DNA of 64,000 bases from Magnetococcales bacterium (GCA_015231175.1 JADGBZ010000012.1:11509-75508); one strand, 5' to 3'. Counted from the first letter of the stretch, positions 1 to 64,000 are shown. The notes: generated by a model from the letters alone, not told the origin. A program made the numbers and translations.

Positions 1-41
1 GGATGCCGGAGGGAGCACATCATTTATCGGGAAGGATAGAC

Positions 42-341
42 ATGTATTATGCCATCATGAGTCAGGATGTAGAAAACTCTCTGCCCTTGCGGCGCCAGGC
101 CCGACCGGCGCATTTGGCCCGTCTTGAAGCGTTGTCCCGGGAGGGGCGTTTGTTGCTTGCCGGTCCGTTCCCTGCCATCCCCTCCGAGGATCCGGGCGAA
201 GCAGGTTTTACGGGCAGTCTGGTGGTGGCCGATTTTTCCTCGCTGGCTGCCGCCCAGGCCTGGGCGGATCAGGATCCCTATGTGGCCGCCGGGATTTATA
301 GGCATGTTGTGGTCAAACCCTTCAAAAAAGTCCTTCCCTGA
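42..341 (+). CDS. yciI: YciI family protein
   Basis: ORF 3..341; the internal ATG at 42 gives MYYAIMSQD.... Collinear with E. coli YciI as I recall it ([39 protein letters not shown]). Confidence 0.85.
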
Positions 342-371
342 AGGTCATATCCCCCAACAGGAGAGCATGTC

Positions 372-944
372 ATGAAAAGAGTACTTGTTCCACTGGCCCA
401 AGGGTGCGAAGAGATGGAGGCTGTCACCCTCATCGACCTGTTCCGCCGGGCAGGCATCGAAGTGGTCTCTGCCGGCTTGGATGACCAACCCGTCAAAGCC
501 AGCCGGGGGGTGGTTCTGCTCCCGGACACCACACTGGATCAGGTGATCGATCAGGAGTTCGATCTGATCGTCCTGCCTGGTGGCCTTCCCGGAACGGAAC
601 GTCTCAACCAGGATCCACGGATCAAATCGCTTCTCCAAAAAATGGCCGCCTCCGGCAAATATGTCGCCGCCATCTGCGCAGCCCCATCTGTCCTGGCCCA
701 TGCAGGGTTGTTGCAAGGTCGCCAAGCCACAGGCTATCCGGGAGTCCTGGAAAAGATGTCCATTCCCTCTCTCTCCATCCTGGACACCCCCGTCGTCACC
801 GACGGAACCATCGTGACCTCCCGCGGTCCGGGAACAGCCCTGGTATTCGCTCTCGACCTGATCGAAAAACTGGCCGGGCTCGACAAGCGGTTGGAAGTGG
901 CCAAAGCCCTGCTTTCCCACCCCCATACCGGACAACCAGCTTGA
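372..944 (+). CDS. DJ-1/PfpI family protein (YajL-like deglycase or chaperone)
   Basis: 190 aa with DJ-1 hallmarks: LVPLAQGCEEMEAV, VLPGG, nucleophile elbow AAICAAP, TSRGPGTA. Confidence 0.85.
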   Translation: MKRVLVPLAQGCEEMEAVTLIDLFRRAGIEVVSAGLDDQPVKASRGVVLLPDTTLDQVIDQEFDLIVLPGGLPGTERLNQDPRIKSLLQKMAASGKYVAAICAAPSVLAHAGLLQGRQATGYPGVLEKMSIPSLSILDTPVVTDGTIVTSRGPGTALVFALDLIEKLAGLDKRLEVAKALLSHPHTGQPA

Positions 945-1107
945 TCTCCTCCAACCCGCCAGACAAGAAAGCGAAGTTGGAGGGAGCCAGACCCCTGGGC
1001 ACTGGTTCGTTGCCGGGTGGTGAGTGGCTACCAAACCGGTAGCAAAAAATTTCATGATATGCCATACTGGAGGGATGTCGTGAATTCACTTTGCAGGGGA
1101 TTTCACC

Positions 1108-2067
1108 GTGAGCAGAATGACAGATGACGAACTCATCGAGGAACTGAAAGCCCGCTTTGACAACACCAAGCAGGCCCTCCATGACGTCAAGATGGTGACA
1201 AAAAAGCTTGAAGTTGTCAATAAAAAGTTGGAAGCGTCCGAGAGGGTCAAAAGCAACTTTGTCTCCCACATGAAAAACGAGATCAACAATCCGTTGACCT
1301 CCATTCTCGGACTCTCCCAACAACTGATGGCCATGGAAACCCCGACGCATGAGATTGTTTCTTCCGTCAGCAGCATGATCCACTCGGAAGCCTTCAACCT
1401 GGACTTTCAGCTGCGAAACATCTTCGCCGCTGCCGAACTGGAGTCTGGAGATACGGAAATCCATGTGTCCGTAGTGGATATTGACACCGTGATCATGGAA
1501 ACCGTGGACTCTTTCGAGCATGTCATCCTCCTCAAACGGCTCTCCGTCGGTTACAACCGGAAGGCCCAGTTCGACGCCAATGAACATCTTCTTTTTAAAA
1601 CCGACGCCGAAAAGCTGCAATTGGTTTTTGCCAACCTCTTTTCCAACGCCATCGAATTCAACCGGGAAGATGGCAGAGTCCACATCGATCTGCATGTCCG
1701 GGATGGCCGTCTCCTGTTATCGGTGACCGATACGGGCATCGGTGTGGACAAGACCCAGCTCAACCGAATCTTCGACCGTTTTGTTCAGTTGGAGTCCGGG
1801 GTGACCAAAACCCACAAGGGCCATGGTCTCGGTCTGAGCATCACCAAGGCGATCATCGACATGCTGGAGGGATCCATCTCCGTCAACAACATCACCTTCT
1901 CCGACGATGACCCCTCCACCCTGGAGAACAGATCGGTAAGACCGCTGAAATCGGGGTGCATCTTTACCATTGCCATCCCGGAAGTGGAAATGGATGTAGA
2001 CGCCGATGCATTTTCGGTCGATGGCAACGAATTTTTCTTCGACGACGAGAAAGTCGAGGCCTTTTGA
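1108..2067 (+). CDS. Cytoplasmic histidine kinase (coiled coil + HisKA + HATPase_c, no sensor or TM domain)
   Basis: H-box SNFVSHMKNEINNPL, N-box NLFSNAIEFN, G1 DTGIGV, G2 GHGLGLSI. GTG start at 1108 lies 7 nt after GGGGA; alternative ATG at 1117. Confidence 0.85.
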   Translation: MSRMTDDELIEELKARFDNTKQALHDVKMVTKKLEVVNKKLEASERVKSNFVSHMKNEINNPLTSILGLSQQLMAMETPTHEIVSSVSSMIHSEAFNLDFQLRNIFAAAELESGDTEIHVSVVDIDTVIMETVDSFEHVILLKRLSVGYNRKAQFDANEHLLFKTDAEKLQLVFANLFSNAIEFNREDGRVHIDLHVRDGRLLLSVTDTGIGVDKTQLNRIFDRFVQLESGVTKTHKGHGLGLSITKAIIDMLEGSISVNNITFSDDDPSTLENRSVRPLKSGCIFTIAIPEVEMDVDADAFSVDGNEFFFDDEKVEAF

Positions 2068-2549
2068 TGGGTTCGGACATCAACCAGCAAAGGAGCAACG
2101 ACCCTTTTCTGTTACCTGGTCAGCTCTTCGCAAAAAAAGGGCAATTCCGGATCACGACGGTGTTGGGATCCTGTATTGCCGTTTGTCTGTGGGATCCGAC
2201 CCTGCGTCTGGGCGGCATGAATCACTTCAAGCTCCCCCTCTGGAACGGCGATGGCCTCCCGTCGCCAAAATTTGGCAACATTGCCATCAGCAAGCTGATC
2301 GAAGGGATGGTCTCCATTGGATGTCGCAAGGCGTCCCTGAAGGCCAAAATATTTGGCGGAGGCGCCGTGTTGCAAAGCGCCAGCGGTCTTCTCAACGTTG
2401 GTGAGCGGAATATCAATGCCGCACGCGATATTTTGCGCGAGCACGGTGTTCCCATCGTGGCGGCAGATGTCGGAGGCACCGTCAGCCGGAAAGTGATCTA
2501 TAATACCTATGAAGGCACTATTCTTCTGAAAAAATCCAGTTCCTCATAG
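2067..2549 (+). CDS. cheD: Chemoreceptor glutamine deamidase CheD
   Basis: In-frame ATG at 2067 within ORF 1956..2549. CheD motifs: ITTVLGSCIAVCLWD, GGMNHFKLP, KIFGGG. The start overlaps the kinase stop (TGATG). Confidence 0.85.
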   Translation: MGSDINQQRSNDPFLLPGQLFAKKGQFRITTVLGSCIAVCLWDPTLRLGGMNHFKLPLWNGDGLPSPKFGNIAISKLIEGMVSIGCRKASLKAKIFGGGAVLQSASGLLNVGERNINAARDILREHGVPIVAADVGGTVSRKVIYNTYEGTILLKKSSSS

Positions 2550-2606
2550 ATGCCTTGTCGGCAGCTGTTCGGCGCTCGTTCACAAAGGACTTTTTGTTGG
2601 TGACAT

Positions 2607-3194
2607 ATGCTCGGCTTCGGCCTGTCGGGGGGCGGATTTCGCCCGGGAGGAGTTCTTTGTTTCGGTGACAGTTTGACCGAGGGATTTGGCGTTGATCGGA
2701 ACGAATCCTATCCCGCGCTTTTGCAGCAACGTCTGCGTGAGCATGGTCATGCTCATCAGGTCATCCAAGCTGGGGTCTCTGGTGAAACCACCGGAGACGC
2801 CCTGGAGCGCCTGCATGTAGGGCTCCGGTCTCGACCTGGGATCGTCATTGTGGCCCTGGGGGCCAACGATGCCTTCCTGGGGATCCCGACCGCCATCATG
2901 GAGAGCAATCTGGCGGAGATCATCCTGGCCTTTCAAAATGCCGGATGTCGTGTCATTCTGGGCGGTTTGTCGATCCCCGCTGTTTTTGGTGTGGTTGATC
3001 CGCAGGGGTTTTCTGCCGTTTTTCCAGCTCTCGCCAAACGCCATGGCGTCGCCTTTGTCCCTGACTTTCTGGCAGGCGTGCCCGGCCAAAGGCGTTACAA
3101 CCTTCTGGATGGCTTCCACCCCAATGGGGCCGGGTATCGCCTGATCATGGAAGGTGTCTGGAATATTCTGCATCCCATGCTGCCACCCGGGTGA
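2607..3194 (+). CDS. SGNH/GDSL hydrolase (TesA-like arylesterase/lysophospholipase)
   Basis: Block I FGDSLTEG, block II AGVSGETT, block III GANDA, block V DGFHPN. Confidence 0.8.
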   Translation: MLGFGLSGGGFRPGGVLCFGDSLTEGFGVDRNESYPALLQQRLREHGHAHQVIQAGVSGETTGDALERLHVGLRSRPGIVIVALGANDAFLGIPTAIMESNLAEIILAFQNAGCRVILGGLSIPAVFGVVDPQGFSAVFPALAKRHGVAFVPDFLAGVPGQRRYNLLDGFHPNGAGYRLIMEGVWNILHPMLPPG

Positions 3195-3296
3195 CTTTTC
3201 CGGCTCGCAACCGTTCATCAGCAGCTGAGGTATGCGGAAAATCCTTGACGGCAAGAGGCAAATGGCTTCAACTTCCTCCCGTTCAGGTGGAACCAA

Positions 3297-5060
3297 ATGG
3301 GACAAAGTAGAACCAGAATGGGAAAAGAACCTACCCCTCTCATCAAGCAAGGCCTCCTCCTGCCACAGGGGGCGGTCGACTTTTTCAAGCTGGCGGAGCA
3401 GATGCCCGATGGTGTCGTGATCCACAAGACAGATCGGGTCTTGTTTGCCAACATTGTCGCAGCCACCATGGCGGGCGAGAGAAGCGGAGATGTCCTCACG
3501 CAACGTCCTTTCCTCGATTTATTCCATCATGACTCCCGCCCAACTGTGGAGAATATGGCCTATGCCTTGCTCCAGGGGCCAGAGCGGTTTCAGCCCAGCG
3601 AAATGAAATGGCTGCGGCGGGGTGCCGGCGTCCTGTCCGTCGAGATTACCATGGCCCGTTGCGAAATCGACCAGGAGTTGGTTCTGATTTCGCTCGTTCG
3701 CGATATCAGCCAGCGCAAGGAGGCCGAAGAGCGCATCCTGCACCAAGCCAACTATGATGCCCTGACCGGGCTGCCCAATCGAGCCTTGTTTCTGGACCGT
3801 CTCCAACACGAGTTGACCCGTGCCAAACGGAGTCGTAGCCGTGTGGCCCTCATGTTCATTGATCTGGACCGGTTCAAATGGGTCAATGATACCCTCGGTC
3901 ATGCTGCCGGTGATCAACTCCTGCGCGAAGCTTCTGCCCGTCTCCTCTCCTGCCATCGGGAATCGGACACCGTCGCTCGTTTGGGGGGTGACGAATTCAC
4001 CGTCATCCTGCCTGACATGGCGCGTGGACCACACGCCGAGCGTGTCGCAGCGCAAATTTTGAAAGTTTTGGCAGAACCCTTTATTCTGTGTGGACAGGAG
4101 GCGTTCATCTCGGGTTCCGTGGGAGTGACCATTTTTCCCGACGATGGGCAGGAACTTGACGAACTGCTGCGCAATGCAGACAGTGCCATGTATTACGCCA
4201 AAAACGATGGGCGCAACGCCTATCGCTTCTTCACGCCGGACATGCAGGCCGAGGCTCTGGAAAAAGTGGCCCTGGAGAAGGATCTTCACCGAGCCATGGA
4301 ACACAACGAGATGGTTGTCCATTACCAGCCCATCGTCGACATCCAGAGCGACCGCATCGTGGGCGCCGAGGGGTTTATGCGCTGGCAGCATCCCAAACGC
4401 GGCTTCGTCTCGCCGGAAATTTTCATCCCCATGGCCGAAGAGATCGGCATCATCGCCACCCTGACGGAGTGGATGCTTCGCACCGGTTGTGCCCAGGCTC
4501 AGCAATGGCGAACTCTGGACCATCATCGCAACTTTTTCATCTCCCTGAACCTCTCCTGTACCCGTTGCCGGGAACTCTCCACGGACGATAAAATTCCCGG
4601 CATTTTACGCGATACCGGCCTGCCTCCCACTGCTCTGGTCCTGGAGATCACCGAGAACATCTTGAGTGAGGACAGGGCCCGCGCCATGGCCATGTTGGAT
4701 CATCTGCGCAAACTGGGCGTCAACCTGTGGCTGGACGATTTCGGCACGGGCTACTCCTCGTTAAGCGTACTCAAACGCCTGCCCGTCAGCGGTGTCAAGA
4801 TTGACCGGGCCTTTGTCCCGGAGGTCACCAACGACCCGGATACAGGGCTGCTCGTCGATGCCATCATGACCCTGGCCAAAAGCCTGAAGCGCAAGGTGAT
4901 TGGCGAGGGGGTCGAAAGCCGCGAACAGAAGGAGTACCTCCGCAGTCGTGGCTGCGACTACGCCCAGGGATACCTCTTCGGTCGCCCGATGTCCCACGAG
5001 GAGTTCGGCAAATTCCTTGAGAAGAACAACGACCGGGGATCTTCATCGGAAAAATCCTGA
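3297..5060 (+). CDS. PAS-GGDEF-EAL c-di-GMP signalling protein
   Basis: PAS-like N-terminus; GGDEF core RLGGDEF preceded by an RxxD site; EAL domain (EGFMRW, EITE, DDFGTGYSS, KIDRAF, EGVE). Confidence 0.9.
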   Translation: MGQSRTRMGKEPTPLIKQGLLLPQGAVDFFKLAEQMPDGVVIHKTDRVLFANIVAATMAGERSGDVLTQRPFLDLFHHDSRPTVENMAYALLQGPERFQPSEMKWLRRGAGVLSVEITMARCEIDQELVLISLVRDISQRKEAEERILHQANYDALTGLPNRALFLDRLQHELTRAKRSRSRVALMFIDLDRFKWVNDTLGHAAGDQLLREASARLLSCHRESDTVARLGGDEFTVILPDMARGPHAERVAAQILKVLAEPFILCGQEAFISGSVGVTIFPDDGQELDELLRNADSAMYYAKNDGRNAYRFFTPDMQAEALEKVALEKDLHRAMEHNEMVVHYQPIVDIQSDRIVGAEGFMRWQHPKRGFVSPEIFIPMAEEIGIIATLTEWMLRTGCAQAQQWRTLDHHRNFFISLNLSCTRCRELSTDDKIPGILRDTGLPPTALVLEITENILSEDRARAMAMLDHLRKLGVNLWLDDFGTGYSSLSVLKRLPVSGVKIDRAFVPEVTNDPDTGLLVDAIMTLAKSLKRKVIGEGVESREQKEYLRSRGCDYAQGYLFGRPMSHEEFGKFLEKNNDRGSSSEKS

Positions 5061-5882
5061 CAAACGGTCGGCGTGTTCCTTCTGACCTGCGTCCAGGGCG
5101 GCGTACAGCTTTTCGTAGGATGCCACGACCGCCTCGCGCAGTTGCAACCACTCCCTGAAAGCCTCGGTGCGCTTTTTGGCCCAATCCACGGAGTTGAGGT
5201 GGATATCAGGAATCGCGGTCAAGGGATTGATCCGGCTGGTAACAAAAGCCGTTGCCGCCTTGCCGAAGGCCTCCCATGGCTCTTTTTGGGCATCTTTGAT
5301 ACCCAGCCACTTTCTGAGATCCTCAAGATAGCGGCGCAACCCCTCTGGACCGTTACCAACAACGCCAATTCCCAGCAGGCCGGTGTCCGTCAAAGGGGAC
5401 CAATCCCCTCCCCCGCCAGCGGCCAACCCACCTGGCGGAGCGACAGGGCCGGCGTAATATCCCGAAGCATGGGCAACGAATCCGGGATCCTGGGCCGGAA
5501 ACGAGGGCCGGGTTGCACCTGACCAGGCGGAGTTGGCCCGGCGGTCGCCAGCCTGTGGTTGGGCCAGGGGGACATGGTCCGCTTCCTGGGATCCCCACAC
5601 AACGCCGCCGGTTCCTCCCTGGTTTTGGTTCCAAGAGGCATTGTTTGGTCTGCGCTGCGCCCAATGGTCCTGTTCCGCCTGGGAGTTGATATACGGTATC
5701 CCCTGCCCCTGATAGGATGAGGGCTGTTCACGATTGACAGAGGAAGAGGCGGACGTGGACCCTTCACTCCCGCCGGGCCACTCCTGGGCGCCAACCGATC
5801 CTGCCGGCCCCGGGGTCAACACGGCCACGCAGCAAAGGACCATCCAGCACGTTTGTCGTCGCAGAATACATCTCATCGTCAT
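5043..5882 (-). CDS. Secreted hypothetical protein (Gly/Pro/Trp/Gln-rich, helical C-terminus with weak CpxP/Spy-like LxxxQ motifs)
   Basis: Hydrophobic signal-like N-terminus (WMVLCCVAVLTPGPAGSVGA). It starts 11 bp after the stop of the J-domain gene. No family recognised. Confidence 0.55.
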   Translation of the reverse strand: MTMRCILRRQTCWMVLCCVAVLTPGPAGSVGAQEWPGGSEGSTSASSSVNREQPSSYQGQGIPYINSQAEQDHWAQRRPNNASWNQNQGGTGGVVWGSQEADHVPLAQPQAGDRRANSAWSGATRPSFPAQDPGFVAHASGYYAGPVAPPGGLAAGGGGDWSPLTDTGLLGIGVVGNGPEGLRRYLEDLRKWLGIKDAQKEPWEAFGKAATAFVTSRINPLTAIPDIHLNSVDWAKKRTEAFREWLQLREAVVASYEKLYAALDAGQKEHADRLSGFFR

Positions 5883-5893
5883 CTCTCCCCGAG

Positions 5894-6211
5894 TCAGGAA
5901 TGTCCCGCCCCTTCACCAAACCTTTTGAGCCACCACTCGTCCATGGGGAGATATTTTTCCACTTCCGAACGGCTGAAAGAGTACCGGTAATGGGCGCAAT
6001 AGGCCTTGATGATGCGGACGGCGTCCAGTATGGCCAGAGTCTTCTCATGACACAAGACGGGATCTTCCTGACCATGGTCCGGGTGCCATTGCATCAACAG
6101 GGCCCGCGAGCGGGTCTCGATCTCATCCAGAGTGGACTCCTCTCCCAGGCCAAGGAGCAAACGGGCCTGGGTGATCTGCTCGTAATAGCCGGGTTTATCC
6201 AGTACACTCAC
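5894..6211 (-). CDS. J-domain (DnaJ-like) protein
   Basis: 105 aa with J-domain helix II/III and an HPD motif (ALLMQWHPDHG). Its start overlaps the stop of the upstream HDOD gene by 4 nt. Confidence 0.75.
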   Translation of the reverse strand: MSVLDKPGYYEQITQARLLLGLGEESTLDEIETRSRALLMQWHPDHGQEDPVLCHEKTLAILDAVRIIKAYCAHYRYSFSRSEVEKYLPMDEWWLKRFGEGAGHS

Positions 6212-7143
6212 GCAATCTCTCTCCTGGCCTGATACAATCTGTCCAGGTCACTGGGGGCCATGCCGAAAAAGGCAAAGATGCCATCTGGAAGGCGTGGAAG
6301 AGGCTGGTCTTCGCTGCGAGCCAGGATCCACTCGGCAAGATTCAGGATACCGCAGAGCGTGGCCGCATGGCGCAAGGCCACCCTGCGGCCCGGCTGTAAA
6401 ATCCCACCTTCCTGGTTGTGATCGCAGATGGCCTGGCAAAATGCCTCCGGCAGACACCACCTTCTGGCCACCAGGGCGCCAGCCAAACCATGATCCGTGC
6501 CGAACAACCGCCACTCCTCGGCGACCCGCATATACCCGAATCTGGTCACTTCCTCCTGGTAGAATACGGCATATTCGGGCAGGCGAAGGCCAAGAGCCAT
6601 CAGGCCACAATCGTGCAGCAAACCCAACGCATAGGCCGTATCAGGTGTCACAGGATGGAGCGCCCCGCCATGGAAGTGAACCGCCAACCGTGGCAGTTCA
6701 CCGGCAAGCCAACCCGCCACCCGGCCCACCTGCACACCACGCTCACAGATCCACGACAAGCCGTTCTCTCCACCCTCTCGGAGAGATTTCCGGATGGGGT
6801 CGCGAAGAATCTGGCGCAGTCTCTCCAATCCCAGGAGCAAAATGCCCTGTTCCACCGAATCCACGCTTCCCCGCAGAGTCCGCGACTCCATGTTGGCACG
6901 TTGGAGAACACACCCGGCCAGGGCAATGTCCTGCCCTGTATCAGTCGTCAAACTGGCCAGATTGGGTGACGGGCCATCGAGAGCATCCCTCACCTTCTGC
7001 CCCATGGAAGATTGGACAGGAATGGAAAGGCCAGTGATCAAATCCCGCGTCCTGCTGGCAATTGTTTTCATGCTCATGGCAGTTCCCGGGTTTGTGTACG
7101 ATCCGCACGCCAATCCTCCCCCACTTTCATGACCACACCTCAT
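6208..7143 (-). CDS. HDOD domain signalling protein
   Basis: HDOD-like motifs (LGLERLRQIL, LGLLHDCGLMALG, FGTDHGLAGALVARRW). Start uncertain; the internal ATG at 7077 is also possible. Confidence 0.75.
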   Translation of the reverse strand: MRCGHESGGGLACGSYTNPGTAMSMKTIASRTRDLITGLSIPVQSSMGQKVRDALDGPSPNLASLTTDTGQDIALAGCVLQRANMESRTLRGSVDSVEQGILLLGLERLRQILRDPIRKSLREGGENGLSWICERGVQVGRVAGWLAGELPRLAVHFHGGALHPVTPDTAYALGLLHDCGLMALGLRLPEYAVFYQEEVTRFGYMRVAEEWRLFGTDHGLAGALVARRWCLPEAFCQAICDHNQEGGILQPGRRVALRHAATLCGILNLAEWILARSEDQPLPRLPDGIFAFFGMAPSDLDRLYQARREIA

Positions 7144-7321
7144 TTCCTTGCCACCCGGAAGCCGAACGGAAAGGATTGTATACTACAATGAACGATGCTA
7201 AAGGAGTACACTGATCTCCCACCATGGATTTGGCAGCGAGAACGGCAACCCACGAAGAGAATCCATGCTGTACCATATGTCTTTAAAAAAATCAAAACGA
7301 TTGTCCAAAGGAGTATGACCC

Positions 7322-8017
7322 ATGGGAAACATACCAATCGGCGCGTTCATGTTCCTCTCATTTTTAGCTTTGTCGATCTCCCCGGATATTTCCTTTGCCG
7401 AAGACAAGACAACCTATTTCCAGGACGTTCCCAATGAAGTCGAATTGTTGCAGGCCTTGGGAAAGATCAGTCCAAAGATCAAATACAGAGGAATCAAGAC
7501 AAGGGCGATCGTCTTCACCGATGAACCACCCGGACATGCGGAAAACACCCCCCAACAACCCAGCCCCTCCTCCCAGGAGGATGCAAGCATTCAAACGAGC
7601 AACCATGAACAAACCCCCTCTGAAGGTGCCCCAGCTCAACGCAAGCATGCCGGGAAACCCCAGCAACAAGCCAGCGGGGAAGCCAGAAAAAAGGTCGCGC
7701 TTGGCCTCTATTTCAACGTAAACTCTGCCGAGTTGACGGAGAAAGCCAGACAATATGCCGACTCCATCGGCAAAATGCTCCATATGAAGCAGGATTTGAC
7801 CATCACTTTGCATGGCCATACAGATGCCACCGGTTCTGATGACATCAATATTCCCCTCTCGGAGAAACGGGCGGAGAGTGTTAAAATTTATGTTGTTAAC
7901 CAATATCATATCGCTCCGGAACGCATCGCCATCGTGGGCAAGGGGGCAACCGAACCCCTCCCCGACACCCCCGGGACGGCAGCCATCAATCGGCGCGTAG
8001 AGATCGTTCCGCAATAA
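7322..8017 (+). CDS. OmpA-family (OmpA_C-like) periplasmic/outer-membrane protein
   Basis: Signal peptide (FMFLSFLALSISPDISFA). C-terminal OmpA-like domain: HGHTDATGSDDINIPLSEKRAESV, NRRVEIV. AAGGAG lies 8-9 nt upstream of the ATG. Confidence 0.8.
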   Translation: MGNIPIGAFMFLSFLALSISPDISFAEDKTTYFQDVPNEVELLQALGKISPKIKYRGIKTRAIVFTDEPPGHAENTPQQPSPSSQEDASIQTSNHEQTPSEGAPAQRKHAGKPQQQASGEARKKVALGLYFNVNSAELTEKARQYADSIGKMLHMKQDLTITLHGHTDATGSDDINIPLSEKRAESVKIYVVNQYHIAPERIAIVGKGATEPLPDTPGTAAINRRVEIVPQ

Positions 8018-8076
8018 ATTCCACCAAGCCTGAATCGTCCCTCTCTGCCCTGTCGCCTGGATAACAAGAGATGAAG

Positions 8077-8257
8077 GTAACTATTCAGCACCCTTGCAAG
8101 AAAAGCCTGGATATGAAAGCCTTTGTCAGGTGCAAGAAAAGCATGGATATGAAAGCCTTTGTCAGGGCTTCGCCCCGAACCCCACCAGGACACTGTCCTG
8201 GACCTGCCAGGGAGCCAGCCCCCTGGATCCCGATTCGTGTCCGGGTGGCATAGTTAC
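8077..8257 (+). mobile_element. MITE-like element copy A (type 1, full length, with internal 36-bp tandem duplication)
   Basis: Ends GTAACTATTCAGCACC ... GGTGGCATAGTTAC. Core GAAAGCCTTTGTCAGGGCTTCGCCCCGAACCCCACCAGG. 8096-8131 is duplicated at 8132-8167. The element ends 2 nt before the lipoprotein ATG. Confidence 0.8.
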
Positions 8258-8259
8258 AG

Positions 8260-10020
8260 ATGAAGAAAGGTCACTCAGCCGGGATTTTTCTTGCGGGCGT
8301 TCTTCTGTTCACCGTGGTGGGCTGTGGCGGAGAGAAGGCGCCACCCACAGCTTCACTCCCCGACAAGGCAACAGCCACCTCGAAGCCTACCCAGGACGCA
8401 TCCCGAGGTGACAGGGAGCGGCAGCAAACTCCTGCCGCCGTCACACCTCCCAATCAGACCCATCCGGCGAAGGATGGGGAGAGATCAGATCTGCCCCGCA
8501 AGGTCGCTGTTCTTCCCTTTCGCAACCTCACCCTGGATCCAGACGCTGGTGAGACGGTGCGGAGGTTGTTTTTCAACTTTTTCAGATCCCTGAACTACGA
8601 CGCCGAACCCATGCCAACCGTGGATCGTCGCCTGCGGGAGCACCATCTGTTCGGCCCTCTGTTACAGGGCGGGAACGCTCCCCTGGAACGGGTCTGCCAG
8701 GCCCTGGGCGTCGATGCTGTCATTCGGGCCGTGTTGTCGGATTATGGCCGCCGGGAGGCCCTTGTCCAAGCCCAGCGTCAGGTCACGTTGCAAGCGGAGT
8801 TGGTGCGTTGCCAGGGAAACCAGCTCATCTGGAGTCGGAAGATGTCGCTGCCCATCCTGGAGAGTGACACCTCGCTGCATACCACTGGCCAAGCCCTCTC
8901 CGCCATCAGGGCGTTCATTGGCCATCGCCGTGCCACCTTGCTACAGACGGCAACCCGGCTTTGCCTGTTGATGACCCAGGAACTGCCCAACCCCAAAAGG
9001 GCCTCCGACCCACCCCCACGAATCACTTTCATGGCGCACAGCGGGGCTGGACGATTTCTTCTGCCTGGCCAGATTTTGCGGATTGTCGTCATCGGGGAAG
9101 CCGGGTTGACTGGTTCCTGGGATGTCGGACCGGGAATCGTCAACCAACCGTTGCAGGAGAAATCCCCCGGAATGTATGTGGGCGCCTTCTCCATTCGGGA
9201 AAAGGATCGCGTCATCGACACCTTGCCGGTGGCGCGCCTGACCACCCGTTCCGGGGTTGTCAACCTCTGGGAGGATATTCTTGGCGGTGTGAATATAGGG
9301 CGTCTGTCCCCCCTGCCCGGCATGGTGGTCAAGGACACGACCCTGACCGCAGCCCAGGGCCCTTACATGATTCACCCGGCTCTCATGGTCCAATCCGGTG
9401 CAACCCTGACCATCGAAGCCGGCGCCGTGATTTGGGTGCGTGGCAGGGGGATCGTGGTCAAAGGGGCCCTTGTCGTGTTGGGGAGTCCAGATCGCCCTGT
9501 TCGTCTGCAAAGCGCCACCTCGGAGATCTCCTGGGAAGGTATTTTTCTGGATCACACTCAACGACCCAACACCTTTGCCAACATTTTTATCAGTGGCGCC
9601 CGATATGGCATCAACGCCCAACACGCCAAGGTCGCCCTCCAGGCAGGCGAACTGCACAACAACACCTGGGGCGTGGTTGTGAATGATGGTGAACTGGATT
9701 TGCAAAACAGCCACATCCTCAACTCGGAGAAGAGCGGCCTGACCATCAGCGAAAGCCGTGGCTTTGTTGGCATGAACAGGATCATCGACAACCGTGGCGG
9801 CGGCATTCAACTTCGTCATGCACAGGTCCGGATCGAAAATAACGACATTTACGGAAACACACCCTGGGAAATCCGTAATCTGGATCCCGGAGATCCCTTT
9901 ACTGCGCCGCAAAACTGGTGGGGTCGGTCCCAAATCAGCGAGGTTCCCCTGCAAGGGGCCGTCAGTCTGGATCCCCCTTTGCGACAACCCGCAACCTCCC
10001 AGGCCGGAACGGCCCCTTGA
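8260..10020 (+). CDS. Lipoprotein with LpoB/DUF799-like N-domain and right-handed beta-helix (PbH1/NosD-like) C-domain
   Basis: Lipobox signal MKKGHSAGIFLAGVLLFTVVGCGG; VAVLPFRNLT motif; C-terminal repeats of the beta-helix type (NNTWGVVVNDG, NSEKSGLTISES, NRGGGIQLRHA). Confidence 0.75.
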   Translation: MKKGHSAGIFLAGVLLFTVVGCGGEKAPPTASLPDKATATSKPTQDASRGDRERQQTPAAVTPPNQTHPAKDGERSDLPRKVAVLPFRNLTLDPDAGETVRRLFFNFFRSLNYDAEPMPTVDRRLREHHLFGPLLQGGNAPLERVCQALGVDAVIRAVLSDYGRREALVQAQRQVTLQAELVRCQGNQLIWSRKMSLPILESDTSLHTTGQALSAIRAFIGHRRATLLQTATRLCLLMTQELPNPKRASDPPPRITFMAHSGAGRFLLPGQILRIVVIGEAGLTGSWDVGPGIVNQPLQEKSPGMYVGAFSIREKDRVIDTLPVARLTTRSGVVNLWEDILGGVNIGRLSPLPGMVVKDTTLTAAQGPYMIHPALMVQSGATLTIEAGAVIWVRGRGIVVKGALVVLGSPDRPVRLQSATSEISWEGIFLDHTQRPNTFANIFISGARYGINAQHAKVALQAGELHNNTWGVVVNDGELDLQNSHILNSEKSGLTISESRGFVGMNRIIDNRGGGIQLRHAQVRIENNDIYGNTPWEIRNLDPGDPFTAPQNWWGRSQISEVPLQGAVSLDPPLRQPATSQAGTAP

Positions 10021-10030
10021 AACGGATCGC

Positions 10031-10070
10031 AACCATTCACCACCCGGCAACGAATCGGGGTCCAGGGGGC
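10031..10070 (-). repeat. MITE-like half element B (right module only, inverted)
   Basis: AACCATTCACCACCCGGCAACGAATCGGGGTCCAGGGGGC is the reverse complement of the type-1 right module. It starts 11 nt after the lipoprotein stop. Confidence 0.75.
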
Positions 10071-10183
10071 CAGACGTACCGTTTGGGATCATCATGGTCG
10101 AAGGTGGATCAAGACCCAAAACATCGTGCGCGTTCATGCGCGTCAAGGCAGGTCAGCACATATGGGTCAGCTCCCTGGGCAGT

Positions 10184-10600
10184 TCATAACTCCTCCTCGG
10201 AGGATTCGCTGATACCATTTTCCACGACGATGGCAGCTTTCTCCTCGCTCCTGTCATCGGGCTCGTCAAAGTGCAGACCCACACCCTGGGGTGTCACGCG
10301 GGCCACAACGCAAGGGAAAGCCATGTTGTATTGGTGTTCACCTTCTTGGACGGTGATGGCCGCCACACCGCTCTCCCCTTGGGTAATGCCTGTCAAAGGG
10401 GCATCTGTGAAGAGGAACGCACCACTGAGACTGACATCCCGAGTATAACCGATGATCGTGACTCCCCCGTCCGTGTGCAAGGTCAGGTCAGTGACGAAAC
10501 GAAACCGTTCATTCAAGCGGGACGGCTCGCTTTCCGTGGGAGGATGGTCTGAGTGAGATGGAAGTGGTGTGGTCATATGGATCCAGATTTCCTGTTGCAC
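10184..10600 (-). CDS. PilZ domain protein
   Basis: RFRFV ... DVSLSGAFL pattern typical of PilZ (RxxxR ... D/NxSxxG). The start is GTG at 10600 or ATG at 10576. Confidence 0.65.
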   Translation of the reverse strand: MQQEIWIHMTTPLPSHSDHPPTESEPSRLNERFRFVTDLTLHTDGGVTIIGYTRDVSLSGAFLFTDAPLTGITQGESGVAAITVQEGEHQYNMAFPCVVARVTPQGVGLHFDEPDDRSEEKAAIVVENGISESSEEEL

Positions 10601-10615
10601 ATGTCAAGATGCGTG

Positions 10616-10653
10616 GTAACCATCCAGCACCCGGCAACGAACCGGGGTTCCGG
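10616..10653 (-). repeat. MITE-like half element C (diverged right module, inverted)
   Basis: GTAACCATCCAGCACCCGGCAACGAACCGGGGTTCCGG, between the pepN stop and the PilZ gene start. Confidence 0.65.
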
Positions 10654-10696
10654 ATTCTCCCACGATGGCGAGGATTTCCGCAATAAGAATGCCAAA

Positions 10697-13372
10697 TTAA
10701 GCCAAAATTTTTCCCACTATTTCACAAACATCACGGGAGAGGTTGGCCTGGCCCGCAATATGTTGCAACACTTCCAGCATGCGTGCGGAGCGTCCGGGTT
10801 CAAAATCGCGCCAACGGTTGAATGGTGTCAGCAAACGTGAGGCGACTTGCGGGTTCGACCGGTCAAGCCGCAGAATCCACTCACCGAGGAATGGATAACC
10901 TTGGCCGGCAGGGTGGTGGAAACAATAAGGGTTTCCTGCGGAAAAGGCTCCAATCAGGGCCCGTACCCGGTTGGGATTGTTGGCATTGAACAACGGATGC
11001 CTTGTCAAAGCCGTGACCCGATCAAAGGTCGTTGCCAAAGGAGCCGTGGCCTGGAGAGTCAGCCACTTGTTGGTGACCAAAAAATCTTCCCGCCACTGCT
11101 GAAGAAAATCCTCCAGAAGCGTCTCTGCCTGTGCCGCGCCTGCATGCACCAGAGTGGTCAAGGCTGCCATGCGATCGGTCATGTTGACACTGCCCCGATA
11201 TTGCTGCTCACAAAGCTGGTACACATCTGCATGTTCCGACGCCGCCAGGAGGGAAAGAGCTAGATTTTTCAAGGCGCGATGCCCTGCGACCACAGGGTCG
11301 AAGCCGACTGCGCACCCCATGGCAAGCTGCTCTTTGGACAACTGTTCATAAAGCTGCCGCAACTCTTTTCCCAAGACCATGGCCAAATCATGGCGGAGAA
11401 AGTCCCGTACCGCATGGACCAAATCCGGATCGGCCTGGGGCATGCGGTCAAGCAGATATTTTTCCCCCGGCAGGGTCAAGGCCAGGGCCCGCATGGCAGG
11501 ATCAAGGCTGGTATCCTGCAAGGTGGCCAGAAAGGAAGCCCGCAGAGGGGCATCCCCGACCAGGGATTGTCCCTGTTGGCAAGCCTTGATCCAACGAAAC
11601 AACCAACGCTCCAGCAGTTCCTGCCCGGCATCCCAACGATTGAAGGGGTCGTTATCGTGCCCCCATAGGAAAGTCAGTTCGGCGTCGCTGCGCACCATTT
11701 CCAAGCGAACGGGCGCCGAAAAACCCCTGAAAAGCGAAGCCACTGGCCGTTTGCTCATGCCCGTCGGACCAGAAAAATGGAACTCCTGGCGGGCCTCGCG
11801 CAACTCCAGGACACGCTCGCGCGGGGCTGCACCAGGATCTTCACCCGGCAAAGCCAGGGGAAGAAGAGAGCCATCCTCACCGAATAAAGCCACTTTGACG
11901 GGAATGTGCAGGGATTTTTTTTCAGGTTGCCCGGGAGTGGGCGCCGTTTTCTGGGTCAGGACAAGGGTCGATACCCCGGTAGAGGGAGCGAAGTTCAGCT
12001 CGGCGCACACAGTCGGGGTGCCGGCCTGGTGGTACCAGAGGCGAAATTGCGCCCATTCACGACCGCTTGTCTCCTCCATGACCCGGACATAATCGTCCAC
12101 CGTCACCGCCTGTCCATCGTGGCGTTCAAAATAGAGATCCATTCCCCGGCGAAAGGTCTCCTCCCCCAGAAGGGTGTGGAGCATGCGCACCACCTCGGCG
12201 CCCTTGTTGTAAATCGTTGTCGTGTAAAAGTTATTGATTTCAATGTAGGCGTCCGGTTGCACCGGATGAGCGGTCGGACCGCTGTCCTCCGCAAACTGCA
12301 CGGTGCGCAACATTCTGACATCCTTGATTCTTTGCACCCCACGCGACAGTGTATCGGATGAGTACTCCTGGTCGCGAAAGACCGTCAACCCCTCCTTCAG
12401 GCTCAATTGAAACCAATCCCGGCAGGTGATGCGATTGCCGGTCCAATTGTGGAAATATTCGTGAGCGATAACGCTCTCGATGGCCTGAAAATCGTCGTCG
12501 GTGGCCGTAGCCGACTTGGCCAGGACATATTGGGAGTTGAATATGTTCAATCCTTTGTTTTCCATCGCTCCCATATTGAAGTCATTGACCGCCACGATCA
12601 TATAGACATCCAGATCGTACTCCCGGCCAAAGCGCTTTTCATCCCAGGCCATGGACCTTTGCAGGGATGCCAGGGCATGGTCGCAACGGTCGACATTTTC
12701 CGCCTCGGTGTAAAGGTGCAGATCGACCCGTCTTCCGGAGTGTGTGGTAAAGTCGCCCGAAACTCTTTCCAGGTCACCCGCGACCATGGCGAACAGATAG
12801 GCTGGCTTCGGAAAAGGATCCTCCCAGGTGGCGAAATGCCGATCTCCCTCCAGTTGTCCCTGACGGATACGGTTGCCATTGGCAAGAAGGACGGGAAAAC
12901 CCTGCCGGGGAGCCACGATGGTGACAGTAAAACGTGCCAAAACATCCGGACGATCCAGATACCAGGTTATCTTGCGAAACCCCTCCGGCTCGCATTGCGT
13001 ACAATACCGGCCACTGGACATGTAAAGCCCCTCCAGGGAGGTGTTGCGGGCCGGGTGGATTCGGTTTTCGACCTCCAGGACAAAATGATCGGGCACCCGG
13101 TGGAGGATCAAATGTTCGTGATTGACCTCCCAGACATCCTTCCCGGGAACCTGGCCATCCAGCCGCAGAGAGAGCATTTCCAGTTCCTGTCCGTCGAGAT
13201 GGAGATCCGTCACATACTCCGAGGCCGGATTGCGGTGGATTGCCAAACGGGACTCCACCCGTACAGAATCGACCCCCAGATGCACGGTCAGATGGATCTG
13301 ATCAATCAGGAATGGAGAGGGACGATAGGCTGCCAGGTGAATTTTTCGGGGTGCGGCTGGTTTCTGTGTCAC
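10697..13372 (-). CDS. pepN: Aminopeptidase N
   Basis: GAMEN exopeptidase motif and [11 protein letters not shown] zinc site, about 890 aa. I prefer GTG at 13372, which has GGAG 7 nt upstream; the ORF opens at 13429. Confidence 0.9.
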
Positions 13373-13503
13373 AACATCACTCCAGATCAGGGAAAAGGGA
13401 ATGCCACGCAGTTTGCCTAAAATTCCCAAAAAGTTCCACCAGTGAAAGGTTGTGCCCCTCCTCTCCCCATGCCGTCTTCACTCTTGGGGACAAAAGGAGC
13501 AGA

Positions 13504-16500
13504 ATGGGCGAAAGATGGGCATGGTGGTTTGGGTGCTGGAGAGGTTCTGTTGAAAGTTTGGCCATGAATATTCGTGAAATACCCTATAATTACACCTCAT
13601 TTTCTGATCGGGAGGTGGTGATTCGGCTCCTTGGCGCGGAGATGTGGGAGCATCTGAATCAACTCCGGTCCAAGAGGAATACCGGTCGTTCGGCGCGCAT
13701 GCTGTTTGAAATTTTGGGAGACCTCTGGGTGGTCTCCCGCAATCCGTTTTTGCAGGATGATTTGGGAGCGAACCCCAAACGTCTCGAAAATTTGCTGGCT
13801 ACGTTGCACGCCCGTTTACAGCATATCGAGGCCCGCGCCGACGGCAACGCCCTGGTTGAACAGCTGGTGTCGAAAAGCCGGGCAGCCATCGAGACTTTTG
13901 CCGATCATTTTCAGCAACAAAAGCGTCTGCGTCAGGATATTCTGCAACGTTTGGGGCCGCCCGTTACCCGGCGTGACAACATTGATTTCAGCGCCCTGGG
14001 ACGGGTTGCCCAGGTCACGGATGCCACGGACTGGCGGGTGGAATATCCAGTCGTGGTTCTCATGCCGGACCGGGAAGAGGAGGTTCTCCCCCTGGTGCGC
14101 GAGTGTATGGCCCTGGATCTCACCATCATTCCCCGGGGCGGTGGCACCGGGTACACCGGTTCCGGCATCCCGCTTTTTCCCCATACAGCGGTGATCAATA
14201 CGGAAAAACTGGATCGCATCGGGCCGGTGGCTTTGCTCCACCTGGATGGTCAGAGGGAAAAAATCGCAACCATTTCGGTTGGGGCCGGGGCGGTGACACA
14301 ACATGTGGCCATGGCGGCGGAGGCGGCTGGCTATGTGTTTGCCGTGGATCCGACCTCGCAACAAGCCTCGACGATCGGCGGCAACATCGCCATGAACGCA
14401 GGGGGCAAAAAGGCGGTCCTGTGGGGCACCACCCTGGACAACCTGCTCTCCTGGCGCATGGTGATGCCGGATGGCAACTGGCTTCAGGTCACCAGGCTTC
14501 ACCACAATCTGCGTCGAATCCATGACCAACCGGAGGCGCATTTTCGCGTCGTGCGTTTGGCGGACGATGGCCTGACAGAGATTGATCAGTCCGAAATATT
14601 GACCCTTCAGGCGGCTGAGATTCGCAAACCCGGCTTGGGCAAGGATGTCACCAACAAGTTTTTGGGCGGAGTGCCCGGCGTGCAGAAAGAGGGGTGTGAT
14701 GGCATCATCACCAGCGCCACCTTTGTGCTTCACCGCATGCCGGCCCAAAAAAGGACAGTTTGTCTGGAATTTTACGGCGCCGACCTTGGAACCGCCGTCG
14801 CGGCCATCGTTGAGATTAAGAATTACCTCGACAAACATGCGGATGTGGTGTGCGCAGGCCTGGAACACCTGGATGAGCGGTATGTGCGGGCCGTCGGCTA
14901 TACCCCCAAAGCCCCACGCGGTGTTCGCCCTAAAATGTTGCTTTTGGCCGATCTGGCCGGCGATGAAGCCGGATTGGTCGACGCAGCGGCGGCCCATGTC
15001 GTGCATCTGGCCGCAGCGCGTGAGGGGGTTGGATTTATTGCCAGCACCCCTGAAGCCCGGGCTGAGTTCTGGGCCGACCGGTCCCGGGTGGCTGCGATCG
15101 CAGCTCACACCAACGCCTTTAAAATCAATGAAGACGTTGTCATTCCGCTGGAGCGCCTGACGGAATACAGTCAGGGCATCGAACGGATCAATATCGAACA
15201 ATCCATACAGAACAAGCTGCGCATTCTCTCCGAGGTCAGCGCCTTCCTGGAAGGGGATCGTCTGGCGCGAACTCTGCCGACTCGCCTGGACAACAGCACC
15301 GAAGGTGGGGTCATTCTGGCGGGCCAGATCGAGGCAGCCTTGCATCTGCTCGCCGAAATCCGACAGCGTTGGCAATGCTGCCTGGATAACCTGGATCGTG
15401 CCACCGATGATCCAACCTTGCCGGCCCGACTCCTGGCGCCAGATCTGGTACGCCCCGGGGCCACGCTCATACAACTGTTGCTGCGGCGGGAACTCCTGAT
15501 TTCCTATCGTCGGGAGGTGGAACGACCCCTCAAACATCTCCTCGGCGGTGAATTCTGGTTTGCCACGCGGCAGGAGTTGGATGCCATCCACGCACGTGTC
15601 CGTTCAAGCCGGCTCTTTGTTGCGCTGCACATGCATGCCGGTGACGGCAATGTCCACACCAACATTCCCGTCAACTCCAACGATTATGCCATGCTGGGCG
15701 AGGCGGACCGCATTGTGGACCGGATCATGGCCCTCGCCCGTCATCTGGGCGGTGACATTTCCGGAGAACATGGCATCGGGTTGACCAAATTCAAGTACAT
15801 GGATCCTGTCAAAAAGGCCGCCTTCGCCCGCTACAAAACGAGAGTGGACCCCCTGGGATATTTCAACCGTGGTAAACTTCTCGCGGGGGGTGGGTTGGAA
15901 CTGGCCTATACCCCATCGCTTCGCCTCGTCCAGCAGGAAGCCCTCATTTTGCGCGAAAGCGAGCTGGGAGCCCTGAACGATGATGTCCGTAACTGCCTAC
16001 GTTGCGGCAAATGCAAATCCGTATGTACCACCCATGTTCCACGCGCCTCCCTGCTCTTTTCTCCCCGCAACAAGATTTTGGCCACCGGTTTGATTATTGA
16101 GGCATTCCTCTATGAGGAGCAAACAAAAAGGGGCATCTCACTCCACCACTTCGACGCCCTGAACGAATTGGCGGATCATTGCACCATCTGTCACCGTTGT
16201 CGCCAACCCTGTCCTGTCCATATCGACTTTGGCCAGGTCACCATCCGCATGCGGGAGACACTGCAACATCAAAACAAGAAAAGAAACTCCCTGGCCGGCA
16301 ACCTGGCCTTGGGGTTTTTAACGCTCACCGATCCACAGAGCATCGACTGGTCCCGACGCCTGCTCCTGAATGGGGGTTATGCCGGTCAACGCCTGGCACA
16401 TCACATATGGCGGCGTTTGCATCCGGTTTCCGCTGAAAATCTGCCACCCGCTTCCAACGAGCCTCCGCACTGGAGTGCGCGGGTAGCACACATCCTGGAC

Positions 16501-17427
16501 ACTCCCTTGCCTGGTCGGCTTCCTCGTTACCCCCTACGATCCTGGTTGGGCATCGAGAATCCAGACGTCATCCCGTTGCTGCGCGATCCAAGTCGCAGCA
16601 ATGAACGCGCTCCAGCCATCTTCTATTTTCCGGGGTGTGGGTGCGAACGGCTCTTCAGTGACATTGCCTTGGCCCTCCTAGCCTTGTTGTTTCACCATGG
16701 CGTTCAGGTGGTGCTGCCACCGCGATATACCTGCTGTGGATTTCCTCAGAATGCTTCCGGTGATCCAACCCTGGGACGTCGCATCAGCACCGGCAACCGG
16801 GTGCTGTTTCATCGCCTTGCCAACGCCTTGAAGTATCTCTCGATCAAGGAGGTTCTGATCTCCTGCGGCACCTGCCTGACCCAGCTGCATACCTACGAAT
16901 TTGATCGTATTTTTCCCGGCAGCCGTCTCATGGATTGTCATGAATATTTGTTGGAAAAAGGGTGGTCGATCACGGAAACCCCCAACCATGACGCCCATCG
17001 GGCTCCTTTGTTGTTTCACGATCCGTGTCACTCTCCCACACGTTACCATCCAGGCCAGCAAATCGTTGAAAGGTTGCTTGGCGAGAGGTGTATTGTGTCC
17101 GAGCGGTGTTGTGGCGAGGCGGGAACATTTGCCGTCAACCGCCCCGATGTGGCGACCCAGGCCCGCTTTGCCAAACGGGAGAGCCTGCAAAAAAGTTTGC
17201 ATAAGGCCATGGCGCAACAAACACAGAATCATCCCCCCCCTGCGGAGGCCATCGTGTTGACCACCTGTCCCTCTTGCCTGCAAGGCCTGACCCGTTACAC
17301 GGAGTCCCTTCCCCTTCAGGTGGAGTTTCTGGTGATCGAATTGGCCAAGAGAGAGTTGGGACCGGAGTGGCAAAAAAAGTTCATGGCCCACATTCGGCAA
17401 GGTGGCATCGAGCAGGTTTTGCTCTGA
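13504..17427 (+). CDS. DUF3683 + FAD-linked oxidase (GlcD-like) + 4Fe-4S/CCG (GlcF-like) fusion oxidoreductase
   Basis: [17 protein letters not shown]-domain, FAD-binding PCMH region ([13 protein letters not shown]), two CxxCxxCxxxC clusters and a Cys-rich C-terminus. ATG 13504 follows AAGGAG; alternative ATG 13564. ORF sequence upstream of these overlaps pepN and is not credible. Confidence 0.85.
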
Positions 17428-17458
17428 AGCCGGCAATGGGGAGAAGAAAGGGCGCTGA

Positions 17459-19063
17459 ATGAAAAGGGTGCTGAATGAAAACAGACCCACAGCCAACCAA
17501 AGATTGCGACGAACGACCCTGAGGGCTGCTGCGTCAGCTTTGACATGGGTAAGTGTGGCTGTTGCTGCACCGTTTCCCGAGGGAGCTGGAATCGTGGATA
17601 CAGGGCAGGATCGTTGTTTTGACAACACCGGGGAGATCCCCCCTCCCCGTCTGCGCGAAGATTTTTTTGGCCAGGATGCCCAATATCAGGGAAGAAAGCC
17701 CGCCTATCGGGACAATGGCAACGGTACGGTCACCGACCTGCACACCCATTTGACCTGGTCCAAGGCCGTCGAGAGCCAAAAACTCTCCCCGGAAGAGGCT
17801 GAAGGTGTGGCTGAGAACATGGATTTGGGCGGTTACCGCGATTGGCGCATCCCCGACATCAAGGAGCTGTACTCCCTGATCGATTTTCGCGGCTACACGG
17901 GTTTCGGGCCCGGCCAGGGTGTGCCTGCCAACGCGGTTCCTTTCATCAACACCGATTTTTTTGACTTTAAATACGGTGATATCCGCCAGGGTGAACGGTA
18001 CATCGATGCACAATGGCTCTCCAGCACCATGTACGTCAGCACCACCATGTTGGGCGATAAAACGGTGTTCGGCGTCAACTTTGCGGATGGACGCATCAAG
18101 GGGTACGGCTATCGGCGTCCGGGTATGCCGGGAGTTGCCAAACGATTCTATGTCCGCTATGTACGCGGACCCATTTATGGGGTAAATCAGTTTGTCGACC
18201 ACGGCAACGGTACGGTGAGCGACCTCTCCAGTGGCTTGATGTGGGACAAAAGCGACAGCGGCAAAGGGATGGTCTGGGAAGATGCCCTGCGTTATGCCAA
18301 AAATCACCGTCTGGCCGGATACGATGACTGGCGCCTGCCCAACGCCAAGGAGCTGCAAGCTATCGTTGATTATTCCCGTTCCCCGGATACGACCAACTCA
18401 CCCGCCATGGATCCGATGTTTCTTGCCACATCGATCCTCAACGAGGCTGGGCAGCGGGATTTTCCCTACTATTGGACCTCCACCACCCACCTGGATGGCC
18501 CGCGCCCGGGCGACAGGGCTGTCTATATCGCCTTTGGCAGGGCCATGGGCCAGATGCATGGGCGCGTCCTGGATGTCCACGGAGCTGGGGCGCAGAGGAG
18601 TGATCCCAAGACGGGAACGCCGCAACTCGGTCGTGGCCCTCAGGGAGATGCCCAAAGGATCTTCAATTTTGTGCGCGTCGTGCGCGGCGGCCATGTGGCT
18701 CTCCAGCCTCCCGGATTTTCGCCAGACCAGGATCGCTACCCCAACAACACACAAAAATTGCGTTTGACACCACTCCCGAACCAACAGGAACCCACTGCAA
18801 GTATTCCCTCCCCATCCGGGCCACCACCCGAGGCGATCGCGGCCTGCCGGAACAAAAACCCAGGCATGACCTGCGGCTTCATGGGATACCGTCACGAACT
18901 CCTGACCGGAGTCTGTTCTTTCCCACCCCCAGGCCGCATACCCGTTGCCGCAGACCACGGTTCCGAACAACCGGCATCCGGCAAGACCCATGAACCAGGT
19001 AACCTGCCTCTGGCGTGCCGCCCTTTGCGGCGTGGTTCCCCTGGTCACATGCCAAGGGATTGA
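17459..19063 (+). CDS. DUF1566 (Lcl C-terminal-like) domain protein, probably exported
   Basis: Two DUF1566 signatures (DWRIPDIKELYSL, DWRLPNAKELQAIV). N-terminus RLRRTTLRAAASAL resembles a Tat-type signal. Confidence 0.75.
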   Translation: MKRVLNENRPTANQRLRRTTLRAAASALTWVSVAVAAPFPEGAGIVDTGQDRCFDNTGEIPPPRLREDFFGQDAQYQGRKPAYRDNGNGTVTDLHTHLTWSKAVESQKLSPEEAEGVAENMDLGGYRDWRIPDIKELYSLIDFRGYTGFGPGQGVPANAVPFINTDFFDFKYGDIRQGERYIDAQWLSSTMYVSTTMLGDKTVFGVNFADGRIKGYGYRRPGMPGVAKRFYVRYVRGPIYGVNQFVDHGNGTVSDLSSGLMWDKSDSGKGMVWEDALRYAKNHRLAGYDDWRLPNAKELQAIVDYSRSPDTTNSPAMDPMFLATSILNEAGQRDFPYYWTSTTHLDGPRPGDRAVYIAFGRAMGQMHGRVLDVHGAGAQRSDPKTGTPQLGRGPQGDAQRIFNFVRVVRGGHVALQPPGFSPDQDRYPNNTQKLRLTPLPNQQEPTASIPSPSGPPPEAIAACRNKNPGMTCGFMGYRHELLTGVCSFPPPGRIPVAADHGSEQPASGKTHEPGNLPLACRPLRRGSPGHMPRD

Positions 19064-21012
19064 AGCGCTTCCAGAGAATCCTCCTCCTGGTGGGATGGGT
19101 CGGCAAATTTTTCTCTGACTTCCAGAATGGCCGGAAGGATCCTGGAAAACAGATCCACGAGGCTGGGATCGAAGTGCGTTCCGGAACACCGTTGCAACTC
19201 GGCCATGGCCTGTGGGACAGACCAGGCTTCCTTGTAGGGACGTTTTGAGGTCAAGGCATCGAAAACGTCCGTCACGGCGCTGATACGCCCTTCGAGGGGG
19301 ATCCCCTCCCCTCGCAAGCCGTAGGGGTAGCCCGACCCATCCCACTTTTCATGATGGGTCAAGGCGATGATGTGCGCCGTTTTGAGAGGTTCTTCGTCGT
19401 GACCAAACAACATATGGGCGCCAATGGTGGTATGGGTCTTCATGATGGCATACTCCTCTTCGGTCAGACGCCCCCTCTTGAGGAGAATGGCATCGGTGAT
19501 GCCAATTTTGCCAACGTCATGCATCGGCGCCGCATTGAGGAGGATTTCGCACCGGTCATCGTCCAGACCGGTCGCCTTGCCCAACAAAGCTGCAAAGCGA
19601 CTCATGCGAATGATGTGCATCCCGGTTTCGTTATCCCGAAACTCCGAAGCCATGCCCAAACGGTGGATAATCTCCAATCGGGTTTCCTTGAGGGCCTTGT
19701 GGGTACTTTCCAGCACCTCTTCCATTTTGCGCCGCTGAATGATGGTCGCCAGGGTCTGGGAAATGGTGTGCAAAATGCCCTCTTCCTCGTGATTGAAGGG
19801 GTGTCCGTCGGGAAGAAGGATGGATAGAACCCCCAATAGCTGCCGGTGAAACAGGATAGGGACACAGTAGTGGCCATGGGGCTGGATCTCCGTCAAGTGA
19901 CGGTCATGGCGCAGATCGCGCCAATTGGCGAAAACGGTTGTTCGGGTGGTTGCCGCCAGACCACACAGGCAACTTCCATAGGGAACCTGTGCGCAAGCTT
20001 CGGCAAGGTTGCCCTGGTGCGTTTTTTGGACAGCCAAATGCAGCACTTGGGTCCGCTCATCTGCCAAAAAAATGCCTCCTCCCATGCGTGCGGCAAACCA
20101 GGGCAGGGTGTGGATGATCTCCAGGGCGACCTCCAACTGACGTGTCAGCGTGAGGGGTTCCAAAGCAGTCTCCAGCAAAGCACTGATGGCCACACGATTC
20201 TGCATGGCCCGCTCCCGTTCCTGCTCCAGCCGTTTACGTTTGGTGATGTTGCGCATGATGCCGGAAAAGAAGAGCTGCCCGCCCGCCTCCCACATGGCGA
20301 GAGTCGCCTCCAGAGGAAATTCCTCCCCTCCCTTGTGCAGTCCGACCAATTCAACCGTGGTGCCAGACAAACACAACTCCCTGCTGCCGACCGCTCGACC
20401 AAAGCCCAGAAGGTGAGAGCTGCGCAGCCTCTGGGGCATCAACATGGTAAGGGATTGGTGGAGAACCTCCGTCTCGGTATAGCCAAAGGCCTCCTGGGCG
20501 CTCCGGTTCCATAGGATGATTCGGCCCTCCGCGTCAGCCGTAACGATGGCGTGTGCAGAGGAGTGGACAATGGAACGAAATCGCCCCTCGCTCTCAAGAA
20601 TTTTACGTTCGAGGTGGCGACGTTGCAGGAGGTTGGCAATCCGGTGGCGCAGAAGCGCCCAGTTGATCGGTTTTGTGATGAACTCCTCCACCCCAAGGCG
20701 GAAAGCCTGATCCACCGACTCCTCGTCGGCCAGACCGGTCACCATGATGATGGGAACCCTCTTGTCCGTGTCCAGTTTGCACAGCTCTTGCGTGGCTTGG
20801 AAGCCACTCATCCCCGGCATATTGGCATCCATGAGAACCAAGTCGGGCCGGCGCGTGCGAAACATCTGGATCGCCTGGTGACCGCTTTCGGCCAGGAGAG
20901 GGAGGAAGCCGTTTTTTTCCAAAAATCGGCTCAGCAACAGCCGCATATCCGGATCGTCATCCGTGACCAGAATGCAGGGAAGAGAGTCGCCGACGTTCAG
21001 GGGATCCACCAT
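19045..21012 (-). CDS. Response regulator with PAS, GAF and HD-GYP output domains
   Basis: REC (ILVTDDDPDMR, DLVLMDANMPGMSG), PAS, GAF, then HD-GYP (HDVGKIGI ... HHEKWDGSGYP). ATG 21012 has GAGAGG 7 nt upstream. Confidence 0.85.
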   Translation of the reverse strand: MVDPLNVGDSLPCILVTDDDPDMRLLLSRFLEKNGFLPLLAESGHQAIQMFRTRRPDLVLMDANMPGMSGFQATQELCKLDTDKRVPIIMVTGLADEESVDQAFRLGVEEFITKPINWALLRHRIANLLQRRHLERKILESEGRFRSIVHSSAHAIVTADAEGRIILWNRSAQEAFGYTETEVLHQSLTMLMPQRLRSSHLLGFGRAVGSRELCLSGTTVELVGLHKGGEEFPLEATLAMWEAGGQLFFSGIMRNITKRKRLEQERERAMQNRVAISALLETALEPLTLTRQLEVALEIIHTLPWFAARMGGGIFLADERTQVLHLAVQKTHQGNLAEACAQVPYGSCLCGLAATTRTTVFANWRDLRHDRHLTEIQPHGHYCVPILFHRQLLGVLSILLPDGHPFNHEEEGILHTISQTLATIIQRRKMEEVLESTHKALKETRLEIIHRLGMASEFRDNETGMHIIRMSRFAALLGKATGLDDDRCEILLNAAPMHDVGKIGITDAILLKRGRLTEEEYAIMKTHTTIGAHMLFGHDEEPLKTAHIIALTHHEKWDGSGYPYGLRGEGIPLEGRISAVTDVFDALTSKRPYKEAWSVPQAMAELQRCSGTHFDPSLVDLFSRILPAILEVREKFADPSHQEEDSLEALQSLGM

Positions 21013-21309
21013 ACGCAGACCTCTCTTTGGCCAACCCGGGCAACCGCCAACAATTCGTTCATGGCATGTTACCACATTCCAGGCTGCGTTAACACTTTTT
21101 CTACCAATTTTCATGTTGTTGTATGACTTAGGCCATGTTGGCAGGAAAATTGCGAAACACTGTCACAGGTGCCCCTCCAGAGGGGATGCCCCCTGATGGT
21201 GGATTATAAGTATCTGATCATAAAGCATGTGTACAGAACAGGTTTGTTTTTTACGACGGATCGCATTACCTTACCATCCTGCAAACCACAACGACGGGAA
21301 AAGGGTGTC

Positions 21310-22425
21310 ATGTTGCCAACATGTTGCAGAACCGGGACGGCTAGAATTCTCTTCATTCTCCTGGTATTGGCTGGGGTGTTCGGCCCCTTTTCGACTTATG
21401 CAGCCGATGAGCGTCAGCAACTGTCTGCTGCTCATGTGCAAAAGGTCTCCTTACAAAAATTGACGCATAAGTCAAAAAAATTGGGGAAGAAGCACGTTAG
21501 CAAGACAAAACAGCGGTCGAAGAATGCCCGACATGCCAGGGCAGTCGTCGATCCAGCGGCCAACTACGCCGACCTGGTCATTGACGCCAGAACGGGCCGC
21601 ATTCTGCATGCGACCAGCCCGGACGAGCTTCGTCATCCCGCTTCTCTGACCAAAATGATGACGCTCTATCTGGCATTCGATGCCCTGAAAAGGGGTCAGC
21701 TGCGTCTTGACCAACAACTGCCCATCTCGCCAAACGCAGCCAACCAGGAACCTTCCAAACTGGGCCTGAAAGTTGGCCGGCAAATCCGCGTCGAGGATGC
21801 CCTGTTGGGGCTGGTCACCAAATCCGCCAACGATGCCACGGTCGTGTTGGCCGAGGCCATGGGCCAAAGTGAAGATGGATTCGTGCGCTTGATGAACGAC
21901 AAAGCCCGGGATTTGGGGATGACCCACACAGTATTCCGCAACTCATCCGGCCTGCCAGACCCTGACCAGGTCTCCACCGCACGCGATATGGCCGTTCTTG
22001 GGTATGCCCTTATCTATCATCATCCACAGTTCTATCCCTACTTCAGCCGCGAGGCGTTCACCTACGCAGGTGTGCATCACAACAACCACAACCACTTGAT
22101 GAGCCGCTATCAAGGCATGGATGGCATCAAAACCGGGTACACCCGTGCCTCTGGCTTTAACCTTGTGGGATCGACGGTGCGTGGGTCGACACGATTGATC
22201 GCTGTCGTCTTTGGTGGCCGTTCTGCCGTAGCTCGGGACAATAGGGTGGAAGCTTTGCTGGATCAGGCTTTCGCTCAATTGCAAAGTGAGCGCTCGTTTC
22301 AGCAGGTAGCGTCGGTCCGCGGCAACGCAGCGGGGACCACTCCAGGCCGGGTTGCTGTTCCCCTCAAGGCGCCGGTCAATGCCGGACCGCGTCAGAGTGT
22401 GCCTGGAAAGTTCGACAACTCCTGA
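21310..22425 (+). CDS. D-alanyl-D-alanine carboxypeptidase (peptidase S11, PBP5/6-like)
   Basis: SxxK (ASLTKMMT), SxN (KSAND), KTG (IKTGYT). A signal peptide follows the internal ATG at 21310. Confidence 0.85.
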   Translation: MLPTCCRTGTARILFILLVLAGVFGPFSTYAADERQQLSAAHVQKVSLQKLTHKSKKLGKKHVSKTKQRSKNARHARAVVDPAANYADLVIDARTGRILHATSPDELRHPASLTKMMTLYLAFDALKRGQLRLDQQLPISPNAANQEPSKLGLKVGRQIRVEDALLGLVTKSANDATVVLAEAMGQSEDGFVRLMNDKARDLGMTHTVFRNSSGLPDPDQVSTARDMAVLGYALIYHHPQFYPYFSREAFTYAGVHHNNHNHLMSRYQGMDGIKTGYTRASGFNLVGSTVRGSTRLIAVVFGGRSAVARDNRVEALLDQAFAQLQSERSFQQVASVRGNAAGTTPGRVAVPLKAPVNAGPRQSVPGKFDNS

Positions 22426-22432
22426 CCGCACC

Positions 22433-22485
22433 GCTTCGCCCCAAACCCCACCAGGACACTGTCCTGGTGGGTGGGGTGCAACTAC
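22433..22485 (+). repeat. MITE-like short element D (core + hairpin + terminal repeat; middle deleted)
   Basis: GCTTCGCCCCAAACCCCACCAGGACACTGTCCTGGTGGGTGGGGTGCAACTAC, 8 nt after the carboxypeptidase stop. Confidence 0.7.
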
Positions 22486-22575
22486 AAAACGGCGCGATTT
22501 TTGCTTGAAATATTTCCGACGGTTGACCATGCATCATCAATCAGCATCGGACTGGCCAAAGGATCCCTGGAGATC

Positions 22576-22857
22576 ATGCGCGACATCGAGCCGAACGAAT
22601 CCCTGCCCCCCCTCTTGAGCGCCGAATTGCGCAGCCTTCTCCGTTGGGCTGACCGGGTGGATAACGACAGCGCCTGGGCACATTGGCGCAATCTGGAGTG
22701 CATCATGGGGCCGCTGCTGGTCTCGGGTGCTCCAGAGAGCTTTGCGGGACAGCCCCAACTTTCCCAGGAGATACCTCCCCCCCTTCCACCCCGTACCGTG
22801 AGAGAAGTGGAAAAAAATGCCTCCGTAGCCATGCCATCGACACGTCTCGTTTCGTAA
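22576..22857 (+). CDS. Hypothetical protein (weak call)
   Basis: Only an ORF with GGAG shortly upstream of ATG 22576. No recognisable domain, and opposite-strand ORFs of similar length exist. Confidence 0.25.
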   Translation: MRDIEPNESLPPLLSAELRSLLRWADRVDNDSAWAHWRNLECIMGPLLVSGAPESFAGQPQLSQEIPPPLPPRTVREVEKNASVAMPSTRLVS

Positions 22858-23082
22858 CACAGGCCTGAAAGCATCCTGACGCTCAGTTGTTCCATGTTCC
22901 GGTCAGGATATTGGATACAGAGTCAGACCTGGCGCCGGCAAGGGATTCTCCCTCCCTGATTCCCTCTTGCTCCCCTTCCCGGTTTCATGATTCCAGGCTG
23001 AGAGTGTGGCTCTGTTGACGCATCTCCCTCAAGCGCCATTTTTTTGTCGGCGCAGAAGGGTGGGTGCTCCCTGGAATGGGAA

Positions 23083-23997
23083 TCACTCCCACTTTTTGGG
23101 GGTGGTGTCTGGGAGTTTCTCGGTGTCGTCGGTCGGTTGCCGTGGCGCAAACGCAGGCGGCAACCCAGCTTCCGGGTTGGGGGTTTTGCCCTGATCCATC
23201 TCGGCCAGCGCTTTGATGGCACCGGCATAGCCCTGTTTTGCCGCCAGTTCAAACCATTGTCTGGCTACAGCGCGATCCATGGGGAGAGCCTTGCCAAGGG
23301 CATGGTGGAACCCCATCATGGTCTGTGCAGCCGGAACGCCTCGTTCGGCAGCCTTGCGGCACCACTCCAGGGAGAGCTTCTGATCAGCCGGGACAATAGT
23401 TCCCTCCGCATAAATGGAACACAGGTAAGCCTGGGCAATCGGATGTTGGTTTTCCTGAGCCGCTGTCTGAAACCATTTCAGGGCCTCGTTGTTGTCCTGT
23501 GGGACATCCGTTCCTCCAAGGTAAAGAAAACCGAGTCGGGCCTGGGACTCCGCATGCCCTTGTTGTGCTGCCCTGCGGTACCACTGTGCAGCTTTCAACG
23601 GATCCCTGACGACCCCCTGCCCCTCCTCAAGCATACGACCAACCAAAAACTGGGCACGCGGGTCATCCTTCTCTGCAATGTGGAGAAAAAGGCTGTAGGC
23701 CATGTTGGCATAACCGCTTTTCAGAGCCACGACCGCTTCTTGAAAATCTTTCTCTTGATTGGGATCCTGACGCGAGGCGCTTCCGCCAACAATGGGCCAT
23801 ATCATCATGAATAACAATGCAAACCAAACATGTGCCGATTTTCCGACGCTGCTTCCCGGTTTGGACCCTTGCAAAAGGGATAAAAGCGATAATTTCTTGA
23901 CGACCATGATCCGCATCACCCATGAACTGTTGAATTTATTGTGACTTCCAAACATACCCCACCTGGAACGGAAGCTGCATTTACCGGCCATGAACAC
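23083..23997 (-). CDS. Sel1-repeat (TPR-like) protein with N-terminal membrane anchor
   Basis: Consecutive Sel1 repeats (AQFLVGRMLEEGQGVVRDPLKAAQWYRRAAQQGHAESQARLGFLY...). TM-like segment HVWFALLFMMIWPIVGG. Start uncertain (23997 or 23916). Confidence 0.75.
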   Translation of the reverse strand: MFMAGKCSFRSRWGMFGSHNKFNSSWVMRIMVVKKLSLLSLLQGSKPGSSVGKSAHVWFALLFMMIWPIVGGSASRQDPNQEKDFQEAVVALKSGYANMAYSLFLHIAEKDDPRAQFLVGRMLEEGQGVVRDPLKAAQWYRRAAQQGHAESQARLGFLYLGGTDVPQDNNEALKWFQTAAQENQHPIAQAYLCSIYAEGTIVPADQKLSLEWCRKAAERGVPAAQTMMGFHHALGKALPMDRAVARQWFELAAKQGYAGAIKALAEMDQGKTPNPEAGLPPAFAPRQPTDDTEKLPDTTPKKWE

Positions 23998-24037
23998 CCA
24001 CCAATCCGTTCTGCATGAACATGAAAGATGAACAGCG

Positions 24038-24244
24038 ATGGACTTTCACATCATAGCCAAAAAGAACGACTTCAGAATCTACGACCTGGATGACCGGCAA
24101 TACGTGGTGGTGGGACTCAAGACGTTGGAAGATGCCCAAAGGGTTCATCGCAAGCTCCTCAAACTGAGGGAAGCGATTGCCAAACTGCCGGCCAAACAGC
24201 AGGTTCCGAGTTCCCGCGTTGCTCCTCAAGCCGAGAGTGCCTGA
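24038..24244 (+). CDS. Small hypothetical protein (weak call)
   Basis: 68-aa ORF with no clear Shine-Dalgarno sequence. A 10-bp stem hairpin follows it at about 24268..24299. Confidence 0.3.
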   Translation: MDFHIIAKKNDFRIYDLDDRQYVVVGLKTLEDAQRVHRKLLKLREAIAKLPAKQQVPSSRVAPQAESA

Positions 24245-24370
24245 AGAGTTACCGGACCGTGTACCCCTCCGGTGGGAGATTTGGATCCCCACCGGAGAAC
24301 TCTCCTCCGACCTCTGTCCTGTCCTCCCTTCTCTTCTCCCCCGCTTGCCCTTGATCCAGCCCGACTGACC

Positions 24371-24460
24371 CTCTCGCCGTGCGCACGTTCGCCACGCCCG
24401 GCAACGATGCCCGTTCTCTCGCCATGCGCACATTCGCCACGCTCGGCAGCAATCAAGGAT
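24371..24460. repeat. Imperfect 45-bp tandem duplication
   Basis: CTCTCGCCGTGCGCACGTTCGCCACGCCCGGCAACG... is followed by CTCTCGCCATGCGCACATTCGCCACGCTCGGCAGCA.... The second unit reaches the stop of the CheY-like gene. Confidence 0.6.
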
Positions 24461-24965
24461 CGTCGTTGCCTGGCAATCCACGGGTGAGGCTGTTCAACTC
24501 CCGCATCTCCTCAGGCGACAAAATCTGCCCCATGGAGCTTGGCGGGTCTGTTTCGGAAGTATGGGCAAGGAGGTTTTTCTCTTCCTGGGCACGCACGACC
24601 TTCAGATTGCGCTCCCAGGCCCGGAGCTTGGCCTCCAAAAGGTTTTGATTGAAGGGTTTGGTGATCAGGTCATCACCACCCGAATCAAGACATTGGGCCA
24701 GATCATACGCATCCGTCATGGCTGTCAGGAAAAGAATCGGTACGAACCGGCCTGCACAGAGACGCTTGATTTCGCGTGCAACCTGGCAGCCGTCCATATT
24801 GGGCATGCAGACATCCAGGATCACCAGATCTGGACCGTCAACCTGGAATCGTTCAATTCCACTCGGACCATCGAAGGCCTGGAGAATCTCATAACCATCG
24901 TCGTGCAATATCTCGGCAATCAGGATATTCACGAGCCGGTCGTCGTCGATGACCAGAACTTTCAT
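24453..24965 (-). CDS. CheY-like response regulator (REC only, short C-terminal tail)
   Basis: MKVLVIDDD, phospho-acceptor context LVILDVCMPNMDG, LTA, and K in ITKPF. Confidence 0.85.
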   Translation of the reverse strand: MKVLVIDDDRLVNILIAEILHDDGYEILQAFDGPSGIERFQVDGPDLVILDVCMPNMDGCQVAREIKRLCAGRFVPILFLTAMTDAYDLAQCLDSGGDDLITKPFNQNLLEAKLRAWERNLKVVRAQEEKNLLAHTSETDPPSSMGQILSPEEMRELNSLTRGLPGNDDP

Positions 24966-25233
24966 TCCAACATCCCCCTTCTGCCCCCTCTTGCGGGAAC
25001 ATTTTCTCGGGAAGAGGAGTTTTCAAGGGAAAACAATAACAAACAATGTGACCAAAATCCAGGTTTCCCGTATATTGCCAGCTTTCATGCAACTGTCAGC
25101 ACCCGACAACGGATCGGGGTCAGAGTGCCGAATAGTTGCGTTTTTGTGAGAATTCGATCAAGTGATCCTTCGCTGCGGTCGATGAAAGGGTCAGGGAGCA
25201 AGAGGAAAACTTTCAAACAGCAGGGAGAGTCCA

Positions 25234-25392
25234 ATGGAACGCCGCAATGAACCGATGGGTGGAAGCGATCCCATTTCTCAATCCATTCGTGAGTTCGAAC
25301 TCGTGGTCAAGTCTCTGAATGCGCTGTTCGATGAGCTGGGCAAACAGTACCTGGAGCATGTCCCGCAGCCCTCCCGAAAAAAGTTCAGTTGA
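25234..25392 (+). CDS. Small ORF, 52 aa (below the ORF-track cutoff; weak call)
   Basis: My translation: MERRNEPMGGSDPISQSIREFELVVKSLNALFDELGKQYLEHVPQPSRKKFS. GGGAGAG lies 4 nt before the ATG. No family recognised. Confidence 0.25.
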   Translation: MERRNEPMGGSDPISQSIREFELVVKSLNALFDELGKQYLEHVPQPSRKKFS

Positions 25393-25540
25393 TTGGGTTT
25401 GACACCTCTTTCTGGCCGCCCAAACCCTTCGGCGCGGTCTCTCCGCTTCGGCCATCCCACCCCACGGGGGTGGCCGAAGATGGCGGGGACTTTGGGGTGC
25501 ACCCCTGCCACAGGGTTCAGCCCGGCCTGACGAGGCGTGG

Positions 25541-26950
25541 TCAACCCAGCCTGTCAAGGCGCCGGGCGCGAAAACGGACACCCAAAGATTCGGCAAGGTG
25601 GTGACAAGCAGCAATATCCACACCCTCAGCCCCGTCAATGGCCGTCGCGGTCACATCCGGGACGTGGGCACGCACGGCGCGTATGAAGGCGAGCATGCCC
25701 TCATATGAGCCCGCCAGGGATGGTCGGCAAAGTCGGTCGTAAGTGGCTTGGTTCTGTGCAGTGAGGGAAACGGAAACAGCGTCGATCACTCCGTGAAATT
25801 TCGGAGTCACATCCTCACGATAAAGCAAATTGGCCAGGCCATCCGTGTTCAGCCGTACACGGCGCCCCCCCCGGCGTTTGATCTCGGCGGCGACATCCAG
25901 AATCACCGCCAGGCGTAACGTCGGTTCGCCAAAACCGCAGAAGACAACCTCGTCATAACCGGATACCTCCCCCATGGCTTCGATCAGCTCAGCTGCCGAG
26001 GGGTTGCGAGTCAAGGTCAGGTCATACTCGTGGACCTCCGGTTCGTCACGCCACTTGGGGCAATATTGACAGCGAAGGGTGCAACCCCGGGTCACATTCA
26101 GGTAGAGCCCCTGGCCAATGGTATAGGCCAGAAGGCCCGGAGAAGTGGCAGACACCCCACCCCCTCCCGATGTGCCGATGCGAAAAAGTTTGCGATAGTT
26201 TCGAGTTGTGGCAGCAGCAAACACTGCCAGAGGGATCTGGCGCCACTCCGCCAAAGTGCGTGCCACATGCACGACATACGCTGGAACGTTGCGCTTACCC
26301 CGGAACGGTACCGGCGTCAGGTAGGGCGCATCTGTCTCGATCAACATGCGTTCCAGGGGTATCCCGGAGGCTATGTCACGCAAAGCATGGGCGTTGCGGA
26401 AGGTGACGACACCCGAAAACGAGAGATGAAAACCCCGCAACAAAGCCCAATCGGCCAACTCTTGTGAACCCGTAAAGCAGTGGATCACGCCGCCGCGCCC
26501 CGGAATTCCCTCCTCTTCCAGGATACGCCGTGTATCCTCTTCAGCCTCACGGGTATGGACAACCAACGGCAAATCCGCCCGGTGCGCGGCACGAATATGT
26601 TCCCGGAAATGGGCCTCCTGCAAGGGTCGGGGACTCCGGTCATGATGAAAATCAAGACCCGTCTCCCCAATGGCAACCACCTTGGGGTGTTCACACGCTT
26701 CCAGGATGGCCCCGACCGTGACGCTCTCCTCTTCAGCGTAGTGTGGGTGGATCCCGACAGTGGCATACAGGTTGGGAAACCTTTCGGCCATGGCACAGAG
26801 GCGCCCCGCATCCTTCAAACGTGTGCCCACCGTCGTGACAAAACCAACACCTGCGGACTGGGCGTCTAAAAATACCTGCTCCCACTCTCCCTGAAAATCC
26901 GGAAAATCGAGGTGGGCGTGGCTGTCAGCAAAAACCATGGCGCTGCTCAT
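25541..26950 (-). CDS. TatD-family hydrolase fused to a C-terminal radical SAM domain
   Basis: N-terminal TatD motifs (FADSHAHLDF, GIHPH, AIGETGLD, VHTREA, IETDAPY). C-terminal CxxxCxxC cluster (GCTLRCQYCPKW) plus GFGEPTL. ATG at 26950; the longer ORF-track start overlaps the upstream gene. Confidence 0.85.
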   Translation of the reverse strand: MSSAMVFADSHAHLDFPDFQGEWEQVFLDAQSAGVGFVTTVGTRLKDAGRLCAMAERFPNLYATVGIHPHYAEEESVTVGAILEACEHPKVVAIGETGLDFHHDRSPRPLQEAHFREHIRAAHRADLPLVVHTREAEEDTRRILEEEGIPGRGGVIHCFTGSQELADWALLRGFHLSFSGVVTFRNAHALRDIASGIPLERMLIETDAPYLTPVPFRGKRNVPAYVVHVARTLAEWRQIPLAVFAAATTRNYRKLFRIGTSGGGGVSATSPGLLAYTIGQGLYLNVTRGCTLRCQYCPKWRDEPEVHEYDLTLTRNPSAAELIEAMGEVSGYDEVVFCGFGEPTLRLAVILDVAAEIKRRGGRRVRLNTDGLANLLYREDVTPKFHGVIDAVSVSLTAQNQATYDRLCRPSLAGSYEGMLAFIRAVRAHVPDVTATAIDGAEGVDIAACHHLAESLGVRFRARRLDRLG

Positions 26951-26954
26951 GCGT

Positions 26955-28304
26955 TCATCTCTCTCCAGATGGGGCCTTGCCACTCTTTCCTGGCGCCGTT
27001 TTATGGGTAACCTGCTCTTTCTCTGGACTCTTCTTTCTGCGCACACGCCGCCGACGTTTGCGTTTCTCCCCCTCTCCTTCGGCAACCTTCACCTCAGCCC
27101 TCGCCTCGGGCTTCGCTTCGGGCCGTGGCACAGACCGTTTTCCGGAAGAGGCTTTTTCACCTCTCCTTGCAGCAGGGGCCGCACCGGAAGGGGCGGAGAG
27201 AGGAAGAGGGTTCATGACCGGGAGTTCCAACTCCTCCACGACCGCATCACTCTCCTCAGCCACATCCGGATCACCGGCTGGCCGATCTTCCGGATTGACG
27301 TAGGTCAGTTCGGCAATAGTCAAGTTTGCCCTGCCCCCGGTTTCGTCACAAAATTGAACCTCCGCTGTGCCACGGATGGGATGAATGTTGCGGATCTGCA
27401 CCTCCCGGCCATCCTGCGTGCGCATTCGGCAGTTGACCTTGGGCAATGTACCGCGCAACGTCCGGTACAGTTCATTTTCATAACCCAGACAACACATCAG
27501 GCGTCCACACACACCGGAAATGGCATCCGGGTTGAGGGACAACTCCTGATTTTTGGCCATTCTGACCGAAACCGGGTAAAATTTGTCCAAATGTCCCGCA
27601 CAGCAAAAAGTCCGGCCACAGGGCCCGAGACCATTCAGCAACCGGGTCTCATCCCGCACCCCGATTTGCCGCATCTCCACCCGCATCTGGAAATGCCGGG
27701 CCAGGATACGAACCAATTCCCGAAAATCGACGCGATTTTCTGCTGTGAAATAAAAGATCGCCTTGGTGCCATCCGGCATGAAGGTGACCTTGGAAAGCTT
27801 CATGGCCAGACCCAGTTGGCGGATACTCTCTTTGCAGAGTATGCGTGCCTGGAGTTCCCTCTCCTGACACCATTGCCGCCGTTCGTACTCCTCCCCGTCA
27901 AGGGCCCGTTTGATCTGCTTGATCGGACCGGGATAGAGGCGTTCCTGAGCTGGCATCTCCTCCTGGTGGGAGGCAAAAACCACCACGCCGTTCTCTTCGC
28001 CGTGCGAGGTTTGCACCACAACGTTTCCGTTGGCTTGCAACATCTGCATCCTGGCTCCTACCCGATACACCATGCAGGAGTGCGGCAAACGGATCCCGAC
28101 GATCTGCCACACCTCACCTGGAGGAACAGGGACCGGATCCTCACGGACCATGGGTTCCAAAATGACATCCGGAGGAGCAGTCAAATCCTCCCAGGAGTCG
28201 TCCGGCCCATCCTCGGCATCCAGCTTTAAATCAACCGGGATATCTGTAACCGTCTCCTGTGCATCCATTGTGAACGCCACCTTGTCCATCTGCGCTGCAC
28301 CCAT
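26955..28304 (-). CDS. PSP1 domain protein (RicT/YaaT-like) with Lys/Arg-rich C-terminal tail
   Basis: PSP1_C features (GRLMCCLGYENELY, FCCAGHL); basic tail EKRKRRRRVRRKK. Confidence 0.8.
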   Translation of the reverse strand: MGAAQMDKVAFTMDAQETVTDIPVDLKLDAEDGPDDSWEDLTAPPDVILEPMVREDPVPVPPGEVWQIVGIRLPHSCMVYRVGARMQMLQANGNVVVQTSHGEENGVVVFASHQEEMPAQERLYPGPIKQIKRALDGEEYERRQWCQERELQARILCKESIRQLGLAMKLSKVTFMPDGTKAIFYFTAENRVDFRELVRILARHFQMRVEMRQIGVRDETRLLNGLGPCGRTFCCAGHLDKFYPVSVRMAKNQELSLNPDAISGVCGRLMCCLGYENELYRTLRGTLPKVNCRMRTQDGREVQIRNIHPIRGTAEVQFCDETGGRANLTIAELTYVNPEDRPAGDPDVAEESDAVVEELELPVMNPLPLSAPSGAAPAARRGEKASSGKRSVPRPEAKPEARAEVKVAEGEGEKRKRRRRVRRKKSPEKEQVTHKTAPGKSGKAPSGER

Positions 28305-28312
28305 TTACACGT

Positions 28313-28460
28313 GTAATTGTTCGGCACCATTTGAACAAGAGATTGGATATGAAAGCCTTTGTCAGGGCTTCGCCCCGAACTCCACCTGGATTCTGCCTGA
28401 AGCCATGCCAGGGAGCCCACATCCTGGACACCGATGCGTGGCCGGGTGGCGGATCATTGC
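28313..28460 (+). mobile_element. MITE-like element copy E (type 1, diverged full length)
   Basis: GTAATTGTTCGGCACC ... GAAAGCCTTTGTCAGGGCTTCGCCCCGAAC ... GGTGGCGGATCATTGC. It fills the PSP1/holB intergenic space. Confidence 0.7.
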
Positions 28461-28479
28461 CTTAAATTTCTGTTATCAT

Positions 28480-29538
28480 TCAGAAGGAAGCGCCCCGCCA
28501 ACGCGCCAAATGGATCAACAACGTCTCCATGACCATCTGCCGATTCAGATTGAAGGTTTCCGCCTGTCGAAACATCTCCCGGCTTTTTCGGCCCAGGTCA
28601 AGGGCCAGGATTGCCGAACCCCCTGTCTGCCAACAGGAAACGCTCTCCCGGATATTATCCCGGAACCACGCCATGAGAAAGGCCTGGGCCAACAGAAATC
28701 GTTCGGGTTGCTTTTTGTGCGTCCAAAATGCGGCGATCTCACAAAGCGCCGCCAACGAACAGCGTGGCAATTTTTCCATATCCAGATAGAACCTATCTTT
28801 CAATTCCTTGAAATCACTAGTACATAGTTGGATCAACCGACTGACGCTCCCTTCGGCATGGTTGATCGCTTCATCGCGGGTTTCCTGGTCCATGTCTGCC
28901 AGTTGTCTGGATGCCACCTGCATCAACTCTTCCCGGCTCAGGGGAAAGAAACGGATCATCTGGCAGCGTGACCGGATGGTCGGCAACAAAGCTCCCAAAC
29001 GACGGGTGTTCAAAACAAGCAGTGAACCGGGCGGGGGCTCTTCAAGGGTTTTCAGGAGGGCATGCGCGGCCCCTTCATTCATCAAGGCAGCGTCATCCAC
29101 GATGGCCACCTTGCATCCGGCCTCCAGGGGGGTCAGCGCAAGAAAACTACATAGTTCACGAATTTGTTCGACCACAATTCGGGTTTTCAGCTTTTCACCG
29201 GAACCCGCATCCTCCGCCTCCCGACCATCGCCAGAAGCGGACAACAACCCCACCCGCACCAGGTCCGGATGGTATCCCCCCATGACCTTGTCGTGGATGG
29301 TGCGACACCTTTCACAGCGACCACACCCCGAACAGCCCATCCCGGCGCCGCTTCGAGTCTGCTGGTGACAAAAGAGCGCCGCTGCAAAGGCGCAAGCCAC
29401 GCTCGCCTTGCCAATGCCGGAAGGACCGGAAAAAATCATGGCATGCGGCACGCGCCCGCTCTGCAAAAAACCCTGCAATCGCGCCAATGCCTCCCGATGT
29501 CCGCAGATACTCTCAAATCCTGGAGTGGACATCACCAA
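28480..29538 (-). CDS. holB: DNA polymerase III subunit delta-prime
   Basis: HAMIFSGPSGIGK Walker-like motif, Cys cluster CSGCGRCERC, LLKTLEEPP, and SRC motif (TIRSRCQ). Confidence 0.85.
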   Translation of the reverse strand: MVMSTPGFESICGHREALARLQGFLQSGRVPHAMIFSGPSGIGKASVACAFAAALFCHQQTRSGAGMGCSGCGRCERCRTIHDKVMGGYHPDLVRVGLLSASGDGREAEDAGSGEKLKTRIVVEQIRELCSFLALTPLEAGCKVAIVDDAALMNEGAAHALLKTLEEPPPGSLLVLNTRRLGALLPTIRSRCQMIRFFPLSREELMQVASRQLADMDQETRDEAINHAEGSVSRLIQLCTSDFKELKDRFYLDMEKLPRCSLAALCEIAAFWTHKKQPERFLLAQAFLMAWFRDNIRESVSCWQTGGSAILALDLGRKSREMFRQAETFNLNRQMVMETLLIHLARWRGASF

Positions 29539-30142
29539 GCCTTGCCTGAATCTGCTGAAAAATCACCTCAGGGGATTGCGAGGCATCCACAAGATGAATC
29601 CTTTCCGGCTCCTGGCGGGCAAGGTGCAAAAAACCCTCCCGGACCCGACGATGAAACGCCAGGTTTTCTTGATCCAGTCGCGTCAAAAGGGTCAAGCGGT
29701 GGTGGCATCTTGTCAAACCTGTTTCGGGGTCAACGTCCAACAAGATGGTCAGGTCCGGCACAAGGCCACCTCTGGCCAGCGCCCCCAGGCGCACGATCAT
29801 TTCCGAATCCAGACCACGACCATAGCCCTGATAAGCCAGCGTACTGTCTTGGAAACGGTCACACAACACCCAGGTTCCCCGGATCAACGCAGGACGGATG
29901 ACCTCGCCAACATGCTGGGCACGCGCCGCAAGAATCAGATACAACTCTGTCTCGGCGCACACCCCTTCCGCATCACCGGCCAGGAACAACTCCCGGATAC
30001 GCTCCGCCAAGGGCGAACCGCCCGGCTCCCGAGTGGCATGCACCACAACGCCCCGGGAGTGCAGGAACTGGGACAGCATCGCGATTTGCGTGGATTTGCC
30101 GGCTCCCTCAACCCCCTCAAAGGTGATGAAACGGCCACGCAT
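29513..30142 (-). CDS. tmk: Thymidylate kinase
   Basis: Internal ATG at 30142 gives MRGRFITFEGVEGAGKSTQ (P-loop), DRF motif and lid region. The longer ORF-track start is not credible. Confidence 0.9.
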   Translation of the reverse strand: MRGRFITFEGVEGAGKSTQIAMLSQFLHSRGVVVHATREPGGSPLAERIRELFLAGDAEGVCAETELYLILAARAQHVGEVIRPALIRGTWVLCDRFQDSTLAYQGYGRGLDSEMIVRLGALARGGLVPDLTILLDVDPETGLTRCHHRLTLLTRLDQENLAFHRRVREGFLHLARQEPERIHLVDASQSPEVIFQQIQARLGDVHSRI

Positions 30143-30164
30143 GCCCCCCCCCTTCCTGCCGCCC

Positions 30165-31169
30165 TCAGCGACCACCTGGATGCTGGAAGCGCACAACATT
30201 TTTATTGTGCTCGGACAGATTACGCGAAAAAATGTGCGTCCCATCACCCCGGGAGACGAAATAAAGATCCTCGCTCTCCTCTGGATGCAGGGCGGCATGG
30301 ATGGAGGCCCGACCCGGATTGCAGATCGGTGTCGGTGGAAGTCCAGGAATGGTATACGTGTTATAAGGCGTGGGCGCCAACAGTTGGGCCCGGGTCAAAG
30401 AACCCATGAAATTGGGAATCCCGTAAACGACGGTCGGGTCACTTTGCAACTTCATTTTGCGCCGCAGGCGATTGTGGAACACCCCGGAGACATGGGGCCG
30501 TTCCGCAGCGTTGCCCGTCTCTTTTTCGATCATGGAAGCGATGATCAGGGTCTCGTAGATCGACAGGGTATACCCGGGAGGACGTGTCATCCACTCCTGA
30601 TCCAAAACCTTTTTGCCCTGAGTGACCATGCGCAGAATGATATCGTCCTTCGGATCCTTGATGCGATAGTAGTAGGTGTTCGGGAACAGAAAGCCCTCCA
30701 GGGAGTGGGCCTCCAGCCCCAAACGCGCAGGCAGGCCCGGGTCAGCCACAGCCATCGCAGCTTCCAGGAGATCCTTTTTTTTTAGGTGATCGGCAACCTC
30801 TCGCAGCGTCAACCCCTCCGCAATCACCAGCTTCCCTTTGGCGACATCGCCACGCCGGAGACGATCAAGAATCGCATCAACACGCATCCCCTTTTCAAAA
30901 CGGTAATACCCGGCCTGAAAAAGGATCGAATCGCGCACCACGCCCAGAAGCACGAACCACGTTGGCGAGGATACGATTCCCAACTGCGCCAATTCGTGGG
31001 CTGTCTTTTGTATTCCCCACCCCTTTTGAACGGCCAATTCGACAGACCCCGGAACCTCGTACTCCCGAAAGCCCCTGAAATCTTTATAGAGATAACTGGA
31101 GACAATGAAAGATCCGAGGACAACCCCACCCATGGTGATAAGACGCCAATTGTCGAAGAACCGTTTCAA
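30165..31169 (-). CDS. mltG: Endolytic murein transglycosylase MltG (YceG-like)
   Basis: N-terminal TM helix, then ASMIEKET, VFHNRL, LQSDPTV, YNTY and GLPPTPI motifs. Confidence 0.9.
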   Translation of the reverse strand: MKRFFDNWRLITMGGVVLGSFIVSSYLYKDFRGFREYEVPGSVELAVQKGWGIQKTAHELAQLGIVSSPTWFVLLGVVRDSILFQAGYYRFEKGMRVDAILDRLRRGDVAKGKLVIAEGLTLREVADHLKKKDLLEAAMAVADPGLPARLGLEAHSLEGFLFPNTYYYRIKDPKDDIILRMVTQGKKVLDQEWMTRPPGYTLSIYETLIIASMIEKETGNAAERPHVSGVFHNRLRRKMKLQSDPTVVYGIPNFMGSLTRAQLLAPTPYNTYTIPGLPPTPICNPGRASIHAALHPEESEDLYFVSRGDGTHIFSRNLSEHNKNVVRFQHPGGR

Positions 31170-31176
31170 GGAGGGC

Positions 31177-32424
31177 TCAATCGTAACGCTTCAGCACCAA
31201 TGAAGCGTTCGTCCCTCCAAATCCGAAAGAGTTGGACATGGCGTATTCCAGTTTCTTTTCCCTGGCGGTATGCGGCACATAGTCCAGATCGCATCCGGCT
31301 TCAATATCGGGCGCATCGAGGTTGATCGTGGGGGGAACGACGCCATGATGCAGCGCCAAGGCCGTAAAGATGGCCTCCACGCCACCGGCGGCGCCCAGGA
31401 GATGACCGGTCATGGACTTCGTGGAGCAAACCATGACCCGTTTGGCATCTTCTGCGCCAAAGACTCTCTTGATGGCCATCGTCTCCACCACATCTCCCAG
31501 GGGGGTGGAGGTACCATGGGCATTGATATGGTTGATCTTGTCTGGAGAGATACGCGCATCATCCAGGGCGGACTTCATGCACCGCGCCGCTCCGTCGCCA
31601 TCAGGATCCGGGGCCGTGATATGGTGGGCATCGCCGGACATGCCGAAACCGCACACCTCGGCATAAATTCTCGCTCCCCGTTTCCTGGCGGATTCAAGCT
31701 CTTCGAGAACCACCACTCCTGCCCCTTCAGAAGGGACAAAGCCGTCGCGATCCCGATCCCAGGGCCGTGAGGCCGCCTGGGGATCGTCGTTGCGGCTGGA
31801 AAGGGCCTTGGCCGCAGCGAACCCGCCAACGCCGAGCTCACACAAGGCAGCCTCCGCACCACCGGCCAGCATGACATCGGCCTCCCCCCGTTTGATGATA
31901 CGCATGCCGTCGCCGATGGCATGACTGCCCGTGGCACAAGCCGTCACGACGGAGTGGTTGGGGCCTTTGAGGCCATATTTGATGGCGACATGCCCGGAGA
32001 TCAGATTGGAGAGGGACATGGGAATGAAGAAGGGGGAGATCCGACGTGGTCCTTTTTCCTTCAGGGCCCAAGCCTGATTTTGTATGGATATGAGGCCGCC
32101 GATGCCGGAGCCGATAATAGTACCGATGCGCGTGGCATTTTCTTCGCTGACGGTCAGGCCGCTGTCTTCCCAAGCGAACTGGGCCGCAACCAGGCCGAAG
32201 TGAATAAAAAGATCCATTTTTTTGATCTCTTTTTTGGGGATCCAATCTTCGGGATTGAAATCCCTGCACTCTCCGGCAATGCGTGTGGAATACTCCTCGG
32301 CGTTGAAGCGGGTGATGGGGCCGATGCCTGACCTGCCCGCCAGCAAGGCCGACCAAGTCTTCTCGTTGCCGGTGCCGCAAGGGGTAATCAGACCCACCCC
32401 GGTGATGACCACTCTACGATCCAC
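31177..32424 (-). CDS. fabF: Beta-ketoacyl-ACP synthase II
   Basis: RRVVITGVG, active-site ACATG, HGTSTP and [10 protein letters not shown] prefer GTG at 32424 (GGGAGAG 6 nt upstream); the TTG at 32439 lies in the terminator T-run. Confidence 0.92.
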
Positions 32425-32437
32425 AGGAGGCTCTCCC

Positions 32438-32477
32438 AAAAAATGAGCGCCAGCCGCTCGGCAGACGAGGCTGACGC
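32438..32477 (-). terminator. Hairpin plus T-run between acpP and fabF (terminator/attenuator)
   Basis: On the minus strand, a 9-bp stem (GCGTCAGCC / GGCTGGCGC, one G-U pair) is followed by TCATTTTTT. Confidence 0.55.
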
Positions 32478-32499
32478 TGCAAATTGACTTGTTTCAAGA

Positions 32500-32739
32500 T
32501 CAAGATGCGAGGCGCGCTGCGATATAGTCAACGGCCTGTTTGACGGTTGTGATTTTTTCGGCATCCTCGTCAGGAATTTCGCAACCAAACTCCTCTTCAA
32601 GGGCCATGACCAGCTCAACTGTATCCAGAGAGTCTGCCCCGAGGTCATCCACAAAGTTGGACTCTTCGGTCACCATATTTGCATCCACACCCAACTGATC
32701 GATCACGGTCTTAATGACGCGCTGTGCAATATCGCTCAT
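32500..32739 (-). CDS. acpP: Acyl carrier protein
   Basis: 79 aa with the phosphopantetheine site [19 protein letters not shown]. Confidence 0.95.
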
Positions 32740-32837
32740 GAGATCTTATCCCTTCTATCTGCAATTTTTGATGACAAAACCAGACCGCATGCACGGGGAA
32801 ACCAGACAAAACATCTTCAACAACAACAGGCAATCCA

Positions 32838-33581
32838 TCAAGACATGTACATGCCGCCATTGACGTGAATGGTCTCCCCCGTGATGTAACCGGCCTCATC
32901 CGAGGCCAAAAAAGCAATCGCGTAGGCCACATCCTCTGCCCGCCCCATGGCCCCCAGGGGTATTTGCGCCAGCATGGCTTCTTTTGCCGTCGCACCCAGC
33001 ACATCGGTCATACGGGTCTGGATGAAACCAGGCGCCACACAATTGGCTGTCACTCCGCGCGATGCCACTTCCCGGGCCAAGCTCTTGGTAAAGCCCATCA
33101 AACCTGCCTTGCTGGCCGCATAATTGGCCTGGCCGGCATTGCCCGTAACGCCGACAACCGAGGCAACACTGATGATGCGCCCATAGCGCGCCTTCATCAT
33201 GGAACGAAGAACCATACGGGTCAGATGGAAGGCACTGGTGAGGTTGATGTTCAGCACATCATCCCACTCGGAATCCTTCATCCGGATCATCAGGTTGTCA
33301 CGGGTGATGCCCGCATTGTTCACCAGAATGTCGATGCGACCGAATCGTTCTGTAGCTTGTTTGACCACCTCTTCGAGGCGGGAGCGTGAGGCCATATCCG
33401 CCTCGTATCCTTCCGCCTCGGCGGAGAGGGCCCGCACCTCCTGCAAGACCTCCGGGATCTTCTGAGCCTCATTGCTGGTGATGATAAGCTTCGCCCCGCG
33501 ACGGGCAAGTTCCAACGCCGTCACCCTTCCGATTCCACTGGTCGAACCCGTAACAAGGGCAACGCGATCTTTCATAAGCAT
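32838..33581 (-). CDS. fabG: 3-oxoacyl-ACP reductase
   Basis: SDR: TGSTSGIG, NNAG, YxxxK (YAASKAG). Sits in the fab operon. Confidence 0.92.
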   Translation of the reverse strand: MLMKDRVALVTGSTSGIGRVTALELARRGAKLIITSNEAQKIPEVLQEVRALSAEAEGYEADMASRSRLEEVVKQATERFGRIDILVNNAGITRDNLMIRMKDSEWDDVLNINLTSAFHLTRMVLRSMMKARYGRIISVASVVGVTGNAGQANYAASKAGLMGFTKSLAREVASRGVTANCVAPGFIQTRMTDVLGATAKEAMLAQIPLGAMGRAEDVAYAIAFLASDEAGYITGETIHVNGGMYMS

Positions 33582-33617
33582 GGCAGACCCTGAACATGTT
33601 GCTTAAGTGGAAGGGGA

Positions 33618-34553
33618 TCAAGCCGCAGGCAGGGCTGCCAGATCCTCAGGACCAGAAACATTGAAAACGGCCAAATTTTTATCGATCCGCTTGACCATGC
33701 CACTCAAAACCTTGCCGGTTCCCAGTTCGATAAAAAGATCCACGCCCAGGGCGACCAACCGGTGGATGATCGCCTCCCACATGACAGGCGCCGTAATAGC
33801 CTGTACAAGGCCCTTGCGCACCTCGTCGCCGAGGGACACCTCACGGGCTGTCACGTTGGAAACCAGGGGCGCAGAGAGATCCTTGAACGATATCTTCTCC
33901 ATGGCCGCAGACATCTGCCGGGCCGCAGGCTCCATGAGAGGGCAATGAAAGGGGGCAGAGACGGCCAACATGACCGAGCGCTTGGCTCCTGCTCCCTTGG
34001 CCATCTCCACAGCCTTCTCCACAGCATGTTTGTGGCCGGAAATGACAATCTGGGCCGAGGAGTTGTAGTTGGCGGCAACACACACCCCACCGGTTTCGGC
34101 TTGCGACTGGCGACACACTTCCTCGACCTGCGCTGCGGGGAGATTGAGTATGGCAGCCATGGCCCCGACACCCACCGGAACAGCCTGTTGCATGGACTGC
34201 CCGCGCAACCGGACCAGCGCCACCGCCTCGGCAAACGTGATGCCACCTGCGGCACAAACAGCCGCATACTCCCCCAGCGAGTGGCCAGCGACATAATCCG
34301 GTCGCAATCCGGTTTTGGAGAGAACCAACCGAAAGGCCGCCATGGCCGTCGTCACCAGGGCAGGCTGTGTATTTTCCGTCAAGGTCAGCTTTGCCTCCGG
34401 TCCCTCCAGCATCAACCGACTCAAGGAAAAACCCAGCACCCGGTCGGCTTCGGAAAACACGTCGCCGATCAGCTCACCGCAGGCCAACAAGGCCTGCCCC
34501 ATGCCCACAGCCTGGGCTCCTTGCCCCGGAAACAGGAAGGCTCTCTTTCCCAT
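33618..34553 (-). CDS. fabD: Malonyl-CoA-ACP transacylase
   Basis: FLFPGQGAQ and GHSLGEY active site. Sits in the fab operon. Confidence 0.92.
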   Translation of the reverse strand: MGKRAFLFPGQGAQAVGMGQALLACGELIGDVFSEADRVLGFSLSRLMLEGPEAKLTLTENTQPALVTTAMAAFRLVLSKTGLRPDYVAGHSLGEYAAVCAAGGITFAEAVALVRLRGQSMQQAVPVGVGAMAAILNLPAAQVEEVCRQSQAETGGVCVAANYNSSAQIVISGHKHAVEKAVEMAKGAGAKRSVMLAVSAPFHCPLMEPAARQMSAAMEKISFKDLSAPLVSNVTAREVSLGDEVRKGLVQAITAPVMWEAIIHRLVALGVDLFIELGTGKVLSGMVKRIDKNLAVFNVSGPEDLAALPAA

Positions 34554-34792
34554 AGCTTAAATCCTTTCAAACAATCCCGGAGGAACGGGGCGACCCAACC
34601 GTCGGTCCACACCTCGAAAAACACGGGCACTGGGGATTCCCTGCCACTCAGGGAAAACAAGGCCCTTGACCTGGACCTCATTGCGCAGACGTAAATATAA
34701 GGTTCAAACCATTCACGCAAGGGATCATGGGAAAAGAGGTAAATTTTTCCCAAACTCCTGCACTCTCCCAGCCCAGGAATCGCTCTTTCGGC

Positions 34793-35377
34793 TCAGGAAG
34801 ATCGTCGGATCAGGCTGTCCTTGATCGAATCCAATTCGATAAACTCATCGGCCTGGCGGCGCAGCTCATCGGCGATCATGGGCGGATGGGTCACCAGGGA
34901 GCTGACCACGGTAACCTGTTTGCCAAGGTTTTGTACGGCCTCGACGATGGAGCGAAAATCACCGTCACCAGAAAAAAGGACGGCATGATCATAATAAGGC
35001 GCCATACTGATCATGCCCACAGCGATTTCGATATCCATGTTGCCCTTGGTTCTCTTGTTCCCGGTGACGGGATCCACATACTCCTTGATGGGTTTGGTCA
35101 CAACGGTATAGCCATTGTAGGCAAGCCAATCCACCAGAGGGCGAATGGGAGAGTACTCCTGGTCATCCCCCAGCGCCGTATAATAGTAGGCGCGCACCAG
35201 CCGGCACCGGGCATGGAAGTAGTCAAGCAGCTTTTTGTAATCAAAATCAAATCCAAGGGAACGAATAGCCGCATACAGATTGGACCCATCAATGAAGACA
35301 GCCACTTTTTCATCCTGATAAAACATTCGTGAAATCCTTTGTTTGGAAGAGGGCAGCACACCGGATAACGATGCCAT
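34793..35377 (-). CDS. NYN/LabA-like (DUF88) domain protein
   Basis: VAVFIDGSNLY ... SGDGDF motifs. Start at ATG 35377 or ATG 35326; both have SD-like sequences. Confidence 0.75.
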   Translation of the reverse strand: MASLSGVLPSSKQRISRMFYQDEKVAVFIDGSNLYAAIRSLGFDFDYKKLLDYFHARCRLVRAYYYTALGDDQEYSPIRPLVDWLAYNGYTVVTKPIKEYVDPVTGNKRTKGNMDIEIAVGMISMAPYYDHAVLFSGDGDFRSIVEAVQNLGKQVTVVSSLVTHPPMIADELRRQADEFIELDSIKDSLIRRSS

Positions 35378-35547
35378 GGTTTCCTCATCCTCCCGACACT
35401 GCCCAGGCAAGAACTGCCGCAAAGCTCACGACAGGAGAGGATGCGTCCAAAAAAAATCCCGCACTCGGATATAAAGAGGCGCCGAAGGGGGTGGGTGTCC
35501 GAGCGACAAAAAACAAAACCATCCAGTCAATGCAGCAAAGAAATGAT

Positions 35548-35622
35548 TGGAGCGGGAGAGGGGAGTCGAACCCCCGACATCAACCTTGGCAAGGTTGCGC
35601 TCTACCCCTGAGCTACTCCCGC
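35548..35622 (-). tRNA. tRNA-Gly (GCC)
   Basis: Reverse complement GCGGGAGTAGCTCAGGGGTAGAGCGCAACCTTGCCAAGGTTGATGTCGGGGGTTCGACTCCCCTCTCCCGCTCCA folds as a cloverleaf. Anticodon loop TTGCCAA; CCA is encoded. Confidence 0.93.
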
Positions 35623-35655
35623 ACACCAGAGACGCGCAGACACATCAGGAAATTG

Positions 35656-35732
35656 TGGAGGCCGGGGTGGGATTTGAACCCACGAATAAAGGTTTTGCAG
35701 ACCTCAGCGTTAGGCCACTTCGCCACCCGGCC
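35656..35732 (-). tRNA. tRNA-Cys (GCA)
   Basis: Reverse complement GGCCGGGTGGCGAAGTGG...GGTCTGCAAAACC...GGTTCAAATCCCACCCCGGCCTCCA. 7-bp acceptor stem, anticodon loop CTGCAAA, CCA encoded. Confidence 0.9.
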
Positions 35733-35801
35733 ATACATCCCCATCTTCATCAGGTGAGGGGAGAGACTGCCACGCCCGCCCCCGACACACAGGAGCCAAC
35801 A

Positions 35802-35876
35802 TGGAGCGGGAGAGGGGAGTCGAACCCCCGACATCAACCTTGGCAAGGTTGCGCTCTACCCCTGAGCTACTCCCGC
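35802..35876 (-). tRNA. tRNA-Gly (GCC), second identical copy
   Basis: 75 nt identical to 35548..35622. The identity stops at the tRNA borders. Confidence 0.93.
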
Positions 35877-36066
35877 TTGAAAATCCTACGCAATACCACA
35901 CCATCCCCGTCAGAGTATGTCACCTCTCACACCCTGAAAGAGAGACCCGAGACCGGCCAGGCTGAACAAAGGCCCCCCGGACAGAACCTCCGCTTTATAA
36001 AAGATAAACAAAGACCCGTCAACCCCCCATGAATGCAACCACCCCAAAATCACCTCCGCCCGAACG

Positions 36067-36618
36067 TCAAATACTGGAACGGATACGGGGCCAAGCCTGT
36101 GCCAAATATTGATACCCGGTCTGCCAGGTAAGGATCGTGCAAATATAGAGGCACAACTCACCCGGCCCAGCCAAAGGCAAACCAAGCAGGCCATCCTGGA
36201 GCATGAGCATAATGATGGCGGCCATCTGGAAACCGGTCTTCCATTTGGCGAGACCAGAAACAGGCACGGATGAACCCAAACCGGCCATATACTCCCGCAA
36301 GCCGGTGATGGTGATCTCCCGAGCCGTGATGAGCAGGACAAGAACCAGGGGCGCACGCCCTTCCGACACCAACAAAACCAGGGCAGAAATGATCAACAAT
36401 TTGTCCGCGACAGGATCAAAAAATTTTCCGAAGGGGGTCAACAACCCCCAACGCCTGGCCGCAAACCCGTCTGCCCAATCCGTAATGGCGGCCAGGGAAA
36501 AAAACAGCGCCGGCAAAATTTTTCCCCAACTCCCGGGCAGGTAGACACTGGCCACGAAAAAAGGGATCAAGCCAATACGCACAGCCGTTAAAAAATTCGG
36601 AAGATGGTTCCAAGCCAT
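36067..36618 (-). CDS. pgsA: CDP-diacylglycerol--glycerol-3-phosphate 3-phosphatidyltransferase
   Basis: CDP-alcohol phosphotransferase motif DWADGFAARRW...GKFFDPVADK. ATG at 36618, or TTG at 36630 directly after the uvrC stop. Confidence 0.88.
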   Translation of the reverse strand: MAWNHLPNFLTAVRIGLIPFFVASVYLPGSWGKILPALFFSLAAITDWADGFAARRWGLLTPFGKFFDPVADKLLIISALVLLVSEGRAPLVLVLLITAREITITGLREYMAGLGSSVPVSGLAKWKTGFQMAAIIMLMLQDGLLGLPLAGPGELCLYICTILTWQTGYQYLAQAWPRIRSSI

Positions 36619-36630
36619 GGCAGACGCCAA

Positions 36631-38433
36631 CTACCCTTCACTGTGCAACATGGTGTGGATCTGCTCAGCCAAGCCCAGCGCGATCCCCTTGACAGCGGTC
36701 AACTCGACTACCGAAGCGCCGCGTAGGTTTTTGACAGAACCGAAGTGACGAATCAAGGCCCTTTTGCGTTTGCTTCCGATGCCTGGGATGGCATCCAGAT
36801 CGGAACGGGTCTGTTCACGGCTCCGTTTGTGCCGATGGTAGCCAACGGCGAAACGATGGGCCTCATCGCGAATATTTTGCAACAAAAACAAAACCGGCGA
36901 ATCGGGAGGGAGTATAACGGGCGACAACTTGTCCGGCAAGAAGAGCCGCTCTTTTCCCGCGTGGCGATCAGCGCCTTTGGCCATGGCGCATAACGGGATC
37001 GCCGAAGCTTGGATTTCCCGGGCGACATCCATGACAGCATGCAACTGTCCCAAACCACCGTCAAGGATGATCAAGTCAGGTTGTTCCTCCGCTGCGGACT
37101 CCTGTTGCAGTTTGGTCAATCTTCGCCGCAACATGGCGGCCATACGGGCCGTATCGTCATGCAGGCGGTCGTCCGTCAAGGCATAACGTCGGTAGCCGCT
37201 CCTGACGAACCCGGAAACGCCGAACACCACCCGGGAACCAACAACGTTCCGATCCTGGATATGGGATACATCATATGCTTCGAGGCGTTCCAATGTCCCA
37301 TCCAGGCCAAGCGCTGCGGCCAGTTGCTCCAGCCGGCGCCGATTTTCCGCCTCCCCGCCCAGGCGGCGCACCAGTGCCGCAGCCGCATTGGTGGTGGCCA
37401 TTTCCAGGATGCGGCGGCGTCCACCTCGTTGGGGGAATCGCAGGGTGGCGCCCAACGCCTTGGAGAGCCACTCGACGTCCGGCACCACCAGATTGACCAG
37501 AATTTCGCGAGGAGGTTTTTTGTCTGCATAAAATTGCATCAGAAAGGCCTCCAGCACCTCTGCCACGGGAACGCCTGCCGTATTCTCCGGGAAAAACCCC
37601 CGATTGCCCAGGTTGATGCCGGCGCGAATGAAAAAAACCTGGACGGCATGGACCCCTTCCCGCTCGACAATGCAGACGGCGTCCAGATCATCATCCGGTT
37701 CCAGGTCGAGACGTCTCTTTTCCTGGACATGTCGAATCGACTGCATCCGATCCCGCAACATGGCAGCGGTCTCAAAATCATGGCGTTCCGAGGCCTCCCA
37801 CATGGATTTGGCAAGTTCCTCAACCAACTGCCGGTCGCGCCCCTCCAAAAACAGAACCACTTCCCGGATCCAGTTGGCATATTGTTCCTCAGAGGTGCGT
37901 TCACAACAGGGTCCGGAACAGCGGCGGATTTGGAATTGCAGACACGGGCGGCGGCGACTTTGAAACTGTCCATCGTCACATTGCCGGATGGGAAATATTT
38001 TCTGTAAATATTTTAAAGTTTCTCTGACAGCCTGCACCGATGGATAGGGGCCGAAATACCGGCCTGCCTCCTGCCTCCCTCCCCGATAAAGGGAAAGACG
38101 CGGAAACCTCTGCTGCGTGGAAAGGTGAAGATAGGGATAGGATTTACTGTCCTTGAGCAAGACGTTGTAGCGGGGTTGCAACTCCCTGATCAAATGGGCT
38201 TCAAGGATGAGGGCATCGGTCTCCGATGCCGTGATGGTGATCTCCAGACGGCGCGCCTGCTGGATCATCACCTGGATGCGTGGAAGTGCGAGAGCACGGG
38301 AAAAATAAGACGAGACACGCCGCTTCAAGGATTTTGCCTTGCCGACGTAAAGAAGATCTCCCCCTTCGTTCAGGAAGCGGTAGACCCCGGGCAATTCCGG
38401 CAATCCCTCCAAGGTTGCATGCAGCGGGTGCAT
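36631..38433 (-). CDS. uvrC: Excinuclease ABC subunit C
   Basis: GIY-YIG N-terminus (GVYRFLNEGGDLLYVGKAKSLKRR), UVR domain, endonuclease V-like domain and C-terminal HhH (IPGIGSKRKRALIRHFGS). Confidence 0.92.
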   Translation of the reverse strand: MHPLHATLEGLPELPGVYRFLNEGGDLLYVGKAKSLKRRVSSYFSRALALPRIQVMIQQARRLEITITASETDALILEAHLIRELQPRYNVLLKDSKSYPYLHLSTQQRFPRLSLYRGGRQEAGRYFGPYPSVQAVRETLKYLQKIFPIRQCDDGQFQSRRRPCLQFQIRRCSGPCCERTSEEQYANWIREVVLFLEGRDRQLVEELAKSMWEASERHDFETAAMLRDRMQSIRHVQEKRRLDLEPDDDLDAVCIVEREGVHAVQVFFIRAGINLGNRGFFPENTAGVPVAEVLEAFLMQFYADKKPPREILVNLVVPDVEWLSKALGATLRFPQRGGRRRILEMATTNAAAALVRRLGGEAENRRRLEQLAAALGLDGTLERLEAYDVSHIQDRNVVGSRVVFGVSGFVRSGYRRYALTDDRLHDDTARMAAMLRRRLTKLQQESAAEEQPDLIILDGGLGQLHAVMDVAREIQASAIPLCAMAKGADRHAGKERLFLPDKLSPVILPPDSPVLFLLQNIRDEAHRFAVGYHRHKRSREQTRSDLDAIPGIGSKRKRALIRHFGSVKNLRGASVVELTAVKGIALGLAEQIHTMLHSEG

Positions 38434-38440
38434 GGCCAGT

Positions 38441-39268
38441 TCACGCGGGGGGCTCGGTCTCTGACGCGGAAGGCGCAGCCTCTGACTCTGTCGCCGGTTG
38501 CAGCACGGCCAGCAACATCATGCCCACCCCAATGATGGCCATGGGCAGCGTCAACCATTGGCCCATGGTGAGGCCAAAACTCAAATAGCCAAGCTGCACA
38601 TCCGGTTCCCGGACAAACTCCACCAAAAAACGAAACAGGGCGTAGAACGCCAGAAAAGCCCCCAACATGAAACCACGGGGCCGCTCACGGCGCCCCAACC
38701 ACCAAAGAATGACAAACAGAACAACGCCTTCCAGTGCGGCCTCGTAAAGTTGGCTCGGATGCCGTGGCAAACTCCCAGCCCCGGGAAAAACCATACCCCA
38801 TGGCAAGTCCGTTGTGCGGCCCCAAAGCTCACCGTTGATGAAATTGCCGATACGTCCCAAAAAAAGCCCCAGGGGAAAGATGGGAATGGCCATATCCGCC
38901 AAGGTCAGACAGGAGATGTTGCGCCGACGGGAAAACACATAGCAAAGGAACAAAACGCCAACAAGCCCCCCGTGAAAGGACATGCCCCCTTCCCACACCC
39001 TGAGGATGACCCAAGGATCGGCCCTGACATGGGCATACTGGTAGAAGAGAACATAACCCAGGCGCCCACCCAGAATGACGCCAGCCAGGATCCACACCAC
39101 AAGATCCCCCAGCATATCCCGGTCCAGGTGGGGTAGATGACGTTTCGCACGATACTTGAGAAGCGGCCAGCCTAGAATGAAGGCCAACGTGTACATCATC
39201 CCGTACCAGCGAATTCCCAGGGGACCGATCTGAACAATGACCGGATCCAGATGAGGAAAGGCAATCAT
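38441..39268 (-). CDS. lgt: Prolipoprotein diacylglyceryl transferase
   Basis: IRWYGMMY, GGRLGYVLFY, GGMSFHGG, GRIGNFINGELWG, HPSQLYEA. Confidence 0.9.
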   Translation of the reverse strand: MIAFPHLDPVIVQIGPLGIRWYGMMYTLAFILGWPLLKYRAKRHLPHLDRDMLGDLVVWILAGVILGGRLGYVLFYQYAHVRADPWVILRVWEGGMSFHGGLVGVLFLCYVFSRRRNISCLTLADMAIPIFPLGLFLGRIGNFINGELWGRTTDLPWGMVFPGAGSLPRHPSQLYEAALEGVVLFVILWWLGRRERPRGFMLGAFLAFYALFRFLVEFVREPDVQLGYLSFGLTMGQWLTLPMAIIGVGMMLLAVLQPATESEAAPSASETEPPA

Positions 39269-40110
39269 GCGGCTTGATCTCCTTCGGGAGGTTCAGGCTT
39301 GTCCGATTCCGGATAGCAGCCGAGATATTTAATGCTGTTGGTGAAAAATTTCAATTCATCCAGGGCATGTCTGACGGAGACATCGTTCGGGCGTCCCTGA
39401 AAATCCAGATAAAAGTGGTAGGCCCAGGGCATGCCCTGGATGGGTCTCGACTCCAGTCGGGTCAAATTGACGCCATTGGTGGCAAAACCGCCCAGACACT
39501 TGTAGAGAGCAGCCGGAATGTTGCGCACGGCAAACAGCAAACTGGTCTTGCACGGAAGGTCATCCGGGGGCGCGACCTCATCTCTGGCCACCAGGAGAAA
39601 ACGGGTGGTGTTCATGCGGCAATCCTGAATATCCCTCTTCAACACCTTCAACCCGTACAGATCCGCACACAGCTCGGAAGCAACGGCCACATCCGCAGGG
39701 TTGCCGCGTTCCACCAGATCCGCCGCAGCCCCGGCTGTATCGTAGACGGAAAAACGTACCCAGTTGTAGCGTTTCAGGAAAGCTCGACACTGGGCCAACC
39801 CCTGAGGATGGGAATAGACCGCCTTCACCCCGTCGAGGTGGGCATCGGGCAATCCCAACAGGGAGTGACGCACCAACAGGTAGTGCTCCCCAACGATATG
39901 CAGTTTGTGGGTTGCCAACAGGTCATAACTGTCGCTGACCACACCCGCCATGCTGTTCTCGACGGGCAACATGCCGATGGCAGCCTTTCCATCCTCCACA
40001 GCCAGAAAAACATCCTCGAAACTGTAGCAGGGGAGCAGATCCCGACCTGGCAGTTTCTCCCGACAAGCCTGTTCACTGTAGGCCCCGCGCTTACCCTGAA
40101 AGGCGATCAT
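39265..40110 (-). CDS. pheA: Prephenate dehydratase (no chorismate mutase domain)
   Basis: IAFQGKRGAYSE, VENSMAGVV, TRFLLV, and a C-terminal ACT domain with ESRP. The stop overlaps the lgt start (ATGA). Confidence 0.88.
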   Translation of the reverse strand: MIAFQGKRGAYSEQACREKLPGRDLLPCYSFEDVFLAVEDGKAAIGMLPVENSMAGVVSDSYDLLATHKLHIVGEHYLLVRHSLLGLPDAHLDGVKAVYSHPQGLAQCRAFLKRYNWVRFSVYDTAGAAADLVERGNPADVAVASELCADLYGLKVLKRDIQDCRMNTTRFLLVARDEVAPPDDLPCKTSLLFAVRNIPAALYKCLGGFATNGVNLTRLESRPIQGMPWAYHFYLDFQGRPNDVSVRHALDELKFFTNSIKYLGCYPESDKPEPPEGDQAA

Positions 40111-40286
40111 GTCCGTGCATCCCACAATTCCTTGTCATTTTCCGCCAGTTCGGATACCCGAGTACAACCCTCTGGCAAGAGTGACTCACGGAGTCCATTC
40201 TTGCAAAGGATTTTTAGTTTGCACCGTTTTTTGGGCGCATACTGCGTATGCACGGTGAAACATCAAAAACACATGGTGGTGAAATC

Positions 40287-41090
40287 ATGTTGGATGAACG
40301 GCGTTGCAAAGCAGACTCACGAGGCGCCATCGCCGTTAGCGCTACCGATTGGTCGCTCCAAGCGTCGGCACAAAATTTGGCAACCTCCCTCCAATTGCCT
40401 TTCGTCACCTTGGATAGCCACGATTATGCCTTCCTGTTGACCTGCACCCCGGAGCGCCTTGAGTTGCGGGCAACCGGTCCGGATGGTACCGGACCGGTTT
40501 ATGTTTTCTTCGATCCGGGGGATTGGATCAACCGCAACCGTCCCGGCCAGGGGCGCCAACGTGACCTTGCAGTGGCCATGGGGTTGCGGCGCAGCAAACT
40601 CCTGCCTACCATCCTCGATGCGACGGCAGGATTGGGACGTGATGCCTACGCTTTGGCTTTGCTGGGCTGCAAGGTGACCATGATGGAGCGATCTCCCATC
40701 GTGGCCGCCCTGTTATGGGACGGCCTGGAGCGGGCGCTCCGGGAACCCCTTATCGCCCCTTTGGTGGAGAGGAATCTCATCTTTGTCCCGGGTAACGCCG
40801 TGTCTGTCATGCAAACCGGCGGGGATGACGCCGTGCGTCCAGATGTGGTCTATCTGGACCCCATGCATCCTCCCCGAACCAAGTCTGCCCTGGTTCGCAA
40901 GGAGATGCGCCATTTACGGGTCATTGTTGGTGATGATATGGACTCGCAGGATCTTTTGACGGCAGCCCTGGGCTACGCACGGCGGCGCGTCGTACTTAAA
41001 CGCCCCCGTCGGGCTGAATGGCTTTCCCCACAGCACCCTAGCTACATCGTTTCAGGTCGCACGGTTCGCTACGAAGTCTATCTGATATAA
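40287..41090 (+). CDS. rsmJ: 16S rRNA m2G1516 methyltransferase RsmJ-like (SAM-dependent)
   Basis: ILDATAGLGRDAYALALLGCKVTMMERSP and VVYLDPMHP motifs. Start uncertain (ATG 40287 or 40248). Confidence 0.8.
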   Translation: MLDERRCKADSRGAIAVSATDWSLQASAQNLATSLQLPFVTLDSHDYAFLLTCTPERLELRATGPDGTGPVYVFFDPGDWINRNRPGQGRQRDLAVAMGLRRSKLLPTILDATAGLGRDAYALALLGCKVTMMERSPIVAALLWDGLERALREPLIAPLVERNLIFVPGNAVSVMQTGGDDAVRPDVVYLDPMHPPRTKSALVRKEMRHLRVIVGDDMDSQDLLTAALGYARRRVVLKRPRRAEWLSPQHPSYIVSGRTVRYEVYLI

Positions 41091-41149
41091 CCCTGAACAT
41101 CAGGGCAATCGCATCTGAAAATGGCGCACCCGAGGCTGTGATCGCTGTC

Positions 41150-41218
41150 AACAACGAAACGGGGTCCAGGGGGCTGGCTCCCTGGATCCCGTTTCGTTGG
41201 CGGGTGGTGAATAGTTAC
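41150..41218 (+). repeat. MITE-like element F (right module duplicated in inverted orientation, forming a long hairpin)
   Basis: 41153-41198 forms arms of about 19 bp (AACGAAACGGGGTCCAGGG / CCCTGGATCCCGTTTCGTT, one mismatch), followed by GGCGGGTGGTGAATAGTTAC. It lies between the convergent rsmJ and DUF4340 genes. Confidence 0.75.
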
Positions 41219-41254
41219 TATTTGTCTTTAAGGGGGGCTGGGCAGTCACGACGG

Positions 41255-42601
41255 TTACTTTTTTTCCTTTGTTTCCTTTGTTTCAGGAAACAAAGCCTTC
41301 AGAGATTCATCCAAACTCACCGATTGCAAAGGGGTCAAGCGCAGAAGAAGCGGGCGATCGGGTGGAGCCAGTTGGTAGCTCTCTCCCTCTTTTTTGAAGG
41401 GGATTTTGAATGGAACGCCTTTGTTTTCCACTGTGACAACAAAATCGGGCGGGACAAGAGGAGCCTCAGCCTCAGCCGCAACCGCATCCCGCAACAACAC
41501 CTCTGCAACCGATTGCCAGGCTGGATGGGGCCAATCCCCCTCCTCCTTGACTTTGCCATGCACGGCCATTTTATCCACCTCAACCGACTTCCCCTCTGCG
41601 GTCTTTTTTCTCTCTGCGTCCAAATGCTTCTCACCACGATCCAAAAGAAGGCGTTGCAGATCCAAACCAGGGGGAAGTGGGCGCAAATCGACCAGGCTCA
41701 GTGGGGGTTTGTCCAGCATCTTGGCAATGGTTGCCTCCAGAATCATGTTGTCCGGATCGCCCGGGCGCCTGGCCAAAAGCGAACCACCACTACGCCAAGC
41801 GACCAGAACGAGCGGTTCCCCTTTGCCTGGCTGCAAAGTCAGTTTCCAGTCCGGTTTTTCCGGTGGCGTCCCGACCGCAAAACTGACTGCCGCAGCGTGC
41901 AGCAATCCATCCAACCAGCCCTGTACCAGATGACCCGAAGCCCGGTCCGCAAAGGGTTTGACCAGTTGCCACGACCCGTTCTGATCCTGTTTCAGATGGA
42001 TCTCCTGACCATCCTTGTCGACCAGACCCATGGCAACAATCTGTTGATTTTCCAGGGAAACACCCCATTTTTTAGCGCGCAGATCCTGCAATTTCTGGGT
42101 CAACCCGGAAATCTCATAGCTGGGAACCATGACCACGGGTCCGTCAGCGCCCAAGCGAAGATACCGGTTGGTGCTGGTAGGGGATTGACTGCCGAGCTGC
42201 AAAACGGTGGGAGCTCCAGACGCAGCATCATGCAGCGTCAACACGGCATCCGGTTCTGCCAAACCAAAATCGCCCGGGTTGTCGGGCTTGTCTGTGATTT
42301 TCTCTTTGAAGTGACGTTCCAGAACAGCGAAAAGGCGGGTAACGGCTTCCTGGTCAGTCAACATGGAGCCCGGAGAGGTGATCTCCCACTTGTCGGACTT
42401 TTTCTCCAACGTGATGGAGTTCTCACCCTTGGGTTGCAGAGTCGCCCGGGTCAGCTTGGCCACGGTCAGGGTGGAAATGGCACGCGAAAGCTCTTCAGCG
42501 TTCTTTTTTTGTATCTCGTTGCGGTCAGCCAGCCACAAACCCGCACCACAGGCCAACAGGATGGCCAGGAGGAGAAGATTGATCATCCAACCTCGGAACA
42601 T
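41255..42601 (-). CDS. DUF4340-like protein (last gene of the GldG-type ABC operon)
   Basis: N-terminal TM anchor. Its position downstream of gldG matches the usual ABC-ATPase / ABC-2 permease / GldG / DUF4340 arrangement. The domain call rests on context and size. Confidence 0.7.
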   Translation of the reverse strand: MFRGWMINLLLLAILLACGAGLWLADRNEIQKKNAEELSRAISTLTVAKLTRATLQPKGENSITLEKKSDKWEITSPGSMLTDQEAVTRLFAVLERHFKEKITDKPDNPGDFGLAEPDAVLTLHDAASGAPTVLQLGSQSPTSTNRYLRLGADGPVVMVPSYEISGLTQKLQDLRAKKWGVSLENQQIVAMGLVDKDGQEIHLKQDQNGSWQLVKPFADRASGHLVQGWLDGLLHAAAVSFAVGTPPEKPDWKLTLQPGKGEPLVLVAWRSGGSLLARRPGDPDNMILEATIAKMLDKPPLSLVDLRPLPPGLDLQRLLLDRGEKHLDAERKKTAEGKSVEVDKMAVHGKVKEEGDWPHPAWQSVAEVLLRDAVAAEAEAPLVPPDFVVTVENKGVPFKIPFKKEGESYQLAPPDRPLLLRLTPLQSVSLDESLKALFPETKETKEKK

Positions 42602-42629
42602 GACGCCTCCTCATATACACGTTTCATAC

Positions 42630-42781
42630 GGCTATTCACAATCCTTTTGGAAAAAGCCCCGACATGAGAGCCCTTGTCAGGGCTTCGCCCCGAACCCCAC
42701 CAGGAAGAAGGGCACAGCCCTTCCTCCTGGACCTCCATCCCAGTCTTTCAATCGCCTTCTGGGCGGGTGCTGAACAGGTAC
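42630..42781 (+). mobile_element. MITE-like element copy G (type 2, full length)
   Basis: GGCTATTCACAATCC ... core ... CCAGGAAGAAGGGCACAGCCCTTCCTCCTGG hairpin ... GGACCTCCATCCCAGTCTTTCAATCG ... GGTGCTGAACAGGTAC. It lies between the gldG stop and the DUF4340 start. Confidence 0.75.
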
Positions 42782-42784
42782 CGA

Positions 42785-44131
42785 TTATTTCCTTCTGCGT
42801 TTGGACCAGATCACAACACCGGTACCCACCAGGATCAGAGGAATGCCCAACAACGCCCCCAGGAAGAGAAATTGGGCCGTGCGACCAGGAATGGACAATC
42901 CGGCATCCATGTTTTTCTTGGGTTTGATGGCAATGAAGCTCTCATCCTCGGCCAGCCAACGCACCGTATTGAGGAAAAGGGTGTCGTTGCCGGAATATTG
43001 GATGTAAGCATTGGAGGCAAAATCCGAGTCCCCTGTAACGGCAAGCCGGAAATCCTTCTCCTGTACCGTAACACCCATCCAGATTGGACCTTTCAAATCC
43101 TTGTCTGGATTGAACTCCACCGTGCCCGACGAGATGTCTCCGGCTTCCAGCCAGCCACGATCAGCACCAGCCAGAATACGTGTCCGGGTGGGCCCGTTGG
43201 GCGCACTTGTGGGCTCCATGTTGATCCCACAAGCCTCGGCAAGGACGGCAGGCATCTTCAAATCCTTGGTGATGGGGTGGGATGGGTCATATTGGGAGAT
43301 GATGGGGGTAGTCGGACCGGCCCCGAACAGACGGGACACCGGATCGATCACAACCCCTTCCTGGAAGGAGATGCCCTGGGTCAGAAGAAATTTTTCCAAA
43401 CCGGATTGCGTGCGCGGGTCGCGCATGATCAAGGCCCGACCTTTACCGGCCTGCAACCATTTTTCGAGGCGTTCGACCTCCATGGGCAGCAAGGATTTGG
43501 CCGGCCCAGCCACGACCACAACGGTGGTATCCGCCGGAACGGCCTCCTCGCTGGCCAGATTCAACTCCTGGACCTGATACCCTTCACCCCGCAACAGCTG
43601 GGCGACGACCTGATAGGAGGCACGCTCCTCACCAGAAAGCGGATGTTCGCCATGACCGGTCAGGAAACGCAAAATTTTGACCGTTCCCTTCTGGAGCCGA
43701 ATCAAAGCATTGGTCACCGACTCCTCCGTGGTTTCGGTGATTTTTTCCGACTTGTTGTTGGCACGCAGAAGGACGGTACCGTAGGTGGCGATGCTCTCCT
43801 GCCGGGCAAGGGCCGGGTTGCTGTCCGGGTTGATGAATTGAATGGTCAGTTTGGGATTAATCACCCGATATTTTTCCAGCAACTCTGAAATTTCACGTCG
43901 GCGATCCTTGTCTTCCTGAAGGAAAACCGTGGCAGAAAGACCTTTGTCGAAAGCTTGGACGGCTTTGACCGATTGCTCGGCCAAGGTATGCCGTCCGCTG
44001 TTGGTCCAGTCCCACTGCCTTGGATAGCGATTCGTGGCATAGGCCGCCACGATGAAGAGAAGGGCCAACAGCAAGCCGGTGAGCAAATTTTGCGTGCGCA
44101 GGTTCAAGCGGGTTGAACGATTCATTCTCAT
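42785..44131 (-). CDS. GldG-family ABC-transport auxiliary protein
   Basis: N- and C-terminal TM helices flank a large periplasmic domain, the typical GldG architecture. It follows the ABC-2 permease. Confidence 0.8.
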   Translation of the reverse strand: MRMNRSTRLNLRTQNLLTGLLLALLFIVAAYATNRYPRQWDWTNSGRHTLAEQSVKAVQAFDKGLSATVFLQEDKDRRREISELLEKYRVINPKLTIQFINPDSNPALARQESIATYGTVLLRANNKSEKITETTEESVTNALIRLQKGTVKILRFLTGHGEHPLSGEERASYQVVAQLLRGEGYQVQELNLASEEAVPADTTVVVVAGPAKSLLPMEVERLEKWLQAGKGRALIMRDPRTQSGLEKFLLTQGISFQEGVVIDPVSRLFGAGPTTPIISQYDPSHPITKDLKMPAVLAEACGINMEPTSAPNGPTRTRILAGADRGWLEAGDISSGTVEFNPDKDLKGPIWMGVTVQEKDFRLAVTGDSDFASNAYIQYSGNDTLFLNTVRWLAEDESFIAIKPKKNMDAGLSIPGRTAQFLFLGALLGIPLILVGTGVVIWSKRRRK

Positions 44132-44154
44132 GGTCGAGTTCCCTCCTTGTGATC

Positions 44155-44931
44155 TCAGAATCCTTCTACCCGTTGTGCCAACAGGCGTTGCCGGGCAAAA
44201 GTCAGACCGGCAACCGAAACGATGATGAAATAGGCCAGATCAGCTGTACTGACGATCCCCTGGAGCAATTTTTCATAGTGGTCGATCAAGGAGGCGTATC
44301 CCAGGATGCGTCCGGCCCCCTCGGCGCCTGAATCCCCGAGCCAACCGACAATCCAGAGCAACAACAAGGCGCCAAACGTCAACACGGCGGCCACGACCGG
44401 ATTGTCGGTCGCGCTGGAAGCTGCCACACCAATGGCGCCGAACGTGGCGGCCAAAAGAAACAGACCGATCATGCCAGAGAAAAATTGGCCCGGGTCGGGA
44501 TGCCCATAGAGAAACAGCATGGCCGGCAACAGACCGATCAGAAGAACAGTCACCCCCAGAAACAAAAGCAACCCCAGATATTTACCCAAGACGATCTGTA
44601 AAGGGGAGAGTGGGGAAGAAGCCAACGCCGGCCAGGTGCCCCGGCGTTTTTCATCCGCGATCAGACGCATGCTGATCAAGGGAATGATGAGCAAAAGCAG
44701 GACAGCCGTGTTGCCCAACAGAGGCGTCACGGTCCATTCGGTCAGGGGCAATCCCCCTCCCATACCCTGGCCATAGGCCTGATATTGGAGCTGCCGGAGC
44801 AAATACTGTTGCACCAGACTGCCAAACATGTAGGCGCAAATGGCGAACAGAACGCCCAAAAGGGTCCAAGCCAGCGGCGAAAGAAACATGGATCGCCACT
44901 CGCGAACAGCCATGGTCCAGATCGCTTTCAT
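44155..44931 (-). CDS. ABC-2 type transporter permease (GldF-like)
   Basis: 258 aa, multi-TM protein. Its start overlaps the stop of the ATPase gene by 4 nt. Confidence 0.8.
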   Translation of the reverse strand: MKAIWTMAVREWRSMFLSPLAWTLLGVLFAICAYMFGSLVQQYLLRQLQYQAYGQGMGGGLPLTEWTVTPLLGNTAVLLLLIIPLISMRLIADEKRRGTWPALASSPLSPLQIVLGKYLGLLLFLGVTVLLIGLLPAMLFLYGHPDPGQFFSGMIGLFLLAATFGAIGVAASSATDNPVVAAVLTFGALLLLWIVGWLGDSGAEGAGRILGYASLIDHYEKLLQGIVSTADLAYFIIVSVAGLTFARQRLLAQRVEGF

Positions 44932-45884
44932 GAATTCACCTCCGCAGGTGTGACAGAGTCGGATTCCGCCTTGGTCAGTTGCACAAAAATATCCTCCAGG
45001 GAGTGTGCATTGGGTGTCAGTTCCCGCAAATCCCAGTTGCCGGACACCGAACGCCGGACCAGCTCAGGGACCGGGTCTGCCTGCTCCTGGGGCGTGATGT
45101 GCCAGAGTTCCTCTTCCATGGACACAGCGGCAACCCCCGGTATGTCCATGATCGCCTTTTTATCGGGCGGCAATCCCCAACGAACCGTGATCCGCGCTCT
45201 TTGTTGACTGCGTTGTTCCAGGCCGGCCAGGGTATCTTCCACCACAATCCTCCCCTGGTGAATCAGAGCCACCCGGTCGCAGGTCATTTGGACTTCCGGC
45301 AGAATGTGGGTCGAGAGCAATACGGAGTGTTCGCCACCCAAGGTGCGGATCAGGCTGCGTATTTCCCGGATTTGCAGGGGATCCAACCCGGCTGTGGGCT
45401 CGTCGAGGATCACCACCTCCGGGGAGTGGACGATCGCCTGCGCGATACCCGCCCGCTGCCGATAACCCTTGGAAAGGTGTCCCAACAACCTGTCCGCCTG
45501 ATCGGACAATCCACAGTGAGTCATAGCCCGGTCCAACGCATCCTTGAGGCGACTGGTCGGCACGCCGCGCAAACTGGCCAGATAAGCCAGGTATTCCCGG
45601 ACCGTCATGTCATCGTAGATCGGCGGACTCTCCGGCAAAAACCCGATCTTGGCCCGTGCTGCCTCGGGTTTCTCCAAAATGTCCATGCCAGCCACACGGA
45701 TGCTTCCTTCGGTGGGGGCCAGCAATCCCGCCAGGATGCGCATGGTGGTCGTCTTGCCGGCGCCATTCGGACCCAGAAACCCCATGACTTCGCCTCGTCT
45801 CACGTTGAGGGAGATCCGGTCCAAAACCCGATTGAGGCCGTAATAGCGCGTGAGTTCTGATACTTCTATCATGTTTTCGGACAT
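44928..45884 (-). CDS. ABC transporter ATP-binding protein (GldA-like)
   Basis: Walker A GPNGAGKTT, signature LSKGYRQR, Walker B VVILDEPTAGLD, H-loop STH. Confidence 0.9.
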   Translation of the reverse strand: MSENMIEVSELTRYYGLNRVLDRISLNVRRGEVMGFLGPNGAGKTTTMRILAGLLAPTEGSIRVAGMDILEKPEAARAKIGFLPESPPIYDDMTVREYLAYLASLRGVPTSRLKDALDRAMTHCGLSDQADRLLGHLSKGYRQRAGIAQAIVHSPEVVILDEPTAGLDPLQIREIRSLIRTLGGEHSVLLSTHILPEVQMTCDRVALIHQGRIVVEDTLAGLEQRSQQRARITVRWGLPPDKKAIMDIPGVAAVSMEEELWHITPQEQADPVPELVRRSVSGNWDLRELTPNAHSLEDIFVQLTKAESDSVTPAEVNS

Positions 45885-46172
45885 CTGCGGCTCCTTCCGT
45901 TGTCATCCGTCATCTTCCGCGATCCCGCTCGCAGGCTCAACGATCACCATGCGCAGGGTTCGGGGGTTGGATGATCAGCGTGCTGGTATCGGTGTCGACG
46001 TGAAGTGAGTAAAAGATAATCATGCATGTGATGAATTTGCCATCACTCAACCTATCTATGGTTAAATAATAAGCACTCCACCCCTGTCCATTTTTGGAAT
46101 TTTGTTTGCTTATCTTTTTGAAAGTGTTGAAAATGCTATCGATAAACAACAAGGCAGACAGACTGTCCTGCT

Positions 46173-46188
46173 TGGTACATGCTTTGCA
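46173..46188 (+). promoter_or_regulatory. Candidate sigma54 (-24/-12) promoter upstream of glnA
   Basis: TGGTACATGCTTTGCA against consensus TGGCAC-N5-TTGCA/T. The GG-to-GC spacing is correct and there is one mismatch. It lies 275 nt upstream of the glnA ATG, with an AT-rich tract and a GTGATG-N7-CATCAC inverted repeat (46028..46046) further upstream. Confidence 0.4.
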
Positions 46189-46463
46189 CCCCAGGCAAGC
46201 GATCAGGCTTTCCGGAGCTGTGCGCCCCCTGAACAAAAAAAGCCCTGCCAAGCCGAAACAAGAATTTTGATCGTTTTTTGGTCATTTTGCTTTTATGCTG
46301 TTCCACCCTTGACCCGGACCGGGATTGTCAGCTTGAATGCCCGGGATGTCCAGGGACGACGAAAAACAGGATACCGTGGATGCTCCCAGCCTGCAACTGC
46401 CGTTACCGGCCATGACCGGTCACTATTGAAAAACCCTTATCGCGTGGAAGGAGTGCATGATCG

Positions 46464-47885
46464 ATGGCTGATCAGGAACAGGTTCGCAAGGCCCTTGATA
46501 TGATCAAGGGTAACGAGGTGGAATTCGTGGATTTCCGGTTTACGGATTTCAAGGGCAAGTGGCAACACATCACGGCGCCCGCTGGCCGGGTCGGGGCGGA
46601 GGTGTTCGAGTCCGGTTTCGGTTTTGACGGCTCGTCCATCGCCGGATGGTGCGCCATCCATCAGTCCGACATGGTCTTTTTGCCGGATGCATCCACTGCC
46701 CAGTTGGATCCGTTCACCGAGGCCCCCACCCTGGTGTTGATCTGTGATGTCGTGGATCCCTTCACCGGCGAAGGTTACACCCGTGACCCGCGTGCGGTCG
46801 CCAAACGGGCGCAGTCCTACCTCCAGTATACTGGCGTTGGCGACACTATCTATTGTGGTCCGGAAGTTGAATTTTTTCTCTTCGACTCGGTTCGTTTCGG
46901 GTCCGGGGTCAACCACTGCTCCCATTTCATCGACTCGATCGAAGGCGCGTGGAACAGCAATACCGACTATGAAGAGGGAAACCGGGGGCATCGCCCCATG
47001 GTCAAAGGCGGATATTTCCCGGTTGCCCCGGTGGACTCCATGCAGGACATCCGCTCCGAAATGTCCACCATCATGGAAGAGATGGGACTCACCATCGAAT
47101 TCCACCACCATGAGGTGGCCACGGCGGGCCAGTGCGAAATCGACATGAGATTCGGCCCCATGTTGCAGATGGCCGATAGCGTCCAGATCTACAAATACGT
47201 TGTGCATAACGTCGCCCACCAGCACGGTCGGACCGTCACCTTCATGCCGAAGCCCCTCTCCGGTGACAACGGCTCCGGCATGCACACCCACATGTCCATC
47301 TGGAAAGACGGCAAGCCGCTCTTTTTCGGCAATCAGTATGCGGACTTGTCGGAGATGGCCCTGCACTTTATCGGCGGTATCAAGAAGCACGCCAAGGCAC
47401 TGAATGCCTTCACAAACCCCTCAACCAACTCCTACAAGCGCCTGATCCCGGGCTTCGAAGCTCCGGTGTTGTTGGCTCATTCGGCCCGGAACCGCTCTGC
47501 GAGCATCCGCATTCCGGCTTCCAACAATCCCAAAGGCAAGCGCTGTGAAATTCGCTTCCCGGATCCTTGCGCCAATCCTTACCTGGCCTTTTCTGCCATG
47601 TTGATGGCCGGGTTGGACGGTATCGAAAATCGGATCGATCCCGGCAGCCCCATGGACAAAAACCTCTATGATCTGCCCCCGGAAGAGTTGAAAAATATTC
47701 CCACCGTCTGCGGATCCCTGCGGGAAGCCCTGGCTGAACTGAGTGCCAACCGGGAATTCCTCAAAAAAGGCGATGTCTTCAGCGATGATTTGATCGACGC
47801 ATGGATCGAGTTGAAGATGTCGGAGGTGTACAGGATCGAACACACCCCACACCCGTTGGAATTTGAGATGTACTACTCCGTCTGA
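46464..47885 (+). CDS. glnA: Glutamine synthetase type I
   Basis: 473 aa with FDGSSI, the ATP-binding region [14 protein letters not shown], and the adenylylation-loop context [17 protein letters not shown] lies 8 nt upstream. Confidence 0.95.
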
Positions 47886-47920
47886 TCCGCTCTTCCGTCG
47901 GATCCACGAGTCACGAGAGA

Positions 47921-47950
47921 GCCGCCCGAAGTTTCGGGCGGCTTTTTTTT
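47921..47950 (+). terminator. Rho-independent terminator of glnA
   Basis: GCCGCCCG-AAGTTT-CGGGCGGC hairpin followed by T8, 36 nt after the glnA stop. Confidence 0.85.
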
Positions 47951-48024
47951 AAGATCCAGAGCAACTATCCAGCACGCGGCGACGCATCGGGTCCGGATGG
48001 TTGGCTTCCTGGCACTCCTTCATC

Positions 48025-48573
48025 TCATACCCAAACCTGTGTGGTATATCCCTGTGAAACATCCTGATATTTGCGGGCCGCAAGGGGCATGGCCGATGAT
48101 TGGACGCTGTGCAACTTGCGCGCCTCCTGGATCAAGGCGTGATTGCTGCGGCGCACCTTGTCGGCAAGAATGCGTGAAAAATTGCTCATGATGCGATAGC
48201 CAAGAAGGGTCGCTTCCCCCATTAGCGCTAACATTTTTTCCTTCTCAAGGATATACAGGGTGAGCTTTTCCTGGGCAATCGTCGTTGCGCTGCGTGGGGA
48301 GCCATCCAGAAAAGCCACTTCACCAAAAATATCCGGTCCAGTGATCGTGGCCAGGGTTCGGCGGGAGCCACCACCTCCCATGTCGATTTCAACCTGAACC
48401 CGCCCTTGCAGCAAACAATACACCCCAGACCCGGGCGCCCCTTCCTGAAAAATGACTTGCCCCGGAGCAAAATCCCGTACCTGGGCACACCGCCCCACGA
48501 CCATTTTCAACTCATCTGCCGTCAAATCATTGAAGAGGCTGATCTGGCTAAACAATCGAACATCAATCTCCAT
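48025..48573 (-). CDS. Cyclic nucleotide-binding domain protein
   Basis: cNMP-binding fold motifs (FGEVAFLDGSPRSATTIA). ATG 48573 is preceded by GGGAGAGGGGGG 5 nt upstream. Confidence 0.75.
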   Translation of the reverse strand: MEIDVRLFSQISLFNDLTADELKMVVGRCAQVRDFAPGQVIFQEGAPGSGVYCLLQGRVQVEIDMGGGGSRRTLATITGPDIFGEVAFLDGSPRSATTIAQEKLTLYILEKEKMLALMGEATLLGYRIMSNFSRILADKVRRSNHALIQEARKLHSVQSSAMPLAARKYQDVSQGYTTQVWV

Positions 48574-48643
48574 AACTTCCCCCCTCTCCCGAAAGACGTT
48601 ACCAGGCATTTTGCGTCACCACCCGGCACCCTTTTCCTCCCCC

Positions 48644-51193
48644 TCAACTTGCCCTGAACAAGTGGCTTTGCAGGGGCTTCCGCAACTCGTGCCGGATGGC
48701 CAACCATCCTGTCAAGGTGAGCAAAACCACCGTGCAACACCAAACCACCAGGCTGCCTTGCGGAAATCCAAACCATCGATCCTGCAACAAGGCGTGGATG
48801 ACAGCAACATGCATGGCCTGGGAAACAATCAGGGATATCGTGGCCACCGCCACTCCCTGTAAAAAAAATTCCAGGAGTGCCATGTGGGTCACTTCGTGAC
48901 GGGATGCCCCCAACAACCTGTACACAGCCCCTTCCAAAGCCCGGCGTTTGCGCACCGCATGCACGGAGACCCATGACACCATCAGGCCGGAAATCAGGGC
49001 CAAGGCTCCCAGAGCCGTTACGGCATGGGCAAGTTTTTCCAGAACGCCCTGCATGGTCTCCATTACTTCCCGGGCCCGGATAACCGTTACGTTGGGAAAA
49101 TCCCGGACCGTCGCCTGATATATGGGCTCCTCCAGTTCCGGGGGCAAGGCCAGAGAGGCAAGCCAGGTTCCCGGCGCCCCCTGCATGAGGTGGGGCGAAA
49201 AGACAACGAAAAAATTGAGTCCCATATCCGACCAGGTCACCTGACGGATACTGCGTACCGGGGCCTCCACAACAACGCCCTGAATGTCAAAAAACAGGGA
49301 GTCCCCCAAATGCAGGTTCAAATCACGCGCCATGCCAGACTCGACGCTCACCCCGTTTTCGTCGGGGGATCTCCACCATTGGCCAGAGAGGATGGGGTTG
49401 TTGGGAGGCAAGGTTGCCGACCAAGTCAGGACATACTCCCGGGCGAAACGCCAGGCCTGGGTCGGCATCACCGAACCCGAATCACCTGCCGCTCCTGCCT
49501 GACGCACCTGGGTCAGCCGACCCCGCACGACCGGGGTGAGGCGCAAGGCGTCCGAATCCACGACCATCGTGCCCACCATTTGCTGAAACGGGGCCACCTG
49601 GTCGGCTTGTATATCGACAAAAAACAACGCAGGAACCCGTTTGGGCAGTTGCGTCTGGATTTGGCGCTCCAGATCCCACTGCACCAACAGAATCGTTGTC
49701 ACCAGGGATACCCCCAAACCCAGTGCCGTGATGGTGGTCACGGAGCCATTTTCGGGCCGCAGTAAAGCTCGAACCGCCCCATTCCAGGCCGGACGGCGTG
49801 GATGCCAACCTTGCAACACATGAAAAATGACCCAAACAAGCATACGCAGCACACCCAGAGCCACCACGGTGATGCCCAAAAACCCCAACGCCAAGCCGGG
49901 CTCACCCGCAACAAAGATGGCCAACGCCACAACGGGCAGTCCAGCCAAAAAAAACGGCCAACCCGAACGCAGACTCCCCTCCCCGACCTCACCCCACCCC
50001 ACGGAGCGAAACAACAATCCGGGAAAAAACTTTCGCGTCTCCCACAGAGGCCCCAGGGCAAAAAGCAGGCTGAGAACGATGCCCAAAACCAGGCCGAAAC
50101 CTGCCAGCAGCAGATGGGGACGGCTGGAAAGATCTTCTGTCAAACCATCTCCCAAAATCAACCCCAGCAGCCAGGGTGTGGCCAACCCCAGACCGGTGCC
50201 AACCCATCCGCCCAGGCCGGCCATCAACAGGACGTGCCAGAAAAAAATATTGAATATCATGGCGTTGTCCGCCCCGAGACACTTCAAGATGGCCACCATT
50301 CTGATCCGTTCCCGCATGTATGCGGAGACGCTTCCGGCGATGGCCAACCCACCTACCAGCAGGGCCATCACCGCCACCAATCCCATAAAAATGGTCAATC
50401 GGCCCAAGAATCGATTGGCGACGGGCTGTTTTTTCCCAGGTGCCAGAATGCGCAAACCCTTCGCATCTGCCCGGGTTTCCAGATCCGCAGCGACCTTCTG
50501 GCAATCCTCACCCGGGGCCAGGCGGAGGGAGGTTACGTACTCCACCCGACTGCCAGGGTGGATCAAATGGGTGGCGGGCACACGATCCAGGTCAAGCCAT
50601 ATGCGGGGTCCAAGGGTAAAAATACGGGTGGCCCGATCCGGTTCCCGTTCCAGGATGGCGCGAATGACAAAGGGGGCATCACCGATGAAGAGACGATCTC
50701 CCAAACGCAGGTGCAGTCGTTCGAGCAGATGGGCTTCCACGACGACCCCACCATCGTGCAAGGCGGCTGCAAGCTCACCGCCACCGCGCAGTGCCACGCG
50801 CCCTCGTAAAGGGTACTGCGCCGTCACCGCCTTGACCTCGACCAATTGGCTCGCTGTTCCTGTCGCCGAACGAGCCATGGCGTTGAACTCCAGACTCTTG
50901 GCCGCCGTCCATCCCGGGCGTTGCAGATGGGTTGCGACCCACGCATCCATGGGGAAAGCCCCCTCGATGCGGATATCCGCCGCCAACATGGCGCGGGTTT
51001 CGGCCTCAACCCGGGCACGCAGCGAGTCGCCTGCGAGCACTACCCCCACCAGGATCCACACCCCCAGCGCAACTGTAACAAAAAACAGCGCCCCGCCACG
51101 GGGATCGGACCGCAGCAACCTCCAGGCGAGCGCCCCCCCTGACCAAAATCCCAACTTTCTTGATGCGCTATGGATATCTGGCATTTTGGTCAT
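48644..51193 (-). CDS. FtsX-like ABC transporter permease (YbbP-like, duplicated FtsX domains)
   Basis: 849 aa with two FtsX-type TM bundles separated by periplasmic domains. Collinear with E. coli YbbP and lies downstream of the ybbA-like ATPase. Confidence 0.85.
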   Translation of the reverse strand: MTKMPDIHSASRKLGFWSGGALAWRLLRSDPRGGALFFVTVALGVWILVGVVLAGDSLRARVEAETRAMLAADIRIEGAFPMDAWVATHLQRPGWTAAKSLEFNAMARSATGTASQLVEVKAVTAQYPLRGRVALRGGGELAAALHDGGVVVEAHLLERLHLRLGDRLFIGDAPFVIRAILEREPDRATRIFTLGPRIWLDLDRVPATHLIHPGSRVEYVTSLRLAPGEDCQKVAADLETRADAKGLRILAPGKKQPVANRFLGRLTIFMGLVAVMALLVGGLAIAGSVSAYMRERIRMVAILKCLGADNAMIFNIFFWHVLLMAGLGGWVGTGLGLATPWLLGLILGDGLTEDLSSRPHLLLAGFGLVLGIVLSLLFALGPLWETRKFFPGLLFRSVGWGEVGEGSLRSGWPFFLAGLPVVALAIFVAGEPGLALGFLGITVVALGVLRMLVWVIFHVLQGWHPRRPAWNGAVRALLRPENGSVTTITALGLGVSLVTTILLVQWDLERQIQTQLPKRVPALFFVDIQADQVAPFQQMVGTMVVDSDALRLTPVVRGRLTQVRQAGAAGDSGSVMPTQAWRFAREYVLTWSATLPPNNPILSGQWWRSPDENGVSVESGMARDLNLHLGDSLFFDIQGVVVEAPVRSIRQVTWSDMGLNFFVVFSPHLMQGAPGTWLASLALPPELEEPIYQATVRDFPNVTVIRAREVMETMQGVLEKLAHAVTALGALALISGLMVSWVSVHAVRKRRALEGAVYRLLGASRHEVTHMALLEFFLQGVAVATISLIVSQAMHVAVIHALLQDRWFGFPQGSLVVWCCTVVLLTLTGWLAIRHELRKPLQSHLFRAS

Positions 51194-51194
51194 G

Positions 51195-51260
51195 ACTCAC
51201 CACCCGGCAACGCATCGGGATAATGTGGTGAATAGTTGCCACCCTTTCAAGAAAAACCTG
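51195..51260. repeat. MITE-like mosaic H (inverted right-module fragment plus left end of another copy)
   Basis: GACTCACCACCCGGCAACGCATCGGGA followed by GGTGAATAGTTGCCACCCTTTCAAGAAAAACCTGA. The second part contains the last codons and stop of the ybbA-like gene. Confidence 0.65.
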
Positions 51261-51918
51261 ACGAGGTGATGACACCATTTTCCAGACGCAAACAGCGCTG
51301 CGTCCGTCGTGCCAACTCCTGGTCATGTGTGACCAGCAGCATGGTCGTCCCCCACTGCGCCACCAGACCGAACAGCAGCTCCACCACCCGCACGCTGGTC
51401 TGGCGATCCAGGTTTCCGGTGAGTTCGTCGGCCAGAATCAGGACAGGCCTGGTGACGAACGCCCGGGCGATGGCGACACGTTGTTGTTCTCCACCGGAAA
51501 GGTGTACCGGTCGGTGCCGCAACCGATGGGCCAAACCCACTTGCTCCAACATCTCTCTGGCCCGATCTCTGGCATCAGGGATGGCGGACAATTCGAGCGG
51601 CAACGCCACATTTTCCAGGGCCGTCAGGAATGGCAGCAAATGGAAAGCCTGAAAAACCATTCCCAGGCGTTCGCGGCGAAACCTGGCCAGTCGATCCGGA
51701 TCCTGGGCCCCCAGATCAAGACCGTCAACTTCGACGCGACCCGAAACAGGTCGCTCCACACCGGCAAGCAGGGAGAGAAGCGACGACTTGCCACTGCCGG
51801 AAGGCCCCATCAGGCCAACCACCTCTCCGGGGTTGACGTGCAGATCGACCCCGCGCAAGATCACAATCGTGTCGGAGCCATGGGAGACTGAATAGGTGAC
51901 GGAGTCCAATCGGATCAT
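51247..51918 (-). CDS. ABC transporter ATP-binding protein (YbbA-like)
   Basis: Internal ATG at 51918 gives MIRLDSVTYS...; Walker A GPSGSGKSS, LSGGEQQRVAIARA, Walker B ILADELTGNLD. Confidence 0.9.
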   Translation of the reverse strand: MIRLDSVTYSVSHGSDTIVILRGVDLHVNPGEVVGLMGPSGSGKSSLLSLLAGVERPVSGRVEVDGLDLGAQDPDRLARFRRERLGMVFQAFHLLPFLTALENVALPLELSAIPDARDRAREMLEQVGLAHRLRHRPVHLSGGEQQRVAIARAFVTRPVLILADELTGNLDRQTSVRVVELLFGLVAQWGTTMLLVTHDQELARRTQRCLRLENGVITSSGFS

Positions 51919-51982
51919 GTGTACATTTTGGCAAGCATTCCTTTCACCCTCAAGCCGAATTCCCCTGCAAGCCTGCTTTTTC

Positions 51983-52573
51983 ATGTTTTTGACCTTGTTG
52001 CTCCCCGGCGAGGGGTGGTCCGGGAGTGCGCCCGTCATTCTCTGCCTGGGCGACAGCCTCACAGCCGGCCTGGGCCTCACCCAGGAGGAGAGTTATCCCG
52101 GGCTGTTGCAAAAACGTTTGCAGGATCGGGGTTATCCACACCGGGTCATCAACGCCGGAGTCTCTGGTGACACCTCATCCGGGGTGTTGCACCGGTTGGA
52201 GTGGACCTTGCGCAGCAATCCTTCTCTGGTCATCCTGGTCATCGGGGCCAATGATGGCCTGCGGGGTCTCCCCCTGGAGCAGATGGAAAACAACATTGAC
52301 CGCACTCTCGTTCACCTGCAAAAAAAGGGGATTCGTGTCCTCCTGGGGGGGATGCGGGTGCCGCCCAATTATGGCACCGACTACACTCAGGCCTTCGCCG
52401 CAGTGTACCCCCGGCTGGCCAGCAAACGAGGTGTCCCTTTGCTTCCCTTTTTTCTTGCCGGCGTGGCCGGGCAGCCCCCGTTGAACCAGCCGGATGGCAT
52501 CCACCCCAACCCCGAGGGTTATCGGATTATTCTGGAAAATGTCTGGTCCATTCTGGCAGGATTGCTGCCATGA
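51983..52573 (+). CDS. TesA-like SGNH/GDSL esterase (second paralog)
   Basis: LGDSLTAG, AGVSGDTS, GANDG, DGIHPN. Divergent from the ybbA-like gene, as in E. coli tesA/ybbA. Alternative ATG at 51917. Confidence 0.8.
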   Translation: MFLTLLLPGEGWSGSAPVILCLGDSLTAGLGLTQEESYPGLLQKRLQDRGYPHRVINAGVSGDTSSGVLHRLEWTLRSNPSLVILVIGANDGLRGLPLEQMENNIDRTLVHLQKKGIRVLLGGMRVPPNYGTDYTQAFAAVYPRLASKRGVPLLPFFLAGVAGQPPLNQPDGIHPNPEGYRIILENVWSILAGLLP

Positions 52574-52605
52574 TCGCCCACCCACATTACCCTGGAGCAT
52601 GAATC

Positions 52606-53043
52606 ATGTCTGCCAAACCTGCCCTTAAACGTTTTGTCGTTGCCATGGTGCTGGGAGTTGCATTCGGCTACCTTTGCGCCTACCTGGCCGGTCGCCATCA
52701 GCCCGAACTTCTCTCCCTGACCCACCCCATTTTTTGGACCATCATGAGCGACCGTATTTTGATTGGCCTGGTCGTCGCCCTGGCTGGAGCCTATACGATG
52801 CATCCGGTTTTTGGTTTTCCATTCCGTCCCTGGGTACGGGGGTCGTGCCTGGGCATGATGGTCTCCATTCCTCTGGCTGCGGGATCCTTGAACGCGCCCG
52901 CCACTCCCATGGCTTCTCCCTGGCTGATTTTCATTCTCACACTGGTCAGCGGCGGGATATACGGTCTCGTCATCGATCTGCTGGCAACCAGGATAGGTGG
53001 CCAGGGGGCGGCGTTGCTGGGCAACGACCCGTCAGGCGCCTGA
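52606..53043 (+). CDS. Small integral membrane protein (about 4 TM), unknown function
   Basis: Four hydrophobic segments. Its stop lies 2 nt before the next start (TGATCATG), which suggests an operon with the aminotransferase. Confidence 0.55.
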   Translation: MSAKPALKRFVVAMVLGVAFGYLCAYLAGRHQPELLSLTHPIFWTIMSDRILIGLVVALAGAYTMHPVFGFPFRPWVRGSCLGMMVSIPLAAGSLNAPATPMASPWLIFILTLVSGGIYGLVIDLLATRIGGQGAALLGNDPSGA

Positions 53044-53045
53044 TC

Positions 53046-54218
53046 ATGACCCACGGAAACGAGATCGAACCGACCCCTCTCCGCGAAGAGTTCGAGCAGC
53101 GTGCTGGTCTGGTCTATTTCAACCATGCGGGTGTAGCGCCTTTGCCGCGACGTTCGGTCCGCATCATCGCCAAGTTGGCTGAACATATGGCGCAACACGG
53201 CGCATCCCGCTACCATGAACTCAATGCGGTCCATGAAGGGGCCAGGCAGAGATGCGCTCGCCTGCTGGATGTCCCCGCCCGACACATCGCCTTTGTGCCC
53301 AACACCTCCGAGGGACTCTCGTTTGTGGGTTTGGGAGTGGATTGGCACGCCGGAGATGAAATTGTCACCACCGATCAGGAGTTTCCTTCCAATATCGTGA
53401 TTTGGCTGGATTTGGCCCGTCGCCACGGCCTGAAGGTGCATCAAGTTCCCTCGGGCAGCAATGGCCGGGTGGATGCGTTAGCGCTATTGGAACGAGTCAA
53501 CGCCCGGACACGGGTGGTCACAGTCAGCTCGGTCCAGTTTGGTACCGGCGCGGTGGTGGATTTGCAGCGTATCGGCGCGGCTCTGCGTGCAACATCGACC
53601 TTGTTTGTTGTGGATGGCATCCAGAGTCTTGGCATCCTTCCCACCTATTCGGCCACACTCGGCATCGATGCCTTGTGCGCCGATGGCCATAAATGGCTTT
53701 TGGGTCCGGAAGGGTGCGGCTTGCTTTACCTTTCTGAAAAGGGTCTGGAACAGATCCAGCCTCGGGTTGTTGGCTGGCACTCGGTGGCCAATGCCGGCCA
53801 ATATCAGCACATCTGTATCGATCCCCGGGAGGATTGCCGCCGCTTCGAGGCCGGCTCTCCCAACTTGTTGGGGGCTGCCGCTCTGGGGGAGAGTGTGGGT
53901 CTGCTCCTGGAGGCGGGCGTGGAGCATGTCCAGGAAAGGGTGCAGCGACTGGTGGCTGCATTGACCACGGGTTTGCGCGATCTGGGCTGCATCATCCATA
54001 CCCCTGTGGAGCAGGATGGATTCCCGGGCGCTGGCATCCTGGTCTTTTCGCATCCGGCGAAGCCGTCACCGGTCATGCATCGGGAATTGACCTCCCGGAA
54101 TATTTATCATGCGTTGCGGGGGGCCGGTCTCCGTTTTTCCCCGCATTTTTACCAGGATACCAGGGATGTCTCTCTTGCCCTGGCCGCAGTTGCAGAGGCA
54201 TTGTCAGCCCAGGGGTAG
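53046..54218 (+). CDS. Class V aminotransferase-fold PLP enzyme (cysteine desulfurase/SufS-like superfamily)
   Basis: ATG at 53046 within ORF 52674..54218. NHAGVAPLP; PLP-lysine context DALCADGHKWLLGPEG. Confidence 0.85.
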   Translation: MTHGNEIEPTPLREEFEQRAGLVYFNHAGVAPLPRRSVRIIAKLAEHMAQHGASRYHELNAVHEGARQRCARLLDVPARHIAFVPNTSEGLSFVGLGVDWHAGDEIVTTDQEFPSNIVIWLDLARRHGLKVHQVPSGSNGRVDALALLERVNARTRVVTVSSVQFGTGAVVDLQRIGAALRATSTLFVVDGIQSLGILPTYSATLGIDALCADGHKWLLGPEGCGLLYLSEKGLEQIQPRVVGWHSVANAGQYQHICIDPREDCRRFEAGSPNLLGAAALGESVGLLLEAGVEHVQERVQRLVAALTTGLRDLGCIIHTPVEQDGFPGAGILVFSHPAKPSPVMHRELTSRNIYHALRGAGLRFSPHFYQDTRDVSLALAAVAEALSAQG

Positions 54219-54240
54219 TGCCCCACACCCAAAAAACGAT

Positions 54241-54650
54241 TGAAAAACTGGAATGGAGGTCCAGGAGGAAGGGCTGCGCCCTTCCTCCTGGTGGGGTTCG
54301 GGGCGAAGCCCTGACAAAGGCTTTCATTCCAAGACTTTATCTTGAAACGACTGAAAAACTGGGATGGAGGTCCAGGAGGAAGGGCTGCGCCCTTCCTCCT
54401 GGTGGGGTTCGGGGCGAAGCCCTGACAAAGGCTTTCATTCCCAGACTTTATCTTGAAACGATTGAAAAACTGGGATGGAGGTCCAGGAGGAAGGGCTGCG
54501 CCCTTCCTCCTGCTGGGGTTCGGGGCAAAGCCCTGACAAAGGCTTTCATTCCCAGACTTTATCTTGAAACGACTGAAAAACTGGGATGGAGGTCCAGGAG
54601 GAAGGGCTGCGCCCTTCCTCCTGGTGGGGTTCGGGGCGAAGCCCTGACAA
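54241..54650 (-). repeat. Tandem array of type-2 MITE-like units (3 full units of 111 bp and 1 truncated unit)
   Basis: Units start at 54241, 54352, 54463 and 54574 and differ by a few substitutions. Each carries the core and the 14-bp-stem hairpin CCAGGAGGAAGGGC-TGC-GCCCTTCCTCCTGG. Confidence 0.9.
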
Positions 54651-54654
54651 ATAT

Positions 54655-56652
54655 TCAGGAAACGACGCGCAATTCACGACGCAGGTGCATCATGCCGCCC
54701 ATTTCAAGAAACCGGCTGAAATTTCTGACGGAGAGATCTTTTTTGCCCCCCACCAGGAGGTGATGTCGGCAAAACTCTACGGCCTGGGGGTTGCGTTGGA
54801 TGACCACATCCAACAAGCCCGCCCCTTCAGGGCAAAGGTTGGGGTACAGGTAACGAAGCGTGTCGGCTGGCGCCTTTTCCTGCCATTCAATCGGACTCTC
54901 CAGGGGATCTTTGCACAAAAGCAGGGTCGACAAGCGGCAGATACCTTGCAAGTGCGCCTGAACCTCCGGGGCTGTATCAGACAAGGCAATCCGGAGGCGT
55001 TCGTTGATGACCCTCTCCAAGGCCATAAAGGTGGCCTCTTTTTGATACACCTGGGCACAAAAGGCAAAGTTGAGTTTCAGGAATTCATCGACCATTTTGC
55101 CATAATGTTCGGGCTGCTCATAATGCTGCAACATCTCCTTTTCCGTTGCAAACCACTCGGCCTGGGAGAGTGCGCGCATCTCTGCAAAAAGAGGTTGCAA
55201 TACAGGGTCGTCCGTCTGAGCAACCTGTTGCAGGACGGACCCAGGATTGCAGCCGTGTTCGAGGCCAAACCGCAACTGGGGACGAAAAAATCCGGCGTTC
55301 CAACAAAAATAGATCAGCCAATGCAGCACTTTAAAGCTGTTGAGTTCGGTTTCCGTCATATCCTGCGTTGCCCGGACCGACTCTTCCACCTCAAAGACAC
55401 GTTGGCCATGATAAACCCCATAGGCCCCGAAAATGGGACGGAACCGGGTCTCAATCCGATACTCCCGACGAAAAGAGTCCGACTCGTAATCGGTGCCGGG
55501 AAGAAGGCGGATATTGATCGGATCGATTCTGGCAAAGCCAAGGGCGAAAGCCTCTTGCAAGGTCTTCAAATGGCTGGCTGCACTCTCCCCGGGAAGTCCG
55601 ATCAAAATATCGGTGCTGAGTTCCAACCCCCGTTCCCGATAAGCAAGGATTTGTTCATGGAGGCGCTGAAATTTAATCTGCCCCCGTCCTGTTTTCTCCA
55701 GGACTTCCGGATCTGTCGACTGCAAGGCAATCGTGGACTGAATGGCGAAAGTTCCCTGGGAGGCATCCCCCCGAAATGTATCCGATATCTCAAGATTTCT
55801 CTGGGTGGTGTTTTTGGCGGACCACACCGTCACGTAGTGAGGCGAGCCATTTTTGATGCGCAAGGATTGAATCTTGCGCGCAATGTCCAGATCCCGCTTC
55901 AGCAGGCCAAAATTGGCATCGGCAAAGATCCAGTTGGAGCGGACGGCGGCATGTTCGGCAACGTAATCAAGCTCCGCCTCGACCACGGCGAGGGGGCGTT
56001 GGCGCAATTTGGAGAGATTCCCGGCGCCCCATTCGCAATAGATGCAACCATAGGGACAGCCCCGGGTGGTCTCCAGCAGGGGGATCATCTCCCCGTTGGC
56101 AAGGAATGGATCCAACCAACCGGTCAGGTAAGGGCTGGGGCCCCGGATTTCCCGGGGCTGGGAGCTGTACTCCACGGGCCGATACAGAAGTCCGTCTTTC
56201 CAGCGTCCCGCCACACCCGATGGCAGATCCTCCGGCGAGGCCTGTTGCAAAATATGATGGACCAGATGGGTCAGAGGCTCTTCCCCTTCGTGCAGAATGT
56301 AGTAATCCAGAGAGGGTCTTGCCTGTAAAAATGTCAAGATATCCGCCGGATCATGACGGATCTGCGGCCCCCCCATGACAGTCACCATGGCGGGGTTCAA
56401 CTCCTTGCCGAGCGTCAAAAACAAATTTCCCAACCGTGTATTCCAACTGTAGTTGCTGACGCCGAGGATATCTGGCGCCTGCTGACGCATGGCCCTTTCA
56501 AGATCCGTGGGATATTTGAACAATTGGATCGTGACAGAAGATTCGAAGCGTTCTGCAAGGCTGGCAGCGAGGTAGGCAATATTCAGAGGGACAACGTAAT
56601 TTGTCTTGATGGTATCGTAAACCAGATCGGCCAGATAGATTTTCACGCGCAA
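54655..56652 (-). CDS. B12-binding-domain radical SAM protein (class B-like)
   Basis: N-terminal Rossmann-like B12-binding region (DILGVSNYSW), radical SAM cluster TTRGCPYGCIYCEWG, and a long C-terminal domain. Confidence 0.85.
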   Translation of the reverse strand: MRVKIYLADLVYDTIKTNYVVPLNIAYLAASLAERFESSVTIQLFKYPTDLERAMRQQAPDILGVSNYSWNTRLGNLFLTLGKELNPAMVTVMGGPQIRHDPADILTFLQARPSLDYYILHEGEEPLTHLVHHILQQASPEDLPSGVAGRWKDGLLYRPVEYSSQPREIRGPSPYLTGWLDPFLANGEMIPLLETTRGCPYGCIYCEWGAGNLSKLRQRPLAVVEAELDYVAEHAAVRSNWIFADANFGLLKRDLDIARKIQSLRIKNGSPHYVTVWSAKNTTQRNLEISDTFRGDASQGTFAIQSTIALQSTDPEVLEKTGRGQIKFQRLHEQILAYRERGLELSTDILIGLPGESAASHLKTLQEAFALGFARIDPINIRLLPGTDYESDSFRREYRIETRFRPIFGAYGVYHGQRVFEVEESVRATQDMTETELNSFKVLHWLIYFCWNAGFFRPQLRFGLEHGCNPGSVLQQVAQTDDPVLQPLFAEMRALSQAEWFATEKEMLQHYEQPEHYGKMVDEFLKLNFAFCAQVYQKEATFMALERVINERLRIALSDTAPEVQAHLQGICRLSTLLLCKDPLESPIEWQEKAPADTLRYLYPNLCPEGAGLLDVVIQRNPQAVEFCRHHLLVGGKKDLSVRNFSRFLEMGGMMHLRRELRVVS

Positions 56653-56679
56653 AATTTCCCGTTTTTACGTGGTCCTTTT

Positions 56680-56826
56680 GTAACTATTCACCACCTTTTC
56701 AAAAAAAGCCTGGACAGGAAAGCCTTTGTCAGGGCTTCGCCCCGAACCCCACCAAGACGCTGTCCTGGACCTGCCAGGGAGCCAGCCCCCTGGACCCCGA
56801 TTCGTTGCCGGATGGTGAATAGTTAC
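56680..56826 (+). mobile_element. MITE-like element copy J (type 1, 147 bp, reference copy)
   Basis: Terminal inverted repeats GTAACTATTCACCACC / GGATGGTGAATAGTTAC, with all internal modules. Its last bases provide the stop codon of the methyltransferase gene. Confidence 0.85.
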
Positions 56827-57464
56827 ATCCTTTTTTCAAAAACCCACCAGGTTGGATTATCAAGACCTGTCAACCGTTTCCAGAAAAATCCATAATCCAC
56901 GACCTGGAGATCAGAAAAGTTATCCATCCAGAAGCCGCCAAAATCGCGCTTGAAAAGAAGGTCGTCGTGTCCACGATAGTGAATGGTTTCCGGCTTGTCG
57001 GAAAAATACTCGATGCAGGCGATATAACGGCGGGAGACCCGATGGATCTCCTTGCAGGAGGCCAGCAAATGATCCGGATGGATATGGATCATGACACCAC
57101 TGGTGAAGGCCAGATCGACAGCCTTGTCGGGAAGGGGAATATGGGCAGCAAATCCATCCAGGGCGTGGGTGGCAGGAAGGACGCCATCCGTTACCAGCCG
57201 CTGGCGGCTCTCTGCGTTGGGTTCGACGGCGAAAAGCTCCGCATCGGTCAAACGGCGCAACGCCCGCATGACCAGCCCGACATTGGCACCCACTTCAAGG
57301 ATGGATTGCGGTGGAGCGCCGTCCATGCAACCAAGTACCCTTGCCCAAACCTTGACCCGTTCGTGAAGCCGCTTTTCCGTGACCTGATTGCGCTCCCGGT
57401 AGTCATGGCCAAACGCGCCGCGCCACTGTTCAAGCTGTCTGCTCTGCTCCGGGGGGGTTGTCAT
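56823..57464 (-). CDS. Class I SAM-dependent methyltransferase (resembles pseudaminic-acid-biosynthesis-associated methylases)
   Basis: WRGAFGHDYRERN N-terminus, SAM motif ILEVGANVG, LFKRDF near the C-terminus. The family assignment is from memory of TIGR03587-type proteins. Confidence 0.75.
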   Translation of the reverse strand: MTTPPEQSRQLEQWRGAFGHDYRERNQVTEKRLHERVKVWARVLGCMDGAPPQSILEVGANVGLVMRALRRLTDAELFAVEPNAESRQRLVTDGVLPATHALDGFAAHIPLPDKAVDLAFTSGVMIHIHPDHLLASCKEIHRVSRRYIACIEYFSDKPETIHYRGHDDLLFKRDFGGFWMDNFSDLQVVDYGFFWKRLTGLDNPTWWVFEKRM

Positions 57465-57597
57465 GAGCTTTCATCCTTTCTGAAGGCAAATTTTAATAAC
57501 CAGGGGAGCCGGATTGTAACGCCAAATTTTCCGCAGGAACACCCGCCATGCATCCGCCCTCCTGCAAGGTCGCGACATGCCAACAATGACAAATGAT

Positions 57598-57904
57598 TCA
57601 TCCACAGGCAAAATCAGGGCCAGAAAAAGAGGATCAGAAATTTACATAGACCCATTCACGCATTTCACTTACGTATCCTATTAAAAATATTAACAATATA
57701 TTGTCGGAGCGGGGATTATTCCCATGCATAAGCCTCTGGCAAGAGGAATCCTCCCCAAGCCATCAACATGATATCCACAGTGTTATCCACAGGTCAAAAG
57801 GAGATCGCCAAAATTTGCTTAAATTTTAATCATTTTATTAAATCCAACTTGAATAACAACTTGTTACATAAACTCTTCATCGGTTATCCACAACCTGTTC
57901 CACA
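57598..57904 (+). promoter_or_regulatory. Cluster of five co-oriented DnaA-box-like 9-mers flanking an AT-rich tract (oriC-like or DnaA-regulated region)
   Basis: TCATCCACA 57598-606, ATATCCACA 57771-779, TTATCCACA 57783-791, TTATCCACA 57884-892, TGTTCCACA 57896-904. The tract 57811-57880 has 14 G+C out of 70 by my count. Confidence 0.5.
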
Positions 57905-57957
57905 GAAGCTGGGGAAAAGGCATGCGGAGTGGATGGGGCGTCCGGCAAGGCGGCATT

Positions 57958-58839
57958 TCAGAGGTAGGTGCGGATTTCTTCACGAAAGTTGCGCGGCTCG
58001 ATTTTGAATGTCTTGATCATCAGGTTGATATCACAAATATTTTCCTCCCGCAGCATGATCAGTTGGTCCGAGGTGAGGGGTGGGCGGGGCAGCAGTCGTT
58101 CAAGGATGGCGGCCTCCAGGCGGAGCAATGGCATGGGGAGAAAAAATTTGACGCGGCTTTTGCCCATGGCCGAGGCGATGGTCTCCATGATCTCGGCGAA
58201 GGAGAGGCGTTCCGGCCCCCCCAACTCGAATGTCTGGTCGATCGTGGTGACATCGGCCAGAGCAGTGACCACACAATGGACGACATCCTCGACCCAAACG
58301 GGCTGCATGCGGCTCTGACCGTCACCCAGAATGGGCATGAATGGCAGGTAACGGATGATGCGGGCAAATTGGTTGACGAAATGATCGCGAGGCCCAAAGA
58401 TGACGGAGGGTCGGAAGATGGTGTACGGAACCCCGCCATGGCGGAGACACTCCTCCGCTTCCCACTTGGTGCGATGGTAGAGGCTGGAGGCGTTGGGACG
58501 GGTACCCAGGGAGCTCATGTAGATCAATCGCCTCACCCCATGGCGTTTGGCGACATCCACCACGTTCTGTGTCCCCTGGCGGTGAACATTGGCAAAGGTA
58601 TTGCGGCCCGTCTCCACCAGAATGCCAACCAGGTGGATCACTTGTTCCACCCCTTCCATGGCGGCGTCCAGGGCGCCAAGGTCAAGAATGGACCCCTGGT
58701 AGAACTGCATGGGAGACACAGCGGGATCGAGCCAGTTGGGACGGTTCCGGGCAAACCCACGCACCAACCGTCCCTCATCAATCAGGCGACGCACCAGGGA
58801 ATACCCGACCAGACCCGTACAACCAGTGACCAGTATCAT
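57958..58839 (-). CDS. NAD(P)-dependent epimerase/dehydratase-family SDR (NDUFA9/NmrA-like)
   Basis: MILVTGCTGLVG Rossmann motif and YxxxK (YHRTKWEAE). ATG 58839 has GGAGG 6 nt upstream. Confidence 0.8.
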   Translation of the reverse strand: MILVTGCTGLVGYSLVRRLIDEGRLVRGFARNRPNWLDPAVSPMQFYQGSILDLGALDAAMEGVEQVIHLVGILVETGRNTFANVHRQGTQNVVDVAKRHGVRRLIYMSSLGTRPNASSLYHRTKWEAEECLRHGGVPYTIFRPSVIFGPRDHFVNQFARIIRYLPFMPILGDGQSRMQPVWVEDVVHCVVTALADVTTIDQTFELGGPERLSFAEIMETIASAMGKSRVKFFLPMPLLRLEAAILERLLPRPPLTSDQLIMLREENICDINLMIKTFKIEPRNFREEIRTYL

Positions 58840-58957
58840 GACCATCCTCCACCCCGCACGTGGACGCAGCCTCCTGGTCATACTAATTCATTTTTTCGCT
58901 TTTGTGTACGTTATTTGCAGCGATCCATTCCCCTTTCTGGCAAAGCCTGGAGATAAA

Positions 58958-59105
58958 GCAACCATTCACCACCCTTGCAAGAAAAGCCTGGACAGGAAAG
59001 CCTTTGTCAGGGCTTCGCCCCGAACCCCACCAGGGCGCTGCCCTGGACTAAGCCAGGAAGCCAGCCCCCTGGATCCCGATTCGTTGGCGGGAGGTGAACA
59101 GTTAC
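58958..59105 (+). mobile_element. MITE-like element copy K (type 1, full length)
   Basis: GCAACCATTCACCACCC ... GGGAGGTGAACAGTTAC. Nearly collinear with copy J. The central hairpin carries a G:C pair where copies A, D and J have A:T. Confidence 0.85.
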
Positions 59106-59143
59106 GAGATAAAGGCGTTTGTCAGGGCTCTGTCCAGCGCCAA

Positions 59144-59677
59144 TCAGGGAGGATCGTGTGGTTCGGTGTGGAACATTCTGAAAAAATTCTCCAGATACCA
59201 ATCAACCACCCTATCCAAACCTTGGGCATAGGCGAGCCGGATCTCTGACATGGCCTGGTTGAATCGTTCAACCTCAACCACGGATAAAACACCCTCCTGA
59301 TGTCTTTGTCGCGCCACAGCAAGCAACCGGTCCAACTCCTGGTACACATGACCATGCGGATCCAGGACCGAGTAAAGCTCCTCGACAGCTTGAAAAACGG
59401 TCAGGTAGTGCTCGGGCGGGGGAGGTTCCCGAACGGGAGCCGGTGTGGGTGGCGGCATCGGCGGTGGCGGGGGGAGCGCAACGATCTTTTTTTTCTTGAT
59501 CGAACGCACGCCGCCCACCGTGAAGGCGCGCAGATCGACCCAGGTATCCGGGGGAGGTGGCAGACCAAAATCCGTCGGTCTTTCACGGACCTTCTCCTTG
59601 CGAACGCCGCGAAGGGCATAGTCCCGAAGATCGATCCACACCCCTTCCGCAGTGACTCCGTCCATCATCCACCTCAT
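59144..59677 (-). CDS. Hypothetical protein with duplicated N-terminal motif and proline-rich linker
   Basis: W(I/V)DLR..(A/T)..GVR motif occurs twice, then PPPPPMPPPTPAPVREPPPP, then a helical C-domain. No family recognised. Confidence 0.5.
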   Translation of the reverse strand: MRWMMDGVTAEGVWIDLRDYALRGVRKEKVRERPTDFGLPPPPDTWVDLRAFTVGGVRSIKKKKIVALPPPPPMPPPTPAPVREPPPPEHYLTVFQAVEELYSVLDPHGHVYQELDRLLAVARQRHQEGVLSVVEVERFNQAMSEIRLAYAQGLDRVVDWYLENFFRMFHTEPHDPP

Positions 59678-59784
59678 GACGCACTTTGTAAAAGCGACCT
59701 CTGAAGCCTATCGGCGGGAAGAGAGTCGCCCTTGAGCAAAATTTGCGTCAGTCCGAAGTTTGTTCCGGATCGGGCGCTGAACGA

Positions 59785-60786
59785 TTACCCCATTTTTATT
59801 TTGACAGTGACGATGTGCTGCCTATCGTCGGGGTGGTGCAAGGTCAAAATCATCTCTTTTCGTGGATCGTGGTGGTTGACCCAATGAGGCAGGGTTTGCG
59901 GTGTTACGGGTTGCTCATCCAGGGTCAGCAGGATATCACCCGCCCGGATGCCAGCCGCATAAGCCGGGCTATCAGGTTCAACACCCACGATCAAAACCCC
60001 TTTATCCATCGGCGCGGGACTGGCCACCAGCCCCAACCGGGGGCGGTGTCGGGAATCTTTCCGGGTTGCAGACGATTTGACCACGTTCAACGCTTCGGAG
60101 AGAATGGCCGCCACCACATAGACATGGTTGCCGCCGCCGATTTCGACATGCACATTTTTCACCTGGCCGTAACCGGCGATGGTCACATTGTTTCGACCCA
60201 ATGGCAGGTTGACGGCCTCCCCTGGGGTGACTCCCATGTCTGTTCCGTTCAGTTGCCAGCGCATGCCAGGAGGTTGCGTCGCGACGACGAGGCCACCTTT
60301 TGCGGAGCTTTTTTCGACAGGAAGGAGAAAAACGGATCCTTCCCGCGACTGGATCCGGATCGCTTTTTGACCTTCCAGGTTGCGCAGGGGAATGCGCAAT
60401 CTGCCGGACTCCAGCTCCTCCTGGGTTGGCCAGGCGGTGGCAGGGTACAAGGAATGATTCTGGAGAATTGGCGTAGAGGTATTTTCTTTGATGTAACCGT
60501 TCTCTTTCAAAGCCCCCTGCTGCACCACAACAGTGTCCACAGGGGAAGATCCATCGCCCTTTGAGTTAGAGCTAACTCTATCGGCGCCACGCCGGAGCGA
60601 ATCCTCCGCCAAGGATGCCAAAGATGCGCGTTTCCCAAAAATTTCGTTCATCTCCCGCTTGCGTCGGGCCTCCCCGGCTTGCTTCGTATCCATGGATCGT
60701 TCTTGTACAATGCCCTTGTCCATATCCTGAATGGTTTTGCGTGATGCTAGCCAATCCGGGTCAAAAAGGGTGATACCCAAGTCCAT
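59785..60786 (-). CDS. PEGA-like + PDZ domain protein
   Basis: PDZ (KGVLIVGVEPDSPAYAAGIRAGDILLTLDEQPV) and a PEGA-like beta segment (WQLNGTDMGVTPGEAVNLPLGRNNVTIAGYG). ATG 60786 has GGAGG 8 nt upstream. ORF sequence upstream of it runs into a repeat element. Confidence 0.65.
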   Translation of the reverse strand: MDLGITLFDPDWLASRKTIQDMDKGIVQERSMDTKQAGEARRKREMNEIFGKRASLASLAEDSLRRGADRVSSNSKGDGSSPVDTVVVQQGALKENGYIKENTSTPILQNHSLYPATAWPTQEELESGRLRIPLRNLEGQKAIRIQSREGSVFLLPVEKSSAKGGLVVATQPPGMRWQLNGTDMGVTPGEAVNLPLGRNNVTIAGYGQVKNVHVEIGGGNHVYVVAAILSEALNVVKSSATRKDSRHRPRLGLVASPAPMDKGVLIVGVEPDSPAYAAGIRAGDILLTLDEQPVTPQTLPHWVNHHDPRKEMILTLHHPDDRQHIVTVKIKMG

Positions 60787-60824
60787 CTTCTTTTCCTCCA
60801 CCCCAGTCTTTTCATGGTCTCTTC

Positions 60825-60896
60825 GGGGCTTCGCCCCGGACCCCACCAGGAGGAAGGGCGCAGCCCTTCCTCCTGGACCTCCATCCCAGTTTTTTA
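60825..60896 (+). repeat. MITE-like element L (type 2 core + long hairpin)
   Basis: GGGGCTTCGCCCCGGACCCCACCAGGAGGAAGGGCGCAGCCCTTCCTCCTGGACCTCCATCCCAGTTTTTTA, in the 127-bp divergent spacer between the PDZ gene and mutM. Confidence 0.8.
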
Positions 60897-60913
60897 CAGG
60901 AGGCTCCCACCCC

Positions 60914-61753
60914 ATGCCTGAACTTCCCGAAGTCGAAACCATTCGCCGGGGCGTGGCCGAGCGGATCGTGGGCAGAACAATCCAGGCCCTGGCCGTGCGA
61001 CGTACCGACCTGCGTTGGCCCGTACCCGAAGTCACCCTGCGTCAGAAGGTCATCGGCAAGACCATCCTGAAGGTGGAACGACGCGGCAAATATGTATTGC
61101 TGGCCTGTCCCAACGGATTTATTTTACTCCACTTTGGCATGACCGGTGGCGTGCGGTGGGTCAGGCCGGACGCCCCCTGGGAAAAACATGATCACGTCGC
61201 CCTGGAGTTGGACAACAACCTGACGCTCCGTTTTTACGATCCGCGTCGATTCGGGGCTCTCCTCTGGGTCGATCCACCCTGGGAGAGTCATCCTTTGTTG
61301 GCCAACCTGGGTGTGGAGCCTCTTGGAGAGGCATTCCATGGCGATCATCTGTTTGCAGCATCCCGCAACCGCCGCGTCAGCGTCAAGGGCTTCCTCATGG
61401 ACGCCAAAATGGTCGTGGGGGTGGGGAACATCTATGCCAACGAGGCGCTGTTTCTGGCCGGCCTGCATCCGGAGAGGCCTGTCGATCAATTGACCCTTGA
61501 TGATTGTCAACGTTTGGCCCAAACGGTCCGGGAGCTTCTCTCCGCCGCCATTGCCAAGGGGGGGACCACTTTCAGGGATTACAGGGACAGCGATGGCAAT
61601 ATGGGTTACTTTAAAATGGATCTGCACGTCTACCAGAGGCAGGGGGAACCTTGTTTCACGTGCAACTCACCCATCCAAATGACGCGCAGCCACGGACGCT
61701 CGACATTCCACTGCCCTGCTTGTCAAAAGCCGGTACGCAGCCCTTGGCCATGA
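60914..61753 (+). CDS. mutM: Formamidopyrimidine-DNA glycosylase
   Basis: MPELPEVETIRRG N-terminus, H2TH region, and C-terminal zinc finger CFTCNSPI...FHCPACQ. Confidence 0.92.
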   Translation: MPELPEVETIRRGVAERIVGRTIQALAVRRTDLRWPVPEVTLRQKVIGKTILKVERRGKYVLLACPNGFILLHFGMTGGVRWVRPDAPWEKHDHVALELDNNLTLRFYDPRRFGALLWVDPPWESHPLLANLGVEPLGEAFHGDHLFAASRNRRVSVKGFLMDAKMVVGVGNIYANEALFLAGLHPERPVDQLTLDDCQRLAQTVRELLSAAIAKGGTTFRDYRDSDGNMGYFKMDLHVYQRQGEPCFTCNSPIQMTRSHGRSTFHCPACQKPVRSPWP

Positions 61754-61754
61754 C

Positions 61755-61824
61755 AGCGTTTGTCAAAGCGCCGCCCCGAACCCCACCATGGCGCTGCCCT
61801 TGACCCACCGGGGAGCCAGCCACC
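61755..61824 (+). repeat. MITE-like element M1, left part (interrupted copy)
   Basis: AGCGTTTGTCAAAGCGCCGCCCCGAACCCCACCATGGCGCTGCCCTTGACCCACCGGGGAGCCAGCCACC. The remainder resumes at 62029-62061 (CCCCGATGCGTGACCGTGTGCTGAAGTCAC). Confidence 0.65.
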
Positions 61825-61825
61825 T

Positions 61826-62028
61826 AGTGGCTCAACCGACATGATTTGAAGTGTTCACTTTTCGTGATTATTCCGCACTCTTTCAAGAAAAGCTTGGAAA
61901 TGAAAACCTTTGTCAGGGCTTCGCCCCGAACCCCACCAGGGCGCTGCCCTGGACTAAGCCAGGGAGCCAGCCCCCTGGACCCCGATTCATGGCTTGCCTG
62001 CACATCAAATCAACACGGTTGAGCCACT
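61826..62028 (+). mobile_element. Inverted-repeat-bounded insert carrying MITE copy M2, nested inside copy M1
   Basis: 28-nt ends AGTGGCTCAACCGACATGATTTGAAGTG / CACATCAAATCAACACGGTTGAGCCACT match at 24 of 28 positions as inverted repeats. Internal bases 61864-61989 form a type-1 copy. Confidence 0.65.
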
Positions 62029-62102
62029 AACCCCCGATGCGTGACCGTGTGCTGAAGTCACCACGGTTGAATCTTTTCATGAACGTTACTACACTGAAGG
62101 AC

Positions 62103-62381
62103 ATGAAGATCACCTACGACCCTGCCAAGAATTTTTGGAATACGACAACACGCCAGCTTTCTTTTGATCGCGCCGCTGACTTTCAATGGCAGGATGCACA
62201 CATCGTCGAGGATATCCGACACATCTACCCGGAACGGCGATTTGTTGCAGTAGGCTATCTCGATAGACGTTTACATGTCCTTTGCTTTACACCCGTTGCG
62301 GGTGGCATACGGGTAATCAGTTTTCGCAAGGCCAATCGTCAAGAGGCACGTAATCATGGAAAATCCATTACCATTGACTGA
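62103..62381 (+). CDS. brnT: BrnT-family (DUF497) toxin
   Basis: ITYDPAKN...RFVAVGYLDRRLHVLCFT...IRVISFRKANRQE, typical of BrnT. ATG 62103 is preferred; the ORF opens at 62037 inside repeat-derived sequence. Confidence 0.8.
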   Translation: MKITYDPAKNFWNTTTRQLSFDRAADFQWQDAHIVEDIRHIYPERRFVAVGYLDRRLHVLCFTPVAGGIRVISFRKANRQEARNHGKSITID

Positions 62382-62649
62382 CGACGACGGAGAAGTCAGA
62401 GATCTGACCCGGGAAGACTTTGCGCGGATGAAACCATCCCATGATGTTTTGCCTGTCATCCTGGGAACAGATGTAGCTGCCGCATTATTGGCAAGGCGTG
62501 GACACCCCCCTGGCAGCGGCGGAAAAGTCTCCACCACGGTGCGTTTCGATGCAGAGGTGATCTCGGCCTTCCGTGCCACCGGAAGAGGGTGGCAGACCCG
62601 CATGAACGATGCCCTGAAGGACTGGTTGAAAACCCACCCTCCTGCATGA
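62356..62649 (+). CDS. brnA: BrnA-family antitoxin
   Basis: 97 aa; overlaps brnT by 26 nt. C-terminal RHH-like segment (VSTTVRFDAEVISAFRATGRGWQTRMNDALKDWL). Confidence 0.75.
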   Translation: MENPLPLTDDDGEVRDLTREDFARMKPSHDVLPVILGTDVAAALLARRGHPPGSGGKVSTTVRFDAEVISAFRATGRGWQTRMNDALKDWLKTHPPA

Positions 62650-62699
62650 GGGCTTTTACAGCACCTCCCGTTGCCGGCCCATACGATGATCGCTGGTTG

Positions 62700-63122
62700 T
62701 CACCGTGCTGGGGGTCTCTCCACAACCTGGGGTGGCAACGCCGGCAGGCGCATTTCCTGGGATACATGCGGGGATACGTAAGAGACCGGAGCCGGAGGAA
62801 CAAGCCGGATGATGGCTGCAACACCCCCGAGAATGATGATACCGGTGGCAATGACCCATTTGATGGTTTCCACCTTGGCGGCTTCGATCTCCTTGCGCAA
62901 CTCAGCCTTGGCGAGTTCAATATCCGCCTTGACAAGCTCAATGTCCCTCTTGACAAGTTGAATGTCCCCCTTGGTGGCCAGATCCTTAAGCCGGGACTCC
63001 TCCACCTGTTGGAGGATGCTTGAAATGGCCTCGGCCTGGGCTTCCGCCTGGACGGATGGGACGCCAGCGGTTTCCAGTTTCCTCACAAAGGCCAGGGTGT
63101 CGAACGACAGGGCATGGCTCAT
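62700..63122 (-). CDS. DUF1640-like coiled-coil protein with C-terminal TM anchor
   Basis: MSHALSFDTLAFVRKLETAGVP..., repeated coiled coil (DIQLVKRDIELVKADIELAKAEL), TM segment WVIATGIIILGGVAAII. Confidence 0.7.
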   Translation of the reverse strand: MSHALSFDTLAFVRKLETAGVPSVQAEAQAEAISSILQQVEESRLKDLATKGDIQLVKRDIELVKADIELAKAELRKEIEAAKVETIKWVIATGIIILGGVAAIIRLVPPAPVSYVSPHVSQEMRLPALPPQVVERPPAR

Positions 63123-63213
63123 GGCGCTCCTCCTCAATATTCCTCTACAGCCCAATCACCGGCCCCATCTCAACACACTCCCGGGCCAACATCAACCGCC
63201 CTTTGGGCTAAAG

Positions 63214-63249
63214 CAAAGGCCAGGGTGTCGAACGACAGGGCATGGCTCA
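63214..63249 (-). repeat. Exact 36-bp duplicate of the 5-prime end of the DUF1640 gene (gene-start fragment)
   Basis: CAAAGGCCAGGGTGTCGAACGACAGGGCATGGCTCA is identical to 63086-63121. It covers codons 2-13 of the DUF1640 gene. In this copy the ATG is replaced by TTG, and the frame closes after about 24 codons. Confidence 0.8.
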
Positions 63250-63273
63250 ATCCGGTATGTCACGTGGCCTGCT

Positions 63274-63630
63274 TTACAAGCCTGCCTCGGAGTTCATGGC
63301 ATCCAATACCCGTTGCAACACCAAGCGAAGGGCTGATAACTGGTTATCCTCCAGTGCTTTCCAAACTTCCTCAGGATCGACACCATCGTACTGGTGAATC
63401 AAAACATCCCGGAAACCAGCCATACGCCTCCAAGGAATTTCCGGATATTGCTTACGGACAGATTCAGGAATATTTTTCGCTGCTTCGCCAATAACTTCAA
63501 AATTTCGGTAAACCGCATCCTGGACCATCAGGTTACTCAAAAAATGCCCCTGCCCATCCTTGGTGAATTTTTCAATACGTTCCAGACGCTCGATCATGTG
63601 AACCACAAAGAGTCGGGAGTCTTTGCTCAC
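63274..63630 (-). CDS. hepT: HepT-like (DUF86) ribonuclease toxin
   Basis: Rx4HxY-type motif (FRDVLIHQYDGVD). Overlaps the upstream mntA-like gene by 4 nt. Confidence 0.8.
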   Translation of the reverse strand: MSKDSRLFVVHMIERLERIEKFTKDGQGHFLSNLMVQDAVYRNFEVIGEAAKNIPESVRKQYPEIPWRRMAGFRDVLIHQYDGVDPEEVWKALEDNQLSALRLVLQRVLDAMNSEAGL

Positions 63631-63917
63631 AAGGGAATTGCTTCCCTCAGAACGCGATCCCTGATGAACCAGTGGATCGCCGGTTCAGAAACCACATCAA
63701 CAGCCCGCCCCAATAATTCCTCGATGTCCTGCTTCAGTGCAACGTGATCCCACAAAGAGCGGGTTTCCTCGAAATTCACCAACAGATCCACGTCACTGCC
63801 CAGATTGTCATCACCACGAGCCATGGATCCAAACACCCGAATGTCCCGTGCTCCATGACGTTCAGCCAAAGCCAAGATTTCCGCTCGGTGGTTCTGAATC
63901 AATTTTGAATACGCCAT
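63627..63917 (-). CDS. mntA: MntA-like nucleotidyltransferase antitoxin
   Basis: Minimal nucleotidyltransferase motif FGSMARGD...SDVDLLV. Confidence 0.8.
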   Translation of the reverse strand: MAYSKLIQNHRAEILALAERHGARDIRVFGSMARGDDNLGSDVDLLVNFEETRSLWDHVALKQDIEELLGRAVDVVSEPAIHWFIRDRVLREAIPL

Positions 63918-63980
63918 GTAGCCATGTCCCTGTTTGAATCAAATTTCGACCATGATCACCGTTTCGGCCACATCATGAAA

Positions 63981-64000
63981 GCCCAACGAATCGGGATCCA
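63981..64000 (-). repeat. MITE-like right-module fragment N (cut by the window end)
   Basis: GCCCAACGAATCGGGATCCA matches the inverted right module CAACGAATCGGGGTCCAGGG. Confidence 0.5.

Follow-up and report, generated by a model that had tools for sequence, protein, structure and literature searches.

Introduction

Insertion sequences (ISs) of the IS66 family have inverted repeats that begin with GTAA and are flanked by 8-bp direct repeats (PMC11946415). In the little-studied ISBst12 branch of this family, transposition was demonstrated experimentally only recently, with ISDge4 of Deinococcus geothermalis. This member of the ISBst12 group encodes a single transposase of 449 amino acids between the terminal inverted repeats (TIRs) GTGACTACTCAGCA/GTAACTGCTCAGCA, and was found to transpose with an 8-bp direct repeat, CCTCGATG (PMC12898284). 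A different class of small palindromes, the REP superfamilies, is defined by a GTAG or CGTC tag that stays unpaired and by stems that begin with A/T (PMC3733652).

The classical bacterial MITEs, among them Correia/NEMIS of Neisseria, MITEAba12, Nezha and RUP, are small, have TIRs and a target-site duplication (TSD) of fixed length, and reach high copy numbers. They lie between genes but close to them, can alter gene ends and depend on a transposase supplied in trans. BOX elements of Streptococcus pneumoniae (boxA-boxB-boxC) are modular and intergenic, with conserved end modules and a middle module that is variable and sometimes repeated. The elements described here resemble them in these respects, but to our knowledge BOX has neither a TSD nor a known transposase, and we know of no relation between the two in sequence.

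We analyzed a 64-kb stretch of DNA (the window) from an uncultured magnetotactic coccus of the Magnetococcales, and confirm that 17 loci in it form a dense, previously undescribed MITE family. These elements share the features of classical MITEs listed above. They differ in a parent that would belong to IS66/ISBst12 rather than to IS5, IS630 or others, in a TSD of 8 bp rather than TA or 9 bp, and in a modular interior with exchangeable right modules and a hairpin module that occurs across phyla. Searches of the literature for the core sequence, its reverse complement and the hairpin returned no paper, and none was found that pairs Magnetococcales with MITEs or with IS66.

The Repeat Family

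An earlier note, made from the sequence alone, had reported at least 15 loci with common building blocks between 8077 and 64000. An nhmmer profile built from copies J and K and a copy of another genome gave 17 loci in about 22 segments, amounting to 1.9 kb or 3% of the window; the range was too narrow, as a further copy lies at 979–1031. The TIRs, put at 16–17 bp, are 16 nt long on the intact copies, with the tip GTAACTATTCA, and GTAAC begins 25–28 of the 30 ends in the end table. Matches to the TIR GTAACTATTCACCACC with at most two mismatches number 8, against 0.01 expected from shuffles, and the 39-nt core has 9 matches with at most three mismatches, against 0 expected. Alignment displays the modules that had been proposed. 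A left TIR with its subterminal part is followed by the core, next comes a perfect hairpin whose length varies, and the right module is of type 1 or type 2. Element length ranges from 51 to 181 bp in the window and reaches 450 bp in other Magnetococcales; the elements contain no ORF of their own, and none of the 17 window copies has coding capacity.

Other parts of the earlier description also stand. All 17 loci, not just almost all, are intergenic, 10 of them no more than 10 nt from a start or stop codon, and the fab-to-uvrC block (28460–41144) is free of copies. Halves, internally deleted versions, mosaics and a tandem array are all present. Neither a Pfam search of 50 ORFs nor tblastn with IS66-type transposases found a transposase or integrase in the window, which agrees with the reading of the repeats as non-autonomous, MITE-like elements, to which a parent class can now be added. 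The family had not been recognized, and its consensus indeed has no match in Rfam, but its ends can be identified as those of the ISBst12 group. At gathering score, Rfam finds only tRNAs in the whole window, and at E ≤ 5 only noise and no relevant family in 54200–59200. When copy K was compared by BLAST with plasmids and phages, only a core-like stretch of 37–39 nt matched.

Individual Copies

The intact copies are true MITEs, short and non-coding, with TIRs and a TSD of fixed length. Three type-1 elements on the plus strand combine two intact TIRs with a TSD, while most of the 17 loci lack one or both ends. Copy A (8077–8257, 181 bp; TIR scan, TSD and end table) contains a 36-bp internal tandem duplication at 8095–8166 and is flanked by a perfect 8-bp TSD, AGATGAAG, at 8069–8076 and 8258–8265. 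Copies J (56680–56826) and K (58958–59105), both found by TIR and core scans and the end table, had each been given as 147 bp; this is correct for J, but K has 148 bp. The TSD of J, GTCCTTTT/ATCCTTTT, matches at 7 of 8 positions, and that of K, GAGATAAA, is perfect. A copy in another Magnetococcales MAG, L064, shares 93% identity with K.

Two full-length copies on the plus strand have diverged so far that a TSD is no longer recognizable: a type-1 element at 28313–28460 (nhmmer; 72–79% to A, J and K) and a type-2 element at 42628–42781 (alignment), the latter composed of degenerate TIRs, core, a hairpin with a 13-bp stem, and the type-2 right module. The TIRs of this type-2 copy are of the same kind as those of type 1, an addition to the earlier account. 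A further type-1 copy on the plus strand, at 61865–61992 (repeat family D1, 92% to K; nhmmer), has a degenerate left TIR and has lost the right one.

Right halves and solo right ends are found at five loci. On the plus strand, the half at 41144–41218 (TIR scan, nhmmer) keeps a perfect right TIR (41203–41218), with a right module lengthened to form a long palindrome; the one at 979–1031 (repeat family D7, nhmmer E = 5.6e-7) consists of the right module and a degenerate right TIR, 36 nt past the stop codon of a DJ-1/PfpI gene. The minus-strand solo end at 10029–10070 (TIR scan, repeat family D9, nhmmer), with the TIR GCAACCATTCACCACC and CCGGCAACGAATCGGGG, lies 9 nt past the stop codon of the gene at 8260–10020. 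A diverged solo right end at 10616–10658 and a diverged right half at 47962–48014, both on the minus strand, were detected by the same repeat family and nhmmer.

Two mini-elements lie on the minus strand. The 51-bp one at 25088–25138 (end table), absent from the earlier account, consists of a TIR, a short remnant of the right module and a second TIR, and has no core. The other, at 51196–51281 (TIR scan, repeat family D8, nhmmer), also has a TIR and a right-module remnant, but its second TIR is degenerate. As a left-subterminal fragment adjoins it in inverted orientation, the copy is nested or rearranged.

The remaining loci are interiors that have no TIRs. Core and hairpin alone occur at 22433–22468 (plus strand; repeat family D5, 97% to copy A; nhmmer), in the spacer of convergent genes. 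The type-2 interior at 60823–60894 (plus strand; repeat family D12, 93%) comprises core, long hairpin and the start of the type-2 module; fpg begins 19 nt downstream, and its final codons are overlapped by a diverged type-1 interior at 61744–61827 (plus strand; repeat comparison, alignment, nhmmer). At 54234–54651, on the minus strand between convergent genes, the TIR-less interior of a type-2 element is repeated in tandem (111 bp × 3.8, 97% identity; tandem-repeat scan, repeat family D3). The half elements, the TIR-less copies and this array look like products of decay or recombination. Mosaics, mini-elements, solo ends, TIR-less copies and the array are most likely immobile relics. A, J and K presumably remain mobilizable.

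Target Duplications and Empty Sites

An 8-bp TSD matching at 7 or more of 8 positions was present in all seven well-preserved TIR-bounded elements (147–450 bp, from five Magnetococcales genomes): A, J and K in the window, and L064, L077, L081 and L026, which measure 148–450 bp and come from four other genomes of the order. The chance of such a match is about 4e-4 per element, and the TSDs point to insertion.

Presence or absence could be compared at four sites with relatives at 76–80% protein identity; these comparisons set one species against another, not strain against strain, and the spacers have diverged. The site of the type-2 copy at 42628–42781 is empty in Magnetococcus sp. DMHC-1, where the spacer has about 40 nt against 183 nt in the window. 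The HolB-PSP1 spacer that holds the copy at 28313–28460 measures 48 nt in the orthologous position of the relative JADGCO01, and the window spacer with the mini-element at 25088–25138 exceeds that of two related species by about 55 nt. The reverse case was also observed, a TIR-less copy in a relative (L248:13911–14017) at a site that is empty in the window genome. No exact single-copy target was seen in the compared empty sites of related species. The site of K in DMHC-1 was rejected as a clean empty site because an extra gene is located there. Conserved termini and insertion polymorphism, which the earlier note had named in advance as the marks of mobile units, were thus found, and so was the TSD for which it had proposed to look.

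Two relatives have a single copy in about 103 kb, compared with 17 loci in 64 kb here. Such a sharp contrast between species at 76–80% protein identity indicates a recent lineage-specific burst, which makes the MITEs useful as a strain marker. Since only 3 of the 17 loci have both TIRs and a TSD, and the L248 copy is TIR-less, some spread of the interior may not need TIRs.

Relation to the ISBst12 Group

By their sequence, the ends of the MITEs belong to the ISBst12 group within the IS66 family. The window tip, GTAACT(A/G)TTCA(C/G)CA, matches that in the GTAACTGCTCAGCA/GTGACTACTCAGCA of ISDge4, and the 8-bp target duplication is common to the window MITEs and to the ISs of the group, which includes ISBst12 of Geobacillus. 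The likeness is limited to about 16 terminal nucleotides; unlike the ISs, the window elements are only 51–181 bp long, encode nothing and have an unrelated hairpin cargo as their interior. With such ends and an 8-bp TSD they are, apart from the internal hairpin module, an ordinary kind of mobile DNA.

A scan of metagenomes with the TIR revealed MITE-sized pairs with perfect 8-bp TSDs, whose interior is not that of the window family, and also elements of 1.5–2.2 kb with an identical tip, on contigs of unknown taxon. The larger elements encode a single DDE_Tnp_IS66 ORF of 450–510 aa (Pfam E = 2.8e-28) plus DUF6444. This ORF is intact in L191, L154 and L192 (474–509 aa), and frameshifted in L208 and L148, which have perfect 8-bp TSDs; homologues of the L191 transposase are annotated as "IS66 family transposase". 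By tblastn, a transposase of the DDE_Tnp_IS66 type is encoded in 16 of 120 TIR-selected loci. With three IS66-type transposases as tblastn queries, no IS66/ISBst12 transposase was detected in the window, nor in about 380 kb from 58 Magnetococcales loci, nor in the roughly 103 kb of the two relatives. No TIR pairs 1–6 kb apart, as expected of an autonomous partner, occur in the genome-derived loci, and none of the best 120 homologues of the L191 transposase is labeled Magnetococcales.

The observed ends and duplications, the presence or absence between species, and the link of the tip to IS66-type transposase genes elsewhere lead us to regard it as very probable that these MITEs derive from, and are mobilized in trans by, single-ORF ISs of the ISBst12 group. 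A DDE transposase of about 450–510 aa would recognize the TIRs of about 16 nt (consensus GTAACTATTCA[G/C][G/C]ACC), and insertion by staggered cuts 8 bp apart would produce the TSD. The cognate gene presumably exists in this genome. The interior would be a non-coding cargo of GC-rich hairpin modules; recombination and deletion between these, together with loss of ends, would have yielded the type-1/type-2 mosaics, the 51-bp mini-elements and the solo ends, as well as the TIR-less copies and the 111-bp array. A MITE family would thereby be added to the ISBst12 branch.

Alternative Explanations

The repeats might instead be REP/REPIN- or BIME-like palindromes that a RAYT (HUH tyrosine transposase) would disseminate in the form of single-stranded hairpins, and the GTAAC ends would then be incidental. 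Like REP, BIME and REPIN sequences, they are strictly extragenic, GC-rich perfect hairpins in mosaics, at times in arrays, and their stems vary in sequence while pairing is kept; core and hairpin occur without TIRs at 22433 and 60823, in about 90% of Magnetococcales loci and in other phyla, where the core lies at the ends of REPIN-like inverted pairs in two lineages, and the hairpins have purine-rich triloops on one strand. We consider this explanation improbable, because the intact copies carry 16-nt TIRs with the ISBst12 tip and 8-bp TSDs, neither of which REPINs have, and because each core in the window stands alone, not in an inverted doublet. In addition, the window repeats lack the unpaired GTAG or CGTC (TGTC/CCTC) tag of the 20–40-nt REP palindromes, and they lack A/T-first stems; their stems are G/C-only, and the T-C that precedes the core belongs to a stem, TCGGGGC/GCCCCGA. 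Nor was a RAYT gene noticed in passing in the analyzed DNA, which around repeats consisted of 8-kb pieces.

That selection keeps them at gene ends as immobile, structured cis-regulatory RNAs, such as terminators, mRNA stabilizers or attenuators, is more improbable still. Both strands do fold significantly better than shuffles (z = -3.1 to -4.9), perfect pairing persists through 28 distinct arms, and many copies are at most 10 nt from stop codons or between convergent genes. Their orientation relative to flanking genes is unbiased, however, Rfam gives no match even at E ≤ 5, the elements are missing from orthologous spacers of relatives, and the TSDs indicate insertion. The hairpins have no T-tract and so are not canonical intrinsic terminators. 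A consensus scan counted no more intrinsic terminators than in shuffles, and that candidate was rejected; within the MITE hairpins the only site that the scan found was a weak one, on the edge of the array. A secondary effect of the elements on transcripts may nevertheless exist. The GC-rich, low-complexity look of the modules could suggest an artefact of composition or assembly, but this reading is already refuted: shuffles yield 0–0.01 matches, a stretch of 6.1 kb that includes J, K and part of the array has 99.97% identity to an independent MAG of this organism, and related copies occur in other genomes.

The Core-Hairpin Module

Unexpectedly, the 21-mer GGCTTCGCCCCGAACCCCACC, followed by a variable perfect hairpin in fixed register and then ACCCC, is found beyond Magnetococcales, in Alphaproteobacteria, Clostridia, Actinomycetota, Desulfovibrionales and others. 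These matches were rejected as the same MITE, since 0 of 62 has an ISBst12-type end within 250 nt. From its sequence distribution the core appears to be a separate, cross-phylum module, wider than the MITE family. A stem of at least 6 bp is present in 93 of 128 cases, against 2% of controls, and the triloops include GCGAAGC, an unusually stable DNA mini-hairpin. Carriage by phages was sought in 2.9 million IMG/VR contigs and rejected, with one match.

It is possible, though doubtful, that the core does not belong to the transposon proper and represents a class of small hairpin units, as yet undescribed, that spans phyla. In its grammar the constant hairpin GGGGCTTCGCCCC would be followed by GAACCCCA; a perfect hairpin would come next, free in sequence but fixed in register, with ACCCC behind it. 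Unrelated repeat families would carry the unit as cargo or as ends, the ISBst12-type MITEs being one and the others including 330-bp giant palindromes in an alphaproteobacterium, 165-bp inverted pairs in Defluviitaleaceae and hairpin arrays in Phytomonospora. Such a unit, if real, would be recognized by some protein of wide conservation, encoded by the host or by a mobile element, such as an HUH-type ssDNA enzyme, and would amount to a REP-like system without the known GTAG/CGTC tags. It is the only part of these findings that might open new ground.

Effects on Neighboring Genes and Assemblies

Insertion at distances of a few nucleotides from start and stop codons rewrites the ends of genes in this magnetotactic bacterium. 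The right TIR of J provides the TAA stop codon of the methyltransferase at 56823–57464, which J would have donated on insertion. Downstream of A, a beta-helix/NosD-like gene has its ATG start codon inside the TSD of this copy, so that insertion would have duplicated this codon; the upstream ATG opens a new ORF of 59 codons that runs through the MITE and is closed by a TAG in the right TIR, 6 nt short of the native ATG. The copies would also place strong stem-loops in transcripts, and in these ways may affect the regulation of the genes. An ISBst12-type origin would give both a name and a mechanism to the repeats that break Magnetococcales MAG assemblies; an Illumina MAG contig of the same organism stops within the array at 54234–54651.

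Repeat Family and Gene Context

The repeats carried by this organism, a freshwater magnetotactic coccus, are genuine and far exceed chance expectation. The 16-nt terminal inverted repeat (TIR) GTAACTATTCACCACC has 8 matches in the window at ≤2 mismatches (0.01 expected), and the 39-nt core, a conserved internal segment before a variable hairpin, has 9 at ≤3 mismatches (0 expected). Tandem Repeats Finder and a second repeat-finding program recovered the same families, along with a tandem array (54234–54651; 111 bp × 3.8) and an internal 36-bp duplication within the copy at 8077. A search of the window with an nhmmer profile built from copies J (56680–56826) and K (58958–59105) and one copy from another genome gave ~22 segments at 17 loci, 1,919 bp in total, or 3% of the window. 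An earlier note had placed the family at 8077–64000, which holds for most loci, but the one at 979–1031 falls outside; the modules it described are seen in the alignment of copies. On a gene map based on Pfam annotation of 50 ORFs, its account of the surroundings also stands: all copies at the 17 loci are intergenic, 10 of 17 lie within 10 nt of a start or stop codon, the fabD-fabG-acpP-fabF ... uvrC block (28.5–41.1 kb) is free of copies, and no transposase or integrase is encoded by these ORFs.

Full copies are 69–93% identical in pairs, with K nearer to a copy from the genome WMHbin3 (93%) than to J (88.5%). The MAG GCA_015232135.1 (“Magnetococcales bacterium,” JADGAG01) has a 6.1-kb contig that matches window 54273–60373 at 99.97% identity and terminates within the tandem array.

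Ends, Target Duplications and Parent Class

The intact copies are transposon insertions. Copy A (8077–8257) is flanked by the 8-bp direct repeat AGATGAAG/AGATGAAG, K by GAGATAAA/GAGATAAA and J by GTCCTTTT/ATCCTTTT. When all the collected DNA was searched blindly for GTAACTATTCA-like tips in inverted orientation, with a flank identity of at least 6/8, four more Magnetococcales genomes each yielded one element: WMHbin3 (148 bp), Ca. Magnetaquiglobus FCR-1 (239 bp), MYC-9 (308 bp) and nHA4bin8 (450 bp), the last with a perfect duplication, CGCACTTT. The flank duplications match at 7/8 or better in all these elements, for which the chance is ~4e-4 per element. The elements of the different genomes have the tip and the 8-bp duplication in common and unlike interiors; their ends are what defines them as a MITE superfamily.

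Scanning metagenomes with GTAACTATTCASSACC revealed numerous MITE-sized pairs whose 8-bp duplications are perfect, and also larger elements with the same tips. These include L208:876–2381 and L148:4710–6508, with the duplications GACTGTAC and TACCGAAC, respectively, on both sides, as well as L191:723–2226, L154:206–2361 and L192:431–2060 (L numbers denote collected comparison loci). Their ORFs contain DDE_Tnp_IS66 (PF03050; E = 2.8e-28) and an N-terminal DUF6444; the transposase ORF is intact in three loci (474–509 aa), and homologues are labelled “IS66 family transposase” in the source records. An IS66-type transposase gene was present in 16 of 120 loci chosen by TIR alone. The inverted repeats of IS66 begin with GTAA, and 8-bp repeats are produced (PMC11946415). 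ISDge4, a member of the ISBst12 group with a single ORF, a 449-aa transposase, TIRs GTGACTACTCAGCA/GTAACTGCTCAGCA and an 8-bp repeat, has been shown to transpose in vivo (PMC12898284). The window TIRs GTAACTATTCAGCACC and GTAACTGTTCACCTCC agree with those of ISDge4 position by position. Since the ends, the duplication length and the linked transposase genes agree, as does the literature, the elements are filed as MITEs derived from the ISBst12 group of IS66. No autonomous copy was found in the window or in ~480 kb of Magnetococcales DNA by tblastn with IS66-type transposases. The earlier reading of the repeats as MITE-like is borne out: this is a dense, previously undescribed MITE family of an already known mechanistic kind.

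On one metagenome contig (L241, 1391–3094), two MITEs of 80 and 127 bp with TIRs identical to the window 16-mer bracket 1.5 kb containing two unrelated small genes; the outer ends are identical at 20/20 positions, and the whole looks like a composite transposon.

Occupied and Empty Sites in Relatives

Syntenic DNA was obtained via orthologues from two related species (76–80% identity in the NDUFA9-like protein, ~60% in HolB), in which one copy was present in ~103 kb, compared to 17 loci in the 64-kb window. The insertion polymorphism that the earlier note expected of mobile units was seen between species, at four sites. The DUF4340/ABC-aux spacer is 183 nt in the window, with a copy of type 2 (the form with a different right module) at 42628–42781, and ~40 nt in DMHC-1; the HolB-PSP1 spacer is 175 nt with the copy 28313–28460, and 48 nt in JADGCO01. 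The spacer occupied by a 51-bp mini-element (25088–25138) is ~55 nt shorter in both relatives. The converse case lies downstream of the TatD/radical-SAM gene, where JADGCJ01 has a copy (L248:13911–14017) and neither the window nor JADGCO01 has one. These comparisons are between species with diverged spacers, and show gain or loss rather than the exact pre-insertion target.

The single copy of JADGCJ01 (L248, 13909–14030) is without GTAAC TIRs; in their place a 9-nt inverted repeat, GCCCGTCCCA...TGGGACGGC, flanks it, and neither the window nor JADGCO01 is occupied at this site. This is a hint that interiors lacking TIRs may be mobile or copied as well.

Partial Copies and the Array

Solo right ends (979, 10029, 10616, 41144 and 47962), TIR-less interiors (22433, 60823 and 61744), a copy without its right TIR (61865), two minis of the 51-bp type (25088 and 51196) and the tandem array are all built of modules found in intact elements, and would be products of decay or recombination. 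The array unit is a type-2 interior that has lost both TIRs, the deletion lying at the junction. The units are 97% uniform and were therefore amplified recently, probably by unequal recombination.

Effects on Neighboring Genes, and Folding

At 56823–56834, the methyltransferase gene (56823–57464) takes its TAA stop codon from the tip of the right TIR of J, and its last two codons derive from the J target duplication. The insertion point of copy A is exactly the start codon of a beta-helix/NosD-like gene, whose ATG lies inside the duplicated AGATGAAG, so that the start codon is doubled (8071–8262). The 59-codon ORF begun by the upstream ATG runs through copy A to a TAG stop codon within the right TIR, with 6 nt left before the native start; translational coupling with the downstream gene would therefore be possible.

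The elements fold far better than shuffled sequences on both strands (z = −3.1 to −4.9). A dedicated RNA function is nevertheless unlikely, because the hairpins have no T-tract, no described Rfam family matched the elements, as the earlier note had proposed to check, and the window loci show no orientation bias relative to genes.

The Core Module in Other Phyla

The core (8151–8189, 56718–56756, 58996–59034 and others) follows a fixed grammar of GGGGCTTCGCCCC, GAACCCCA, a hairpin and ACCCC. In five Magnetococcales MITE subfamilies it always lies, in the same orientation, at the inner edge of the hairpin run toward the same TIR. An exact search with the 21-mer GGCTTCGCCCCGAACCCCACC gave at least 120 loci; the constancy of the 21-mer results from this choice, and variants exist. 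Half of the matches listed are in Magnetococcales, and the others in Acetobacteraceae and other Alphaproteobacteria, Clostridia (rumen, gut and termite MAGs), Phytomonospora, Desulfovibrionales, Acidobacteriota, Wallbacteria and one Chlamydiales. At least five further phylum-level groups have the 21-mer followed, in fixed register, by a variable hairpin and then ACCCC. Among the matches listed, a perfect hairpin of at least 6 bp begins at the last CC of the 21-mer in 93/128 occurrences, compared with 2% at random positions; the hairpin arms are of 28 different kinds, after which comes AC(C/A)CC. The grammar is kept, again among the matches listed, in 35/39 from non-Magnetococcales Proteobacteria, 5/9 from Clostridia, 3 from Phytomonospora and 2/3 from Desulfovibrionales. 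The second hairpin is A/T-rich in low-GC Clostridia.

An ISBst12-type end near the 21-mer was found in none of the 62 listed matches outside Magnetococcales and in only ~10% of those within. In some lineages the motif forms the ends of other palindromic repeats (L112; CAWKAN01 loci L014–L106). It lies near both ends of a ~330-bp giant palindrome in one alphaproteobacterial MAG and as an inverted pair ~165 bp apart in a Defluviitaleaceae MAG. It is almost missing from IMG/VR (1 match). Unlike the described REP superfamilies, the core module has no GTAG/CGTC tags. K and a rumen Clostridia MAG share 46 identical nt, one instance of an unexpected identity across phyla.

A stretch 89% identical to the core, GTCAGGGCTTCGCCCCGACACCCCAAAAGGGCGTTGC, occurs in 65 small (~1.5 kb) mobilizable Col(MG828) plasmids of E. 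coli, Klebsiella and Shigella (for example, E. coli plasmid p4-H9, L245, NZ_CP029183.1, 1299–1335). By homology, this part of the plasmids corresponds to the bom (oriT) segment of pBR322/ColE1. With an E-value of just 0.009, the likeness to the core may be due to chance. An unverified 4-kb virome contig from human faeces (L246, MT839740.1, “Bacteriophage sp.”) has at 620–830 an array of the same hairpin-plus-A(C/T)CCC units, GGGGCTTTGCCCC-TAACCCC-AGCAGGGCGCTGCCCTGC..., twice, ~130 nt apart.

Other Features of the Window

The 457-bp spacer that separates the methyltransferase and NDUFA9-like genes contains a DnaA-box-like cluster (57598–57892), with two perfect TTATCCACA and one each of ATATCCACA and TCATCCACA; the region is conserved in part in DMHC-1. 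The cluster is probably not oriC, since there is neither dnaA or dnaN nearby nor a GC-skew switch. The cluster tRNA-Gly(GCC)/tRNA-Cys(GCA)/tRNA-Gly(GCC) at 35548–35876, with identical Gly genes 254 nt apart, is 97–100% conserved in both related species. The low-GC right end (62037–63917) contains toxin-antitoxin-like genes, BrnT (62037–62381) and an NTP_transf_2 nucleotidyltransferase (63627–63917), together with a 21-bp × 3.2 tandem repeat (62906–62973); BrnT/BrnA and HEPN/MNT pairs are present at other positions in the relatives.
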